A stretch of 64,000 nucleotides of DNA from Laetmonice hystrix (taxonomy: Eukaryota): assembly GCA_965235115.1 (NCBI GenBank), contig OZ249440.1:3224001-3288000 (forward strand), in the 5' to 3' direction. Below the pieces are notes generated by a model, which was not told the origin of the DNA, did not search any database, and saw nothing but the letters and a program-made list of their open reading frames with translations. Numbering within the stretch: the stretch's first letter is position 1; each line of letters starts with the position of its first letter. Shown here in pieces: positions 1 through 64,000 of this stretch. Position numbers and translations under genes: made by a program.

Positions 1-960
1 ATCACGATACATGACAAACGGTACGATACGTATCACTATACATAACAAACGATACGATACGTATCCCGATACATGACAAACGATACGATACGTATCCCGA
101 TACATGACAAACGATACGATACGTATCCCGATACATGACAAACGATACGATACGTATCACGATACATGACAAACGATACGATACGTATCACGATACATGA
201 CAAACGATACGATACATATCACGATACATGACAAACGATACGATACGTATCACGATACATGACAAACGATACGATACATATCACGATACATGACAAACGA
301 TACGATACATATCACGATACATGACAAACGATACGATACGTATCACGATACATGACAAACGATACGATACGTATCACGATACATGACAAACGATACGATA
401 CGTATCCCGATACATGACAAACGATACGATACGTATCACGATACATGACAAACGATACGATACATATCACGATACATGACAAACGATACGATACATATCA
501 CGATACATGACAAACGATACGATACGTATCACGATACATGACAAACGATACGATACATATCACGATACATGACAAACGATACGATACGTATCCCGATACA
601 TGACAAACGGTACGATACGTATCCCGATACATGACAAACGGTACGATACGTATCACGATACATGACAAACGATACGATACGTATCACGATACATGACAAA
701 CGATACGATACGTATCCCGATACATGACAAACGGTACGATACGTATCCCGATACATGACAAACGGTACGATACGTATCACGATACATGACAAACGATACG
801 ATACGTATCCCGATACATGACAAACGGTACGATACGTATCCCGATACATGACAAACGGTACGGTACATATCACGATACATGACAAACGATACGATACGTA
901 TCACTATACATGACAAACGATACGATACGTATCACGATACATGACGAACGGTACATATCA
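1..960. repeat. 31-bp minisatellite, ~30 copies (open at window start)
   Basis: Unit ACGTATCACGATACATGACAAACGATACGAT. Confidence 0.95.
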
Positions 961-2610
961 CGATATTCCTTAATTAATCTATACATGCTTGATGCCGAGA
1001 CTGTCCCGAAAATCGGGAATTAGCAGCCTGTGCCAAAATATTGTCAGCTTTCCCAGAAGTGATTTCGCTAGGAATGATCACAGAGGAATCAGTCTGGAAC
1101 TGGAGTGGCACTTGGTACGAGCACGTCTATGGCTCTCTAGGCACCTGGCAAGGAGAGAGTAACCAAAAACTAAAAGTTGGAACTGGCAGTGGCGGGGTTC
1201 AGGTCCTACCGTTCGAAGATCTGGCGTCTGGAGAACACACGATAACCCATTGAGAGACAACTGATTTGGAACCATGCCGCAGATTGAGCCCACTGACGGG
1301 GTACAGGTTCTATTGCTAGATCCCTTTAGAAGAGTTGTGTCCACCTATCGCCGAGTTACACCCTCACCTCTCCAGGTGGACACACACCAACCGAGCCGAA
1401 CTCTTCGTACTGTCAGGTTTTCAACAGCGTCTGTTTCCAGACTACGACCGAACGTGGAGACCGGTGCCTCGTAGTTCCCTACATTACTACAGTGGTGGTA
1501 ACTGCTATATATAACATCCCCCAGGTCGGGGACCACACAACGTGTACATACCACTCTCAAAGTTTTGCTAAGATAAACACAAAGTTCCTTCCAAACTATA
1601 GGTGATGAAGCACTTAGGGCTTTACGTAAACAATAAATGTTAAAGGGGCATATTATGAGGAAACTATGAGGTATTTCATAGAACTTTTGCTGTTTTCATA
1701 AAGAGATCCTTCATTAAAATTACTTGGTAAACAAAGACAGACTTATCAGTTTCATTTTGCGTGAGAAATCGAAGTTTATTAAGCTCCCTTGCCCGCTTCT
1801 CTGCCGATTTCGTAAAATATTTTTTGGGTGGCATTCTGATGCCGGGCGATCGAGTGCCATTGCTGAATTGTTTACAACTAAGCAAAGCACGTGACTAAGC
1901 ACATGCAGAGAGTGCACACACAGGATGTGACACAGTATGCAAATACACGGGTTGATGGTAGCTAGGTTGTCTACCAAATTATGGCGGGAGAAGTGCTATC
2001 GGGAGAAATCTATAGGTTTGGTCGTATAGAACCTATACTTGTGCTGCATACGCAGCGAAAACACGTCGGAGGACGAAATGCTGTGGTAGGATTATTTACT
2101 TGGATCCCTAGTACACGGTCATGTTGGATAATTGCCGGAAATCCTCAAAAACGCAAAATTGCGAGGTCAGCGCCCTCTACACAGTCACGTGTGCATGTCT
2201 TGAGAGCCATTTGATATGCAAATTAGGCTGTCCGTACCAGGGTCAGACTATTGTTAGACGCTCTATTGTTAGACGCTCTATTGTTCAGCCTTGTTCTCCT
2301 CACTGCCGCCCAAATAAATGCAAGCAGGCATTGTCTGAAACACTGGATGGTGTGGCTTGAAATGAGAAGAATGGTGACAGATACTTTGTGCGAATTTTGC
2401 CCATCGGACTTCTTTCTTTAATCTTTTAATTATTGCCAGCGTAAGTTTCCCTGTAATTTTACATACATATTGATAGTCATCTTCAAGCAAGGAACCTACA
2501 TAAAGGAACCATACTACCAGTCAAAGACAATATAATCTTAATTGAAAAAAGTAAAGAAGGGAGGTATTTTCGGAAAAGAACTATAAATGTACCTTGCCCT
2601 AAACTAAATC

Positions 2611-3065
2611 CCCATGGTACGATCATCAGGCATGCCAAGTAATTACCCCTTCCCCATGGTACGATCATCAGGCATCCCAAGTAATTACCCCTTCCCCATG
2701 TTACGATCATCAGGCATCCCAAGTAATTACCCCTTTCCCGGCCTACACAAACCCCATTTCATTACCCCTTTTCCTCGGCCTACTCCAAACCCAAGTAATT
2801 ACCCCTTTCCCTCGGCCTACACCAAACCCAAGTAATTACCCTTTCCCTCGGCCTACACCAAACCCAAGTAATTACCCCTTTCCCTCGGCCTCCACCAAAC
2901 CCAAGTAATTACCCCTTTCCCTCGGCCTACACCAAACCCAAGTAATTACCCCTTTCCCTCGGCCTCCACCAAACCCAAGTAATTACCCCTTTCCCTCGGC
3001 CTACACCAAACCCAAGTAATTACCCGTTTCCGTCGGCCTATATTACACATACCCAAGTAATTATC
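2611..3065. repeat. Compound minisatellite: 42 bp x3, then 36-37 bp x~8
   Basis: Both unit types share the core CCAAGTAATTACCCCTT. Confidence 0.9.
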
Positions 3066-4679
3066 CCCAATGTCGTCAGAATGTTACTATAAGGAATAAC
3101 CAAAGGGAATGTGTGTAATTATTTTTTCAAGACATCCGAAGTTCTCCCTAACTTTGCTGTATCATTGCCGCCGGGTAGTTTCTGCCGGAATGCCTCCGAA
3201 TTGGTCTGTGATTCTCATTAATAACGATACTATGGTCTCAGGTATGCGTACAAATGTTTGTTCCTGCCTCCAGGCCTGACTAACCTTCCGACTGATCTAA
3301 GGTAAACATCAATTAGTGGCCATCAGGAAGACTTTGCTACACCGTAAGTCGGAAAACGCCGGAATCCAGCGTCCCTACTCGCGTTTATCATGGACGATTT
3401 ATTCTCCTGAACAACATTGCCGGCCATATCCTCTGAGATATATGTCCGGTGGAAATCCTTCGGTTGGCATAGAAACCCACGGAGACGTGTGGAATGATCA
3501 CTTGTTTGTCAAAGGTTACTCACCGGCAGAGGGCAGCACTAAGGGACCACTGGTATGCCGGTCGGTAGGTGTCGCTGGGAGCGGTAACTGTAGCCTACTT
3601 GTAAACAATGTTCTGTCATCAGTCCACGCAGTCTCGATCATCCAGACCCTCAGCGGCCCGAGCAGAGGGTCTGGAAAAGTTCCTATGTGAGAGTTGTTCG
3701 TTTCGTTGAGCCCGTAAGCGGCCCGTTTACTCGGTTCCAGTTTCCGGTTTGCTCGCAGCTGATTGGTCCATACCGAAAATCTATCAAGAGCCGGAGCATC
3801 GGGGGGGGGGGGGGGGGGGGGGTCGCATGCTGCGACCGAGCGTGGGAATATCAAGCCGGACGGGGCGTGAGCAGGTGATCCCGTCGTCGGGCCTGCCAGC
3901 GTGTTCACGCGTCCCACAGAATCTAGCCATTCACTCGTTTTTTTAAACAATTTTAAACCGGTCTGAGGTTTTAAAAATATATGCTCCTAACATATATCAT
4001 AAGCCTTAGTTTGTGGGTAGTACGTTTGATAACGATTCCTAGCGCAGTGAGCTAGTATTATGAAAAATTACGAGTTGATTGTCGGCTGTCCGACACTGAC
4101 AGTGCAGCGACTCGCGCCCGGGTGCCTGGTCTGCCGGCGAGGGTTAGAACATTCTAACTAACCGCAGTCGGGCTGAGCCCTTCCTTCATATGTTTCAATG
4201 ACTGACGCTGGGCATTAAATAACATATTGACATCTCACGACACTGTTTATTCTTAGCTATAGGCCTAATACTAGAACAATCTTATTCAGGCAAACTGACC
4301 AAAACAAACACCGCTCTGAGATCGCTTACGACATGGAGCACGGGGCGTGACTACTGCGCCACCTTGTGACGAACAAACGCCAGACACAAACTTTCCCAGA
4401 CTCACGTACAGCGAGAGAGAGTCGGGTGACCGAGACTGCAGTCCACGCCGTCCTCCCGGACCCTCTGGTCAAACCAACCCCTCAATAATCTTATAATTAG
4501 CGTTCTTTGTGGCCCTCTTTACGCCAAGGTGTAGGGGCAATCTGGCAAAATGTTATCATTAATATTTGAAAATAAGAAAAATAGGAAGAAGTGTGTTACA
4601 TAAAATTTCACTACCATTTCTGTGACATCGGAAACTTAAAATCAAGTAATGTAAGACCTACATGAATTCGGAAGCCCAC

Positions 4680-4740
4680 CGCTGCGCCGCGCTGCACCGC
4701 GCTGCGCCGCACTGCGCCGCGCTGCGCCGGGCTGCGCTGT
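4680..4740. repeat. 10-bp GC-rich repeat x6
   Basis: GCTGCGCCGC units. Confidence 0.8.
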
Positions 4741-7700
4741 CACCGACCCGGACCGTCCTAGTCTGTCCGATCGGTCGCTAGCAATGTCACTTATTATTTT
4801 GCCGACCGGCACATAAACCCAAGGATTGATCTCGACTTAAACGGTCACGCCCCCTTAGATCCGAGACAAACACAATTTGTCGGAGGTGTACTCGGACCGG
4901 GTATGCTGGCAATGTGTGGTTTAATCTGCCACCACCGTGAGTTATGATAGATGAGTGGTCACTGTCCTTGGCATTCATCAACCGGGGTGAGGGGGGGGGG
5001 TCCCGCTTGGTACGTAACATTCGCACCGAAGGGATTCGGGAAACGGGTAGGGCAAGGGCAGGGGCGAGTTTGTTTTCATCTCTTTTGCCTTTTTTTTTTT
5101 TTTTTTGGGGGGGGGGGGGTCTTGGCGCCGTGGGGAACCTAGGGCCAGCGCCACAGTGCACGCCGGGAAGGTTGTGCTGTCGTTAGGATTCCTGCACCAC
5201 GGCATGTGGTGAACGACGGGGGAGGGAGTGAGAGGGAGTGAGAGGGAGTGAGAGGGAAGGGGGTCCTCCGTCCTCGGCCTACCATGATTGACAGGGACGC
5301 TATAACCTTCATCACCCGATTATTCGCCTTTGTAAAAGAGCGAGGCGTTCTCCTCTGTTTTTCAATTACACTACTCGGTTAATATTCCGTCATATGACGT
5401 CATCACATCGTCAGCTCGAGGCGCGGTCCGAGAGAGGCCACGGGAACCAATCTATCCTGGCTGACACTCACACACAAACATGTCACGGCCGACCACACCA
5501 CCAAATCTTTATCCGCACACTTTGTCTATGGATAGCGGAGGATAAACTCGACCAATCCGCACAAGGTAATCAAGACTTTAAGATAAATGACTTCAGCAGT
5601 TGGCTGAGGCTGGCGCTCGTTTGTTTGCGGTACTGTGTGCTCATCTCACAGCTTCTCATCCGGGCACTGAGCTTGAAATGACCCCGCCAGAGCAGATCAT
5701 CCCCTAACCGTTTTAAAGATTATTGCCCATTCGCCGCACAGCCAGGTCACTGAGGCGACACGAGGTACGGATCAAGCTAATCTCCACCCTTTCATATATC
5801 GTTGAAAGAATCAGGCCATACAATTGTGATAAATTGACGGTTTGGCCGAGTCATTTCCTTCCAAGAATGGCGCCGGTTGAGATGGAACGGGAAATGAATC
5901 TAAGCCAGAGTCGACGCTGGAATACGAGAACCTGCGAGAATACAGCGCCCTCTGGTGAGACGCCGTCAGGGTTGACGTTGTACAGCGCCTCCTAGGGGAC
6001 GATCCTGAAGTTTTTTACAGTCGGTTCAAATATGAGATGGCAGTTTCCATCATTGGTGGTCGTCCACCCGTATACACATGTGTACCGAGCGGTTTATAGA
6101 GGGACAATAAGATGGGATTGGGGTGGGGTAGGGTGGGGTGGGGTTGGGGTGGGGTGGGAACAAACACACTGGTACCCATGGCATATAAAGGGGCAATGTA
6201 CGTTAAACTTACAGCTAGCATCTATTCAAGATCCACTAATCCAAGTTAAAATGAAAAAAAGAATATTGGAAAAGAGTAGGCCTATGACATTAGGGTATTT
6301 TGCAACGAGGAGGCGTATTAAATCTTTTGCGAGTTCCGACAGTACGAGAGGAATGATGAGAACGGATTGTGTAAGATGAAGGAACCACTCCATGTTTGTT
6401 TTTTGTTTTTTGTTTTTTGAGTGAATCAAGACTTTGAACACCGCTCTATTGTCTGCTATTTACTTACGTTTCACTCCCCTACTCTTACCTTTGACAGAAC
6501 GAGACACTTTCAGTGTTGATTGTTTCTACATACTTTCAGAAATCAAAAGCTTTAAAGAGCATTTTAATTTCCTAAATGCTCTTCTAATGAGCAACATTTT
6601 AATTTGTTCTATGCTTTGATGGGATCCTTAGAAATTTGGGCTCAGATCTATGTTCTCGTACGGGATGAGAACGATCCTCTACGGCTCCCACTTCCTGTTG
6701 GTGTCCCAGCATGCATCTCTCTGACCCGGGAGGTGTTCATAATTCCGTCAGTAAAAGATGCAGGCATGGGGGCCAGTGTAGCCAAGTTTCGTGTGCGTTT
6801 AGGAAAACTAACTTCTCCCTAGTGGAGGCCCAATGGCCGTTCTTGCCAGAGAGCGAAACTTATCAGTTCAAGACTTTGTGCTGCCATAATTATGTCGCAT
6901 CATGCTTTCAAAGCTTGGAAATAAGTGAAATAAGTTACTTTAAGTGTGTTTAACAATATTTAGTCCAGATCTATGGATAGGGGATGTTTTTTCACACGAT
7001 GGCCTGGGGATTTGTTTGGGTACACCTGGAATTTACACACAGTGACGTTGTCTCTGTACACGGATACTTTGTCATAGACATGACTATTATACATGACCTA
7101 CATCTGCCTGCGTGACAGCGTACGTTTGTAGTACTTGACCCCCCGCAATGATGTTACCGTTTTGTTGATTATCGCCTCCAGGTAATTTCATATTGCTCAT
7201 TTCATATAACGCATACTCGGAAAACAACTTCTGGCACTGATGGGTTTTTTAAAAAGAACACATTATTTATCAGGAGTAAAAATCTGTGAAGTAATTATTC
7301 TGGCCACGTAAACGTCGTAATGCTTGTAAAGGGCCGCCATACGACAAAAATGTCCCTTTTTGAAGACGAGTACAAGGTAGCGTAAATCTAAATGGCATTT
7401 TAATTGATGAACATGAAAAAAATTTTTGCTGTACCAGTGGCAGTAAGCTTAATGGATAAACGGATATTTAAAAGCAATATATTTGATGTAGGAAGGGAAT
7501 TTGGCTCTAGGTTTTTCCATTCCGCCCGCTGCATACGAAGAAGGTGATAGGGATCTTGACAATGTTTCTACGCTTACTAAAGTCTGACAACAACAAAATG
7601 TGGCCTTTAAATCCACTTTATTAATTCGTATTTATTTAAAGCTGAATTAGTTAGAAACTTTGTGTCCTGTCCAGGACGGCATTGACTTGTATAAATCACC

Positions 7701-7780
7701 AACAGTATACATCACGGATAATTATAATATATAATATATGATTAGACAACACAGCCTCATGATTCCAATTTACCTATGAT

Positions 7781-8752
7781 AAAAGTCCTTACTGACAATA
7801 GTACGGCTTGGTACCATTAGAAAAGTCCTCACTGACAATAGTACGGCTTGGTACCATTAGAAAAGTCCTTACTGACAATAGTACGGCTTGGTACCATTAG
7901 AAAAGTCCTCACTGAGTACTGGGGACTAATGGTCCGGCTTGGTACGGCTTGGTACCATTAGAAAAGTCCTCATTGACAATAGTACGGCTTGGTACCATTA
8001 GAAAAGTCCTCACTGACAATAGTACAGCTTGGTACCATTAGAAAAGTCCTCACTGACAATAGTACGGCTTGGTACCATTAGAAAAGTCCTCACTGACAAT
8101 AGTACGGCTTGGTACCATTAGAAAAGTCCTCACTGACAATAGTACAACTTGGTACCATTAGAAAAGTCCTCACTGACAATAGTACGGCTTGGTACCATTA
8201 GAAAAGTCCTCACTGACAATAGTACAGCTTGGTACCATTAGAAAAGTCCTCACTGACAGTAGTACGGCTTGGTACCATTAGAAAAGTCCTCACTGACAAT
8301 AGTACGGCTTGGTACCATTAGAAAAGTCCTCACTGACAATAGTACGGCTTGGTACCATTAAAAAAGTCCTCACTGACAATAGTACGGCTTGGTACCATTA
8401 GAAAAGTCCTCACTGACAATAGTACGGCTTGGTACCATTAAAAAAGTCATCACTGACAATAGTACGGCTTGGTACCATTAGAAAATTCCTCACTGACAAT
8501 AGTACAGCTTGGTACCATTAAAAAAGTCCTCACTGACAATAGTACGGCTTGGTACCATTAGAAAAGTCCTCACTGACAATAGTACGGCTTGGTACCATTA
8601 GAAAAGCCCTCACTGACAATAGTACGGCTTGGTACCATTAGAAAAGCCCTCACTGACAATAGTACGGCTTGGTACCATTAGAAAAGTCCTCACTGACAAT
8701 AGTACGGCTTGGTACCATTAGAAAAGTCCTCACTGACAATAGTATGGGTTGG
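7781..8752. repeat. 40-bp minisatellite, ~23 copies
   Basis: Unit GAAAAGTCCTCACTGACAATAGTACGGCTTGGTACCATTA. Confidence 0.95.
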
Positions 8753-8984
8753 CACCGCTACAATGGCACGTATAGAATCTCGACTCGTGATTGGTCCATT
8801 CACAAACTGCTCGTAGTATTCTCAGGGATCAGTTCTAAAAACGTATTGCTTACTCTTCAGCTTAACGCTTCGGATTGGTTGGTCGAAATGGATCAGCCAA
8901 TCAGAAGCGCTGGTGAAAACGGACCAGCCAATCAAAAGCGTTCAACTGTATCCAGAACTAATCATCCATCTATTTTATCCATCG

Positions 8985-9620
8985 CCAGTCCCCCAGGACA
9001 CAGGGTGGTGCCCTACATTCGACCCATGTCGAGGAGGGAACCGTTCCGACCGTCTACATGCCCGAACCAGTCCCCCAGGACACAGGGAGGTGTCCTACAT
9101 TCGACCCATGTCGAGGAGTGAACCGTTCCGACAGTATGACCGAACCAGTCCCCCAGGACACAGGGCGGTGTCCTACATTCGACCCATGTCGAGGAGGGAA
9201 CCGTTCCGACAGTATGACCGAACCAGTCCCCCAGGACACAGGGAGGTGTCCTACATTTGACCCATGTCGAGGAGGGAACCGTTCCGACCGTATGACCGAA
9301 CCAGTCCCCCAGGACACAGGGAGGTGTCCTACATTCGACCCATGTCGAGGAGGGAGCTGTTCCGACCGTCTACATGCCCGAACCAGTCCCCCAGGACACA
9401 GGGTGGTGTCCTACATTCGACCCATGTCGAGGAGGGAGCCGTTCCGACAGTATGACCGAACCAGTCTCCCAGGACACAGGGAGGTGCCCTACATTCGACC
9501 CATGTCGAGGAGGGAGCTGTTCCGACCGTCTACATGCCCGAACCAGTCCCCCAGGACACAGGGAGGTGTCCTACATTCGACCCATGTCGAGGAGGAAGCC
9601 GTTCCGTCCGTATGACCGAG
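8985..9620. repeat. 78/82-bp minisatellite, 8 copies, overlapping the kinase last exon
   Basis: Units start CCAGTCCCCCAGGACACAGGG, in two length variants. Confidence 0.93.
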
Positions 9621-9763
9621 GGATAACCTGTTTTTGGTGATGTTTCCGCATGGCGGTCGTAGCGTTTTGACCCTCTAAAATCTCCGCCAGTTGACTGTTG
9701 ATTTCGGTGAAGTTCGGTCGAGCCGCTGGGTCCGCCTTCCAACAGTGCCACATCAACAGAAAC
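9571..9763 (-). CDS. RTK probable last exon: kinase subdomain XI and short tail
   Basis: [19 protein letters not shown]. The frame closes at a TAG (9571-9573) that lies inside a tandem repeat, so the true 3' end is uncertain. Confidence 0.75.
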
Positions 9764-12700
9764 CTAGAAACCAAAACCAGCCATTGTTATAACCACATTC
9801 AAACTACAGGGCCAGGTTTGCGGAAGGGTTTAAGTTTAAACTTAAGCTGGAAGCTTCTCATTGGTTGGTCTGCTACAACCAGCCAGTCAGAAGTTAAATC
9901 TAAGCTTAAAGTGCTACAGACATCACATCGGCACCTTTAGTGATCTAGATAGATCACTGTGAGTTGTATACGTGTCCGGGATAGGTTTTTTTGATAAATA
10001 CTCAGAAAGTAATATATTGACAATTTTAATCATGCGCTGCCCGTGATGACGTCAGCACGGGCGGGCGGGTGGGACCTGGAGGGAAGGCGACTGGCAGACA
10101 GATGGCCAGGAGAATTGGTCACTTTGATCACGGATTACAGACAGTTCACGTTGTTGTACAACAACCGTTCCTTTACATAACAACGACACATTACAAGTAT
10201 TATCGGGATCTGGTACAAAATGTCATGTTAATTCTGATGTCTGTACCACTTTAAGCTTTAGGTAAGATAGTACATTTTCAAAAACCTCGACTGGGACGTA
10301 TTTCTCTGTCTATTATGAATTCTATATCATTTTGCAGTCTTGTTTTATTCGTATGAAACACAAAAGTTAATTGAAACTGGTGAGGATGGCGACGCTTTAT
10401 AATGGCATGCTTTTTATAGACTGAGAAATCTTCTATGACTGACTGAAGATCTCTCTCGTGGATGGAGGAAAAAGGACAATATGCTGTAATTACAATTCGT
10501 TAGGAGCGAAGTCTGGCTTGTCCATGCGGTTTCCACACATGATGTAAGTCTTCATATCGAAACTGTCGACATCAGGGTAGGGTGTACACCCTCGGGTCAT
10601 CAGTTCCCATAGCAACACGCCGAATGACCACTGAAAATAACCACAATGTTGATTAGAGTTATATGTAGAGAGTTTCCCCTCGGAGCGGCCACGGTTAGAC
10701 TTGCCGTGTTGTGACGTCGGACTAGTTGTCAGACACATTTGTGGCGACATGTTGACCATACTCCATCTGTCCTAAACATGGTCGGTAGATGGAAGTGTCT
10801 TCATAAACAACACCCCCCCCCCCCCGCCAATATCGGAATACTCGAGTCCGACATCTCGCTTAATGACATCACGTTATTGCTCCTCGTTGAATAATTAATA
10901 TTACCTTCTGACGTCACTACAGATGAAGAAAAATGAACGCTACTTATGTGGCACCATTTAATGTGAACTAGAACGCCCTTGTGTACCGAGCACATCATCG
11001 AAGTTGAGATTATGTAAAGGGAAAGCGGCCCCCTAGATAAAGATGGCGGCTATAACGTCACCATTCACAGAAAATGGAATGAATATCTTTTCTTGCCTCC
11101 TTGATGGCGACACTTAGAGCAAAGATGGTGGCCTCTGGGCCAGCCTTACCACGTCACATTTTGTCGTGTACAGTCCTCGCTCCAAACTCTCGGGCGCCAT
11201 CCATTTCACCGGAAGTGACCTCGAGAGGTCGCCCTCTTTATAATAGTCGCTCTCGTAAATATCACGTGACAAGCCGAAGTCAGCGATCCTGACGACGAGA
11301 TTTTTGTCGACCCTGTGGATTAGAAACGAGTCGTGTAGGTTGATCGCAGTGCTCTAATACGCCGGCGAGCAGACATTACATTATACTGCGCGGCCGTTGA
11401 GGGGCAGAATTTTCAGCAATCACCTTCAAAGTCAGGTACACTAAGGGGCCGTCCATCATTTTCATCATTTTCACGAGCGTACAAACCGTACTAAGGGGGG
11501 GAGGGGGTCTAGGTCCTGCGTACGCTTTTATGAAAAAAATAATGATGAAATATATAGGCCTAGGCCTACTATTTGCCGCCAGAGCTCTCGCCCTGCGAGA
11601 GCGGCGGGCGTCTTGTATAGGCCTATCTGAATTTGGGGTGCCTGTGTTTATAAGTTCAGCATTTATACAGCTCGTTAACCAATTTTTCAGATCTATGAGC
11701 GGATATATAGGGCAATGGGTGCCGAGAATTTCAAAGAAATCGGTTCAGGGGAAGGGACAGAGCTCACCTTTTAATTCATGTCGGGAATTAGCCTATAATA
11801 AGACTCTGGTGCATGGGCGGCTCAGGCCTATACCTGAGTTTGGGGTGCCTGTGTTTATAAGTTCAGCATTTATACAGTTCGCGATATTCTTTAACCAAAT
11901 TTTCAGATCTAAGGGCGGATATATTGGGGAATTGGTGCTGAAAATTTCAAAGAAATCGGTTCAGGGGGAGGGACAGCGCGTCCCTTTTAATTCATTAATA
12001 GTCGGGAATTATAGACTGCGACAGGCGGCTTTTATGAATGCTTGTGCTTGTGTTTTGATATTTTTTAAACAAATTTTCGGAATTAAGGAGCGGATGGATA
12101 TATGGGGGAATTGTCATTGAAAATTTTAAAGAAATCAGTTTGTGGGGAGGGACAGGGCCCACCTTTTAATTCATGTCGAAAATTATTCCGTCTGGGCCAC
12201 TAGAGTGACACATTAGGCCTACTACTTCGTTAATATAACTGGGAAAATCCTCAGTTTGGGGGGAAATTTGCCTTCGTTATAGACGTAATTTGGATATAGC
12301 CGAATTCGTTATATCAGTATTTTATTACATAAAAAATAACAGGGAAAAATTCTGTGTACATTATAACCGGACTCTGGACTGTAGTAAAAAAAACTGACAG
12401 AGTGCGAATCGACCGATAGATCTAATCAAATATCGCGCTGCTGGCTAGCTCTGTACAGCTTCTCCGGCAGACCCAATGCCGTAATTACTTTTTTCTGACA
12501 TTTTTGGACGTTTAAAAATGCAGGAATACATCTTGTGAGGTTGATGTTTTATTTTTGTAATTAAAAAGCATATCCAGGTTTCTAGGTGTGTCTCCATTTC
12601 ATTTTATGATGGCTCTTCATGGGACGATGACAAGTGGTACGAAACACCACTACCAGGGTACCGTAAAAAGTCATCATCATTTTTTTCACGGATGGTGCGT

Positions 12701-15700
12701 ACTCTTTAGGGGGGGGAGGGGGGTCTGGAAGGAAGTACTCTCTGTACGCTCGTGAAAATGATGAAAATGATGGACGGCCCCTAAGTTAGCCTATGTCTTA
12801 ATGTGTTATTGTAAAAAATATTCTGTAGGCCTGGATGCACGCATAACGTNNNNNNNNNNNNNNNNNNNNNNNNNNNNNNNNNNNNNNNNNNNNNNNNNNN
12901 NNNNNNNNNNNNNNNNNNNNNNNNNNNNNNNNNNNNNNNNNNNNNNNNNNNNNNNNNNNNNNNNNNNNNNNNNNNNNNNNNNNNNNNNNNNNNNNNNNNN
13001 NNNNNNNNNNNNNNNNNNNNNNNNNNNNNNNNNNNNNNNNNNNNNNNNNNNNNNNNNNNNNNNNNNNNNNNNNNNCCAGATAACACATTCCGTCCGATAC
13101 TTGCAGTCCAAAGTTGATCAACTCCCCGACCGTCAGCAGCTGGAGGTCAAACAAAGGTCAATAACAGGTTAAATAGAGGTCAACCTTACCTTGATATCGG
13201 GGGATCATTGGGATCGTTACTTAGGCTAAAACAATTCATTACAGTGGTGGATGTTTGTTTTTAAATATAAAATGGTTCAAACTCAACATAATTGAAAACG
13301 TTGAACGCTCTCATGACGTCAGTCAATGACGTCAGTCAATGACGTCAGTGCTGTAGGTAGTTTGAGAAGGACTCGGTAGGGGGCGCTTACGTTGTCCTCG
13401 TTAGAGATGAAAGTTTTCATATCTCCGTTCTCCATGTATGGCAGTAGGACGTAGACCCGGTTGTTCTCGATGACGACCCCCAGTAGATGAAGGACGTGTA
13501 TGTGTTTGAAACCTTTCATGATGGTTGCCTCCTCCAGAAATACCCCAACATCCCTCGGTGTCACGTGGTACTCTGTACAGATACAATCAACCGGTTAGTA
13601 CACGTGATTGGCGAGAACCAGTTAGTACACGCGAGAACCAGTTAGTACACGCGAGAACCAGTTAGTACACGCGAGAACCAGTTTCATATCCTCTTTGTGC
13701 CATTCCACATGAAAGCTAGGATACCTGTTGAGTCTCATAGAAACTAGGTATACCAAACGGCCATGGGTCATTGTCGGTTCGTAACACCGTTCTCACATCC
13801 TTGTAAGGAAATAATAGAAATCTTCGGGGAGATGGGGAATGTATGCAAGCTTAGGAGTGAAATGTGCAGCGTAGGAGAAAAATATAGTGTCAGAGTAAAA
13901 TGACCCCAGACGCCATAAGTCTCTGGCAGTGGAAGCCATGATTCCTTGACAATGGAAGCCATGAATCCCTGACATTGGAAGCCATGAGTCCCTGACAATG
14001 GAAGCCATGGATTCCTGACACTGGAAGCCATTAGTCTCTGACAAAGGAAGCCATGAGTCCCTGACAATGGAAGCCATGGATTCCTGACACTGGAAGCCAT
14101 TAGTCTCTGACAAAGGAAGCCATGAGTCCCTGACAATGGAGACCATGATCCCCTGACAGTGGAAGCCATGATTCTCTGACAATGGAAGCCATGATTCCCT
14201 GACAATGGAAGCCATAAGTCCCTGACAATGGAAGCCATGGATCCCTGACACTGGAAGCCATGATTCCTTGACAATTGAAGCCATGATTCTCTGACACTGG
14301 AAGCCATGATCCCCTGACAGTGGAAGCCATGAGTCCCTGACAATGGAAGCCATGATTCCCTGACAATGGAAGCTATGAGTCCCTGACAATGGAAGCCATG
14401 ATTCCCTGACAGTGGAAGCCATGATTTCCTGACAATGGAAGCCATGAGTCTCTGACAGTGGAAGCCACGAATCCCTGACAGTGGAAGCCATGATTTCCTG
14501 ACAATGGAAGCCATGAGTCTCTGACAGTGGAAGCCATGAGTCCCTGACAATGGAAGCCATGACTGTTATCGGGCTTGGTTTACACACAACCTGTCAATTT
14601 ACCTCGTAACGTTTTGATGGCGACTGGGATATGTTCCGAGTAGAGGTCGTCTGTAAGTCGCCCTAGGTAAACCCGTGCAAAGTGACCTGGGAATAAGACG
14701 AGCAGGTTGTTAGATAGTTTCACAGGAAGATAGGATTGACATTAGATTAAAACATCTACACTCTACACTTGATATCCCGGGAGATCTCAACGTCCCCACT
14801 CGGATGTCATCAGTTATCAATACATTGTCGTTAGATTAAACCATCTACACTCTACACTTGATATCCCGGGAGATCTCAAGGGAAACGATTGTCGTTAGAT
14901 TAAAACATCTACACTCTACACTTGATATCCCGGGAGATCTCAAGGGAAACGTCCCCACTGTCCTCAGTTATCAATACATTGCCATTAGATTAAACCATCT
15001 ACACTCTACACTTGATATCCCGGGAGATCTCAAGGGAAACGATTGTCGTTAGATTAAAACATCTACACTCTACACTTGATATCCCGGGAGATCTCAAGGG
15101 AAACGGCCCCACTGTCCACAGTTATCTATACATTGTCGTTAGATTAAAACATCTACACTCTACACTTGATATCCCGGGAGATCTCAAGGGAAACGGCCCC
15201 ACTCGGGTGTCCACATACAGTTATCAATACATTGTCGTTCTCCCTTTGTATCCCCTTTGTCTTGTCGTGCATGTGGCCTTCTTTTTGTACCGTGTACAAA
15301 GAGACGTGGGCCCGTTGGGAGTATATTAAAGACCCTCTTTGTGAATGGCCCGCGACTGGGGAGCGGGTAGAGAGGGCCATCCGGCCGACAAGTCTCACCT
15401 TGTCCGATCAGCTTGCCAATCTCTATTCTCTTGTAGTCAATTAGACACTCCTGGACGGTGGTACGGAGGGCTGGGGGAAGGAGGGTGAGTACCTCCATGG
15501 TGGGGTTCACGTACGATGTCTGAGACCCTGGAGGAGGAGGAAGTCACAGTAATAAACATACAGACATACAAGGTCATACAAGGTCATAAGGACAAGGACA
15601 ACCTGTATGGTTTATTTCACCAGGACATAGTTATAGCCAGAGCACTCAAGATTCATTCCGCTGCGACCGCTTACGGCACATGTACTTTCCGTCCTCGCCT

Positions 15701-18700
15701 CTCCCAAAACGATACGCCTTTCTCTTTCTTTCTTCATGCTGGTTCAGTAACCCAAGGAGTCGAGTCACTCACAATGTTGCATTTCTGTTTCTCCCTGGTT
15801 TTGTATTCTGGGTATGTGGGATAAATAACTGTACGACAAATGACCTGGAATAGTATTGTTTCACGCCATAAAAGAAATATCAAATTACATTTCACTTTCT
15901 AGCTCAGGATACAATGCCATCAAGAAATGTCATAATTAACTGAAGTTTCGATAAATAGGTTTCCCGGTTCTATTCAATCCAACCCACACGATATCACTTT
16001 ACACGAGTCGGCTACGGTTACCAAGGAGGAGCACTCAGTTCTAAATGCTCGTTTCCAATCAATGGTATACATTTTGTACCTGCGCCCGTTTCCTTCTAAA
16101 GAACCAGCTGGCCATCTATTAGACGTGACAGACAAAAGGGACGGAATGACGAACGGAATGACGAGATGCTAGTAGTTGTGGGAGTGGTACAGGAGGAGAA
16201 CGTGGCGACCATTGTCACCACATACACCGACTACATTTTTTAAACAGAAAATTGTGACGGCAAAACGGAAGTACTGAGAAACACACAACTATGGTTGATG
16301 GAAAGATTCGCGGTAATACATCTTTTTTTATTTAAACCTCTCGATGAACACTCCGTGCTTTATGTGATTTAAGGTGCTATAGTCGCGTTTAATTCCGTAT
16401 TATGGTGACGTCTACCGCCTATATTCCGGCCAGAGCACATCATTTTACTTTCCGCAAGTAGTTTTTGATTGAGTAAAATCTAGGTTAATGAAGTAGGAAA
16501 CCTTTGCTCTCGCTCTAAGACACTTTAAAAAGATATAAACGAAGAAAGCTTTGGTCTGTCTTAATGGTTCATAAAATAGCGAGGACGCAAGCGCAAGGAT
16601 TTCAGTGCATGTAGTTGGGAGTAAAAAACGTTAATGAGAACGCACTTGTACGGCGTAACTCCATCTCTCATAAAATAATCCCCACCTACAGCAGACCTGG
16701 CGGCCTCCTGTGTGGGGTCTATCATGTACTCCCTCACTTTCAACATCAGAACAACCATTACTGGGTGAATGTACGTCCAGTTGCGATCCTCGAGGTGTCA
16801 TGGTAGCGGCTTGATCTCGCTCGCAGCGACATCTAGCGCTCACACCCTGAATCACGTGACTTGGTATTTACAGCGCCCCCTGGTGTGTTGTACACGTACC
16901 GTTATAAGCCGAGATGTAGGCGTTGTTTCCGGTTTTGGCTGACATCTCGAGGTGAGGATGTTTCTCGGCGTTCTTTTGTTTCGATCGTCTACAGCAGCAC
17001 ACGATGATGATAATAATGAGGAGCACTACGGCAGCCAGGCCTCCCATAATGCCGTACCGGAAGGGCATGTTTTCCCAGAAGTTATGTTCGTAATCGACCC
17101 AGCCAACGTGCTGCTTGATGTTACCCACGTATACCTAAACAAAGAACATCTAATTAGTGGCAATATTGAATTGTCTGGTATAAGATCTAGATTATGGCCC
17201 GGTACCGTGTAGAGTTGCGTATCGAGCCAGACCCTAAAATTTTTGATCATGGTACCGGTATAAATAAATGCCTGAATGAGTGAAACGCGGGAGGTCTTAT
17301 GACGTGATGACGTACAGTGACATGCGGGATACCATCCACGGGACCGTGTGTAGGGTCGGCGTCAGGTTGCCGGGCTGGAGGCCTACAGACCAGCTGATTG
17401 GTCGCCAGGTCGAGGTCCTTGCACTCTGACTGACCAATCGTAACCCTGTAATCATCGACACCACAGCCATAGTCCATCCGGGAACCCTACGAGAGAGCGT
17501 TGGATGTTTAGGTCCACAGAAAACTACACAAATTGAGGCACATGCATCTTACTGTACACTGACAAATCTTAGATCTAAGTATGAGAATTGCAGTCTATGA
17601 ATATTGATGTAGGCTATTAGATTAACCTTTAGTTTTAGTATCAGATTAAATTTGGCATACAGGTTAGCCCTATCTAATCTATCAATCATGCGGCCTATTG
17701 CTTGGCAAAAGACAAACATTTCATTGAGAAAGGAGTCTGTGCATGTGGCGCCACCTGGCGTTTATTGTCAACATTAAGATGTTGGAGTGATTATGGCAAG
17801 AATTACCTTAATAGTAATTAACTTGTTCTGGTAGGGCCAATACGGTTTGTAGGTACTGATGTGACCGTCCTCCTCAAATCTATCAATACTGGGGTCCAAG
17901 TACACCCTGAGTACAGAGTACTGTGGCATGACATTGCTTAGGTTCCGGTATCTTGTCACGCCATCTAGTAGGAATCCCAGGAAAAACTGTAACGTGTCCC
18001 GATTGAGTGGTTTGGCATGGGACGCTCGCTTGACACGTGATCTGTGCTCCTCTCTCGTCAGTGACGTCAACGGAAACTGTGCTTCGTCGTCGTTCTCTGT
18101 GGTGCTATCGACGTCACGGCGTTTCCGGATGCGTTCCTTAGGAACGTCTTTAGGGAGTTGTATATTGGGAGTCGGACAGTGCATCATTCCGGGCATCTGG
18201 ACGCTACATACCTATAGAGACAACAAACCAGCAACTTGGCAATAACTTTCAAATCTTAACTACTTCACGATATCGAGATATGTTGGAGTCACAAATCGCA
18301 TATGTAGTATAAGACATTACAAGGTAAACTGGTCCACGTTAGCCCCTAAACCTGATTCAAGGCTGGATGGGAGGGGGGGGCCTACTCCTGTAGGCTATCC
18401 ACTTCAGCTGAGAACAAAGACCTTGGTTGCTAGGGCCGCTTTTACTAAAGGTCCTTATTTAAAGACGTCGCTAATTTAACATAGAAGTGAATGGGTTGCT
18501 AGGTCGAAAATAACTACCTAGCAACCATTCACTTCTATGTTAAATTAGCGACGTCCTTAAATAAGGACCTTTAGTAAAACCGGCCCCAGACCATTAAGAA
18601 CGCTACAGGAGGATGGGATTTAAAGGTCGAACTGACCCTGTGTGGACAATTACCCTACTCTATCTCAAAAGAGAACGGTTGGAGAAGGGAAACGAAACGG

Positions 18701-21700
18701 TTACTCACCGACGGGAAAACTTTGCTGAAATCTGGGGCCGCCATGGTTACTTCCATCACTGGCCGGTGGACGGAGGTCAGGTGACTTCCTGACACCGTCA
18801 GAATGAGGCCGCCCCTGCAATCACACCACCTTGTGGTAATTAAGCGAACTAAAACCAAACACAAGCGTTCTACAGATTGGTAGACGACATCGACACTCAA
18901 AACTCGACCGGATTTTACATGACATGATAAATGCCGGGGAATTCTTGTAGAACAATAAACGAGAATAAGATGTTGATGTACATCGGAGGCATGTCCCACC
19001 TTTTTAACATGACGGTGAGGATGACCATGAATTCATGTAAGTCGATGTGCATCATGGTGACAATATCATTCAGTCATGATGACAATATTATTCAGTCATG
19101 ATCAAGTACTCAACTACCCCCCCCCCCCCCGAGTCTGAAATAATTTCTTCAATTTAGCAGAATAATTACTTCAGTTTCAAATAGATTCTTGAAATTTCTT
19201 ATGCATGTGGTTTGAACTCGTACTGGTAAATCTCGACCCGCCCAGGCACAGACCAACCAGGCGACCACAGGAACGTGTTTTTGACAGAGCCCAGTTCCAA
19301 ACAGGCCCTTCAATCCAAATATAACCCACCGCCGTTACACTGTTTTTGAAAAGTATATTTATAACATCAAAGAAGTTCTATAATCTCATCCTAAGGCGAG
19401 ATGATACTGTTTTTGATCTAAAACGTATTTTCAGTTAGGACCACGTTACGACAACGGAAACATGTCAAACAGCGTACATTGTGTCGTTGTACGATTCAAT
19501 ATTTGCTCAGCTAATGTCAACATCCTCTCTAACCTAAAAACAAACATGGACCGTTGGTTTGTTCAAATACAATGAAATTTGATAGATAAAGATTTTAGAC
19601 GTCCGTACACATCGGAACATTTCCGGAAACCGCTAGAAAATGGACTTCGGGTACATTAAGTCTATACTTCAGTCGGATAATTTTGTTCTTATGGAAAATG
19701 GCTTTAAATGTACGGACAAACAGATCTATAAATAAAACCAAAAAATACACATTCAAAAAATCCCACCAAGGTGTTAAATCCCTCCACTATATAAGCCCAG
19801 TTCCCACGCTTGTACCGAGTACCAGCTCTACCACCGGTCACCCGTCAACGTAAGTCACCCGGACAATCTGTTACAGAATCAGTTTGTCCAGAGCTGCGCA
19901 GCCTCAATTTTTGTTAACGTAAATTCAATTATAGAGGGACTTTGTCTGTCTGAACTTCGTGTTTTGGAAGCAAACATTTCCAGCTCCTACAGTGAGCGCA
20001 TATAAAGTACAAACAACGTTAGTCGGATAGAGATTGGCAGCTCACGGATCTAAGGGGAGCTTCCCCAAGTTTACGGGGGGGGGGGGGGGGGGTTAGTACG
20101 ATTCGTCATATCCTTTAAACCCTTATTCGTGTATTCGCATACTGAGCACTCCTTATATTAGTGAGCCCTACTCCCTCACAACCCCTTAGAAAGTATCCCG
20201 TCAGCAGTCCTTAGATTACCCCCTCCCCCTGCCGACCACTCCGAATACAATTCATAAATGATGTAGTTTGTAGGTCTAGTTATCCACATAGTTTAACAAA
20301 ATGAGATCATTGAGAAGGCAGATATTCGAGGTACCTGAGTCACAAGGACCACTCTGCACACAGACTACGCCTCAAGGTGTCCAGGTTTAGTTGTTTAGAT
20401 TGTGCGTGTGTCTGACAAGCTTGGTTAGCGGGGCCCGTGGGGGTTGGCCATCGACCGGACACAGTGGTTGTGAATAAAGCCATGACTTAGGGCGCCATAA
20501 TTTACATATATAAAGCCATGACTTAAGGCGCCATGATTTCCATATAAAACGGTCGTAGATCTTACATCAGGAACGTCTCCAAGGGCTCGACATGGCTGAT
20601 CTTCGGGTCGCTGAGATACGTAAACTCGTCTGGCATTGTGACGTCAGTGACGTTATTGACGTGGAGAGTGACGGGAAGCGGCGTTCCTTTGACGGAGGTG
20701 GCGGCGTGCAGCGGCAGTGACCCCGTAATACATGTCAAGGTCGTGTGGTTACTGAAAGGTCACCATCACACCGTTATGAGTAACAAGAGAGATGTAAGAC
20801 CATTCAGATGTCTGAAATCTCCCAATCTTAGAGACCATTCAGATGTCTGAAATCTCCCAATCTTAGAGACCATTCAGATGTCTGAAATCTCACAAGCTTA
20901 GAGACCATTCAGATGTCTGAAATCTCACAATCTTTGAGACCATTCAGATGTCTGAAATCTCACAATCTTAGAGACCATTCAGATATCTGAAATCTCACAA
21001 TCTTAGAGACCATTCAGATGTCTGAAATCTCACAATCTTAGAGACCATTCAGATATCTGAAATCTCACAATCTTAGAGACCATTCAGATGTCTGAAATCT
21101 CACAATCCTAGACAGGAGAGACGTCAAACCTGCCTACGGTCCTGTCATCGACTATTCATAGAATGCTGTATTCCTTTTTTAAAATTCTGAATTGTCTTTT
21201 TCCTTTTACCTTTTATACCGAATACCAGAATAGGACCGTTCTGTCTTTTCAAGTAAATAACAGTTATGTTTTGACAAAACATCACATTTTACCTATTTTT
21301 TTTTCACATAAACAAACGATACACATCTGTAAATCCGCACAAAATTCCAATATGAAAGAAAGCTTGGAGATGACCTACTTTTCTGTCGGGACAATGCTGC
21401 AGGGCACTTGGCCCACCTTCATATTGGCGTTAGAGATGTTTCCAAGGAAACCACCTCGTATTTCAAGCACCGTGCCGCCTGACTCGGGCCCAAAGGTCGG
21501 GACAACACTCCGACCGTACGGAGACTGTCAACGATCATCGGACAAAACAAATAATTATTTATCACTCATCTTCATGTCTTCCTCCATGATCTCATAGCAG
21601 GTTTGGTAAAGCTTTTCGTTTCGAGGTAATTACTTAAAATATCATGCCGTATTGTCATTAAAAATTCCTCAAAATGTTCTGTAAATGCTCAGTAAATGTT

Positions 21701-24700
21701 ACAGGATTATAGGATTTTAAAAAACATGGAGATGATATGTCTTCATAAAAAATTAAAGACTGACGATTTCCAAAACAAAATTGATTCATTTACATTTGGT
21801 ATCATCATGAAAATCTTGTTGAAGCACTGGATCAAATGGAAGTTATTAAAGGTATCCTTACACATTTGTAGTTGGTGACCGCTGGGTCCCCGGCGCCCGG
21901 GATACAGTGACATCTACCGGTGTTTGCGTCACATGAAGCGCCCCCTATCGTACCCGGAGGGTAACACCCACACGACCTGCACCCGGCCTCGAGCCTCGAT
22001 TCCATACCAAACATGCCCTTGGCACACTGCCCGCACCGCCGACCCTGTACCGCCGACTTACACCGACATTGCCCCGACGTGACGTCACAACTCTCCGAAC
22101 CATTCACCGTACCCATGACGTAACAAGCGCACGGTAGGCAGCCACCTACCGTCGACCTCCCGAACCCGTACGTGGCGTCTTTACATTGATCACAGCGTCT
22201 GCCACTGGTGTTGATCTTACATGGACACTGTCCGCCTAGATCTCGGCAATCTCCGCCGGCCTTCGGGTCCGACCCAGACTCCACACAGTCACAGAGGTGG
22301 ACGCAGCCGTTTTTGGACATGTCCGATTCGTTGTTTGCGTAGTATCCCGGTTTGCATTTGTCACAGCGCCGACCAATGACGTTAGTTCTACACGTACACT
22401 GACCTGTCAACTGATTGCAGGTCCGTGTTTCTGAACCCAGCGGGTCACACTCACACGGTGAACATCCTCGTGGGTTCGACTTAGTCAAGTTATAGAACCC
22501 ATCAATACATTGGCCACATGCCTGACCTGTGAACGAAAATAAATTTTCCTGAACTTTTTTTGTTTATTTGTTTTAAAGATATTATAACGTGCATAAACAC
22601 GAGAGAAAGACAGACCAAACTCGACCGATTTAGAGATACGAGTGAAATATAGTGCAATCTAAATTGAAGAGTCAAGTATGCAAAAAAATATTGGCCGCTC
22701 TGGCCTGCACTTACCTGTAACTGTTGTTTTACATTGACACTGTCCGTTATTCTGATCACAACTGCTTCCCATAGAACCTGTCGGGTCACACGCGCACGAG
22801 CTACAGCCCAGCGGATTGGTTGATTCTAATTTATAATAACCCTTCTTGCATACGTCACACTCCATGCCCGTGACGTGGTCTTTGCAGGCGCACTGCGCCG
22901 TGATGACGTCACAAACGTTATTGCCGTTCTTGGTTCCGTTAATGTAGCACGTGCACGGCCGGCAGCCATCTTTGTCAGACGCTCTCAATCCAAAGTAGCC
23001 CGGTCTACAGGTGTCGCACCGACGCCATCCGACCTTGGGCTTACACTTACACTGTCCGCCGAACTGTGGATCAAAAACAGTAGCCGATTTTACAAGCTGG
23101 CTCACAGTTCTGTCAGCCCAACACATCGGCTGTAGCTGGTTTTAGCACAACATGGCACCAAGTATCAATTATTTACTGTGATCTGGCCCATAATAGTCAG
23201 ACCTACATCTTCATAAGTGTATATTTCAGTTAATAGATTAGTGTTGAATTAGTTGAATTTGGCGTTTCGAAGCCAACTGTTTTTGGTTTTTAATCGTTTG
23301 ATGAGGAAAATGAGGGGTTAAAGGGGAAACTATAAAATAAAAAAATAAAAAATTAAAAATAAAATAAAAATAAAACTATAAAAAAAATATAAAATTTCAT
23401 CATTCTCCGCACTGATCTACCCTGAGATTCCCTCTACCCCCTACCTGACTTCTAACTACTTACAGTTTCACAGTTGTGGTCTCCGTCCACGGTACCGGCC
23501 GGCTCACAATCACAAGGTCGGCAGACGTCAATGGCGTACTCATCTTTGGTCGTATCCTTGTACGTACCCATCACACACTCATCACACTGGCGCCCTCTAG
23601 TGTACGTCTCGTTCGCGCATGCGCAGACGTAGGGCGTCACTGACGTATCGCAGGATCTCGCGTGCCCGTGACAGTCACACCTAGTTACGTAATATTAGTT
23701 AGACTGTGGGATTTGAATACGTGGGGACATATTTTATGAATACTCTATGTAAATACTGAGACAATACTAAAGAGTCACCAGGCCTGAGTTAGTTTGACGT
23801 TGTTTGTTGTTTATGATGAGTCAGCAGACCGCCTCCATCCATGCCTACCTGGCGTCCACCGTGACCTCAGCCAGGGCGTGATACATGTGGTTCTCATTCT
23901 GGACAAAGGGATGTCCGCGCATGGTGAGACGTACAGCGTCCGCCTGGAGAAACTGACGTAACGAGTAGGACGTCGTGTTAGTCGACGTCCCAGGACGTCC
24001 TGCCAGCAGGTCCAGGACTATCTCACCGTTAGAATACGGCGGCGTCCCTTCTTTTCTAAAATTTAACAAAAAAATAAATCTGGTTAAAAAGAGTGATGTT
24101 GTCAGGTCTAACTCCGTCATCACGTAGACTATGCTCACGTGTTTAAAGGTGCTATTCGTCTCGCACAGAATGACATTTCTCCTATCATACATTGTGCACA
24201 TAGTACTAGAAAAAATTCCTACCGATACCATTGACCTGATAAACCTTCTATTAGTTTGTGTGCAGCATTTGAAACCTATCTCGGTGCGCACCGAGATAGA
24301 GCCATTTCCTATGGTGGGGCGTGTCAGGGTCTCCACAGGCCTTCTGAGAGAGCCCCATTTGTGCCGTTATCCATGAACAATTTTGATTTCCTTTGTTGTG
24401 AATCTATTTCCATGATAGGTGGGATCACCTAAACGTCAACAAAATTAAAAATAAAAAAATTAAATTTTTGTTCACGAATAGCACCTTTAAAATATCATTT
24501 GCATAAAGTACGTTCTTCCGTTATCATTTAGTGTTGTGTGTAGGAATTACTTGTAGGTATTTCCACATCCTTTGTTCCGTATAGTCAAGAGTTACTCACG
24601 GGACCATCGACCGACAGTTGACACTGTCCTCAGCTACAAGCTCGCCATTCGCCGGAAGGCTGAAAATACTCTGACAGTCATGCGCATACAGTTGCCATGG

Positions 24701-27700
24701 TGTCCAGTCGGACGATGGCGACTTCCGGCGTTCGACCTTGAGGGTGTTGGGAAAGGGGCTGTAAAACCGGAACTCCACCCGTAATACCTGAAACGGAAAC
24801 ACCAAACCACGGTCATTAGCCTACTTTAAAGTGCAACTGACATCACATAGGTAACTTTACTGATCAAGATAGATCACTTTGAGATGTAGCCGTATCCCTG
24901 ATAGGTTTTCTGAGAAGTCCTCTCAAGTTAGAAAAATATTGAAAATTCGAATCTCGCGCCTCATCAGTCTCACTCCTGCCTATTCTTTACCATTGCCCCT
25001 GATGACGTCACTAGGGGAATTGGTCTTTAAAACGGCTTACACACAGTTCATATTCTTGTACAATAACCGCTCCTTTAAGTTAAACAACAACAAATTACAT
25101 GTATCATCAGGACCTGGCACTATATTTCATGTAAATTTTGATGTCTGTTGGATCAAGCATGCATTAATGTGCATGCTTTAACAACAATATTTCAGTCCGA
25201 TAATTAGTATATTTTTTCTACCAGCCGGTATAAATAATGACGTGTCTTGTACTTTCTGTTTGTATACAATACATCCCCTACTGAATGTTCAATGTGTCCA
25301 GAGTTGGACTCTCCGACCTCTAGACGCACCCTAAGGACCCGGAACACACTCTGATCACATGCTGGCAGGTGAAGGCCTTCTTATTGCTCAGTCTTCCTTG
25401 TTTATTGTTTAGGTAGAGTTCAAATAAAAAATCACCAGCGGCCACAAAGAATGAGTCAAGGTGCGGCAAGCAGAGCTCTGTGTGGTCGTGACGTCTTCCT
25501 TGATAAACTGATCACCTCACAAACCACCTGGAGACGTACACCTTTTCTTGCCACACCAGCCGGGTCTTTCATTACACATGTTTTAGGTCTTTGTAACGGT
25601 CTTATGGTGACGTTAATATACCAATCTTCGCTTCCTGTAATTACTAATCGGCAACAGACCGCAAAACGGCACTAATAGTTCTGCGCATTATCTTTTGTCC
25701 ATTTCCGGTTGGGCACTGATAAAAATTGATAACTATTTTCTGTTTCCATTTATATGGAAACTATTATACAAATATTTGACACTATAAATGCTCCTGTTAA
25801 ATAATGTCTTTAAAACCCCGGTCCTAGCTACAAAATATACTAGCTGACGGGAGGGTGACATCATACATAATATTTCATCCATTAACTTCTAAGAGACCCT
25901 TTTTTCTTGTTAAAATTAAGGGGGTTTACCGGCAAACCATAGAGAAATACTCAATCCCCCACTTACCTGTCCTATTCTCGAAGTGGCCGAAAATTGTCTA
26001 AGTCCGAAAAGGTACTGCATTAGTTGGAGGTAACAACTGATAACAGAACAGCCCTATCAAAACCAGCTAGGTCGTGTATCTGTCACATTTTGAATAGGAC
26101 ATGCTGAGCTATTGCGTCAGTATTCCAGACGGTCCCATGGCTGTTCCATCCATTGATCTCCGACCCATCCAGTATTATAGGGATTTCTGAACTTTGAAAT
26201 TTTATGCGCTAGGGAATAGGACAGGTAAGTGGGGGATAGGACAGGTAAGTGGGGAATAGGACAGGTAAGTGGGGAATAGGACAGGTAAGTGGGGGATACC
26301 TGTATGTTGATAAACAATGAATGTTCTCGACCCACCTCCAGTACATTGCCCAGTTGTACGGTGACAGTAACATCCTCCTGTTCTCCTGTAGGTTGACTGA
26401 TCCAGGCTGTGTCGTCCTTGCCATCGTTCGCGAACTCGATGGGATGTGAGAGTCGGTTCAATCGGAACTCGATGGTCGTTGGTCGGTTCAGGCCGTCGTT
26501 AGCCACACAGTAGGTGGGGTCCTCATCCCGGATCAGAGGACGTGTGGGCGGACACCGACATGAGGACTGGGTCCTGGTCTCAGGGATGACCCCCAAATAC
26601 ACCTCCTGTATCTCTCTGTGACATCAACACATTCAAAACTTAGGCCCTGATCCACTAAGGCCCTGATCTACTAAGGCCCTGATCCACTAAGGCCCTGATC
26701 CACTAAGGCCCTGACCCACTAAGGCCCTGACCCATCAAGGCCCTGATCCACTAAGGCCCTGATCCACTAAGGCCCTGATCCACTAAGGCCCTGATCCACT
26801 AAGGCCCTGACCCACTAAGGCCCTGACCCACTGAGGCCCTGACCCACTAAGGCCCTGATCCACTAAGTCCCTGACCCACTAAGACAATTTCCCTTGTGAC
26901 GGCCAGGCGATTTGAAAATTTTCCTGGCTGGCCTTCCCTGTTTGTGGAAATGGGTTCCATCCTTTAATCTCAAAATCACAGTAAAATAAATGGGTGATGT
27001 CAAAATCGCATGGGCGTCGCAAGAAAAATCGCCTGAGTGGATCAGGCCAGTTGCGTAAGTTTAACGGTTAACACTCCTGATTGGCTGGTCCTTTTCTTCT
27101 TTTTATTTTTATTTCATTATTTTTATTCAATCGGAACCCACGTACCCATGTACGTGGTGGTTACCCCACTTGCCTCCTGCTCTCGGCGCTAGTGGCCGAT
27201 TGCCGGGATCTAACTGGTACTTACTGGTTACTGGTACTGGTGAGAAAATGAAAGATTTTGCCTCTCATCATTCACTCTGATAAACTGATAGTAGGTATAC
27301 CTGTTTGACAAACATCATTCACTCTGATAAACTGATAGTAGGTATACCTGTTTGACAAACATCATTCACTCTGATAAACTGATAGTAGGTATACCTGTTT
27401 GACAAACATCATTTACTCTGATAAACTGAGTAGGTATACCTGTTTGACAAACATCATTCACTATGATAAACTGATAGTAGGTATACCTGTTTGACAAACA
27501 TCATTCACTCTGATAAACTGATAGTAGGTATACCTGTTTGACAAACATCATTCACTCTGATAAACTGAGTAGGTATACCTGTTTGACAAACATCATTCAC
27601 TCTGATAAACTGATAGTAGGTATACCTGTTTGACAAACATCATTCACTCTGATAAACTGATAGTAGGTATACCTGTTTGACAAACATCATTCACTCTGAT

Positions 27701-30700
27701 AAACTGATAGTAGGTATACCTGTTTGACAAACATCATTCACTCTGATAAACTGATAGTAGGTATACCTGTTTGACAAACATTATTCACTCTGATAAACTG
27801 ATAGTAGGTATACCTGTTTGACAAACATCATTCACTCTGATAAACTGATAGTAGGTATACCTGTTTGACAAACTTGCAATGTATATCCTGAAGTCCTGCA
27901 TGTCACCCACAAAATGGTCGTCAGCTGAAAACAAAGACCGACAATATAATATCATTATCGTATATACTGAACCCATAATATATGTATCGATGTGACATAT
28001 TACTCAACCCGACTTTACTGGTCTTGGTTATAGTACAAGGTAATCCTGGCCGATTTTCTTACTTCGAAAACTGATGAGTGACTGATAGATAACTAAGTAT
28101 AAAAAGTTACTTCACGACAGTACAGAATATGAGGCTATCAAGATATCAATGTTCATTGAACCACCCCCCCCCCCGCCAAAATAAAACATGGGAAAGTTAT
28201 CGTTACCATGGGGAAGTTATCGTTACCATGGGGAAGTTATCGTTACCATGGGGAAGTTATCGTTACCATGGGAAGTCATCGTTACCATGGAAAGTTATCG
28301 TTACCATGGGGAAGCTATCGTTACCATGAGGAAGCTATCGTTACCATGGGGAAGTTATCGTTACCATGGGGAAGTTATCATTACCATGGGGAATGTTACC
28401 ATAGGGAAGTTATCGTTACCATGGGGAAGTTATCGTTACCATGGGGAAGTTATCGTTACCATGGGGAAGTTATCGTTACCATGGGGAATGTTACCTTGGG
28501 AAAGTTATCGTTCCCATGGGGAAGTTATCGTTACCATGGGGAAGTTATCGTTACATTGGGGAATGTTACAATGGGGAAGTTATCGTTTCCATGGGGAAGT
28601 TATCGTTACCATGGGGAAGTTATCGTTACCATGGGGAAGTTATCGTTACCATGGGGAGTGTTACCTTGGGAAAGTTATCGTTCCCATGGGGAAGTTATCG
28701 TTACCATGGGGAAGTTATCGTTACCATGGGGAAGTTATCGTTACCATGGGGAAGTTATCGTTACCATGGGGAAGTTATCGTTACCATGGGGAAGTTATCG
28801 GTACCATGGGGAAGTTATCGGTACCATGGGGAAGTTATCGTTACCATGAGGAAGTTATCATTACCATGGGGAATGTTACCTTGGGGAAGTTATCGTTACC
28901 ATGGGGAAGTTATCGTTACCATGAGGAAGCTATCGTTACCATGGGGAAGTTATCGTTACCATGGGGAAGTTATCATTACCATGGGGAATGTTACCATAGG
29001 GAAGTTATCGTTACCATGGGAAAGTTATCGTTACCATGGGGAAGTTATCATTACCATGGGGAATGTTACCATAGGGAAGTTTTCGTTACCATGGGAAAGT
29101 TATCGTTACCATGGGGAGTGCTACCATGAGGAAGTTATCGTTACCATGGGAAAGTTATCGGTACCATGGGGAAGTTGTCGTTACCATGGGGAAGTTATCG
29201 TTACCATGAGGAAGTTGTCGTTACCATGGGGAAGTTATCGTTACCATGGGGAGTGCTACCATGGGGAAGTTATCGTTAAAGGTGGTTACTTACTAGAGAA
29301 GGACTGTCCGACTATGTACTTGCTTGCACTGCGCGGCGGACCCAGGTCGACATTATAGGCGGTGGGTGACACGTAACTACCGTTCAGAGACACTGACACC
29401 GTCTTGTCCAACACCTGCCGGATACAATCAACATTGCCGTTAGAGACGGTTAGAGACTACAGAGAAAATCACTCGAGTGAGGCAGACAAAGTTTTCTGAA
29501 GCCTATAGAAATCATAATCATGGATATTATCAATTTGTAAAAAGTTTTGGTGACAACTGAAAAGGCGTGGATTTTACAGTCGAGAAAAATACGTTGTGTA
29601 GGAAGTCTAATGGCGTAAAAAACTTGAAATTGAATCAATTCGGATAACACATAAAAATAACCCCTTTTTTATTTGTGAATTTAACGTTACCATGACAATA
29701 TGTGAGCCTAAGAGGGAGCTTGGTCTGGTTTGAAATCAAGTTAAATGAGCTTTGCCTGTATCCATGGCTTTGATTGGCTAATTGTTTTAACGTTCAGCCA
29801 ATCAGAGAAGGTTACTAAGATGACCTTACCCTGACCGCTAAGTGAGTCCACTGATTGGCCGGTAGAACCCAGAGACCACGTGATGTTTTCACGGTGTTAT
29901 GTGACATAATGAAAAGTTGAAGATTTGATAAAAGTCCCAGTCGTAAAACATCGGTACCCGCCTCGGTAACAATGACAAATAGGGTGCTGCAAGAACAAAG
30001 GGTCACAAATAATGTAATGCAATGGACCGGAACGGTCTTGCAAAAAGTGCTGTAAGATAGAGAAACGGACCACAATGGATGCTGCAATAGATCGGAACGG
30101 GTCATAAATAAAGTGCTGCAACAAAGTGGAACAAAGTGCTCTGGTGGCGCGAGAAACTGGAGTATCCAGTAAGAATCAGCAACATGAAGCAAGTGACAAA
30201 CTTTCTCTTGCAAGTCATAAATACAGAGAGGAAAGTTTCTGCATGTGACCCCCCCCCCCCCCCCCCGAAGTCAGACCCCTAGGTCTTCCGCTCCCTTGCA
30301 AAACGCTGCACGTAGAACATTTAAAAAAAGGATTTAAAACTGTTGTTGAAAAACTTCCACGCCTCCCGTAAAGAGCGAATCATCTTGCCCGAACCCACTA
30401 TGCGACACCAGTCGCAAGCCTTGCGACAACAGTCGCAAGCCTTGCGACACCAATCAAGACTCGCGACCAAGGCTTGTGATAATATCAAACATGTTTGATA
30501 TTTCCCCGTCTTGTCGCAAGCCTTGCGACAGGCTCGTCGCAAGCCTTGCGACGGCCTGTCGCAAGGCATGAATCGCATAGTATTGGGCTACCGACTATAC
30601 GAGTGAATATACTCGCCATCATGGCCATGCGCCGCCGACTACGGGTGTGCAAACAACCAAACAAAGCCAACTCACCACCAGAAAGGTTTACTTTTCTGTC

Positions 30701-33700
30701 TTGTTTATATTCGGTTACTCCAGGGTGGGAGCATGGCCGACAGTGGAAGTGTTCCTTGACACATTTAGACAGTTACCTGTCGCCGACTTGGACAGGGCAC
30801 GGTCTGCTTACATCTGTCGTAATCCGGGAGAGGATTGTTAATTCTTATATACCAGCTGGTGTATTATGGTTCCAGCCTGTCGTCTCAGTCCTCTCAGTCG
30901 TAATATAGGCCTGATAGAGTTGGGAACCCCAAGCTGGTCTTAGGCCTAGGTTCACGGCTGGGCCTTGGACTGGGGTCTTGGTACACGACTGGGCCTTGGA
31001 CTGGGGCCTAGGTTCACGACTGGGCCTTGGACTGGGGTCTGTGTTCACGCTGGGCCTTGGACTGGGGTCTGGGTACACGGCTGAGCCTTGGACTGGGGCC
31101 TAGGTTCACGGCTGGGCCTTGGACTGGGGCCTAGGTTCACGGCTGGGCCTTGGACTGGGGCCCTATAGGTTCACGGCTGGGCCTTGGACTGGGGTCTGGT
31201 TACACGACTGGGCCTTGGACTGGGGCCCTATAGGTTCACGGCTGGGCCTTGGACTGGGGTCTGGGTACACGGCTGGGCCTTGGACTGGGGTCTGGGTACA
31301 CGACTGGGCCTTGGACTGGGGTCTGGGTACACGACTGGGCCTTAGACTGGGGCCTGGGTTCACGGCTGGGCCTTAGACTGGGGCCTGGGTTCACGGCTGG
31401 GCCTTGGACTGGGGCCTGGGTTCACGGCTGGGCCTTGGACTGGGGTTTGGGTTCATGGCTGGGCCTTGGACTGGGGCCTGGGTTCATGGTTGGGCCTTGG
31501 ACTGGGGCCTGGTTACGCTCGACCACCAAAGCTCCTTTTTAGGGGAGTGGCGGTGGCCTAGTGGGCATGGATGTCGACACCTTATGCTATGCGAATGGGT
31601 GCAGTAATCTTAGGGCCTGGGTTCGATTCCTGTAGAGGACTATACAACTTTTCTCTTTAGGGACATTGTCAAAGTAATTGGGTTACCCCTGATGCCCGTG
31701 CATTTCAAAAGAAAAATACAGTCTACGCCAGTGCCAGGATTACCTTAACAGTCAATGTTCGGTAGAAATCATGTGTAGCTCTAACTAGGAAAATATGGAT
31801 TCCGTCTCATTTCAAAAAGATGTGTGTAGGGGGGAGGGTCCATTGTCCTGCTCGACCACCAAAGCTCCTTTTTTAGGGGAGTGGCGGTGGCCTAGTGGGC
31901 ATGATTGTCGACACCTTATGCTATGCGAATGGGTGCAGTAATCTTAGGGCCTGGGTTCGATTCCTGTAGAGGACTATACAACTTTTCTCTTTAGGGACAT
32001 TGTCAAAGTAATTGGGTTACCCCTGATGCCCGTGCATTTCAAAAGAAAAATACAGTTTCCCCACTGGGGCCTGGATTCACCGCTGTACTAGCTGCCTGAG
32101 GACTCGGCTCACCTGTCATATCACCATCCTCATAGCCACCACACTTTGTAAAATTCTCACGTGTGGGTTTTTTCTGCTCGGTGCCGAGTCTACCAACCAG
32201 CGTACTATACCGACACCTGCTGCGACCAAAATAAACGGACTTGGCAGTCAGTGCTCACGCTCGGTATATGACTGGGGTCTGGGTACACGGCTGGGCCTTG
32301 GACTGGGGTCTGGGTTCACGACTGGGCCTTGGACTGGGGTCTGGGTACACGACTGGGCCTTGGACTGGGGTCTGGGGTCTTAGTTACGGCGGGGCCTTGG
32401 ACTGGGGCCTGGGTTCACGGTTGGCCCTTGGACTGGGGCCTGGGTTCACGGCTGGGCCTTGGACTGGGGTCTGGGTTCACGACTGGGCCTTGGACTGGGG
32501 CCTGGGTTCACGACTGGGCCTTGAGCTGGGAGTCTTTCTGATTCGGAAGCAAATACCAGATAATATAACAGTTTTAATAATGTATGGTCAAAGTCTACAT
32601 GTATAAAAAAATATCCGTGTTATTTTTGTATTGACAAAAGGGGTAAATATGAAGGTCCTTATGCACAATCTAATAACCATATTGTAGACGAAAGTTTTTA
32701 TTTAGACGCTCGGTTTGAAGTGGCTGAGAGCTAAATCCCAAACCAACCACCAGGTGGAGCTCCGCAACAAGGTCTCGCTCCACTGCTTCAATCCTCTTAA
32801 AGTACAAGAAGTTACCTATTAAAGTACAACAAGTTAATCTCTTAAAATGCAACAAATTTACTCCTAACATGTCAATATTCTCTTAAAATATTATTTTCTG
32901 TTTTATAATATTAATCTCCAAGGATTGCGAGATCACGGTAAAGAATTGCGGTACACTCCAGTTGTCCCGAGTTTTTCCCTCTCTATAAGATGCCATAACC
33001 GATTGTCTGGCCCAGGCAATGTAAGGAAGTGTGATGCACAATGTCTGGCCCAGGCAATGTAAGGAAGTGTGATGCACAATGTCTGGCCCAGGCAATGTAA
33101 GGAAGTGTGATGCACAATGTCTGGCCCAGGCAATGTAAGGAAGTGTGATGCACAATGTCTGGCCCAGGCAGTGTAAGGAAGTGTGATGCACAATGTCTGG
33201 CCCAGGCAATGTAAGGAGGTGTGATGCACAATGTCTATATTTAACTACTAGAGCGAGAGAAGAAAAAACCGACAAAGAGGGCAATTTGAAGACGACCTTT
33301 TCAATACTGCCTCGGTTCTGCCATTTCCTGTGTTAACATACGTCATGATCCGAAGCGGACAAGCGTGCCCCAATTTCAGATAAAATTTCTGTGAAAAGGC
33401 GGGTGATTATGACTCATGCAACCGTCCGTCTTTCTTCCTATCTACCGCCACCCCTGTTCCCGACCTCCCCGACACTTTTGTTCCGTTTCCCTCCTCCATA
33501 TGGAGCGAGTTCATGAGTGAACTTGCTCAGTCATGAAAACTATTGTACCCTCAAGTCTTAGGGAGTTATAATCAGGATGAAGGAAGAAATAAACTTGCCA
33601 CCGGGAGTCAATCCCCTACTTTTTTCAAGAAAAACAAGACAAGGGTTATTTTATAGGTCTATACCCAGTCGCATAGACACGACAGAGCATACCAAAGCCT

Positions 33701-36700
33701 ATGGTGGTCTGTTTGTGGAGCACTGGGGAGGGTCGGTGAGAGAAATGGTACTGGAACGGGAGCAGTGGGGAGGGTCGGTGAGAGAAATGGTACTGGAAGG
33801 TACCACTGGGGAGGGTCGGTGAGAGAAATGGTACTGGAACGGGAGCAGTGGGGAGGGTCGGTGAGAGAAATGGTACTGGAAGGTACCACTGGGGAGGGTC
33901 GGTGAGAGAAATGGTACTGGAAGGTACCACTGGGGAGGGTCGGTGAGAGAAATGGTACTGGAAGGTACCACTGGGGAGGGTCGGTGAGAGAAATGGTACT
34001 GGAACGGGAGCAGTGGGGAGGGTCGGTGAGAGATATTTTACTGGAAGGTACCACTGGGGAGGGTCGGTGAGAGAACTGGTACTGGAACGGGAGCAGTGGG
34101 GAGGGTCGGTGAGAGAAATGGTACTGGAAGGTACCACTGGGGAGGGTCGGTGAGAGAACTGGTACTGGAAGGTACCACTGGGGAGGGTCGGTGAGAGAAA
34201 TGGTACTGGAGGGGAGCAGTGGGGAGGGTCATACCCCAGATTCCTAGGTGGGATCTCTCATCAATCAGTCTTACGACCTTCAGACAGACAAGGGTCTACC
34301 ATTGAGCAAACATACATGCCAACCTTTTATTGGTACATGGTGGAATCCCCACAAAATTTAGTGAAGAAACGTCAAAACCTCTCAGTATGTCTCCGTCTCA
34401 ACTTAAACCTGAACCTCAACCTCTCCAGCTTTATGGAGGGTAAGAGAGGCCTGGGACAAGCTTGATCAGATCTGACTCCTCCTATAGAAGACGGAGGGGT
34501 TCATCTGTCCCCCTGACCCCCCCCCCCCCCCCCTCCGTCTCAGGCCACTTGGTGTCCTCCGTGAGGTCGTGTGAACGCAGCGTTCGTCAGACGGGGGGTG
34601 AGTAAACACGGGGCCAGCAATGATCCGTCTGGGCGAGCTCCTCAGTCTGTGTCCCCGCCTTCTTAAGATTGTCGTCTGCTTAAACATCTCCACCAAACAC
34701 AATCCGGGCGTTCTCCTGACCTCTGTCCTATGACCTGTGCTGTCTGTCAAGGTCATATCAGGCTGTCTTTACAACTCCGCCGGTTAAATCGGTCAGTAAC
34801 TCCACGATCACCACCAGGGGGAGCGGATCGAAGGGATTCTATAGACTCAACCTTTACCTTGTAGACTCAATCCCTAATCTAGCATCAGCTCCTGCCTAAT
34901 TCTGTGATATCAAAACTTATAATACCAATGCCTGACGGTTTAAACTGGCGACTCTTGGTGCTGGGGCTCCTGCTAGGAGGAGTTCAGTGATCTACCAAGT
35001 TCAGAACTGACATGACGTCAACGGACAAACATCCTAGAAAACAGGCACATGTCCCGTCATCACGTGACTAGGTAACCGTTACGTCATGGCTTCAGGAATC
35101 GCATCACAAGACGTAGTTTACCATTTGGTCATAATCAGGCCCATGCCGCCGGGCTCCTTTGCTATTTTGTTTCTGTCTTTTTGTATAGTGAGACCTAAAA
35201 CGATGACACAATTGGCGCCTACGTATTTTCCTTTCTTGCTATCAAGGAAGGATAGAGATATAGTAAGGCTCGCGGCTATTAGCTCTTCAAAGTACGCTTC
35301 GCCATGCTTGGAATTGAGTGGTTCGACGCCACTTTTCTCCTTGTCCTGGCTACCAACTACGTGTTAATAAATACTAAAACTTCAATATCTCCTTCACAAA
35401 CACGTATTTTCTTTTAAAAATATATCAAAACTAAAAACTGTTCTCACACCGTTATTTTATGAAATTGAAAGGAACCGTGCCACCTTCAATGTCATGCGAG
35501 AAGTTTTGTCATGGATCTCTACTTCACGCGAGGACAGGGTTTCATAGACCGTACGGAAACTGTTTACTCAGTCTTCGTTTCTATTAGTGTTTGCAGCTCC
35601 AGAACTTTCACAGAAATACAATCTCTAATGTGAAGACATAACAAACAATGCAAATAGCCAACCTTAACTCAGTCTAAATATTGTGCCGAGCGTTTCACCT
35701 GAACGAAAATAGATTACATTTACAAAAAAAGAAAAAGAAAAAAAAGAGAAACGCGCGAGCGCGAAGTGGAAAATTTATTGAAAATGATTTACATAACATT
35801 ATGAAGTTCTCTTTGTCTGTTTTAGTGAATAATTCGAGCAGCATTCTACACCTGCTCGACTGAATTTATAAATTTGTTCCATTTGTAGGGCATCACTTCC
35901 GGTTATAACTCATAGTGGGTACTCGACATTAACGACACTAATTAAACCAAGTCTGGAGGCGTGAGTATATTATTGGGTATACCCCCAATTTGATGACCTT
36001 GGAACCAATGCAAATGCTCACTTAGCTCCCGATATATAGCAATCATTGTGGCTTTACGTCATGCATGTTTGGCAGTCAGCGTACTATGACTAAGCAGAAG
36101 TTGGTAGATTATAATTATAAACCTTTCTTCCTGATTTGAGTGTCGAATCTAAGGCGACCTAATTATTGGCATACAAGTGAGTAGGTCTAGCATAGCTTAA
36201 TACATGATTACAATTACGACCCTCGGAGTGTTGGCAGTATGGAAGGCCAGTCGTATACAATAACGATATCACCGACCTAATTATAGACATACAGGTCTAA
36301 GTGAGTAGGTCTACCACCCTCGGAGTGCAGGCAGTATGGTAGGCCAGTCGTATGTATAATAACGATATCACCGACCTAATTATAGACATACAGGTCTAAG
36401 TGAGTAGGTCTACCGCCCTCGGAGTACTGGCAGTATGGTAGGCCAGTCGTATGTATAATAACGATATCACCGACCTAATTATAGACATACAGGTCTAAGT
36501 GAGTAGGTCTACCACCCTCGGAGTGTTGGCAGTATGGTAGGCCAGTCGTATGTATAATAACGATATCACCGACCTAATTATAGACATACAGGTCTAAGTG
36601 AGTAGGTCTACCGCCCTCGGAGTACTGGCAGTATGGAAGGCCAGTCGTATGTATAATAACGATATCACCGACCTAATTATAGACATACAGGTCTAAGTGA

Positions 36701-39700
36701 GTAGGTCTACCACCCTCGGAGTGTTGGCAGTATGGTAGGCCAGTCGTATGTATAATAACGATATCACCGACCTAATTATAGACATACAGGTCTAAGTGAG
36801 TAGGTCTACCACCCTCGGAGTGCAGGCAGTATGGTAGGCCAGTCGTATGTATAATAACGATATCACCGACCTAATTATAGACATACAGGTCTAAGTGAGT
36901 AGGTCTACCACCCTCGGAGTGTTGGCAGTATGGAAGGCCAGTCGTATGTATAATAACGATATCACCGACCTAATTATAGACATACAGGTCTAAGTGAGTA
37001 GGTCTACCACCCTCGGAATGTTGGCAGTATGGTAGGCCAGTCGTATGTATAATAACGATATCACCGACCTAATTATAGACATACAGGTCTAAGTGAGTAG
37101 GTCTACCGCCCTCGGAGTACTGGCAGTATGGTAGGCCAGTTGTATGTATAATAACGATATCACCGACCTAATTATAGACATACAGGTCTAAGTGAGTAGG
37201 TCTACCACCCTCAGAGTGTTGGCAGTATGGTAGGCCAGTCGTATGTATAATAACGATATCACCGACCTAATTATAGACATACAGGTCTAAGTGAGTAGGT
37301 CTACCACCCTCAGAGTGTTGGCAGTATGGTAGGCCAGTTGTATGTATAATAACGATATCAGTCACATGATTCCTGATTGTCGGATCCCAGGGGACCTAAT
37401 TACATACATACAGGTGAGTAGGCCGGCAGGCTATCGTGATTACAATGTGCGCCCTAGGAGTGCTTGCAGCATGGCAGGCCAGTGGCGACTCCTATCGTAT
37501 AATAAGATACAAAATATGAGTAACATGAGGAGCTGACGACTCTTGACCGAATCTTCACCACCACTCCTTGAGTGTTGTTAATATGTAGACCTATACACAA
37601 CGTTCAGAAGTACCCAGTATCATCTGCTCTGGTTGTAGTGGGTGTGGTTGTGGTGGTGGTGGTGGTGGTGGTTCTGGGTGTGGTTGTGGTGGTGGTGGTG
37701 GTTCAGGGTGTGGTGGGGGTGGAGTCATGCACATCTTCAGGGAATGATCCTCATGAGACGTTGTTTCCCTCATAAATTTTGGGGCGTTCATTGTTGCTAA
37801 CATTTCACAGCGGTGCCCTCCCCCATCTCGAGCTGGAGTGTGGTAAAAACAAAGCTCCAGTTCACCGGGCACCTCACGCCCGTTCCCGTTCCACCGTGTT
37901 TCCACGTCCCATGGGATTTGTTCCTGGCAGACTGCCGATCACATGTCATGAAACGACTTTCCCACAGTCAAACTATACTCATGGCTTTGCTTTTTGTAAA
38001 ACAATCCTCCAAGTCTATTTCTACTCCTCAGTAGCTCGTATCTTCCTGGTGTCTATTGCTATCCTAACAGTTTCTTTCTCACAACTTTGGAGTTCCGAAG
38101 ATTTTTTGTACGTGATCTACGAGTAGTGGTGACTTAATTGGGGTGTTATGCCCTGGTGGCAGTAGTTATAAGTCATAGTGGTACATAGGATGTTTGGGGT
38201 GTCATGCCATGTGGGGTGTTATGCCATGGTGGCAGTAGTTATAAGTCATAGTGGTACATAGGATGTTTGGGGTGTCATGCCATGTGGGGTGTTATGCCAT
38301 GGTGGCAGTAGTTATAAGTCATAGTGGTACATAGGATGTTTGGGGTGTCATGCCATGTGGGGTGTTATGCCATGGTGGCAGTAGTTATAAGTCATAGTGG
38401 TACATATGATGTTTGGGGTGTCATGCCATGGTGGCAGTAGTTATAAGTCATAGTGGTACATAGGATGTTTGGGGTGTCATGCCATGGTGGCAGTAGTTAT
38501 AAGTCATAGTGGTACATAGGATGTTTGGGGTGTCATGCCATGGTGGCAGTAGTTATAAGTCATAGTGGTACATAGGATGTTTGGGGTGTTATGCCATGGT
38601 GGCAGTAGTTATAAGTCATGGTGGTACATAGGATGTTTGGGGTGTCATGCCATGTGGGGTGTTATGCCATGGTGGCAGTAGTTATAAGTCATGGTGGTAC
38701 ATAGGATGTTTGGGGTGTCATGCCATGGTGGCAGTAGTTATAAGTCATAGTGGTACATAGGATGTTTGGGGTGTCATGCCATGGTGGCAGTAGTTATATA
38801 AGTCATAGTGGTACATAGGATGTTTGGGGTGTCATGCCATGGTGGCAGTAGTTATAAGTCATAGTGGTACATAGGATGTTTGGGGTGTCATGCCATGGTG
38901 GCAGTAGTTATAAGTCATAGTGGTACATAGGATGTTTGGGGTGTCATGCCATGGTGGCAGTAGTTATAAGTCATAGTGGTACATAGGATGTTTGGGGTGT
39001 CATGCCATGGTGGCAGTAGTTATAAGTTATAGTGGTACATAGGATGTTTGGGGTGTCATGCCATGGTGGCAGTAGTTATAAGTCATAGTGGTACATAGGA
39101 TGTTTGGGGTGTCATGCCATGGTGGCAGTAGTTATAAGTCATAGTGGTACATAGGATGTTTGGGGTGTCATGCCATGGTGGCAGTAGTTATAAGTCATAG
39201 TGGTACATAGGATGTTTGGGGTGTCATGCCATGGTGGCAGTAGTTATAAGTTATAGTGGTACATAGGATGTTTGGGGTGTCATGCCCTGGTGGCAGTAGT
39301 TATATAAGTCATAGTGGTACATAGGATGTTTGGGTTGGCATGCCCTGGTGGCAGTAGTTATATAAGTCATAGTGGTACATAGGATGTTTGGGGTGTCATG
39401 CCATGGTGGCAGTAGTTATAAGTCATAGTGGTACATAGGATGTTTGGGGCGTTATGCCATGGTGGCAGTAGTAATAAGTCATAGTGGTACATAGGATGTT
39501 TGGGGTGTCATGCCATGGTGGCAGTAGTTATAAGTCATAGTGGTACATAGGATGTTTGGGGTGTCATGCCATGGTGGCAGTAGTTATAAGTCATATAGTG
39601 GTACATAGGATGTTTGGGGTGTCATGCCATGGTGGCAGTATGTAGTTATAAGTCATAGTGGTACATAGGATGTTTGGGGTGTCATGCCATGGTGGCAGTA

Positions 39701-42636
39701 TGTAGTTATAAGTCATAGTGGTACATAGGATGTTTGGGGTGTCATGCCATGGTGGCAGTAGTTATAAGTCATACTGGTACATAGGATGTTTGGGGTGTTA
39801 TGCCATGGTGGCAGTAGTTATAAGTCATAGTGGTACATAGGATGTTTGGGGTGTCATGCCATGGTGGCAGTAGTTATAAGTCATAGTGGTACATAGGATG
39901 TTTGGGGTGTTATGCCATGGTGGCAGTAGTTATAAGTCATAGTGGTACATAGGATGTTTGGGGTGTCATGCCATGGTGGCAGTATGTAGTTATAAGTCAT
40001 AGTGGTACATAGGATGTTTGGGGTGTCATGCCATGGTGGCAGTAGTTATAAGTCATACTGGTACATAGGATGTTTGGGGTGTCATGCCATGGTGGCAGTA
40101 GTTATAAGTCATAGTGGTACATAGGATGTTTGGGGTGTCATGCCATGGTGGCAGTAGTTATAAGTCATATAGTGGTACATAGGATGTTTGGGGTGTCATG
40201 CCATGGTGGCAGTAGTTATAAGTCATAGTGGTACATAGGATGTTTGGGGTGTCATGCCATGTGGGGTGTTATGCCATGGTGGCAGTAGTTATAAGTCATA
40301 GTGGTACATAGGATGTTTGGGGTGTCATGCCATGGTGGCAGTAGTTATAAGTCATAGTGGTACATAGGATGTTTGGGGTGTCATGCCAAGGTGGCAGTAG
40401 TTATAAGTCATAGTGGTACATAGGATGTTTGGGGTGTCATGCCATGGTGGCAGTAGTTATAAGTCATAGTGGTACATAGGATGTTTGGGGTGTCATGCCC
40501 TGGTGGCAGTAGTTATAAGTCATAGTGGTACATAGGATGTTTGGGGTGTCATGCCATGGTGGCAGTAGTTATAAGTCATAGTGGTACATAGGATGTTAAG
40601 GGGTGTCATGCCATGCATGGTGGCAGTAGTTATAAGTTATAGTGGTACATAGGATGTTTGGGGTGTCATGCCAAGGTGGCAGTATGTAGTTATAAGTCAT
40701 AGTGGTACATAGGATGTTTGGGGTGTCATGCCATGGTGGCAGTAGTTATAAGTCATAGTGGTACATAGGATGTTTGGGGTGTCATGCCATGGTGGCAGTA
40801 GTTATATAAGTCATAGTGGTACATAGGATGTTTGGGGTATCATGCCATGGTGGCAGTAGTTATAAGTCATAGTGGTACATAGGATGTTTGGGGTGTCATG
40901 CCATGGTGGCAGTAGTTATAAGTCATAGTGGTACATAGGATGCATGGGGTGTCATGCCATGGTGGCAGTAGTTATAAGTCATAGTGGTACATAGGATGTT
41001 TGGGGTGTCATGCCATGGTGGCAGTAGTTATAAGTCATAGTGGTACATAGGATGTTTGGGGTGTCATGCCATGGTGGCAGTAGTTATAAGTCATAGTGGT
41101 ACATAGGATGCATGGGGTGTCATGCCATGGTGGCAGTAGTTATAAGTCATAGTGGTACATAGGATGTTTGGGGTGTCATGCCAAGGTGGCAGTAGTTATA
41201 AGTCATAGTGGTACATAGGATGTTTGGGGTGTCATGCCATGGTGGCAGTAGTTATAAGTCATAGTGGTACATAGGATGTTTGGGGTGTCATGCCATGGTG
41301 GCAGTAGTTATATAAGTCATAGTGTTACATAGGATGTTTGGGGTGTCATGCCATGGTGGCAGTAGTTATAAGTCATAGTGGTACATAGGATGTTTGGGGT
41401 GTCATGCCATGGTGGCAGTAGTTTCCGCGTCAATAATCTGAATGATAACCTGTGCTTACCTTTCTCTATCGGTGGGGACGGGCCGGATCCAAGTGGCCAG
41501 CGTTATCGACCGCACTGATTGGAGGAAGAGGGCCGCCATCCACTCTGTGGCCAGATTTAAGAAACAAGTACTTCCGGTACCACCCGCGGCCTTGAAATTG
41601 ACGCGGAACAACTGTACCTGAGCGGTTGGCGGGGCAGGGGCAAGCTTGTCAAATTGCTTGGAGACACAATCTCCCCAGCCGTCAGTTACTCTGTTAAAAA
41701 GGAACTCATGATGAGGTAATGCCTTATTTGGGCATGTTGCGTCACAGTCGTCCTCCCAGCATGCACTGACAGTGGCCGGGTCGATGCTGCTCCGGCAAAA
41801 TGCCTCCTTTCCTGACAAACCGCACACAGCTGTCGATGGCGTAACAGAAATTGGGCTCAATTTGGCAGCGTTGAAAGTTGGTGGGACCAGAGCCTGGCAC
41901 CGGAGTCCAGGCATCAATATTCCGAAAAAGAAAATCACAAACACATATTTAGATAAATCCCGAATACAGGTGCAATGCATCCCTGCCCACCGGAAAAGGT
42001 CCTTTCGCTGTTTCGGGCGAGATTTGGTAGTATAGCGAGAATTAGTCTGTTTCTGATACATGTTCGCACCGTTCTGTCTTGAACTTCCATGCGTCCATGC
42101 CTTTTCTATGCTGAGGTAGTTACATACACTGTTAGATGCATTTCTATTCTTATCTACGAGAGAATCAATAGAATAATGGTGTACTCGGCCAATGCTCGTA
42201 TCATCGCTCATCTCTGGTCCACCTACTTTTTGATACCCGTGTGGACGACTGAGTTTTGGATCTTTAATTGCGACAGTTTGCTTGCATGGACTGTGGTCTC
42301 TGTCCTGTGGATCATGCCCTTGAGAACACCCATTCTGTGGTGTGTTGTCTCCTGTTATGTGTGACACAGACAGACAAATGTACGCTTTGTGTGGGTTCCC
42401 GGTAGAGGGAGTCGGAGGAGAACTGTGCTGGACGTCCAGGGTCGCGGAATGTCGCCTCGTCCCTGGTACGTCCATGACGTCATGACGTCGTCTGCTGGCG
42501 TCTCTCTCTGCGTCCACGCGATGACGGCAGTGCGACGGTCCAACATGTCCGTCCTGATCGGCCGCCTGGCTCGTCATCCTTGTAGATCTCCTCAACCTTA
42601 CTACCACCTCCACTCGGTCATCGGGTTCTCGTGGAC
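9571..42636 (-). CDS. Multi-exon chimeric receptor tyrosine kinase: usherin-like LamG/LamNT/laminin-EGF ectodomain + 3 IPT + TM + MET/RON-like kinase (~1670 aa from ATG 41980; ~1870 aa from ATG 42577)
   Basis: 23 exons chained manually with GT-AG sites and matching phases. The only break is the exon truncated by the N gap. Individual exons are listed below. Confidence 0.88.
10494..10630 (-). CDS. RTK exon: kinase subdomains IX-X
   Basis: [21 protein letters not shown] is near-identical to [24 protein letters not shown]. Phase 0 to 2. Confidence 0.94.
11150..11312 (-). CDS. RTK exon: kinase DFG and activation loop
   Basis: [19 protein letters not shown]...[11 protein letters not shown]...TTKCDV. 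Phase 2 to 0. Read by hand. Confidence 0.93.
11445..12781. mobile_element. PIF/Harbinger-type non-autonomous element (MITE-like, 1337 bp)
   Basis: About 39-bp TIR GGGGCCGTCCATCATTTTCATCATTTTCACGAGCGTACA at both ends, flanked on both sides by TAA (11442-11444, 12782-12784). Internal ~200-bp segments are repeated. No transposase seen. Confidence 0.8.
12850..13075. other. Assembly gap (226 N)
   Basis: Run of n characters. Confidence 1.
13076..13139 (-). CDS. RTK exon: kinase subdomain VIa, truncated by assembly gap
   Basis: [21 protein letters not shown], then Ns. The HRDLAARN motif is expected next and is not visible. Confidence 0.88.
13391..13572 (-). CDS. RTK exon: kinase subdomains III-V
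   Basis: [22 protein letters not shown]...[11 protein letters not shown] (MET [22 protein letters not shown]...VVLPYMKHGDL). Phase 1 to 0. Confidence 0.92.
13611..13683. repeat. 20-bp repeat x~4
   Basis: GCGAGAACCAGTTAGTACAC. Confidence 0.85.
13925..14562. repeat. 23-bp minisatellite, ~28 copies
   Basis: Unit GACAATGGAAGCCATGAGTCCCT with variants. Confidence 0.93.
14603..14686 (-). CDS. RTK exon: kinase subdomains I-II
   Basis: [10 protein letters not shown]...VAIKTLR, with the catalytic Lys present. Phase 1 to 1. Read by hand. Confidence 0.88.
14741..15237. repeat. Higher-order repeat: constant ~57-bp block with alternating short and long linkers
   Basis: TTAGATTAAAACATCTACACTCTACACTTGATATCCCGGGAGATCTCAAGGGAAACG recurs with related linkers. 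Confidence 0.88.
15399..15527 (-). CDS. RTK exon: juxtamembrane to kinase Gly loop
   Basis: SQTSYVNP...[21 protein letters not shown]. Acceptor ttcctcctcctccag, donor gtgaga, phase 1 to 1. Confidence 0.88.
16900..17134 (-). CDS. RTK exon: transmembrane helix and juxtamembrane start
   Basis: VYVGNI...[28 protein letters not shown] is a hydrophobic run followed by a basic stop-transfer. Donor gtacgt, phase 0 to 1. Confidence 0.88.
17316..17486 (-). CDS. RTK exon: IPT3
   Basis: GSRMDYGC...[10 protein letters not shown]...NQLVCRPP. Phase 0 to 0. Confidence 0.87.
17807..18211 (-). CDS. RTK exon: IPT2 with polybasic insert, start of IPT3
   Basis: [15 protein letters not shown]...RIRKRR...RVKR...[10 protein letters not shown]...VYLDPSI...LITIK, similar to the plexin/MET membrane-proximal region. 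Phase 0 to 0. Confidence 0.87.
18433..18587. mobile_element. Palindromic hairpin MITE-like element
   Basis: About 70-bp near-perfect inverted arms with a ~11-nt loop and GGGCCG/CGGCCC termini. No clean TSD. Confidence 0.6.
18709..18814 (-). CDS. RTK exon: IPT2
   Basis: [20 protein letters not shown] (cf. MET [20 protein letters not shown]). Acceptor ttgcag, donor gtgagt, phase 2 to 0. Confidence 0.87.
20566..20751 (-). CDS. RTK exon: end of IPT1 and start of IPT2
   Basis: TLTCITG...[19 protein letters not shown] (cf. MET FSYREDPIVYEIHPTKSFI). Phase 2 to 2. Confidence 0.87.
20793..21108. repeat. 35-bp minisatellite x9
   Basis: GAGACCATTCAGATGTCTGAAATCTCACAATCTTA, with internal palindrome TTCAGA-TCTGAA. 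Confidence 0.93.
21379..21524 (-). CDS. RTK exon: IPT/TIG domain 1, first half
   Basis: [28 protein letters not shown]...VGQVPCSI is the IPT signature (P..GP..GGT.L.I.G..LG). Acceptor gttgacag, donor gtaggt, phase 0 to 2. Read by hand. Confidence 0.85.
21862..22526 (-). CDS. RTK exon: laminin-EGF repeats 4-7 plus truncated 8th repeat
   Basis: [14 protein letters not shown]...CGCYPPGT...RCHCIPG...TNYKC, then donor gtaagg. Phase 1 to 0. Confidence 0.92.
22715..23063 (-). CDS. RTK exon: laminin-EGF repeats 2-4
   Basis: [19 protein letters not shown]...[10 protein letters not shown]. Phase 0 to 1. Confidence 0.93.
23464..23680 (-). CDS. RTK exon: laminin-EGF repeats 1-2
   Basis: [21 protein letters not shown]...[15 protein letters not shown]. 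Acceptor tag, donor gtaagt, phase 2 to 0. Confidence 0.92.
23849..24055 (-). CDS. RTK exon: laminin N-terminal domain part 3
   Basis: [14 protein letters not shown]...[12 protein letters not shown]...[12 protein letters not shown]. Phase 2 to 2. Confidence 0.9.
24147..24486. mobile_element. TTAA-flanked MITE (Kolobok-like termini)
   Basis: TTAA|AGGTGCTATTCGT ... ACGAATAGCACCT|TTAA, with a central 24-bp palindrome ctatctcggtgcgcaccgagatag. Confidence 0.72.
24600..24787 (-). CDS. RTK exon: laminin N-terminal domain part 2
   Basis: [15 protein letters not shown]...[12 protein letters not shown]...DSVNC. Acceptor tttcag, donor gtgagt, phase 0 to 2. Confidence 0.9.
26210..26300. repeat. 20-bp repeat x4
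   Basis: GGAATAGGACAGGTAAGTGG; one inverted copy near 25958-25980. Confidence 0.85.
26336..26615 (-). CDS. RTK exon: laminin N-terminal domain part 1
   Basis: EIQEVYLG...[10 protein letters not shown]...YCVANDG...[23 protein letters not shown] matches usherin SHCRCPGSHP...RLNPEAHPLSFVNDNDVGTSWVS. Phase 2 to 0. Confidence 0.9.
26642..26885. repeat. 16-bp minisatellite x~15
   Basis: GGCCCTGATCCACTAA. Confidence 0.93.
27266..27872. repeat. 47-bp minisatellite x~13 containing an exon end and splice donor
   Basis: Minus-strand unit TTTGTCAAACAG|GTATACCTACTATCAGTTTATCAGAGTGAATGATG. Confidence 0.93.
27861..27924 (-). CDS. RTK exon: end of LamG-like domain (64 nt)
   Basis: [20 protein letters not shown] matches usherin EQFVGRMQDFRLYQVALTN. 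Acceptor tgttttcag, donor gtatac, phase 1 to 2. Confidence 0.88.
28188..29278. repeat. 20-bp minisatellite (~1.1 kb) with shorter variants
   Basis: ATGGGGAAGTTATCGTTACC. Confidence 0.95.
29294..29414 (-). CDS. RTK exon: LamG-like jellyroll part 2
   Basis: [15 protein letters not shown]...YIVGQSFS (usherin VHQTKISFFING...VQIGQSLN). Acceptor cag, donor gtaagt, phase 0 to 1. Not in the ORF track; read by hand. Confidence 0.8.
29830..29986 (-). CDS. RTK exon: LamG-like jellyroll part 1
   Basis: STLFVIV...[12 protein letters not shown] (usherin KKWIHLSVQ). Acceptor ttcttgcag, donor gtaagg, phase 2 to 0. Confidence 0.8.
30944..31515. repeat. ~30-bp minisatellite, block 1
   Basis: TGGACTGGGGCCTAGGTTCACGGCTGGGCCT variants. 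Confidence 0.92.
31517..31721 (+). mobile_element. tRNA-derived SINE-like element, copy 1
   Basis: A-box-like TGGCCTAGTGG and B-box GGTTCGATTCC (31620-31630). Near-identical copies at 31850-32055 and, reversed, at 54535-54686. Confidence 0.7.
31850..32055 (+). mobile_element. tRNA-derived SINE-like element, copy 2
   Basis: Direct near-identical duplicate of 31517-31721. Confidence 0.7.
32270..32522. repeat. Same ~30-bp minisatellite, block 2
   Basis: Same unit as 30944-31515, resuming after the SINE pair. Confidence 0.9.
33003..33236. repeat. 38-bp minisatellite x6
   Basis: ATGTCTGGCCCAGGCAATGTAAGGAAGTGTGATGCACA. Confidence 0.93.
33721..34230. repeat. 41/42-bp minisatellite x~12, two interleaved variants
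   Basis: GGGGAGGGTCGGTGAGAGAAATGGTACTGGAA followed by GGTACCACT or CGGGAGCAGT. Confidence 0.93.
36220..37360. repeat. 99-bp tandem repeat x~11
   Basis: GTGAGTAGGTC recurs at 36301, 36400 and onward. Confidence 0.93.
37630..37720. repeat. (GTG)n-rich microsatellite
   Basis: Seen directly. Confidence 0.85.
38130..41422. repeat. 56-bp satellite, ~3.3 kb
   Basis: GTGGCAGTAGTTATAAGTCATAGTGGTACATAGGATGTTTGGGGTGTCATGCCATG. Confidence 0.96.
41460..42636 (-). CDS. RTK exon: open N-terminal extension, hydrophobic signal/anchor ([18 protein letters not shown]) and usherin-like N-terminus
   Basis: [35 protein letters not shown]...CDATCP...[10 protein letters not shown] resembles usherin LFPRLENVGAFKKVSIVPTQAVCGLPDRSTFCHSS...SFTLAVWLKP. 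Acceptor tttttttctccctcaacag at 42637, donor gtaagc (phase 2). In-frame ATGs include 42577 and 41980; the true start is uncertain. Confidence 0.85.
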
Positions 42637-45600
42637 CTGTTGAGGGAGAAAAAAAACGGGTCAGTGAGTCACGTCTAACCCAGTGTCTACAGAACTACAA
42701 CACGTACGAAACAATGGATCTAGCGGCAAGTTGTCTCTTGGTGGTCATGAAATGTGTGTTATAATTTGTTTAGACGGACCATTTCTCAAGTATCTCGTAA
42801 AACCGTCCTGGTCGACTGAACGACATAATGAGAGCAGCAGTTTCAGAAACAAAATTTGCTCCGTGAACGCCGGTTATTTAAATCCCATAAAAACCAGAAG
42901 AGGTTTTGGCTGTGATTGTCGGATCCTCGCGAAGTGTTCCGTTTGATGTTGAGTACCGACGTGATTCAACCTTTAAATTCATCGTGTTTCCATCCTGCTG
43001 AATGTAATCAGTTTACGAGACGGAAGCGATTAACACCCAGCATAGTCGTCAGAGAACTCTGTGGTAGCCTACAGTTCCTTTTAACAAGGCATTACGCCAA
43101 GGGATTTCCGTGTGAGTCAGGAATCGATACGTTTTTCTGTTCCCCCATGGAACAGTTCAATAGATTCCACTAACATGTCGGACCACGCTCGCCCCATCAA
43201 CTGGGACCAGTGCCTGACTGTTTGTTTAAACACGCCTGTACCAAATCTCTCCGCCATGCTCAGGCACATGCATGCTAATTTCACAAAAGACATCACCGCA
43301 GGCATCTCAAGTAGCTGCGCTTCCGATGAATTCTTTGACCTTACTCTCTGTGGGAGTTGTCTTGCATGAATATAATCTATGATAAGTTAACAAGGGAGCA
43401 TCTGATGACCAAACATTATAAAAACATCCAACAGAGTGACTCGACATGATTTACATGAACAAATTCATGTTGAAACGCATTGTATTATTCAGTTTCTCTC
43501 GACCATGACATATTTCTGGTTGATACACACAGCGCATGCCTCAACATTCCACTCTACCTCTATAACTGGCCTTGTGTTGGCAAAATATGACAAAGTTAAC
43601 ACAGTCTGGTCAAGTATTTCTGTGGTAGCATAATGTGGCAAAGTTTGCGCACGTGTCGCAGATTTAGCTAAGGAGGACCACGTGGAGGCAATCAAGGTAT
43701 CACAGCGATAATTATAATGATCAAGTATAATACTGCCTGGACGGGAGTTTGTTTATGTGGGTTCTGAGATCAACCAGGAATCGTTCCGCTGGGAAGGGGG
43801 TAGGGTAGGGTAGTGGGGTTACATAGGTGTCGTGAGAGGCCCTGATCCGTGACAACGGTGACCTGACCCCGTACGCTCCACTGAATCCTCGTGGACCATA
43901 TTCTGCGTCATAATTATTTCATTTCCTTCGCTCTGATTACTTCATTCATTCATTCTAAGCTGTGTCTACTTCCTTCATGCTTACATGTACATATATAGGG
44001 CTAGTACATGAAACGGATAGAGTCACCCGTAGGCCTACACTGTATCATGTACGTGTATATTGCAGCATATTATACACCGCATTAAATCCACCCGCGGACT
44101 TGTATACATACATAACTGAGTATAAGGATATCGTTAGTTTTTCAGTCACCTGTTTGAAAAATTTGTTTTTCATTGACTTGTTTAAAAGGTAAAATCTAAC
44201 ATATGTCATAGTATGACAAGCCATTCCGTATTCTAGGGCCTACTTCTTTTAATGTGAGACAAACAGTTATCTTGTTATTACAAAATATCATTTAAAATAT
44301 ATTATTGTTTCCACCATTACGAAAACGATGGCTGTACCTGATATATAGTACGGACACAATCATGTGTATACGACTGTGTATAACAGACAGCCACGTAAAC
44401 ATGTGCCCAGTGACCTCGGCTGATGATACACACGACCCTGCTCAATTAATAATGACATATACTCACCACCAGGAGAATATTAATTCGTCAACAAAGTCTG
44501 TAAAAAAAACCCTTTTGTACGACGTAACCTGTCCACTCACCGTACGCTGGTCGTTGACGTGTTCACCCTTCACCTTCAGCTCCGCGCTGGTCCCCTTGGT
44601 GTGTTAAACTCTTACAATCCAAGTAATCCTCCAGATGACTGGCGAGTCGGTGTGCCTTAAGGTTCCGTGTTGTGTCCGTAGTGAGGCCGTCTGTCGTCAG
44701 GTGAGTGGGGACCACAGGTTACAGCCTCACTCAGGTGATGGTCACCGGACCGTGTCAGTACAGCGTCACTGTGAACCAGTCGACCGGTGGTCGCCTTGAC
44801 CCGCTAGGTTGTCTTACCTCAGCCAGAGACACGGAACACCCCTCCACTTCCACGCTCTTAAAGTTTTCAAAGTCAATGTTCCCACAGTGTGGATAGGCAC
44901 AGACAATTTGGCACTCCAGCTATGTCAGTCTGCCCCACTGTTACGTGCGACCTACTCCTTGACATAGGCCTACACCAAGCCTGTTTTACATGTTGCCCAG
45001 GGCATTCAGTGCTGCCTGTTGCCGCCAAGGTAACGACTCGCTGCAGTTGAAGTCCCCGGCGATGACTTCAGGACAAATATCCGGCAGGCCGTGGTCTTCT
45101 CATCCATTCTCTCCGCCCCTCAAGCCTTCTATTTAGACGGAACATGTCCTCTTCTTTTGTTGCCATGCTACAGTGCGCAGGTAAACTATATACACGCACA
45201 GACGCTGCATGCAGGGCCGTGTATGACCGACATGACCTTGACGTATTTATAGCCAGATTCTGACGATTTCCTCACGTCAGGAGGGAGGAACGCCGCGCGG
45301 TATGATCAGAGTGGCCGTCCTAACCGTCCTCCACCACCGTGACGTCCTAACCGTCCTCCACCACCGTCACGGAGTCCGCCGTCCGCCCGACAGACCGTCA
45401 CTGCCAACAGGACAATGACAATATGGGTCTATTCTTCCTCCGTCATCCCTTGGAACAATCTACAAGTACCATCTGTGCGCGCATCTCAAGGATCTGTCTG
45501 TCAGGTTTTAAGCCGCGGCCAAGGTGATTAATAAACGCATTCTGCGGTGAATGATAAAGGCGGGAAGGCCAGAGATGGCGAGTGATGTTGTCCTAAGGCC

Positions 45601-46119
45601 TCATGCTCTCATTGTGAGCGGGAGGTGCTGAGAATGGAGTGTCAGGGAGCGACATGACGCCTATATGGCCCCTTACAAAGCCTTATGTTTGTATTCTCAG
45701 AGGTACTACCCGTCACAACCTGTACACACTGACACACCTCTCACCCCACCGCCACCTTACCCCCTACCGTCACCCCACCGCCTCCTTACCCCCTACCGTC
45801 CCCACCACCCGTTCGTTATAAAATCTCACCAAACACCTCCTTACGCGTCGGCCGTATACAAGATGTTAGCTCTTGATGTAAACTTTGAGACCATCCGTGA
45901 AACTATAAAATGATGTTCACCTCATTGTTGACAACAATCTATCTGGATATGTGTAAAGATTGAGCCTCGTCAGTGAAGGCTGAGCCCAGTCAGTGAAGGC
46001 TGATCCCCTCAGTGAGCCTCGTCAGTGAAGGCCAATATCTGCGAGTTGACAAAAATCGTGATGACTTGCGTTCAATATCAGGTTTGCATTCTCAATGTAA
46101 CGTTTTTAAGATTGTCTCA

Positions 46120-46303
46120 TAAGGCACCGACTGTCTTGTAAGGCACCGACTGTCTCGTAAGGCACCGACTGTCTCGTAAGGCACCGAGTGTCTCGTAAGG
46201 CACCGAGTGTCTCGTAAGGCACCGAGTGTCTCGTAAGGCACCGACTGTCTCGTAAGGCACCGACTGTCTCGTAAGGCACCGACTGTCTCGTAAGGCACCG
46301 ACT
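46120..46303. repeat. 19-bp minisatellite x~9
   Basis: AAGGCACCGACTGTCTCGT. Confidence 0.92.
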
Positions 46304-46957
46304 GAGCGCCTGGTTATATTGAGTCCGCACGGTGATACGTAAGAACATACCATTCATATACAGCGCACACTTCCTATCACCTTTTGGCAGCGGTGATCCA
46401 TGAAACCCGCATGTTCATAATAGAAATCAATTATGACTACATCCCTTACAGAGCTGTCCTCCATCTCATATTCATACTCATAACAATTATGACTACATCC
46501 CTGACAGAGCCCTCCTTCATCTCATATTCATACTCATAACTCCAACTCTTTTCATTCACCCCGCATGTCGACTCTGGTGGATTTTGTTGCCCCGGACAAC
46601 CATGAATGGTAAAAAAGAATTGATAAGATCCAGATGAGAGGGTGAAGGTTGATTTGTATGCACCCTGACAACCCTGGACGGCCTCGTTTACAATACACCC
46701 CCTCCCCAGTCACCCGCTCCCGTCACGGTCTGCTTGGCAAGCCAATCCCCCTTGACATCCCATATCATGACAACACCTCAACATGGTCGACTTCTCCCGA
46801 TCGGTATACCACGTCTCCATGTCCCCGCCCTGACGTCATCAAGGGAGAACTCTGATTGGATAACAATTCTCTGCTGGTACTCACTGACTTCCGGTTCCTG
46901 CCCATGTTTTACAACTATGATCATGGATGGTTAGATCTCCAGTGTCGGCGTGTGTGT

Positions 46958-47370
46958 CTGTGTACAGGAGTTATCATTGCGATCTCCTGTATGCTAGACA
47001 TGGGTTTCTGTGTACAGGAGTTATCATTGCGATCTCCTGTATGTTAGACATGGGTTTCTGTGTACAGGAGTTATCATTGCGATCTCCAGTATCCTGTATG
47101 TTAGAGATGTTTTCTGTGTACAGGAGTTATCATTGTGACCCCCAGTATCCTGTATGTCAGAGATGTTTTTCTGTGTACAGGAGTTATCATTGTGATCTCC
47201 AGTATCCTGTATGTCAGAGATGTTTTTCTGTGTACAGGAGTTATCATTGTGATCTCCAGTATCCTGTATGTCAGAGATGTTTTTCTGTGTACAGGAGTTA
47301 TCATTGTGATCTCCAGTATCCTGGAGGTTAGAGATGTTTTTCTGTGTACAGGAGTTATCATTGTGATCCC
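46958..47370. repeat. ~48/57-bp minisatellite
   Basis: Core CTGTGTACAGGAGTTATCATTG(C/T)GATCTCC. Confidence 0.9.
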
Positions 47371-47514
47371 CAATGTCGGCGTGTGTGTGGGCCTTACATC
47401 AATTCGTAGGTAATTGTACCACCTCAAAAAGTCTTGTTTCTTTCTCGTAATGAGAGGAGAAGGCACTTTAGAATGTTTTTATATACTTTATCACCTAAAC
47501 GTACACGGCGGTGT

Positions 47515-49487
47515 CCACTGATTGCTTCCTGCACAGTCTCCCCTGTTTGGCCATACATGAATGGAGTTACCATTGGTTCATAGAGCGGCATTACGCGGTG
47601 TCCATTGCTTCCTTCACAGTCTCCCTGTTTGGCCATACATGAAGGGAGTTACCATTGCTTCATAGAGCGGCATTACGCGGTGTTCATTGCTTCCTTCACA
47701 GTCTCCCTGTTTGGCCATACATGAAGGGAGTTACCATTGGTTCATAGAGCGGCATTACGCGGTGTCCATTGCTTCCTTCATAGTCTCCCCTGTTTGACCA
47801 TACATGAAGGGAGTTACCATTGGTTCATAGAGCGGCATTACGCGGTGTTCATTGCTTCCTGCACAGTCTCCCCTGTTTGGCCATACATGAAGGGAGTTAC
47901 CATTGGTTCATAGAGCGGCATTACGCGGTGTTCATTGCTTCCTTCACAGTCTCCCTGTTTGGCCATACATGAAGGGAGTTACCATTGGTTCATAGAGCGG
48001 CATTACGCGGTGTCCATTGCTTCCTTCATAGTCTCCCCTGTTTGGCCATACATGAAGGGAGTTACCATTGGTTCATAGAGCGGCATTACGCGGTGTTCAT
48101 TGCTTCCTGCACAGTCTCCCCTGTTTGGCCATAAGGGAGTTACCATTGGTTCATAGAGAGGCATTACGCGGTGGTCATTGCTTCCTTCACAGTCTCCCTG
48201 TTTGGCCATACATGAAGGGAGTTACCATTGCTTCATAGAGCGACATTACGCGGGGTTCATTGCTTCCTTCACAGTCTCCCTGTTTGGCCATACATGAAGG
48301 GAGTTACCATTGGTTCATAGAGCGGCATTACGCGGTGTTCATTGCTTCCTTCACAGTCTCCCTGTTTGGCCATACATGAAGGGAGTTACCATTGCTTCAT
48401 AAAGCGGCATTACGCGGTGTTCATTGCTTCCTTCATAGTCTCCCCTGTTTGGCCATACATGAAGGGAGTTACCATTGCTTCATAGAGCGGCATTACGCGG
48501 TGTCCATTGCTTCCTTCACAGTCTCCCTGTTTGGCCATACATGAAGGGAGTTACCATTGGTTCATAGAGCGGCATTACGCAGTGTCCATTGCTTCCTTCA
48601 CAGTCTCCCTGTTTGGCCATACATGAAGGGAGTTACCATTGCTTCATAGAGCGGCATTACGCGGTGTCCATTGCTTCCTTCACAGTCTCCCTGTTTGGCC
48701 ATACATGAAGGGAGTTACCATTGGTTCATAGAGCGGCATTACGCGGTGTCCATTGCTTCCTTCACAGTCTCCCTGTTTGGCCACACATGAAGGGAGTTAC
48801 CATTGCTTCATAGAGCGGCATGACGCGGTGTTCATTGCTTCCTTCACAGTCTCCCTGTTTGGCCATACATGAAGGCAGTTACCATTGGTTCCTAGAGCGG
48901 CATGACGCGGTGTTCATTGCTCTCTTCACAGTCTCCCTGTTTGGCCATACATGAAGGGAGTTACCATTGGTTCATAGAGCGGCATTACGCGGTGTTCATT
49001 GCTTCCTTCACAGTCTCCCCTGTTTGGCCATACATGAAGGGAGTTACCATTGCTTCATAGAGCGGCATTACGCGGTGTCCATTGCATCCTTCACAGTCTC
49101 CCCTGTTTGGCCATACATGAAGGGAGTCACCATTGGTTCATAGAGCGGCATTACGCGGTGTCCATTGCATCCTTTACAGTCTCCCCTGTTTGGCCATACA
49201 TGAAGGGAGTTACCATTGGTTCATAGAGCGGCATTACGCGGTGTTCATTGCTTCCTTCACAGTCTCCCTGTTTGGCCATACATGAAGGGAGTTACCATTG
49301 GTTCATAGAGCGGCATTACGTGGTGGTCATTGCTTCCTTCACAGTCTCCCCTGTTTGGCCATACATGAAGGGAGTTACCATTGGTTCATAGAGCGGCATT
49401 ACGCGGTGTCCATTGCTTCCTTCAAAGTCTCCCCTGTTTGGCCATACATGAAGGGAGTTACCATTGGTTCATAGAGCGGCATTACGT
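47515..49487. repeat. ~82-bp tandem repeat x~24
   Basis: CCATTGCTTCCTTCACAGTCTCCCTGTTTGGCCATACATGAAGGGAGTTACCATTGGTTCATAGAGCGGCATTACGCGGTGT. Confidence 0.95.
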
Positions 49488-50631
49488 AAGAGAACTGGTT
49501 CTCATAATTTAAATGATGCATGTCATGAATTAATGTGCACGTTCCGGGGCCAGCTTTGTCTCGCACGCTCCATTTAAATCTTCATTTCTAGAATTCCTAC
49601 ATCTATAATCAGAACACATTTCCATGTCGCTGCTGTTGGCGTTCAATTTCCTCAAACATTTACGTTTAATCCACTTCATATTAAACACGCGGAATGATTA
49701 GTGGGAATTTGAAAAAAACTTGTCGAACTCTGACTATAATATTTCAAAAAAAAACCTTATATCAGGAGTAGACACCCCGACGGTCCTAATATCTGGTGTA
49801 CTTGTCAAGTTGATATCTGAAAAAGTCCTTATACATATAGACCAAAATTAAAATTGTGTCTCAGAGATTGCTGTTCCAGACTTACCTGTAATAACGTCAG
49901 ACCTGGTTTGACTTGAACAGGTGGTCAGTTGGACACACTTTTAATTTTGATCTGATGTAAAGCCTATTTGAGATATCAACTTGAAAATTTCAACAGATGT
50001 TAATAATATCAAGGCGTGTACTCCTGTAACTTCCCAGAAACTTGTGTCGCAGGTTTTAAAAAATATATAAAGTTTTACAACCAAAATATAAGTTTTTTTA
50101 ATGCCCATCACCCCATATTATAACTCAACTTGCACAGGCTCATGATATCTTCATTTTCACATTTTCAGCGGCAACATCAAAGAGATTTATTCCAAAGGTC
50201 ATGTCCTGCTATCATTAAAAATATGAGAATTAAAACGAGGCTGTGCCTAGCAACAAGGCCTGTGAAATCCATGTTTGGGGATTTACTTTGTAAATACGTG
50301 CCCCATTATAAATACACCGCGGCTTACGTGGAACGTGCCAATTTGATATTATACCTGTTTACATAGAGTCCGTAGACAAATCGGCCCCATCCTCTTCGTC
50401 CGGGAACAAACAGTAGACAGAAAAGACAAAGAGCTTTTATGAAATGACAGTTCATTATACGCCTATACCCGCTACAAGACCGGATGGATTTTATCTAATG
50501 ACCTTGGGTAATTAATGAAAGATTTCAAGATGCGCCGGTATAGGTTTTTGTGGAGTTGTACCTGATGGCCTGTCCACCATTTACACCGTTACCAACTGCA
50601 CCGTTGCTTGGTGTTGTATTCTACATGTCGT

Positions 50632-50732
50632 GATTAGTTATAATAGTTATAATAGTTATATAGATTAGTTATAATAGTTATAATAGTTATATAGATTAGT
50701 TATAGTTATAATAGTTATATAGATTAGTTATA
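50632..50732. repeat. AT-rich low-complexity repeat
   Basis: TAGTTATAA / TAGATTAGTTATAA units. Confidence 0.8.
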
Positions 50733-51570
50733 AGAACCCTGCACACAAACTTCATCATCTGTTGCCTCAACCTAGAAATGTACAATACTCCTTAAGAACC
50801 AGAAATGAATACCCCCAAATACACGCCCGAACGAATAGATACATGAACTCATTAATCCCATGGTATTTACGCAACTGCTAGACATAATGTGTACCTTCTA
50901 TTCTAGTTTAAATCTAGTCTTGTCATGGTGCATCTTTTATTCTAGTATATTTTTAATATAGTCTTGATATGGTTATTAATTTTGTTTTATATGCAATTGT
51001 CTTATCTATTATATAATGTATAGTTAATCCAACCGTATAATGGTTGCCAATAAACATGATTTTTTTATTCTTAATAAACCGTCTATCTGACCGCAGACTG
51101 ACGGCCATATTTGACATGTCCATCCTCATCGTGGAGGCTAGCGGAGGTCTAATGCGCATGCGTGGTTGTCCTATTGATTAACGTGTTCCGGTGTTTGTAT
51201 AGTTACCAAGCCGGGTCCTCGCATATTTCACGTTTCCATGACGATCTAACTAATCCATCCCTTGCCAGTTTACCTTTTTATCCCCTGTCGCATCCAAATT
51301 TATCGTCCCTCCTTTTAAGTCAATGTTTCTGTACACACATTTAAATGTATGGTCTATTGTCGTATAATACCTTTCTCATGTCTTCAGTGCTTTCAAAGTA
51401 TGCCGTGGAACTGGAGCCCATTCATTCATACATTATGAAGATTTAAAAAAAAAGTCTCTTTATTTACACGTCATAAAGAGAAGTGTCTTTCTTCATGCGT
51501 CATGATGAGAAGTAAATTGGTTCCATGCCATGTTTTGCTCTTTCTGCATCCCCACTTCAAACTGTACTTA

Positions 51571-52080
51571 GAATACTAGAGGCCGAGCTATACCCCTAGT
51601 ACAACGATACTATTATAAAATACTAGAGGCCTAGCTATACTCCTAGTACAACGATACTATTATGAAATACTATAGGCCTAGCTACTCCTAGTACTACAAT
51701 ACTATTGTGAAATACTAGAGGCCTAGCTATACTCCTAGTACTACAATACTATTGTGAAATACTAGAGGCCTAGCTATACTCCTAGTACTACAATACTATT
51801 GTGAAATACTAGAGGCCTAGCTATACTCCTGGTACTACAATACTATTGTGAAATACTAGAGGCCTAGCTATACTCCTAGTACAACGATACTATTATAAAA
51901 TACTAGAGGCCTAGCTATACTGCTAGTACTACGATACGATTATGAAATACTAGAGGCTTAGCTATACTGCTAGTACAACGATACTATTATGAAATACTAG
52001 AGGCCTAGCTATACTCCCAGTACAACGATACTATTATGAAATACTAGAGGCCTAGCTACTCCTAGTACAACGATACTAGT
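51571..52080. repeat. 47-bp minisatellite x~11
   Basis: ATACTAGAGGCCTAGCTATACTCCTAGTACAACGATACTATTATGAA. Confidence 0.92.
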
Positions 52081-53894
52081 TTTATCAGGCTAAACGACTT
52101 ACACATAATACTTCCAGGACACAGGTGCATATATTGGCATGTGACGTGTACTAAGTATAAAATATGTAACACGTGCACGTCTAGAAGAGCAGATAGCACG
52201 ATCGAGTTGTATAATATTGAGTATAGAAGTCGATTTCAGAATTTGCAAACATGCAGTGTGATTTCATTATGAGTTCATACCAGAGTTGGTCACTCATGAC
52301 GTATCAGATATAATTAATGGCCTTCTGTTGCCACCTTGGTCGACTTAATGATCATAAGCATATGTTACCATACTCAATCGATATATTTCGTCACTTGGAG
52401 TATGTAAGCTCGATGTAGGCCCGATTACAGGACATAAAGTAGTAACTCAAAGATTACCTTTAAAGGCGAGCCCATGGTGAAAGTTGCGTCCAGCCCAGCC
52501 AGTACTTCGCGGATGTCACTATTATCCAATAGACAAAGGCAGCTTTTGTGACGTCACACCACGCCAAGGACAGTCCCGCAGAGACGGCGTTCAGGCAGCG
52601 CCGTCTCCCACCAGGCGGCCACGTGTTGACTGCGGCGGACAGCAAGTAATGTGCAAATTGAAATTGATCAAAGTCACGTGGGCGGAGAGCCCAGTAGTTT
52701 ATTTCACACAAATATCTTCGTACGGCCATTTGTTTGTGGGAGTACGGACGGTATCGATGGCGTTATTAGCACTATCTGTTTAACGGATCGCCCGTGAGTG
52801 ATAGCTAAAGTTTTTACCCCAAAATAAGCCGAGACTTTTTATACGCGGCCGAAAGTTTCAGTGCACCATGAATCAGCATAGAGCAGTATCTTACCGGTAC
52901 CAAGGTTATTACGACTGTTATCCCGTCATGTTATAACTGTTACACAAGTTTTTCAACTTGTTACACGTATTCACCAGGAAGGCTGACCAGTATGTCACTA
53001 AACATAACCGCGACTGCAGAGAGGGTTCTTAATTAGCAGAGGGTTCCTTCTTCAGGCGCCAGGTGGCCGTGGCGTTTTGGAGCTGGTGTCGCCATCTGTT
53101 GGGAATTACCACCAGTGTATTACACCAGCGTGATACAGGGTCAACCAAATCAATGGCCCTGGCTTCTCTTGTTGGCTCATGTCGAGGAATGGTCCTGACG
53201 TCACGGGTAAGAACAAATATATATTATCGCTCGGGTGTGATCAGGTCCAGCCTAGCGTTATGGAACGGAAGTGCCTACGCCCGGACTATTTGGCCACAGG
53301 CTGACTTGTCTCCTTTTGGACCCATTTGGACTTTACCATCAAACTATTTTCCCTCTGGATGCCATCGTCATTAGGGCCGTTATGTTGGCCACTCCCGGGC
53401 ACTCACCAAGCAGAGGTCGGTCACTCTGTTAACGCTGACCAACGGAACGGAAGCGGAAGTGCTTGGAGTTTAATCACTTCCGTTTCGCGGCTTTCTGACA
53501 GCCAGCACCTGGCCTTAGAACATAGCGGATGCGTCTGGTAGGCAGGGGACCAGGTTAACATTATGTCTGTAATTTTCCCATAAACCCCATCTGACAAAGA
53601 GCAAGGCTGACTTGAACCGAGCAAACAGTTCATACGATAGCCCGTAAGATATGTCCTTGAATGTGTTTTTGTAGGCCCCGTTGGCACAAGTCGGGTAATG
53701 GCCGAGAAGTCCCGTTGGCACAAGTCGGGTAATGGCCGACACGTCCCGTTGGCACAAGTCGGGTAATGGCCGACACGTCACCAACTGAGCGATATGTGTA
53801 ATGTAGGTAAGGGTTTTAGGTTTAGGGCTCAAGTCAGAGAATGGTCGTGACGTCACGCGTAAGAAAGAATACATGTATGTTATCGCTGGAGTGT

Positions 53895-54428
53895 AATCAG
53901 GTCCAGTCCATAGCGTTATGAAAGGGAAGTACCTACGGCCTGTCTATTCGGCCACTGGTTGACTTGTGCCATCAGGTACAGTCCATGGCGTTATGGAAGG
54001 GAAGTTACTACGCCCGGACTATTCGACCACAGGCTGACTTGTGCCATCAGGTCCAGTCCATCGTTATGGAAGGGAAGTTACTACGCCCGGACTATTGACC
54101 ACACGCTGACTTGTGCCATCAGGTACAGTCCATAGCGTTATGAAAGGGAAGTTACTACGCCCGGAGTATTCGGCCACAGGTTGACTTGTGCCATCAGGTC
54201 GAGTCCATAGCGTTATGGAAGGGAAGTTACTACGCCCGGAGTATTCGGCCACAGGCCGACTTGTGCCATCAGGTCCAGTCCATAGCGTTATGGAAGGGAA
54301 GTCCCTACGCCCGGAATATTCGTCCACACGCTGACTTGTGCCATCAGGTCCAGTCCATAGCGTTATGGAAGGGAAGTTACTACGCCCGGACTATTCGACC
54401 ACAGGCTGACTTGTGCCATCAGGTCCAG
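53895..54428. repeat. 75-bp tandem repeat x7
   Basis: ATCAGGTCCAGTCCATAGCGTTATGGAAGGGAAGTTACTACGCCCGG...; a diverged single copy lies near 53235-53310. Confidence 0.9.
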
Positions 54429-54429
54429 T

Positions 54430-54845
54430 GCCTGTAGTGATTAGGTCCCTATTAAACCCCACCTGCCTGTAGTGATTAGGACCCTGTATACGCCACCTGC
54501 CTGTAGTGATTAGGTCCCTATATACCCCACCTGCCTGTATTTTTCTTTTTGAAATGCACGGGCATCAGGGGTAACCCAATTACTTTGACAATGTCCCTAA
54601 AGAGAAAAGTTGTATAGTCCTCAACAGGAATCGAACCCCGGCCCTAAGATTACTGCACCCATTCGCATAGCATAAGGTGTCGACACGTGATTAGGACCCT
54701 GTATACCCCACCTGCCTGTAGTGATTAGGACCCTGTATACCCCACCTGCCTGTAGTGATTAGGACCCTGTATACGCCACCTGCCTGTAGTGATTAGGACC
54801 CTGTATACCCCACCTGCCTGTAGTGATTAGGTCCCTTATACCCCA
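54430..54845. repeat. 34-bp minisatellite split by a SINE fragment
   Basis: CACCTGCCTGTAGTGATTAGGACCCTGTATACCC on both sides of 54535-54686. Confidence 0.9.
54535..54686 (-). mobile_element. 5'-truncated copy of the same SINE-like element
   Basis: Reverse complement of the 3' ~150 bp of 31517-31721. It interrupts a 34-bp array. Confidence 0.72.
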
Positions 54846-55056
54846 CAACCCGACCACGGTTACCCGAATGCAGAATGCTTGGCCCGCCGGGATTTTACAC
54901 CATGATGGACTGTTTGAGCAACGCGCCATCTACCGGAAAGTGGATAGACTACGTTCACCTCCGGACCCACTCTCGATCACCAGACCCATTCCCCGCTAGA
55001 GGCCGCTCGTCGCTCGATAAAAGGGGCTGGACAATGGACTGGGTCTAGGAATGGTA

Positions 55057-55225
55057 GGACATGGCCAAGGCAGGGTGGTCAAGGTGTTTGCTCACGATAC
55101 CAAGGATCGCCCCAAACCACTGCGATCAGGGTTCGATCCCTGGCCAGAGCTGCATGTTTGAAATGTTTTTCGATCAGTTCCTTTCCGAAGGCAAGGCGTA
55201 AACCCCCAAATCTGGCGTTAAATGG
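55057..55225 (+). mobile_element. Possible second tRNA-derived SINE-like element
   Basis: B-box-like GGGTTCGATCCC (55129-55140) with an upstream GGTGGTCAAGG. The tail GGCGTAAACCCCCAA has a similar reversed match near 61083-61100. Confidence 0.4.
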
Positions 55226-55560
55226 AAAAAGCTAGTAAATAACCTTTTTGAAAAAAAGCGAAGCTCTAAAAGACTACGTATACAGTCATTTAGAGCTGCT
55301 TGACCAGTCTGTCTGAACACAAACGCCTATCTATAGGTTACACGAACACGGTGAGCTGATGGAAACCGATCATCGGCGCTGATTGGACGAGCGTGCAGCA
55401 TTGTGACCGAGAAACCTTGACCTTACTCTGGTCCCCTGCTCTAAATGCTGGCTCCGCGAAGCGAGAGTCAGGGGACCACCCTAAGCCACATCCAAATATG
55501 GGAAGGCAGGTCACGGTGCTGACATCTGGACGCCTCCACAGTCAGACAAGTAGGCCATAC

Positions 55561-56990
55561 TATGGTGGCTCAAAAGTATCATCTCGTACTTAAAAATCTC
55601 GCACTCGCAAAATAAAATCTCGTACTCGCAAAATAAAATCTCGTACTCGCAAAATAAAAATCTCGCATGGTACAAACAAAAAATCAAAATCTCGCATGGG
55701 GCAAACAGAAAATCTCGCATGCTAGAAACACAAAATCAAAATCTCGCATGCTAGAAACACAAAATCAAAATCTCGCATGCTAGAAACACAAAATCAAAAT
55801 CTCGCATGCTAGAAACACAAAATCAAAATCTCGCATGCTAGAAACACAAAATCAAAATCTCGCATGCTAGAAACACAAAATCAAAATCTCGCATGCTAGA
55901 AACACAAAATCAAAATCTCGCATGCTAGAAACACAAAATCAAAATCTCGCATGCTAGAAACACAAAATCAAAATCTCGCATGGAGAAAATGCACAGTAGG
56001 AGCGCGGCTGGATCCATGCAAGACAGGGGACCAGGTACTCTTGGCGAGGCTAGGGACCAGGCCATTCGGAAAACCTCGGCCCAACTTCCGGACCTGGCCC
56101 GGACAGTCCCGAGGTGGGCCGAATGGGGACCAGGCCAATATAAAGCCTGGTGAAGGCCAATCGAAGCAAGCGTTGTGATTGCCCCATCGAAAACATGGAC
56201 GCAAACGAGGTATAGTTCCGTACCCCCCGTATTTCTCCAACAAGACACAAATATTTTCGCCAATCCCTTTAAAATACAAGTGTTAAATGTCCTCGCTTTT
56301 CTGGATGTAAACATAACGTTACCAGTCCCCACACCTGCTACGGTCTGCATACGCAGGGGCATGTTGCTATTGTTGGCCACTCCCGGCCACGCTCCAAGCA
56401 GAAGTCAATCACTCTGTTAACGCTGACCAACGGACCGGAGGCGGAAGTGATTAGCTCCGAGGCGGAAGTGCTTGGAGATCACCACTTCCGTTTTACAGCT
56501 TTCTGTTAGCCATCACCGGGCCTAACATCAAGCGGATGCGTATGGTAGGCACCGGGGACCAGGCTAGGATCAGACTGGGGCGTATGCCGACAAAGGGCGT
56601 GATGATCCAGGCCACTCTGACTACTTCCGGCGATACTGCGCTTGCGCGTCGCTTGCCTAGTTTCAACATGGCAGCGCCCGTAAAAAGCCCCATGCGAGAT
56701 TTTGATTTTGTTCTACCATGCGAGATTTTGATTTTGTGTTTCTACCATGCGAGATTTTGATTTTGTGTTTCTACCATGCGAGATTTTGATTTTTGTTTCT
56801 ACCATGCGAGATTTTGATTTTGTGTTTCTACCATGCGAGATTTTGATTTTGTGTTTCTACCATGCGAGATTTTGATTTTGTGTTTCTAGCATGCGAGATT
56901 TTGATTTTGTGTTTCTACCATGCGAGATTTTGATTTTATTTGCCCCATGCGAGATTTTGTAAGTCGAGATGATACTTTTGGGCCACCATA
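55561..56990. mobile_element. Foldback-like TIR element with modular arms
   Basis: Termini TATGGTGGC(T/C)CAAAAGTATCATCTCG are inverted. Both arms contain tandem 29-bp units (AAATCTCGCATGCTAGAAACACAAAATCA) in opposite orientation, around a ~700-bp spacer. Confidence 0.8.
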
Positions 56991-57096
56991 CCTGTCTAAC
57001 CACTGAAGTGTAACAGGTCCACGTTGTTAGATATGCCCTAACAGTTTAAAGAGGGGTGACTTTTTAATTTGAATGTTTTACACCAGAGATGTTATT

Positions 57097-58017
57097 GGGC
57101 CTATTGCACAAGATTGGCGACGGCTGTCGCGGCCAAAATCGCCGTTCCGCGACGGTCGCGGAACGGCGAGATGGGCCGCGATAGTTTGCATTGCACAACT
57201 AGAGATGGCGACGGCTTGCATTGCACAAGTAGAGATGGCGACGGCTGTCGCCGAACGGCGACGGCTGTCGCCGAACGGCGACGGCTGTCGCCGAACGGCG
57301 ACGGCTGTCGCCGAACGGCGACGGCTGTCAATATTAAAACTTTTCGGGTGGATGCCCTTAGACCCCCCAACGGACCCTGCAAAGAAAAAGGGACCGAGAT
57401 ATACCTTATGGACCCACCATGGGACCGCCTCGGTCCAGGGAAGGGACCAAAACGGACCGTCAAAGTACGGAACCCCACCGAAACGGACCCTAGGGGACCA
57501 GGTATGGGCCGAAACGGACCCTGCAAAGAAAGAAGGGACCGAGATATACCTTATGGACCCACCATGGGACCGCCTCGGTCCAGGGAAGGGACCGAAACGG
57601 ACCGTCAAAGTACGGAACCCTACCGAAACGGACCCTAGGGGACCAGGTATGGGCCGAAACGGACCCTACAAAGAAAGAAGGGATCGAGATATACCTTATG
57701 GACCCATAATGGGACCGCCTCGGTCCAGGGCAGGGACCGAAACGGACCGTCAAAGTACGGAACCCTACCGAAACGGACCATAGGCGACGGGTGTCGCCAT
57801 ACGGCGACGGGTGTCGCCACACGGCGACGGGTGTCGCCATACGGCGACGGGTGTCGCCACACGGCGACGGCTGTCGCCATACGGCGACGGCTGTCGCCGT
57901 CGCCGTCCACCCGGCGACGGCTGTCGCCATCGCCGTCCACCCGGCGACGGCTGTCGCCGTACGGCGACAGCCGTCGCCATACGGCGACAGCCGTCGCCAA
58001 TCTTGTGCAATGACCCC
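57097..58017. mobile_element. TIR element with hairpin-unit arms and internal ~145-bp x3 repeat
   Basis: Perfect 26-bp inverted repeat ATTGCACAAGATTGGCGACGGCTGTC (57103-) and its complement (-58011). Subterminal 20-bp GGCGAC-GGCT-GTCGCC units. Confidence 0.72.
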
Positions 58018-58179
58018 ATTATATTGTTTAAGTAGTGGAACCAACAACACAGTGTTCTATAGTTGAGCGCCTCCTGAATTCCTCTCGGCATAATACAAAC
58101 TCTTGCTGTCGAGGGGTTAATTGAAAAGCCAAGCCGAAACATGGCCTCCCAGCTCTCAATCACAGTGGATCCCGTCGTG

Positions 58180-58535
58180 CTGTTTCAGACACGGAACGGG
58201 CTGTTTCAGACAGAGCCCGGCCCGTGTCTGAAACAGCCCGGTCCGTGTCTGAAACACCCAAGTCTGTTTCAGACACGGACCGGGCTGTGTCAGACACAGA
58301 CCGGGCTGTTTCAGACACAGACCGGGCTGTTTCAGACACAGACCGGGCTGTGTCAGACACAGACCGGGCTGTGTCAGACACAGACTTGGCTGTTTCAGAC
58401 ACAGACCGGGCTGTTTCAGACACAGACCGGGCTGTGTCAGACACAGACCGGGCTGCATGTCAGACACAGACCGGGCTGTGTCAGACACAGACTTGGCTGT
58501 GTCAGACACGGACGACGCTGTTTCAGACACGGACG
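58180..58535. repeat. 21-bp minisatellite with an inverted portion at its left end
   Basis: TTCAGACACAGACCGGGCTGT. Confidence 0.9.
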
Positions 58536-58591
58536 GCGCCGGTTTTAGACCCGTTAATCCTACGTCTTTTGCCATCAGGGGGCAACTTTAC

Positions 58592-58741
58592 CAGTGGGGG
58601 AATCAGGGGTTTGATAGGGGGGCCACCACTATTTTGATAAGGGGGGCTCACCTACATTTATTTTTTGAATATTGACTAAAAATGAAGAAAGGGGAAATCT
58701 AAGGGGGGCCGGTCCCCCAGGGCCCCCTGGACCCCCCACTG
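58592..58741. mobile_element. Short CAGTGG...CCACTG MITE-like element
   Basis: Inverted termini CAGTGGGGG/CCCCCACTG, with TTTAC directly repeated on both flanks. Confidence 0.55.
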
Positions 58742-59249
58742 TTTACCTCTGGGTAAATATAATGTGACGAGGTCAGTGACTGTGACATAATGGTGTGATA
58801 TATCTCCTGGTCACGTGGTTAGATGAACATCATGCGGTCACGTTTCTCACGACAAAATGCATTCCTTGTAAGATTAATGAGTCTCAAGTTAACCTCAATT
58901 TGATACAAACAGGAAGTGAAAACAGTCACGCATAGAAAACTTGAACGTCGTCTCTATTAGATCTGTAGAACTCCCGAAAAAAAAACAATCCCCAAAACCG
59001 TCAGAGGTCAGCCCTGTAGGTATTCCCGGGTAGTCTGACCTAATTCTACCGAAATCTTGTCCTGTCAAAGTCGCACTTCACCAAGGGACATCGGTGACTA
59101 TACGGAATCGTCTTGAACAGTTCCGGTTGAGCGCCCGGGCTGAGCGACGACCTGAACGGGCACATGTCAGCATGGTGCCAGATAGTCCGGTGGAAGGACT
59201 TGCCTTTTCGTAAAGCTGTGGTGTGGGAGTGATCCGGCCATGAGGGATT

Positions 59250-59412
59250 CTATTTCTATATACCCATGACCTCACGGCAGTTCCCTGACCTGAACCCCTG
59301 AGCGAGTGTCACCGACTCGCGACCGTCCCCGATAGGGACACTCGGCGGAAGTTTGGCCGGACATCCTCGGATATAGTCGTCGACTGGTCGGCGAGTCGGA
59401 CACTTCCGAGAG
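59250..59412 (+). promoter_or_regulatory. Possible promoter or non-coding first exon of the GT7 gene
   Basis: CpG-rich stretch ending in AG|GTAAGA (donor at 59413). A candidate acceptor atattttcag lies at ~61875, upstream of the ATG. The left boundary is a guess. Confidence 0.3.
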
Positions 59413-61947
59413 GTAAGAGTTTAATCCAGTCACCTTAAAGTTAGCATGGCTCGAAACGGAAGGGAAACTTTACATCTATTGTCGTACTAGTTCAAAATGA
59501 TATCATAGCAAAGCCCTAGGATGCGCTAACTTCGTACAAAGGATAGAAACGATGGACGGGACTAAACATGTAAGAGTTTACTACATCTTTATACTTTTAA
59601 ATGTGTTTTCTACTATCAGTTGGATAATAGTCATCAGGCATTTTTATGAAAACCTCGGAATCTAGCGAACGGGTAGCCTAGCGTCTACAGGTGCCCTACG
59701 ATCAAACTGAGACGGTCCCTCTATTATTTGATATCGTCTCATCATCCACCAGACCTCAAGATTTTCAATAATCCTGTTTTTGAAGAAATTATGGCAGCTC
59801 TTTTTTTCCTACCAGCAGTGACTAAGAGGGTGTGTATAGGCCGGGGTTGAGTGTTAGGGAAAGGGGTTGTAAAGTTCTTGCATGCGCAAGAAAGTGATCC
59901 GGCACTCTGAAAGTTCAACTTACTGGCATTGTTCAACTTGGAAGCAGTCTACTGTGACGAAAAATGTATGACTAACTTGGTTCGAGGCAAGAGGTCAAAG
60001 AAAACAATCCTTGAACTTCCACTTGAGGCCTCGAAAAGGTCTCGTGTATATCACGGTGTCCACCTGGTATAACTATGTTAATGACTGACGATTTACTCGT
60101 CAGGAAAGTGTTTTTGTCACATGTTTTTGTCACGTGGACGGGTAGTGGGTCGCGACTTGACCTCATTACAAGGCAAACTGCATGACGTCTGCAAATTCTC
60201 TCTGCCATGGATAGCCCTAGATACACGTTGTAGTGATATGGAAACTGTGAAGGGGCGCTATCCAGTCCCCGTCAGAGAGACCGCGGAAGAGTTTCGAGAG
60301 TTGGGGTGGGGTGAGGTGGGGTGGGGTGGGGTGTGGCGGCGAATCTATTGGATTTTCTTTTAATAACAATCTATTGAAAATTTGTATTGGCTCTCAAAAA
60401 GTGCCCCCCGCCCCCGCCCCGCCCCCGCTCCCGCTTCCACGGCCCCTGGGTACGAAGGCCAGGCTGAACAGTGATTATACGGAAATATTGACAGGCAGAA
60501 TTTTCCTCATGTGGCAGTTAGCCAGCCCAATCTTTGTCGTCTGTTGGCCTATAACAGCAAGCCCGAGAGTGAAGAAGACAACACCCTTTCGAACTTGCGT
60601 ACATTTTCCTTCCGACAATCGACATCATTTTCAGGGCATACGCGATTGGTGGGGCCGGGGGGGGGGGATCGGGGGTCTGTTGTCTGCCAGAAAGAGTGCC
60701 GTTTTTTGGTAAGAGGATACGTGTTGAAATTGACCGATGTACTTCATTGCAATATCCTTAATTGAAATATCGAAATACTCCACTGACCTTTTGTGTGGCT
60801 GTCTACGGCTGTGAATGTGGTGTCGTCATTTCAATAAACTTTCTCGAGGGTGATTGACAAAGATTTCATTAGGGCTGGCATCTCAAGCCGTGTTGTCATA
60901 ATAACCGTGGCCACCACTCATAGAAAACTCACAATGGCTGTGGCCGCCGTGACGAACCATTCAGCTGGCTGCCACCGGCCGAACCCACCTTTCTGGGTTA
61001 TTGTCCTGTGATAACCATTCCACGAATATAGGGTGTGTGTTAGGGACAGGGTAGAGCTAGGGACAAGTCAGTGTCAGTGAGGGAATTGGGGGTTTTACGC
61101 CCTGTCGACAGAACTTCAGTCATATTCAGCTAGGGCGATGGGAAGCATATTGAATTCAGTCAAGGGACCTATTTTACCCCCGAGTCCCAGGGGGTGGGTG
61201 ATGATGAGGATGAAGTGAGATAGAAACCTGCCACCGGGAGGCAATCCCCTACTCTTTTCGAAAAATTGCAAGGGTTCTTTTATATGCCCAGTCACACAGA
61301 CATGGCTGGACATACCAAAACCTTTGACGACCCAGCTGCGGAGCACTGGGGAGGACCAGTGCTATAGGGATAAGTTTCTTTCACCGAGCAGGGGGCAGCG
61401 AGTCGGGGGTATAGGGCTAGGTTTTGGGGTTATTAATGGTAAGAGATTTGTAGTTCTTGTCACAGAGATTGGTGGAGAGGTTACAACACGCCGGATGGTC
61501 TCACCTCTCTTGGTTTACTGAATGTCGCCGGGGACATGCCAACGTCCTGACAAGTTTTAATCAAGAATTTATTGACATGGGTAAGGAACGGGTTGGGGGA
61601 ACTCGTGCATGGGAGCCAGGTCAGACGGTGGGTCATTGGGGCAGGGCAACAAACACCGAATAGAAATCTTATTTAGATTGGCAAGGAATACCAAGCGAGC
61701 TTACATGACTGTGATGGAAATATTGTCTATATACTGTGTCGGACTCCTCCAAACTGGATTAGGTCACCGAGAATTGTATAGATCAAATAAGTTTCTCTAG
61801 GCAACTCCAGTCGTAGGACCGTGAAACCTATTCTGCCTCATCTTCACCACTGTTTATTGGTGTTATATTTTCAGTGAACACTTCAGGGCGTGTAGTATGA
61901 AGGGTAGGTAAGATCTAAGACGGCTCTTGGTGTCACGTGACGCCACG

Positions 61948-62797
61948 ATGTGCAACCATGACGTCACAAAAACGCGATGTGCTCTGGGATTGCTACTCGG
62001 GATATTGATGACGTACACAATCGTCGTGATCTTCCAGGAAGATACCCGTCTCAAGGAGAGCACGTGGAGTCCCCAGAATATCAAACTAAAACGGTTCACT
62101 CAGCTTCGTACACAAGTCCTACAACAGCTCAGGGTTATTGGCTCCAGGTTAAACGACTTTGTTGATAATAGTACCGCGGCTAAAGGCAATGCAGATGAGT
62201 TGGTAAAGTTAAAACGATTAGTAGATTCCCTACAGTCTGCTGGTAATGTCCACCACAGTTTGCACCCACTCAAGTCGATTCTCGGCATGAGGAACTCTAG
62301 TCAAACTGAGCAGAGGCAAACATTGTCAACCCAACGAACACCTCATAATCAGCTAAACAACCAATCTAACAGGGATAGCCAAGTGTTAACCCAACGAACA
62401 CCTCATAAGCAGCTGAACAACCAATCTGACAAGGATATCCATGTGTCAACCCAACGAACACCTCATAATCAGCTGAACAACCAATCTGACAAGGATATCC
62501 AAGTGTCAACCCAACGAACACCTCATAATCAGCTAAACAACCAATCTAACAAGGATATCCAAGTGTCAACCCAACGAACACCTCATAATCAGCTAAACAA
62601 CCAATCTGACATGGATATCCAAGTGTCAACCCAACGATATGTGAGATTGAGCCAGTCGAGTACTTCCACCAATCGGCCTCAACATGACCCTCAGAACACA
62701 CCAGTCTCACTTCATCCCACCACCAGGCTGCAGGGTTTTATTAACGTGGTTGATAATGTTCCTGACGGCAATGGAAGGTGCCCAGAGATGCCGACAG
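61948..62797 (+). CDS. GT7 family beta-1,4-galactosyl/GalNAc-transferase, coding exon 1 (type II TM anchor and repeat-rich stem)
   Basis: ATG, short tail, hydrophobic ALGLLLGILMTYTIVVIF, long stem ending CPEMPT. Donor gtaaat, phase 1. Confidence 0.85.
62325..62637 (+). repeat. Coding 60-bp repeat x5 in the GT7 stem
   Basis: Encodes STQRTPHNQLNNQS(N/D)KDIQV units in frame. Confidence 0.92.
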
Positions 62798-63024
62798 GTA
62801 AATGAATAAATTGTCCTCGAGTACATCGTGTATCTGAGCTTTGTTTTCCTCGTCAAATTAATATAATCAATTATATCGCCTAGGTAAAGGGTTGGAGGTA
62901 GGGAGTAGTGGTAGGGGTTGGGGGTAGGGTCGGGGGTAGGGAGTAGGCCTAGTGGTAGGGGGTAGTGGTATTTCTTTCCACCAGATTTGGTGTAAATGTT
63001 ACGGTGAGAATCCACCCGTTTCAG

Positions 63025-63257
63025 AAGGAAACTTCCGTGTAGATTTAGCGACGAAACGTTGGGAGGAGATATACAATGACCACCCAGAGCTCGGGCGTGG
63101 CGGCAGGTGGCGTCCCAGTCAGTGTCATGCGCGTTACCGGGTCGCTATCCTCATCCCGTACCGGAAACGACAACAACAACTTCGTATTTTCATGAACAAC
63201 ATGCACAGATTTCTACAAAAACAAAACTTAGAATACCAAATTTACGTCATCGAGCAG
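63025..63257 (+). CDS. GT7 family transferase, coding exon 2
   Basis: GGRWRPSQCHARYRVAILIPYRKRQQQL...FLQKQNLEYQIYVIEQ, a B4GALT N-terminal catalytic motif. Acceptor gtttcag, donor gtaagt, phase 1 to 0. Confidence 0.93.
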
Positions 63258-63427
63258 GTAAGTGAAGTTAGATAAGTTAACAGTCGTGAACTGGAGTCAT
63301 TCTTGCATGCCAAAAGTACATTTTAGAGACACAAAATCTACCAAATATACAATCTATTTCTCAATCCCTCAGACATGTTGTGAATGACGTCACACCCCTC
63401 ATTGTTCAATTGTTCCACCTCACACAG

Positions 63428-63615
63428 TACGGTGACGCGCCGTTTAACCGTGGGATGTTGCTAAACGTTGGGTTCACGGAATCTCTGAAGGATACGACAT
63501 GGGACTGTGTCGTTCTTCATGACGTCGATCATATCCCTCTCGACGACAGGAACCTTTACCACTGTGCACCCAGACCGCGACATCTATCTGTCGTTGTAGA
63601 AAAATATCATCATAT
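63428..63615 (+). CDS. GT7 family transferase, coding exon 3 (gene continues past the window)
   Basis: FNRGMLLNVGF...WDCVVLHDVDHIPLDDRNLYHC...PRHLS, containing the DxD motif. Donor gttagt, phase 2. Confidence 0.93.
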
Positions 63616-64000
63616 GTTAGTGTCTGTTTCTTCTTACCGTTTCTTGGTATTGCTAAAATCTGACTTCAGAATTCTCAATCAGCGAGCAAAAACTTCTGTT
63701 ACATTTGCTGAGTAACATATGACTAGCACTGGATCGGATTTTACAAGTATTAAAGGACCAGTGTATACGTGTCGAAGAGGGTGGCGCCCCCTGGATATCC
63801 GGCCCAAGTCGGTTTCATAACCTACTCCGCTCACCTATAAGAACCTATTGATTTCACACTAAAGATATGATTTAGCTGTTTCAAATAATGCACGTATAAT
63901 ATTATTTACTATGCGGCCTAGTTGTAGCTGCGCCTAGAATTCATTTGTCGTGAATTGATGTGGGGAACTATGTTCTGTGCGGATGTACACAACAGCGCAG

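Follow-up and report, generated by a model that had tools for sequence, protein, structure and literature searches.

Many lineage-specific heads are known among the receptor tyrosine kinases (RTKs) of invertebrates. DDR1/2 are RTKs with a matrix-binding ectodomain, which are activated by matrix and not by a soluble growth factor. In netrins and laminins, modules composed of an LN domain and laminin-EGF (LE) repeats serve receptor binding or network assembly, and there are reports that the head of usherin, the matrix protein of Usher syndrome, binds other matrix proteins.

Among the receptors closest to the gene described here, Met and a plexin-headed Met-LP have been found in Capitella and Aplysia (Junqueira Alves et al. 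2019, PMC6374515). The same survey searched by the Sema domain, makes no mention of laminin domains, and proposes that plexins acquired kinase domains more than once (PMC6374515). Being based on Sema, it could not have detected the present gene, which has no Sema domain. No description of such an architecture came up in full-text searches that paired usherin, LamNT or laminin-EGF with a tyrosine kinase, and a search on RTK domain architectures in Capitella added nothing on it. A first-pass annotation of this DNA knew of no described receptor of this architecture, and the literature searches agree with it; it may well be that the architecture is already listed in automatic annotations of other genomes.

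The DNA analysed is a stretch of 64,000 nucleotides from the assembly of Laetmonice hystrix (GCA_965235115.1, contig OZ249440.1, positions 3,224,001 to 3,288,000), hereafter the window. We consider it about 80% probable that the window holds an intact gene for a single-pass RTK of an old, conserved family, in which an usherin-type head is placed on a MET/plexin-type IPT-TM-kinase half.

Gene structure

The gene lies on the minus strand, to which all exon coordinates below refer, and was modelled as 24 exons from a start ATG at 41980 to a stop codon at 9573-9571, with splice-site placement guided by homology to Capitella. Stop-free minus-strand pieces with recognisable coding sequence were found from 41980 to 9571, and every junction among the 24 exons is of the GT..AG type and keeps the reading phase. 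The sole uncertain junction of the model is that between exons 17 and 18, where the candidates for the donor and the acceptor score poorly; this region is a single exon in Capitella. Spliced together, exons 1-21 give 4525 nt, or 1508 stop-free codons, and exons 22-24 add 164 amino acids up to the stop.

The predicted protein of ~1690 residues would be a single-pass RTK, composed of a signal peptide, an usherin-type N-terminus, a LamG-like stretch, an LN domain, LE repeats, three IPT domains, a TM helix, a juxtamembrane segment and a kinase domain, in that order. The signal peptide, the TM helix and the motifs GxGxxG, VAIKTL, DFG and APE were all found in it. Pfam scans were run on single-exon pieces, and the counts of LE and IPT repeats were taken from the spliced protein.

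An usherin-type head

Exon 1 (41460..41980) contains the ATG, the signal peptide and the usherin-type N-terminal domain, and ends in phase 2 at the donor AAAG|GTAAGC. The LamG-like stretch follows in exons 2-4 (29986-29830, 29414-29294 and 27924-27861), which have canonical splice sites. These three exons gave no Pfam match and their LamG fold is unconfirmed; the stretch is kept among the orthologues (Capitella and the locus L052) and has one weak positional match in the usherin locus L031. The chain of domains read in the first-pass annotation stands in its other members and in their order; on the LamG-like label Pfam is silent.

The LN domain is encoded by exons 5-7 (26615-26336, 24787-24600 and 24055-23849). 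Pfam Laminin_N matched three pieces of the gene, with 5.3e-11 (the best) and 7.5e-4 for exons 5-7, and a Laminin_N scan of the Laetmonice genome likewise matched this locus, at C5:3248590. Exons 5-7 are 41-49% identical to their Capitella counterparts and 44-49% identical to the usherin of the same genome. Exons 8-10 (23680-23464, 23063-22715 and 22526-21862; Pfam EGF_laminin 7e-5, 5e-24 and 5e-38) encode seven complete LE repeats and a truncated eighth, the latter directly before the first IPT domain.

A weak match to positions 2-56 of the Laminin_N profile (E 7e-4) was observed in exon 1 (41680-41860), while exons 6-7 match positions 92-231. An inserted LamG-like stretch may split the LN domain of usherin-type heads.

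The N-terminal exon has a single other match in the genome, at C3:13302772 (36% identity). There, LN and LE exons come after the N-terminus just as they do in the window gene, at 31-49% identity, and the locus (C3:13.30-13.34 Mb) continues with fn3 (3.6e-20), a pair of LamG domains (2.9e-16), many more fn3 domains and CC-rich exons. By this domain content, the C3 gene is usherin proper, and a full usherin is thus present in the genome. The best non-orthologous matches of the large LE exon were ORFs with fn3 domains, LamG pairs and more fn3 domains behind them, which is the usherin pattern. The head had been called usherin-like from the window alone, and these genome-wide comparisons bear this out, since the N-terminal exon matches only the usherin locus elsewhere in the genome and the matches of the LE exon show the usherin pattern.

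A search of a representative library with the N-terminal exon returned exon-sized ORFs only (81-330 aa), two of which (P0004 and P0014) sit on ~1-kb contigs without gene context. In the tree of the N-terminal exon, whose 53 rows are sequence clusters, two clades were resolved with 100/99 support each: an RTK-type clade of 27 clusters, which includes the window gene, Capitella and P0016 of L052, and an usherin-type clade of 26, which includes the C3 usherin. Together with the C3 locus, these two deep clades indicate that the head of the window gene and that of usherin are paralogues, separated by a deep split.

The domain order and the intron layout of the head resemble those of usherin closely enough that the window gene could be read as the lineage's own usherin orthologue, with a kinase added and with no separate paralogue. 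This reading is already refuted by the full usherin at C3, and the two deep clades of the N-terminal exon likewise speak against it; its probability is practically nil.

The LE/IPT junction

Between the last LE exon and the first IPT exon lies an intron of 337 nt (21525..21861, minus strand; GT..AG, phase 0), with the donor TGT|GTAAGG and the acceptor GACAG|TCT. The first-pass annotation had placed the junction 21862/21524 at exactly these letters. The corresponding intron has 53 nt in Capitella (phase 0, GT..AG) and 806 nt in L052, where it is again in phase 0 and stands directly behind a Cys codon. The donor position of the LE exon is common to the window, L049 and P0069.

At this junction it had to be considered whether the architecture is an artefact, either because a MET-like gene that lacks a head lies next to a truncated copy of usherin or because of a misjoin in the assembly at 21.5-21.9 kb. 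None of the RNA runs contains the locus, and NCBI models the Capitella locus as two partial genes, both of which would fit such an artefact. The spacer, on the other hand, is 337 nt in the window and 53 nt in Capitella, with GT..AG borders and phase 0 in both, and is too short to accommodate the terminator of one gene and the promoter and signal peptide of a second. Moreover, the linkage of LE and IPT is common to five independent assemblies.

The three runs in which the locus was found are contigs of one sample, which may itself be the source of the assembly. Short-read unitigs from these runs tile 21043-21663, 21634-21774 and 21745-23297 with overlaps of 30 nt and at depths of ~60, 60 and 33, so that the junction is covered at even depth, and no sign of a genomic misjoin near 21.5-21.9 kb was seen in the unitigs over 21043-23297. 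The unitigs count against a misjoin of long reads, yet they are not independent of the individual, since the sample may be the assembly source. An artefact of either kind is therefore very improbable. On this genomic evidence, the junction reflects neither a misjoin nor two genes, and LE and IPT belong to one gene.

IPT domains and transmembrane segment

Exons 11-15 (21524-21379, 20751-20566, 18814-18709, 18211-17807 and 17486-17316) encode three IPT/TIG domains. The Pfam TIG profile matched three of the exons at 4.5e-4, 0.05 and 1.7e-3, all of them under the cut-off, because introns split each IPT domain. Profile A2, for which the first IPT exons of six genes were combined, was compared with PDB and matched plexin-A1 (8.7e-22), plexin-A4 (4e-17) and the IPT domain of human MET (6e-16), which removes the doubt left by the sub-cut-off TIG scores. 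Three IPT domains of the plexin/MET type thus stand before the TM helix. No Sema match was obtained with Pfam on any exon piece or in a Sema scan of the genome within C5:3.22-3.29 Mb, and a genome scan for PSI gave no match at this locus.

Polybasic motifs occur in a loop of the second IPT domain, namely RKRR and RVKR in the window gene, RRRRKR in Capitella and RGRRRR in a paralogue at C1 (see below). These motifs suggest furin-type processing of the predicted receptor into two chains, as in MET. Exon 16 (16900..17134) encodes the membrane-proximal segment and a single TM helix, followed by the stop-transfer sequence RRSKQK; it gave weak Pfam matches for TM segments and is 56% identical to Capitella.

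Kinase domain

The juxtamembrane segment and the start of the kinase (GKLIGQG) are encoded by exons 17-18 (16685-16630 and 15519-15399), and the N-lobe with the VAIKTL lysine, the hinge and the start of the C-lobe by exons 19-21 (14686-14603, 13572-13391 and 13139-13076). Exons 22-24 (11312-11150, 10630-10494 and 9763-9571) encode DFG, the activation loop, the C-lobe, a short tail and the stop. Pfam PK_Tyr matched three exons, with 2e-10 in the region of exons 19-21 and 7.5e-15 in that of exons 22-24.

When compared with PDB, the Capitella ORF that covers the N-lobe to the catalytic loop matched MET (1e-22) before an insulin-like receptor (7e-20), RON (6e-19) and InsR (2e-17). The C-lobe exon of the window gene also matched MET best (1.5e-14), with RON at 1.3e-11, whereas InsR, IGF1R and MuSK were the best matches of its activation-loop exon (5e-14). 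MET is accordingly the top solved structure for two of the three kinase exons compared. The activation loop has the form YxxxYY. The C-terminal tail of MET bears a docking site of two tyrosines, and this site is absent from the tail of the window gene, which is short and has a single Tyr shared with Capitella (RSYGRNGF versus IAYRGRSF). The claim of a MET kinase therefore needs some qualification: the IPT-TM-kinase half is indeed plexin/MET-like, but the activation-loop exon is nearer to the insulin-receptor type.

An assembly gap (N run, 12850..13075) covers the last part of exon 21 together with the beginning of the intron behind it. From 13139, exon 21 stays in frame until it meets the N run at 13075, and the catalytic loop and the donor fall inside the gap. 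In Capitella, the counterpart of the hidden exon end has FVHRDLACRNCM. Past the point where exon 21 meets the gap, the Capitella exon continues AEKRFVHRDLACRNCM and ends in phase 2; the Capitella kinase carries VAVKTL, HRDLACRN and DFG. The acceptor of exon 22 at 11312 (CCACAG|G GTC GAC) agrees with Capitella in position and in its phase 2, and continuity of the reading across 12850-13075 is consistent with this homology.

Repeats within the gene and integrity of the kinase

A tandem array of eight 78-bp units (8985-9619) starts inside the last exon. Its first unit contains the last ~15 codons with the stop, and in the later units one frame can still be read as ...SSLLDMGRM-stop. Since the tail is homologous to that of Capitella, the 78-bp satellite appears to have grown from the 3' end of the gene.

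Tandem arrays also fill the introns (38139-41423, 36215-37360, 33717-34230, 30943-32535, 28187-29278, 27266-27873 and 13912-14562). The largest of them, in intron 1, has a 56-bp unit, extends over ~3.3 kb and shows a strong GC skew; others consist of 99-bp units (x11.6) and 20-bp units (x57). A very high-copy repeat with a unitig depth of >250,000 was observed at 24122-24515, in the intron that separates exon 6 from exon 7. Each of the three runs has contigs in which 24142 is connected to 24486 through seven other letters, and the insertion hence seems to be missing from the other haplotype.

The gap and the repeats raise the question of whether the family is real but the Laetmonice copy is a pseudogene or a dead kinase. 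The catalytic loop falls in the gap, where a lesion might be hidden, the 3' end lies in a satellite, and the introns are filled with satellites. Against this, 1508 + 164 codons are open, the splice sites are all intact, VAIKTL, DFG, YxxxYY and APE are kept, and the tail remains homologous to the Capitella tail even inside the repeat. The exons are, furthermore, 62-66% identical in a close relative. We regard loss of function as unlikely, and favour an intact receptor gene.

Paralogues of the IPT-TM-kinase half

The four closest matches of the activation-loop exon in the Laetmonice genome, at C13:20.97 Mb, at C1:41.06 Mb and twice on C12, all adjoin IPT exons. The match at C13:20.97 Mb (63% identity) has PSI (1e-6) and TIG (4e-10) upstream and belongs to a PSI-IPT-TM-kinase gene of the MET type (C13:20964000-20975500; L038-L039). 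A Sema exon was not found in the 24 kb upstream of it, neither by the genome-wide Sema scan nor by reading of ORFs. A MET-type gene thus exists in the genome beside the window gene, as a PSI-IPT-kinase gene, but the Sema domain of a complete MET was not detected there. With usherin and the PSI-IPT-kinase gene both present separately, the window gene represents a third, chimeric gene.

The match at C1:41.06 Mb (66% identity) has Ephrin_rec_like repeats and IPT exons upstream. This closest kinase paralogue (C1:41027000-41059000; L041-L044) is composed of many Ephrin_rec_like (GCC2/GCC3) repeats (Pfam to 1.9e-11), IPT, TM and kinase, and we know of no description of an Ephrin_rec_like head on an IPT-TM-kinase cassette. 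Further upstream lies an apparent tandem copy with Ephrin_rec_like, IPT and TM, for which a kinase exon was not seen ahead of the next gene.

For the membrane-proximal IPT exon, the genome contains 15 paralogous matches (C20, C12, C21, C7 and C1). At least five of them precede a tyrosine-kinase exon of the same strand by a few kb, which suggests that putative IPT-bearing receptors form an expanded family. The position of the nearest kinases (63-66%) beside IPT exons fits the inheritance of IPT, TM and kinase as one cassette from a MET/plexin-type ancestor.

The two parts might instead have separate origins, with the IPT domains derived from a plexin and the kinase from a gene of the insulin-receptor/ROS type, in which case "MET-like" would be a misnomer. 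The insulin-receptor affinity of the activation-loop exon is in keeping with this, as are the slightly greater nearness of IPT exon 1 to plexin-A than to MET and the repeated acquisition of kinases proposed for plexins (PMC6374515). The N-lobe and C-lobe exons, however, match MET best with RON close behind, and the nearest kinases in the genome belong to IPT-carrying genes, including the PSI-IPT-kinase gene. Separate origins are thus improbable, and descent as a single cassette is the reading that we retain.

Conservation in other species

In Capitella teleta (KB302615.1; L029:7511-14257), every exon class was found on a single strand and within 6.7 kb, and their order is that of the window gene. 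The tblastn E-values were 1e-16 for the N-terminus, 2e-20 for LN, 2e-54 for LE, 9e-20 for IPT2 and 9e-26 for the kinase. Exons 2, 15 and 17, which are poorly conserved, were the only ones without a tblastn match there. The NCBI annotation of the locus consists of two partial models, CAPTEDRAFT_46637 (LE only) and a 281-aa kinase, which should be merged; the same merging is needed in annelid genomes.

In a close relative (ERZ26222911), one 42.2-kb contig carries the exons for LE (P0069), IPT (P0068) and the kinase, all on the same strand. Exons of this relative are 62-66% identical to those of the window, with 64% for the IPT exon. LN, LE, IPT1 and IPT2 are present in the same order in L049 (ERZ22147071), and the N-terminus, LN, LE and IPT1 in L052 (ERZ26052287). 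Helobdella HELRODRAFT_155780 was rejected as an orthologue, as it adjoins Furin-like and Recep_L exons.

Judged from these sequences, the gene is not peculiar to Laetmonice and belongs to a family present at least in Capitella and in several other assemblies. The great age of the family follows from the Capitella orthologue and from the N-terminal clade of 27 clusters. The chances are about even that it constitutes an ancient RTK family across annelids, perhaps wider in spiralians, in which the usherin head serves as the ligand-sensing ectodomain.

Proposed origin and mode of action

We hypothesize that the 5' half of usherin, comprising the N-terminal domain, the LamG-like stretch, LN and ~8 LE repeats, was duplicated and that the copy became fused, at a phase-0 intron, with the IPT-TM-kinase cassette of a receptor of the MET/plexin type. 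Replacement of a Sema/PSI head by the usherin head, as the first-pass annotation proposed, would be one possible direction of the event. The gene would then be a case of exon shuffling at a conserved phase-0 intron, by which a matrix protein was combined with a signalling cassette.

In the predicted receptor, the usherin-like head would bind a partner in the matrix or on a cell surface, or would associate with itself, and such contact would bring two receptors together. Activation by basement-membrane or LN contacts, which the first-pass annotation proposed, is hypothetical. By analogy with other RTKs, the kinases might then trans-phosphorylate each other on the YxxxYY activation loop, and the signal would leave through the juxtamembrane segment and the tail tyrosines. 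Furin-type cleavage at the polybasic loop of the second IPT domain would give a receptor of two chains, as in MET.

With this gene, the MET/plexin-related RTKs gain a receptor class that is invisible to Sema-based surveys. It also ties the usherin head, the partners and mode of action of which are poorly defined, to the output of a kinase that can be assayed. If the proposed function is true, the usherin head alone is a module that binds a partner or associates with itself and can thereby make receptors dimerise, and kinase activation offers a natural read-out for finding the partners of the usherin ectodomain. If it is true, the Ephrin_rec_like-headed paralogue would further imply that the MET-type IPT-TM-kinase cassette was redeployed under several unrelated heads.

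Comparison with known systems

DDR1/2, whose activation by matrix serves as our working model, are functional analogues only: their discoidin ectodomain is unrelated, we claim no homology, and matrix binding by the window receptor is hypothetical. If its head does bind matrix or a partner of usherin, the receptor would be an RTK activated by matrix or by contact on a principle other than that of the discoidin receptors. With netrins and the short arms of laminins, it shares an LN domain followed by LE repeats. Netrins and laminins are, however, secreted proteins without a TM helix or a kinase, whereas in the window gene LN and LE form the ectodomain of a kinase.

Met-LP differs in its complete plexin ectodomain of Sema, PSI and a series of IPT domains (PMC6374515), as the window gene has neither Sema nor PSI. 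The likeness to MET/RON lies in the IPT domains next to a single TM helix and followed by a tyrosine kinase, in the N-lobe and C-lobe exons that are nearest to human MET, in the twin tyrosines of the activation loop, and in a polybasic furin-type motif in the ectodomain. Unlike in MET/RON, the head is composed of an N-terminal domain, LN and LE in place of Sema and PSI, there are three IPT domains and not four, and the polybasic site is found in an IPT loop and not in Sema. The activation loop (YxxxYY) is also of the insulin-receptor type, and the tail has one conserved Tyr.

To usherin (USH2A), the resemblance is that of the whole head: the N-terminal domain, a stretch with the motif FVGxMQDFRxY, LN and a run of LE follow one another in the same order, and the LN domain is spread over three exons in a similar way. 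The window gene, however, halts after ~8 LE repeats and has neither the fn3 arrays and LamG pair of usherin nor its CC-rich region and PDZ-binding end. From its LE repeats it passes into IPT, TM and kinase, as a gene separate from the usherin at C3.
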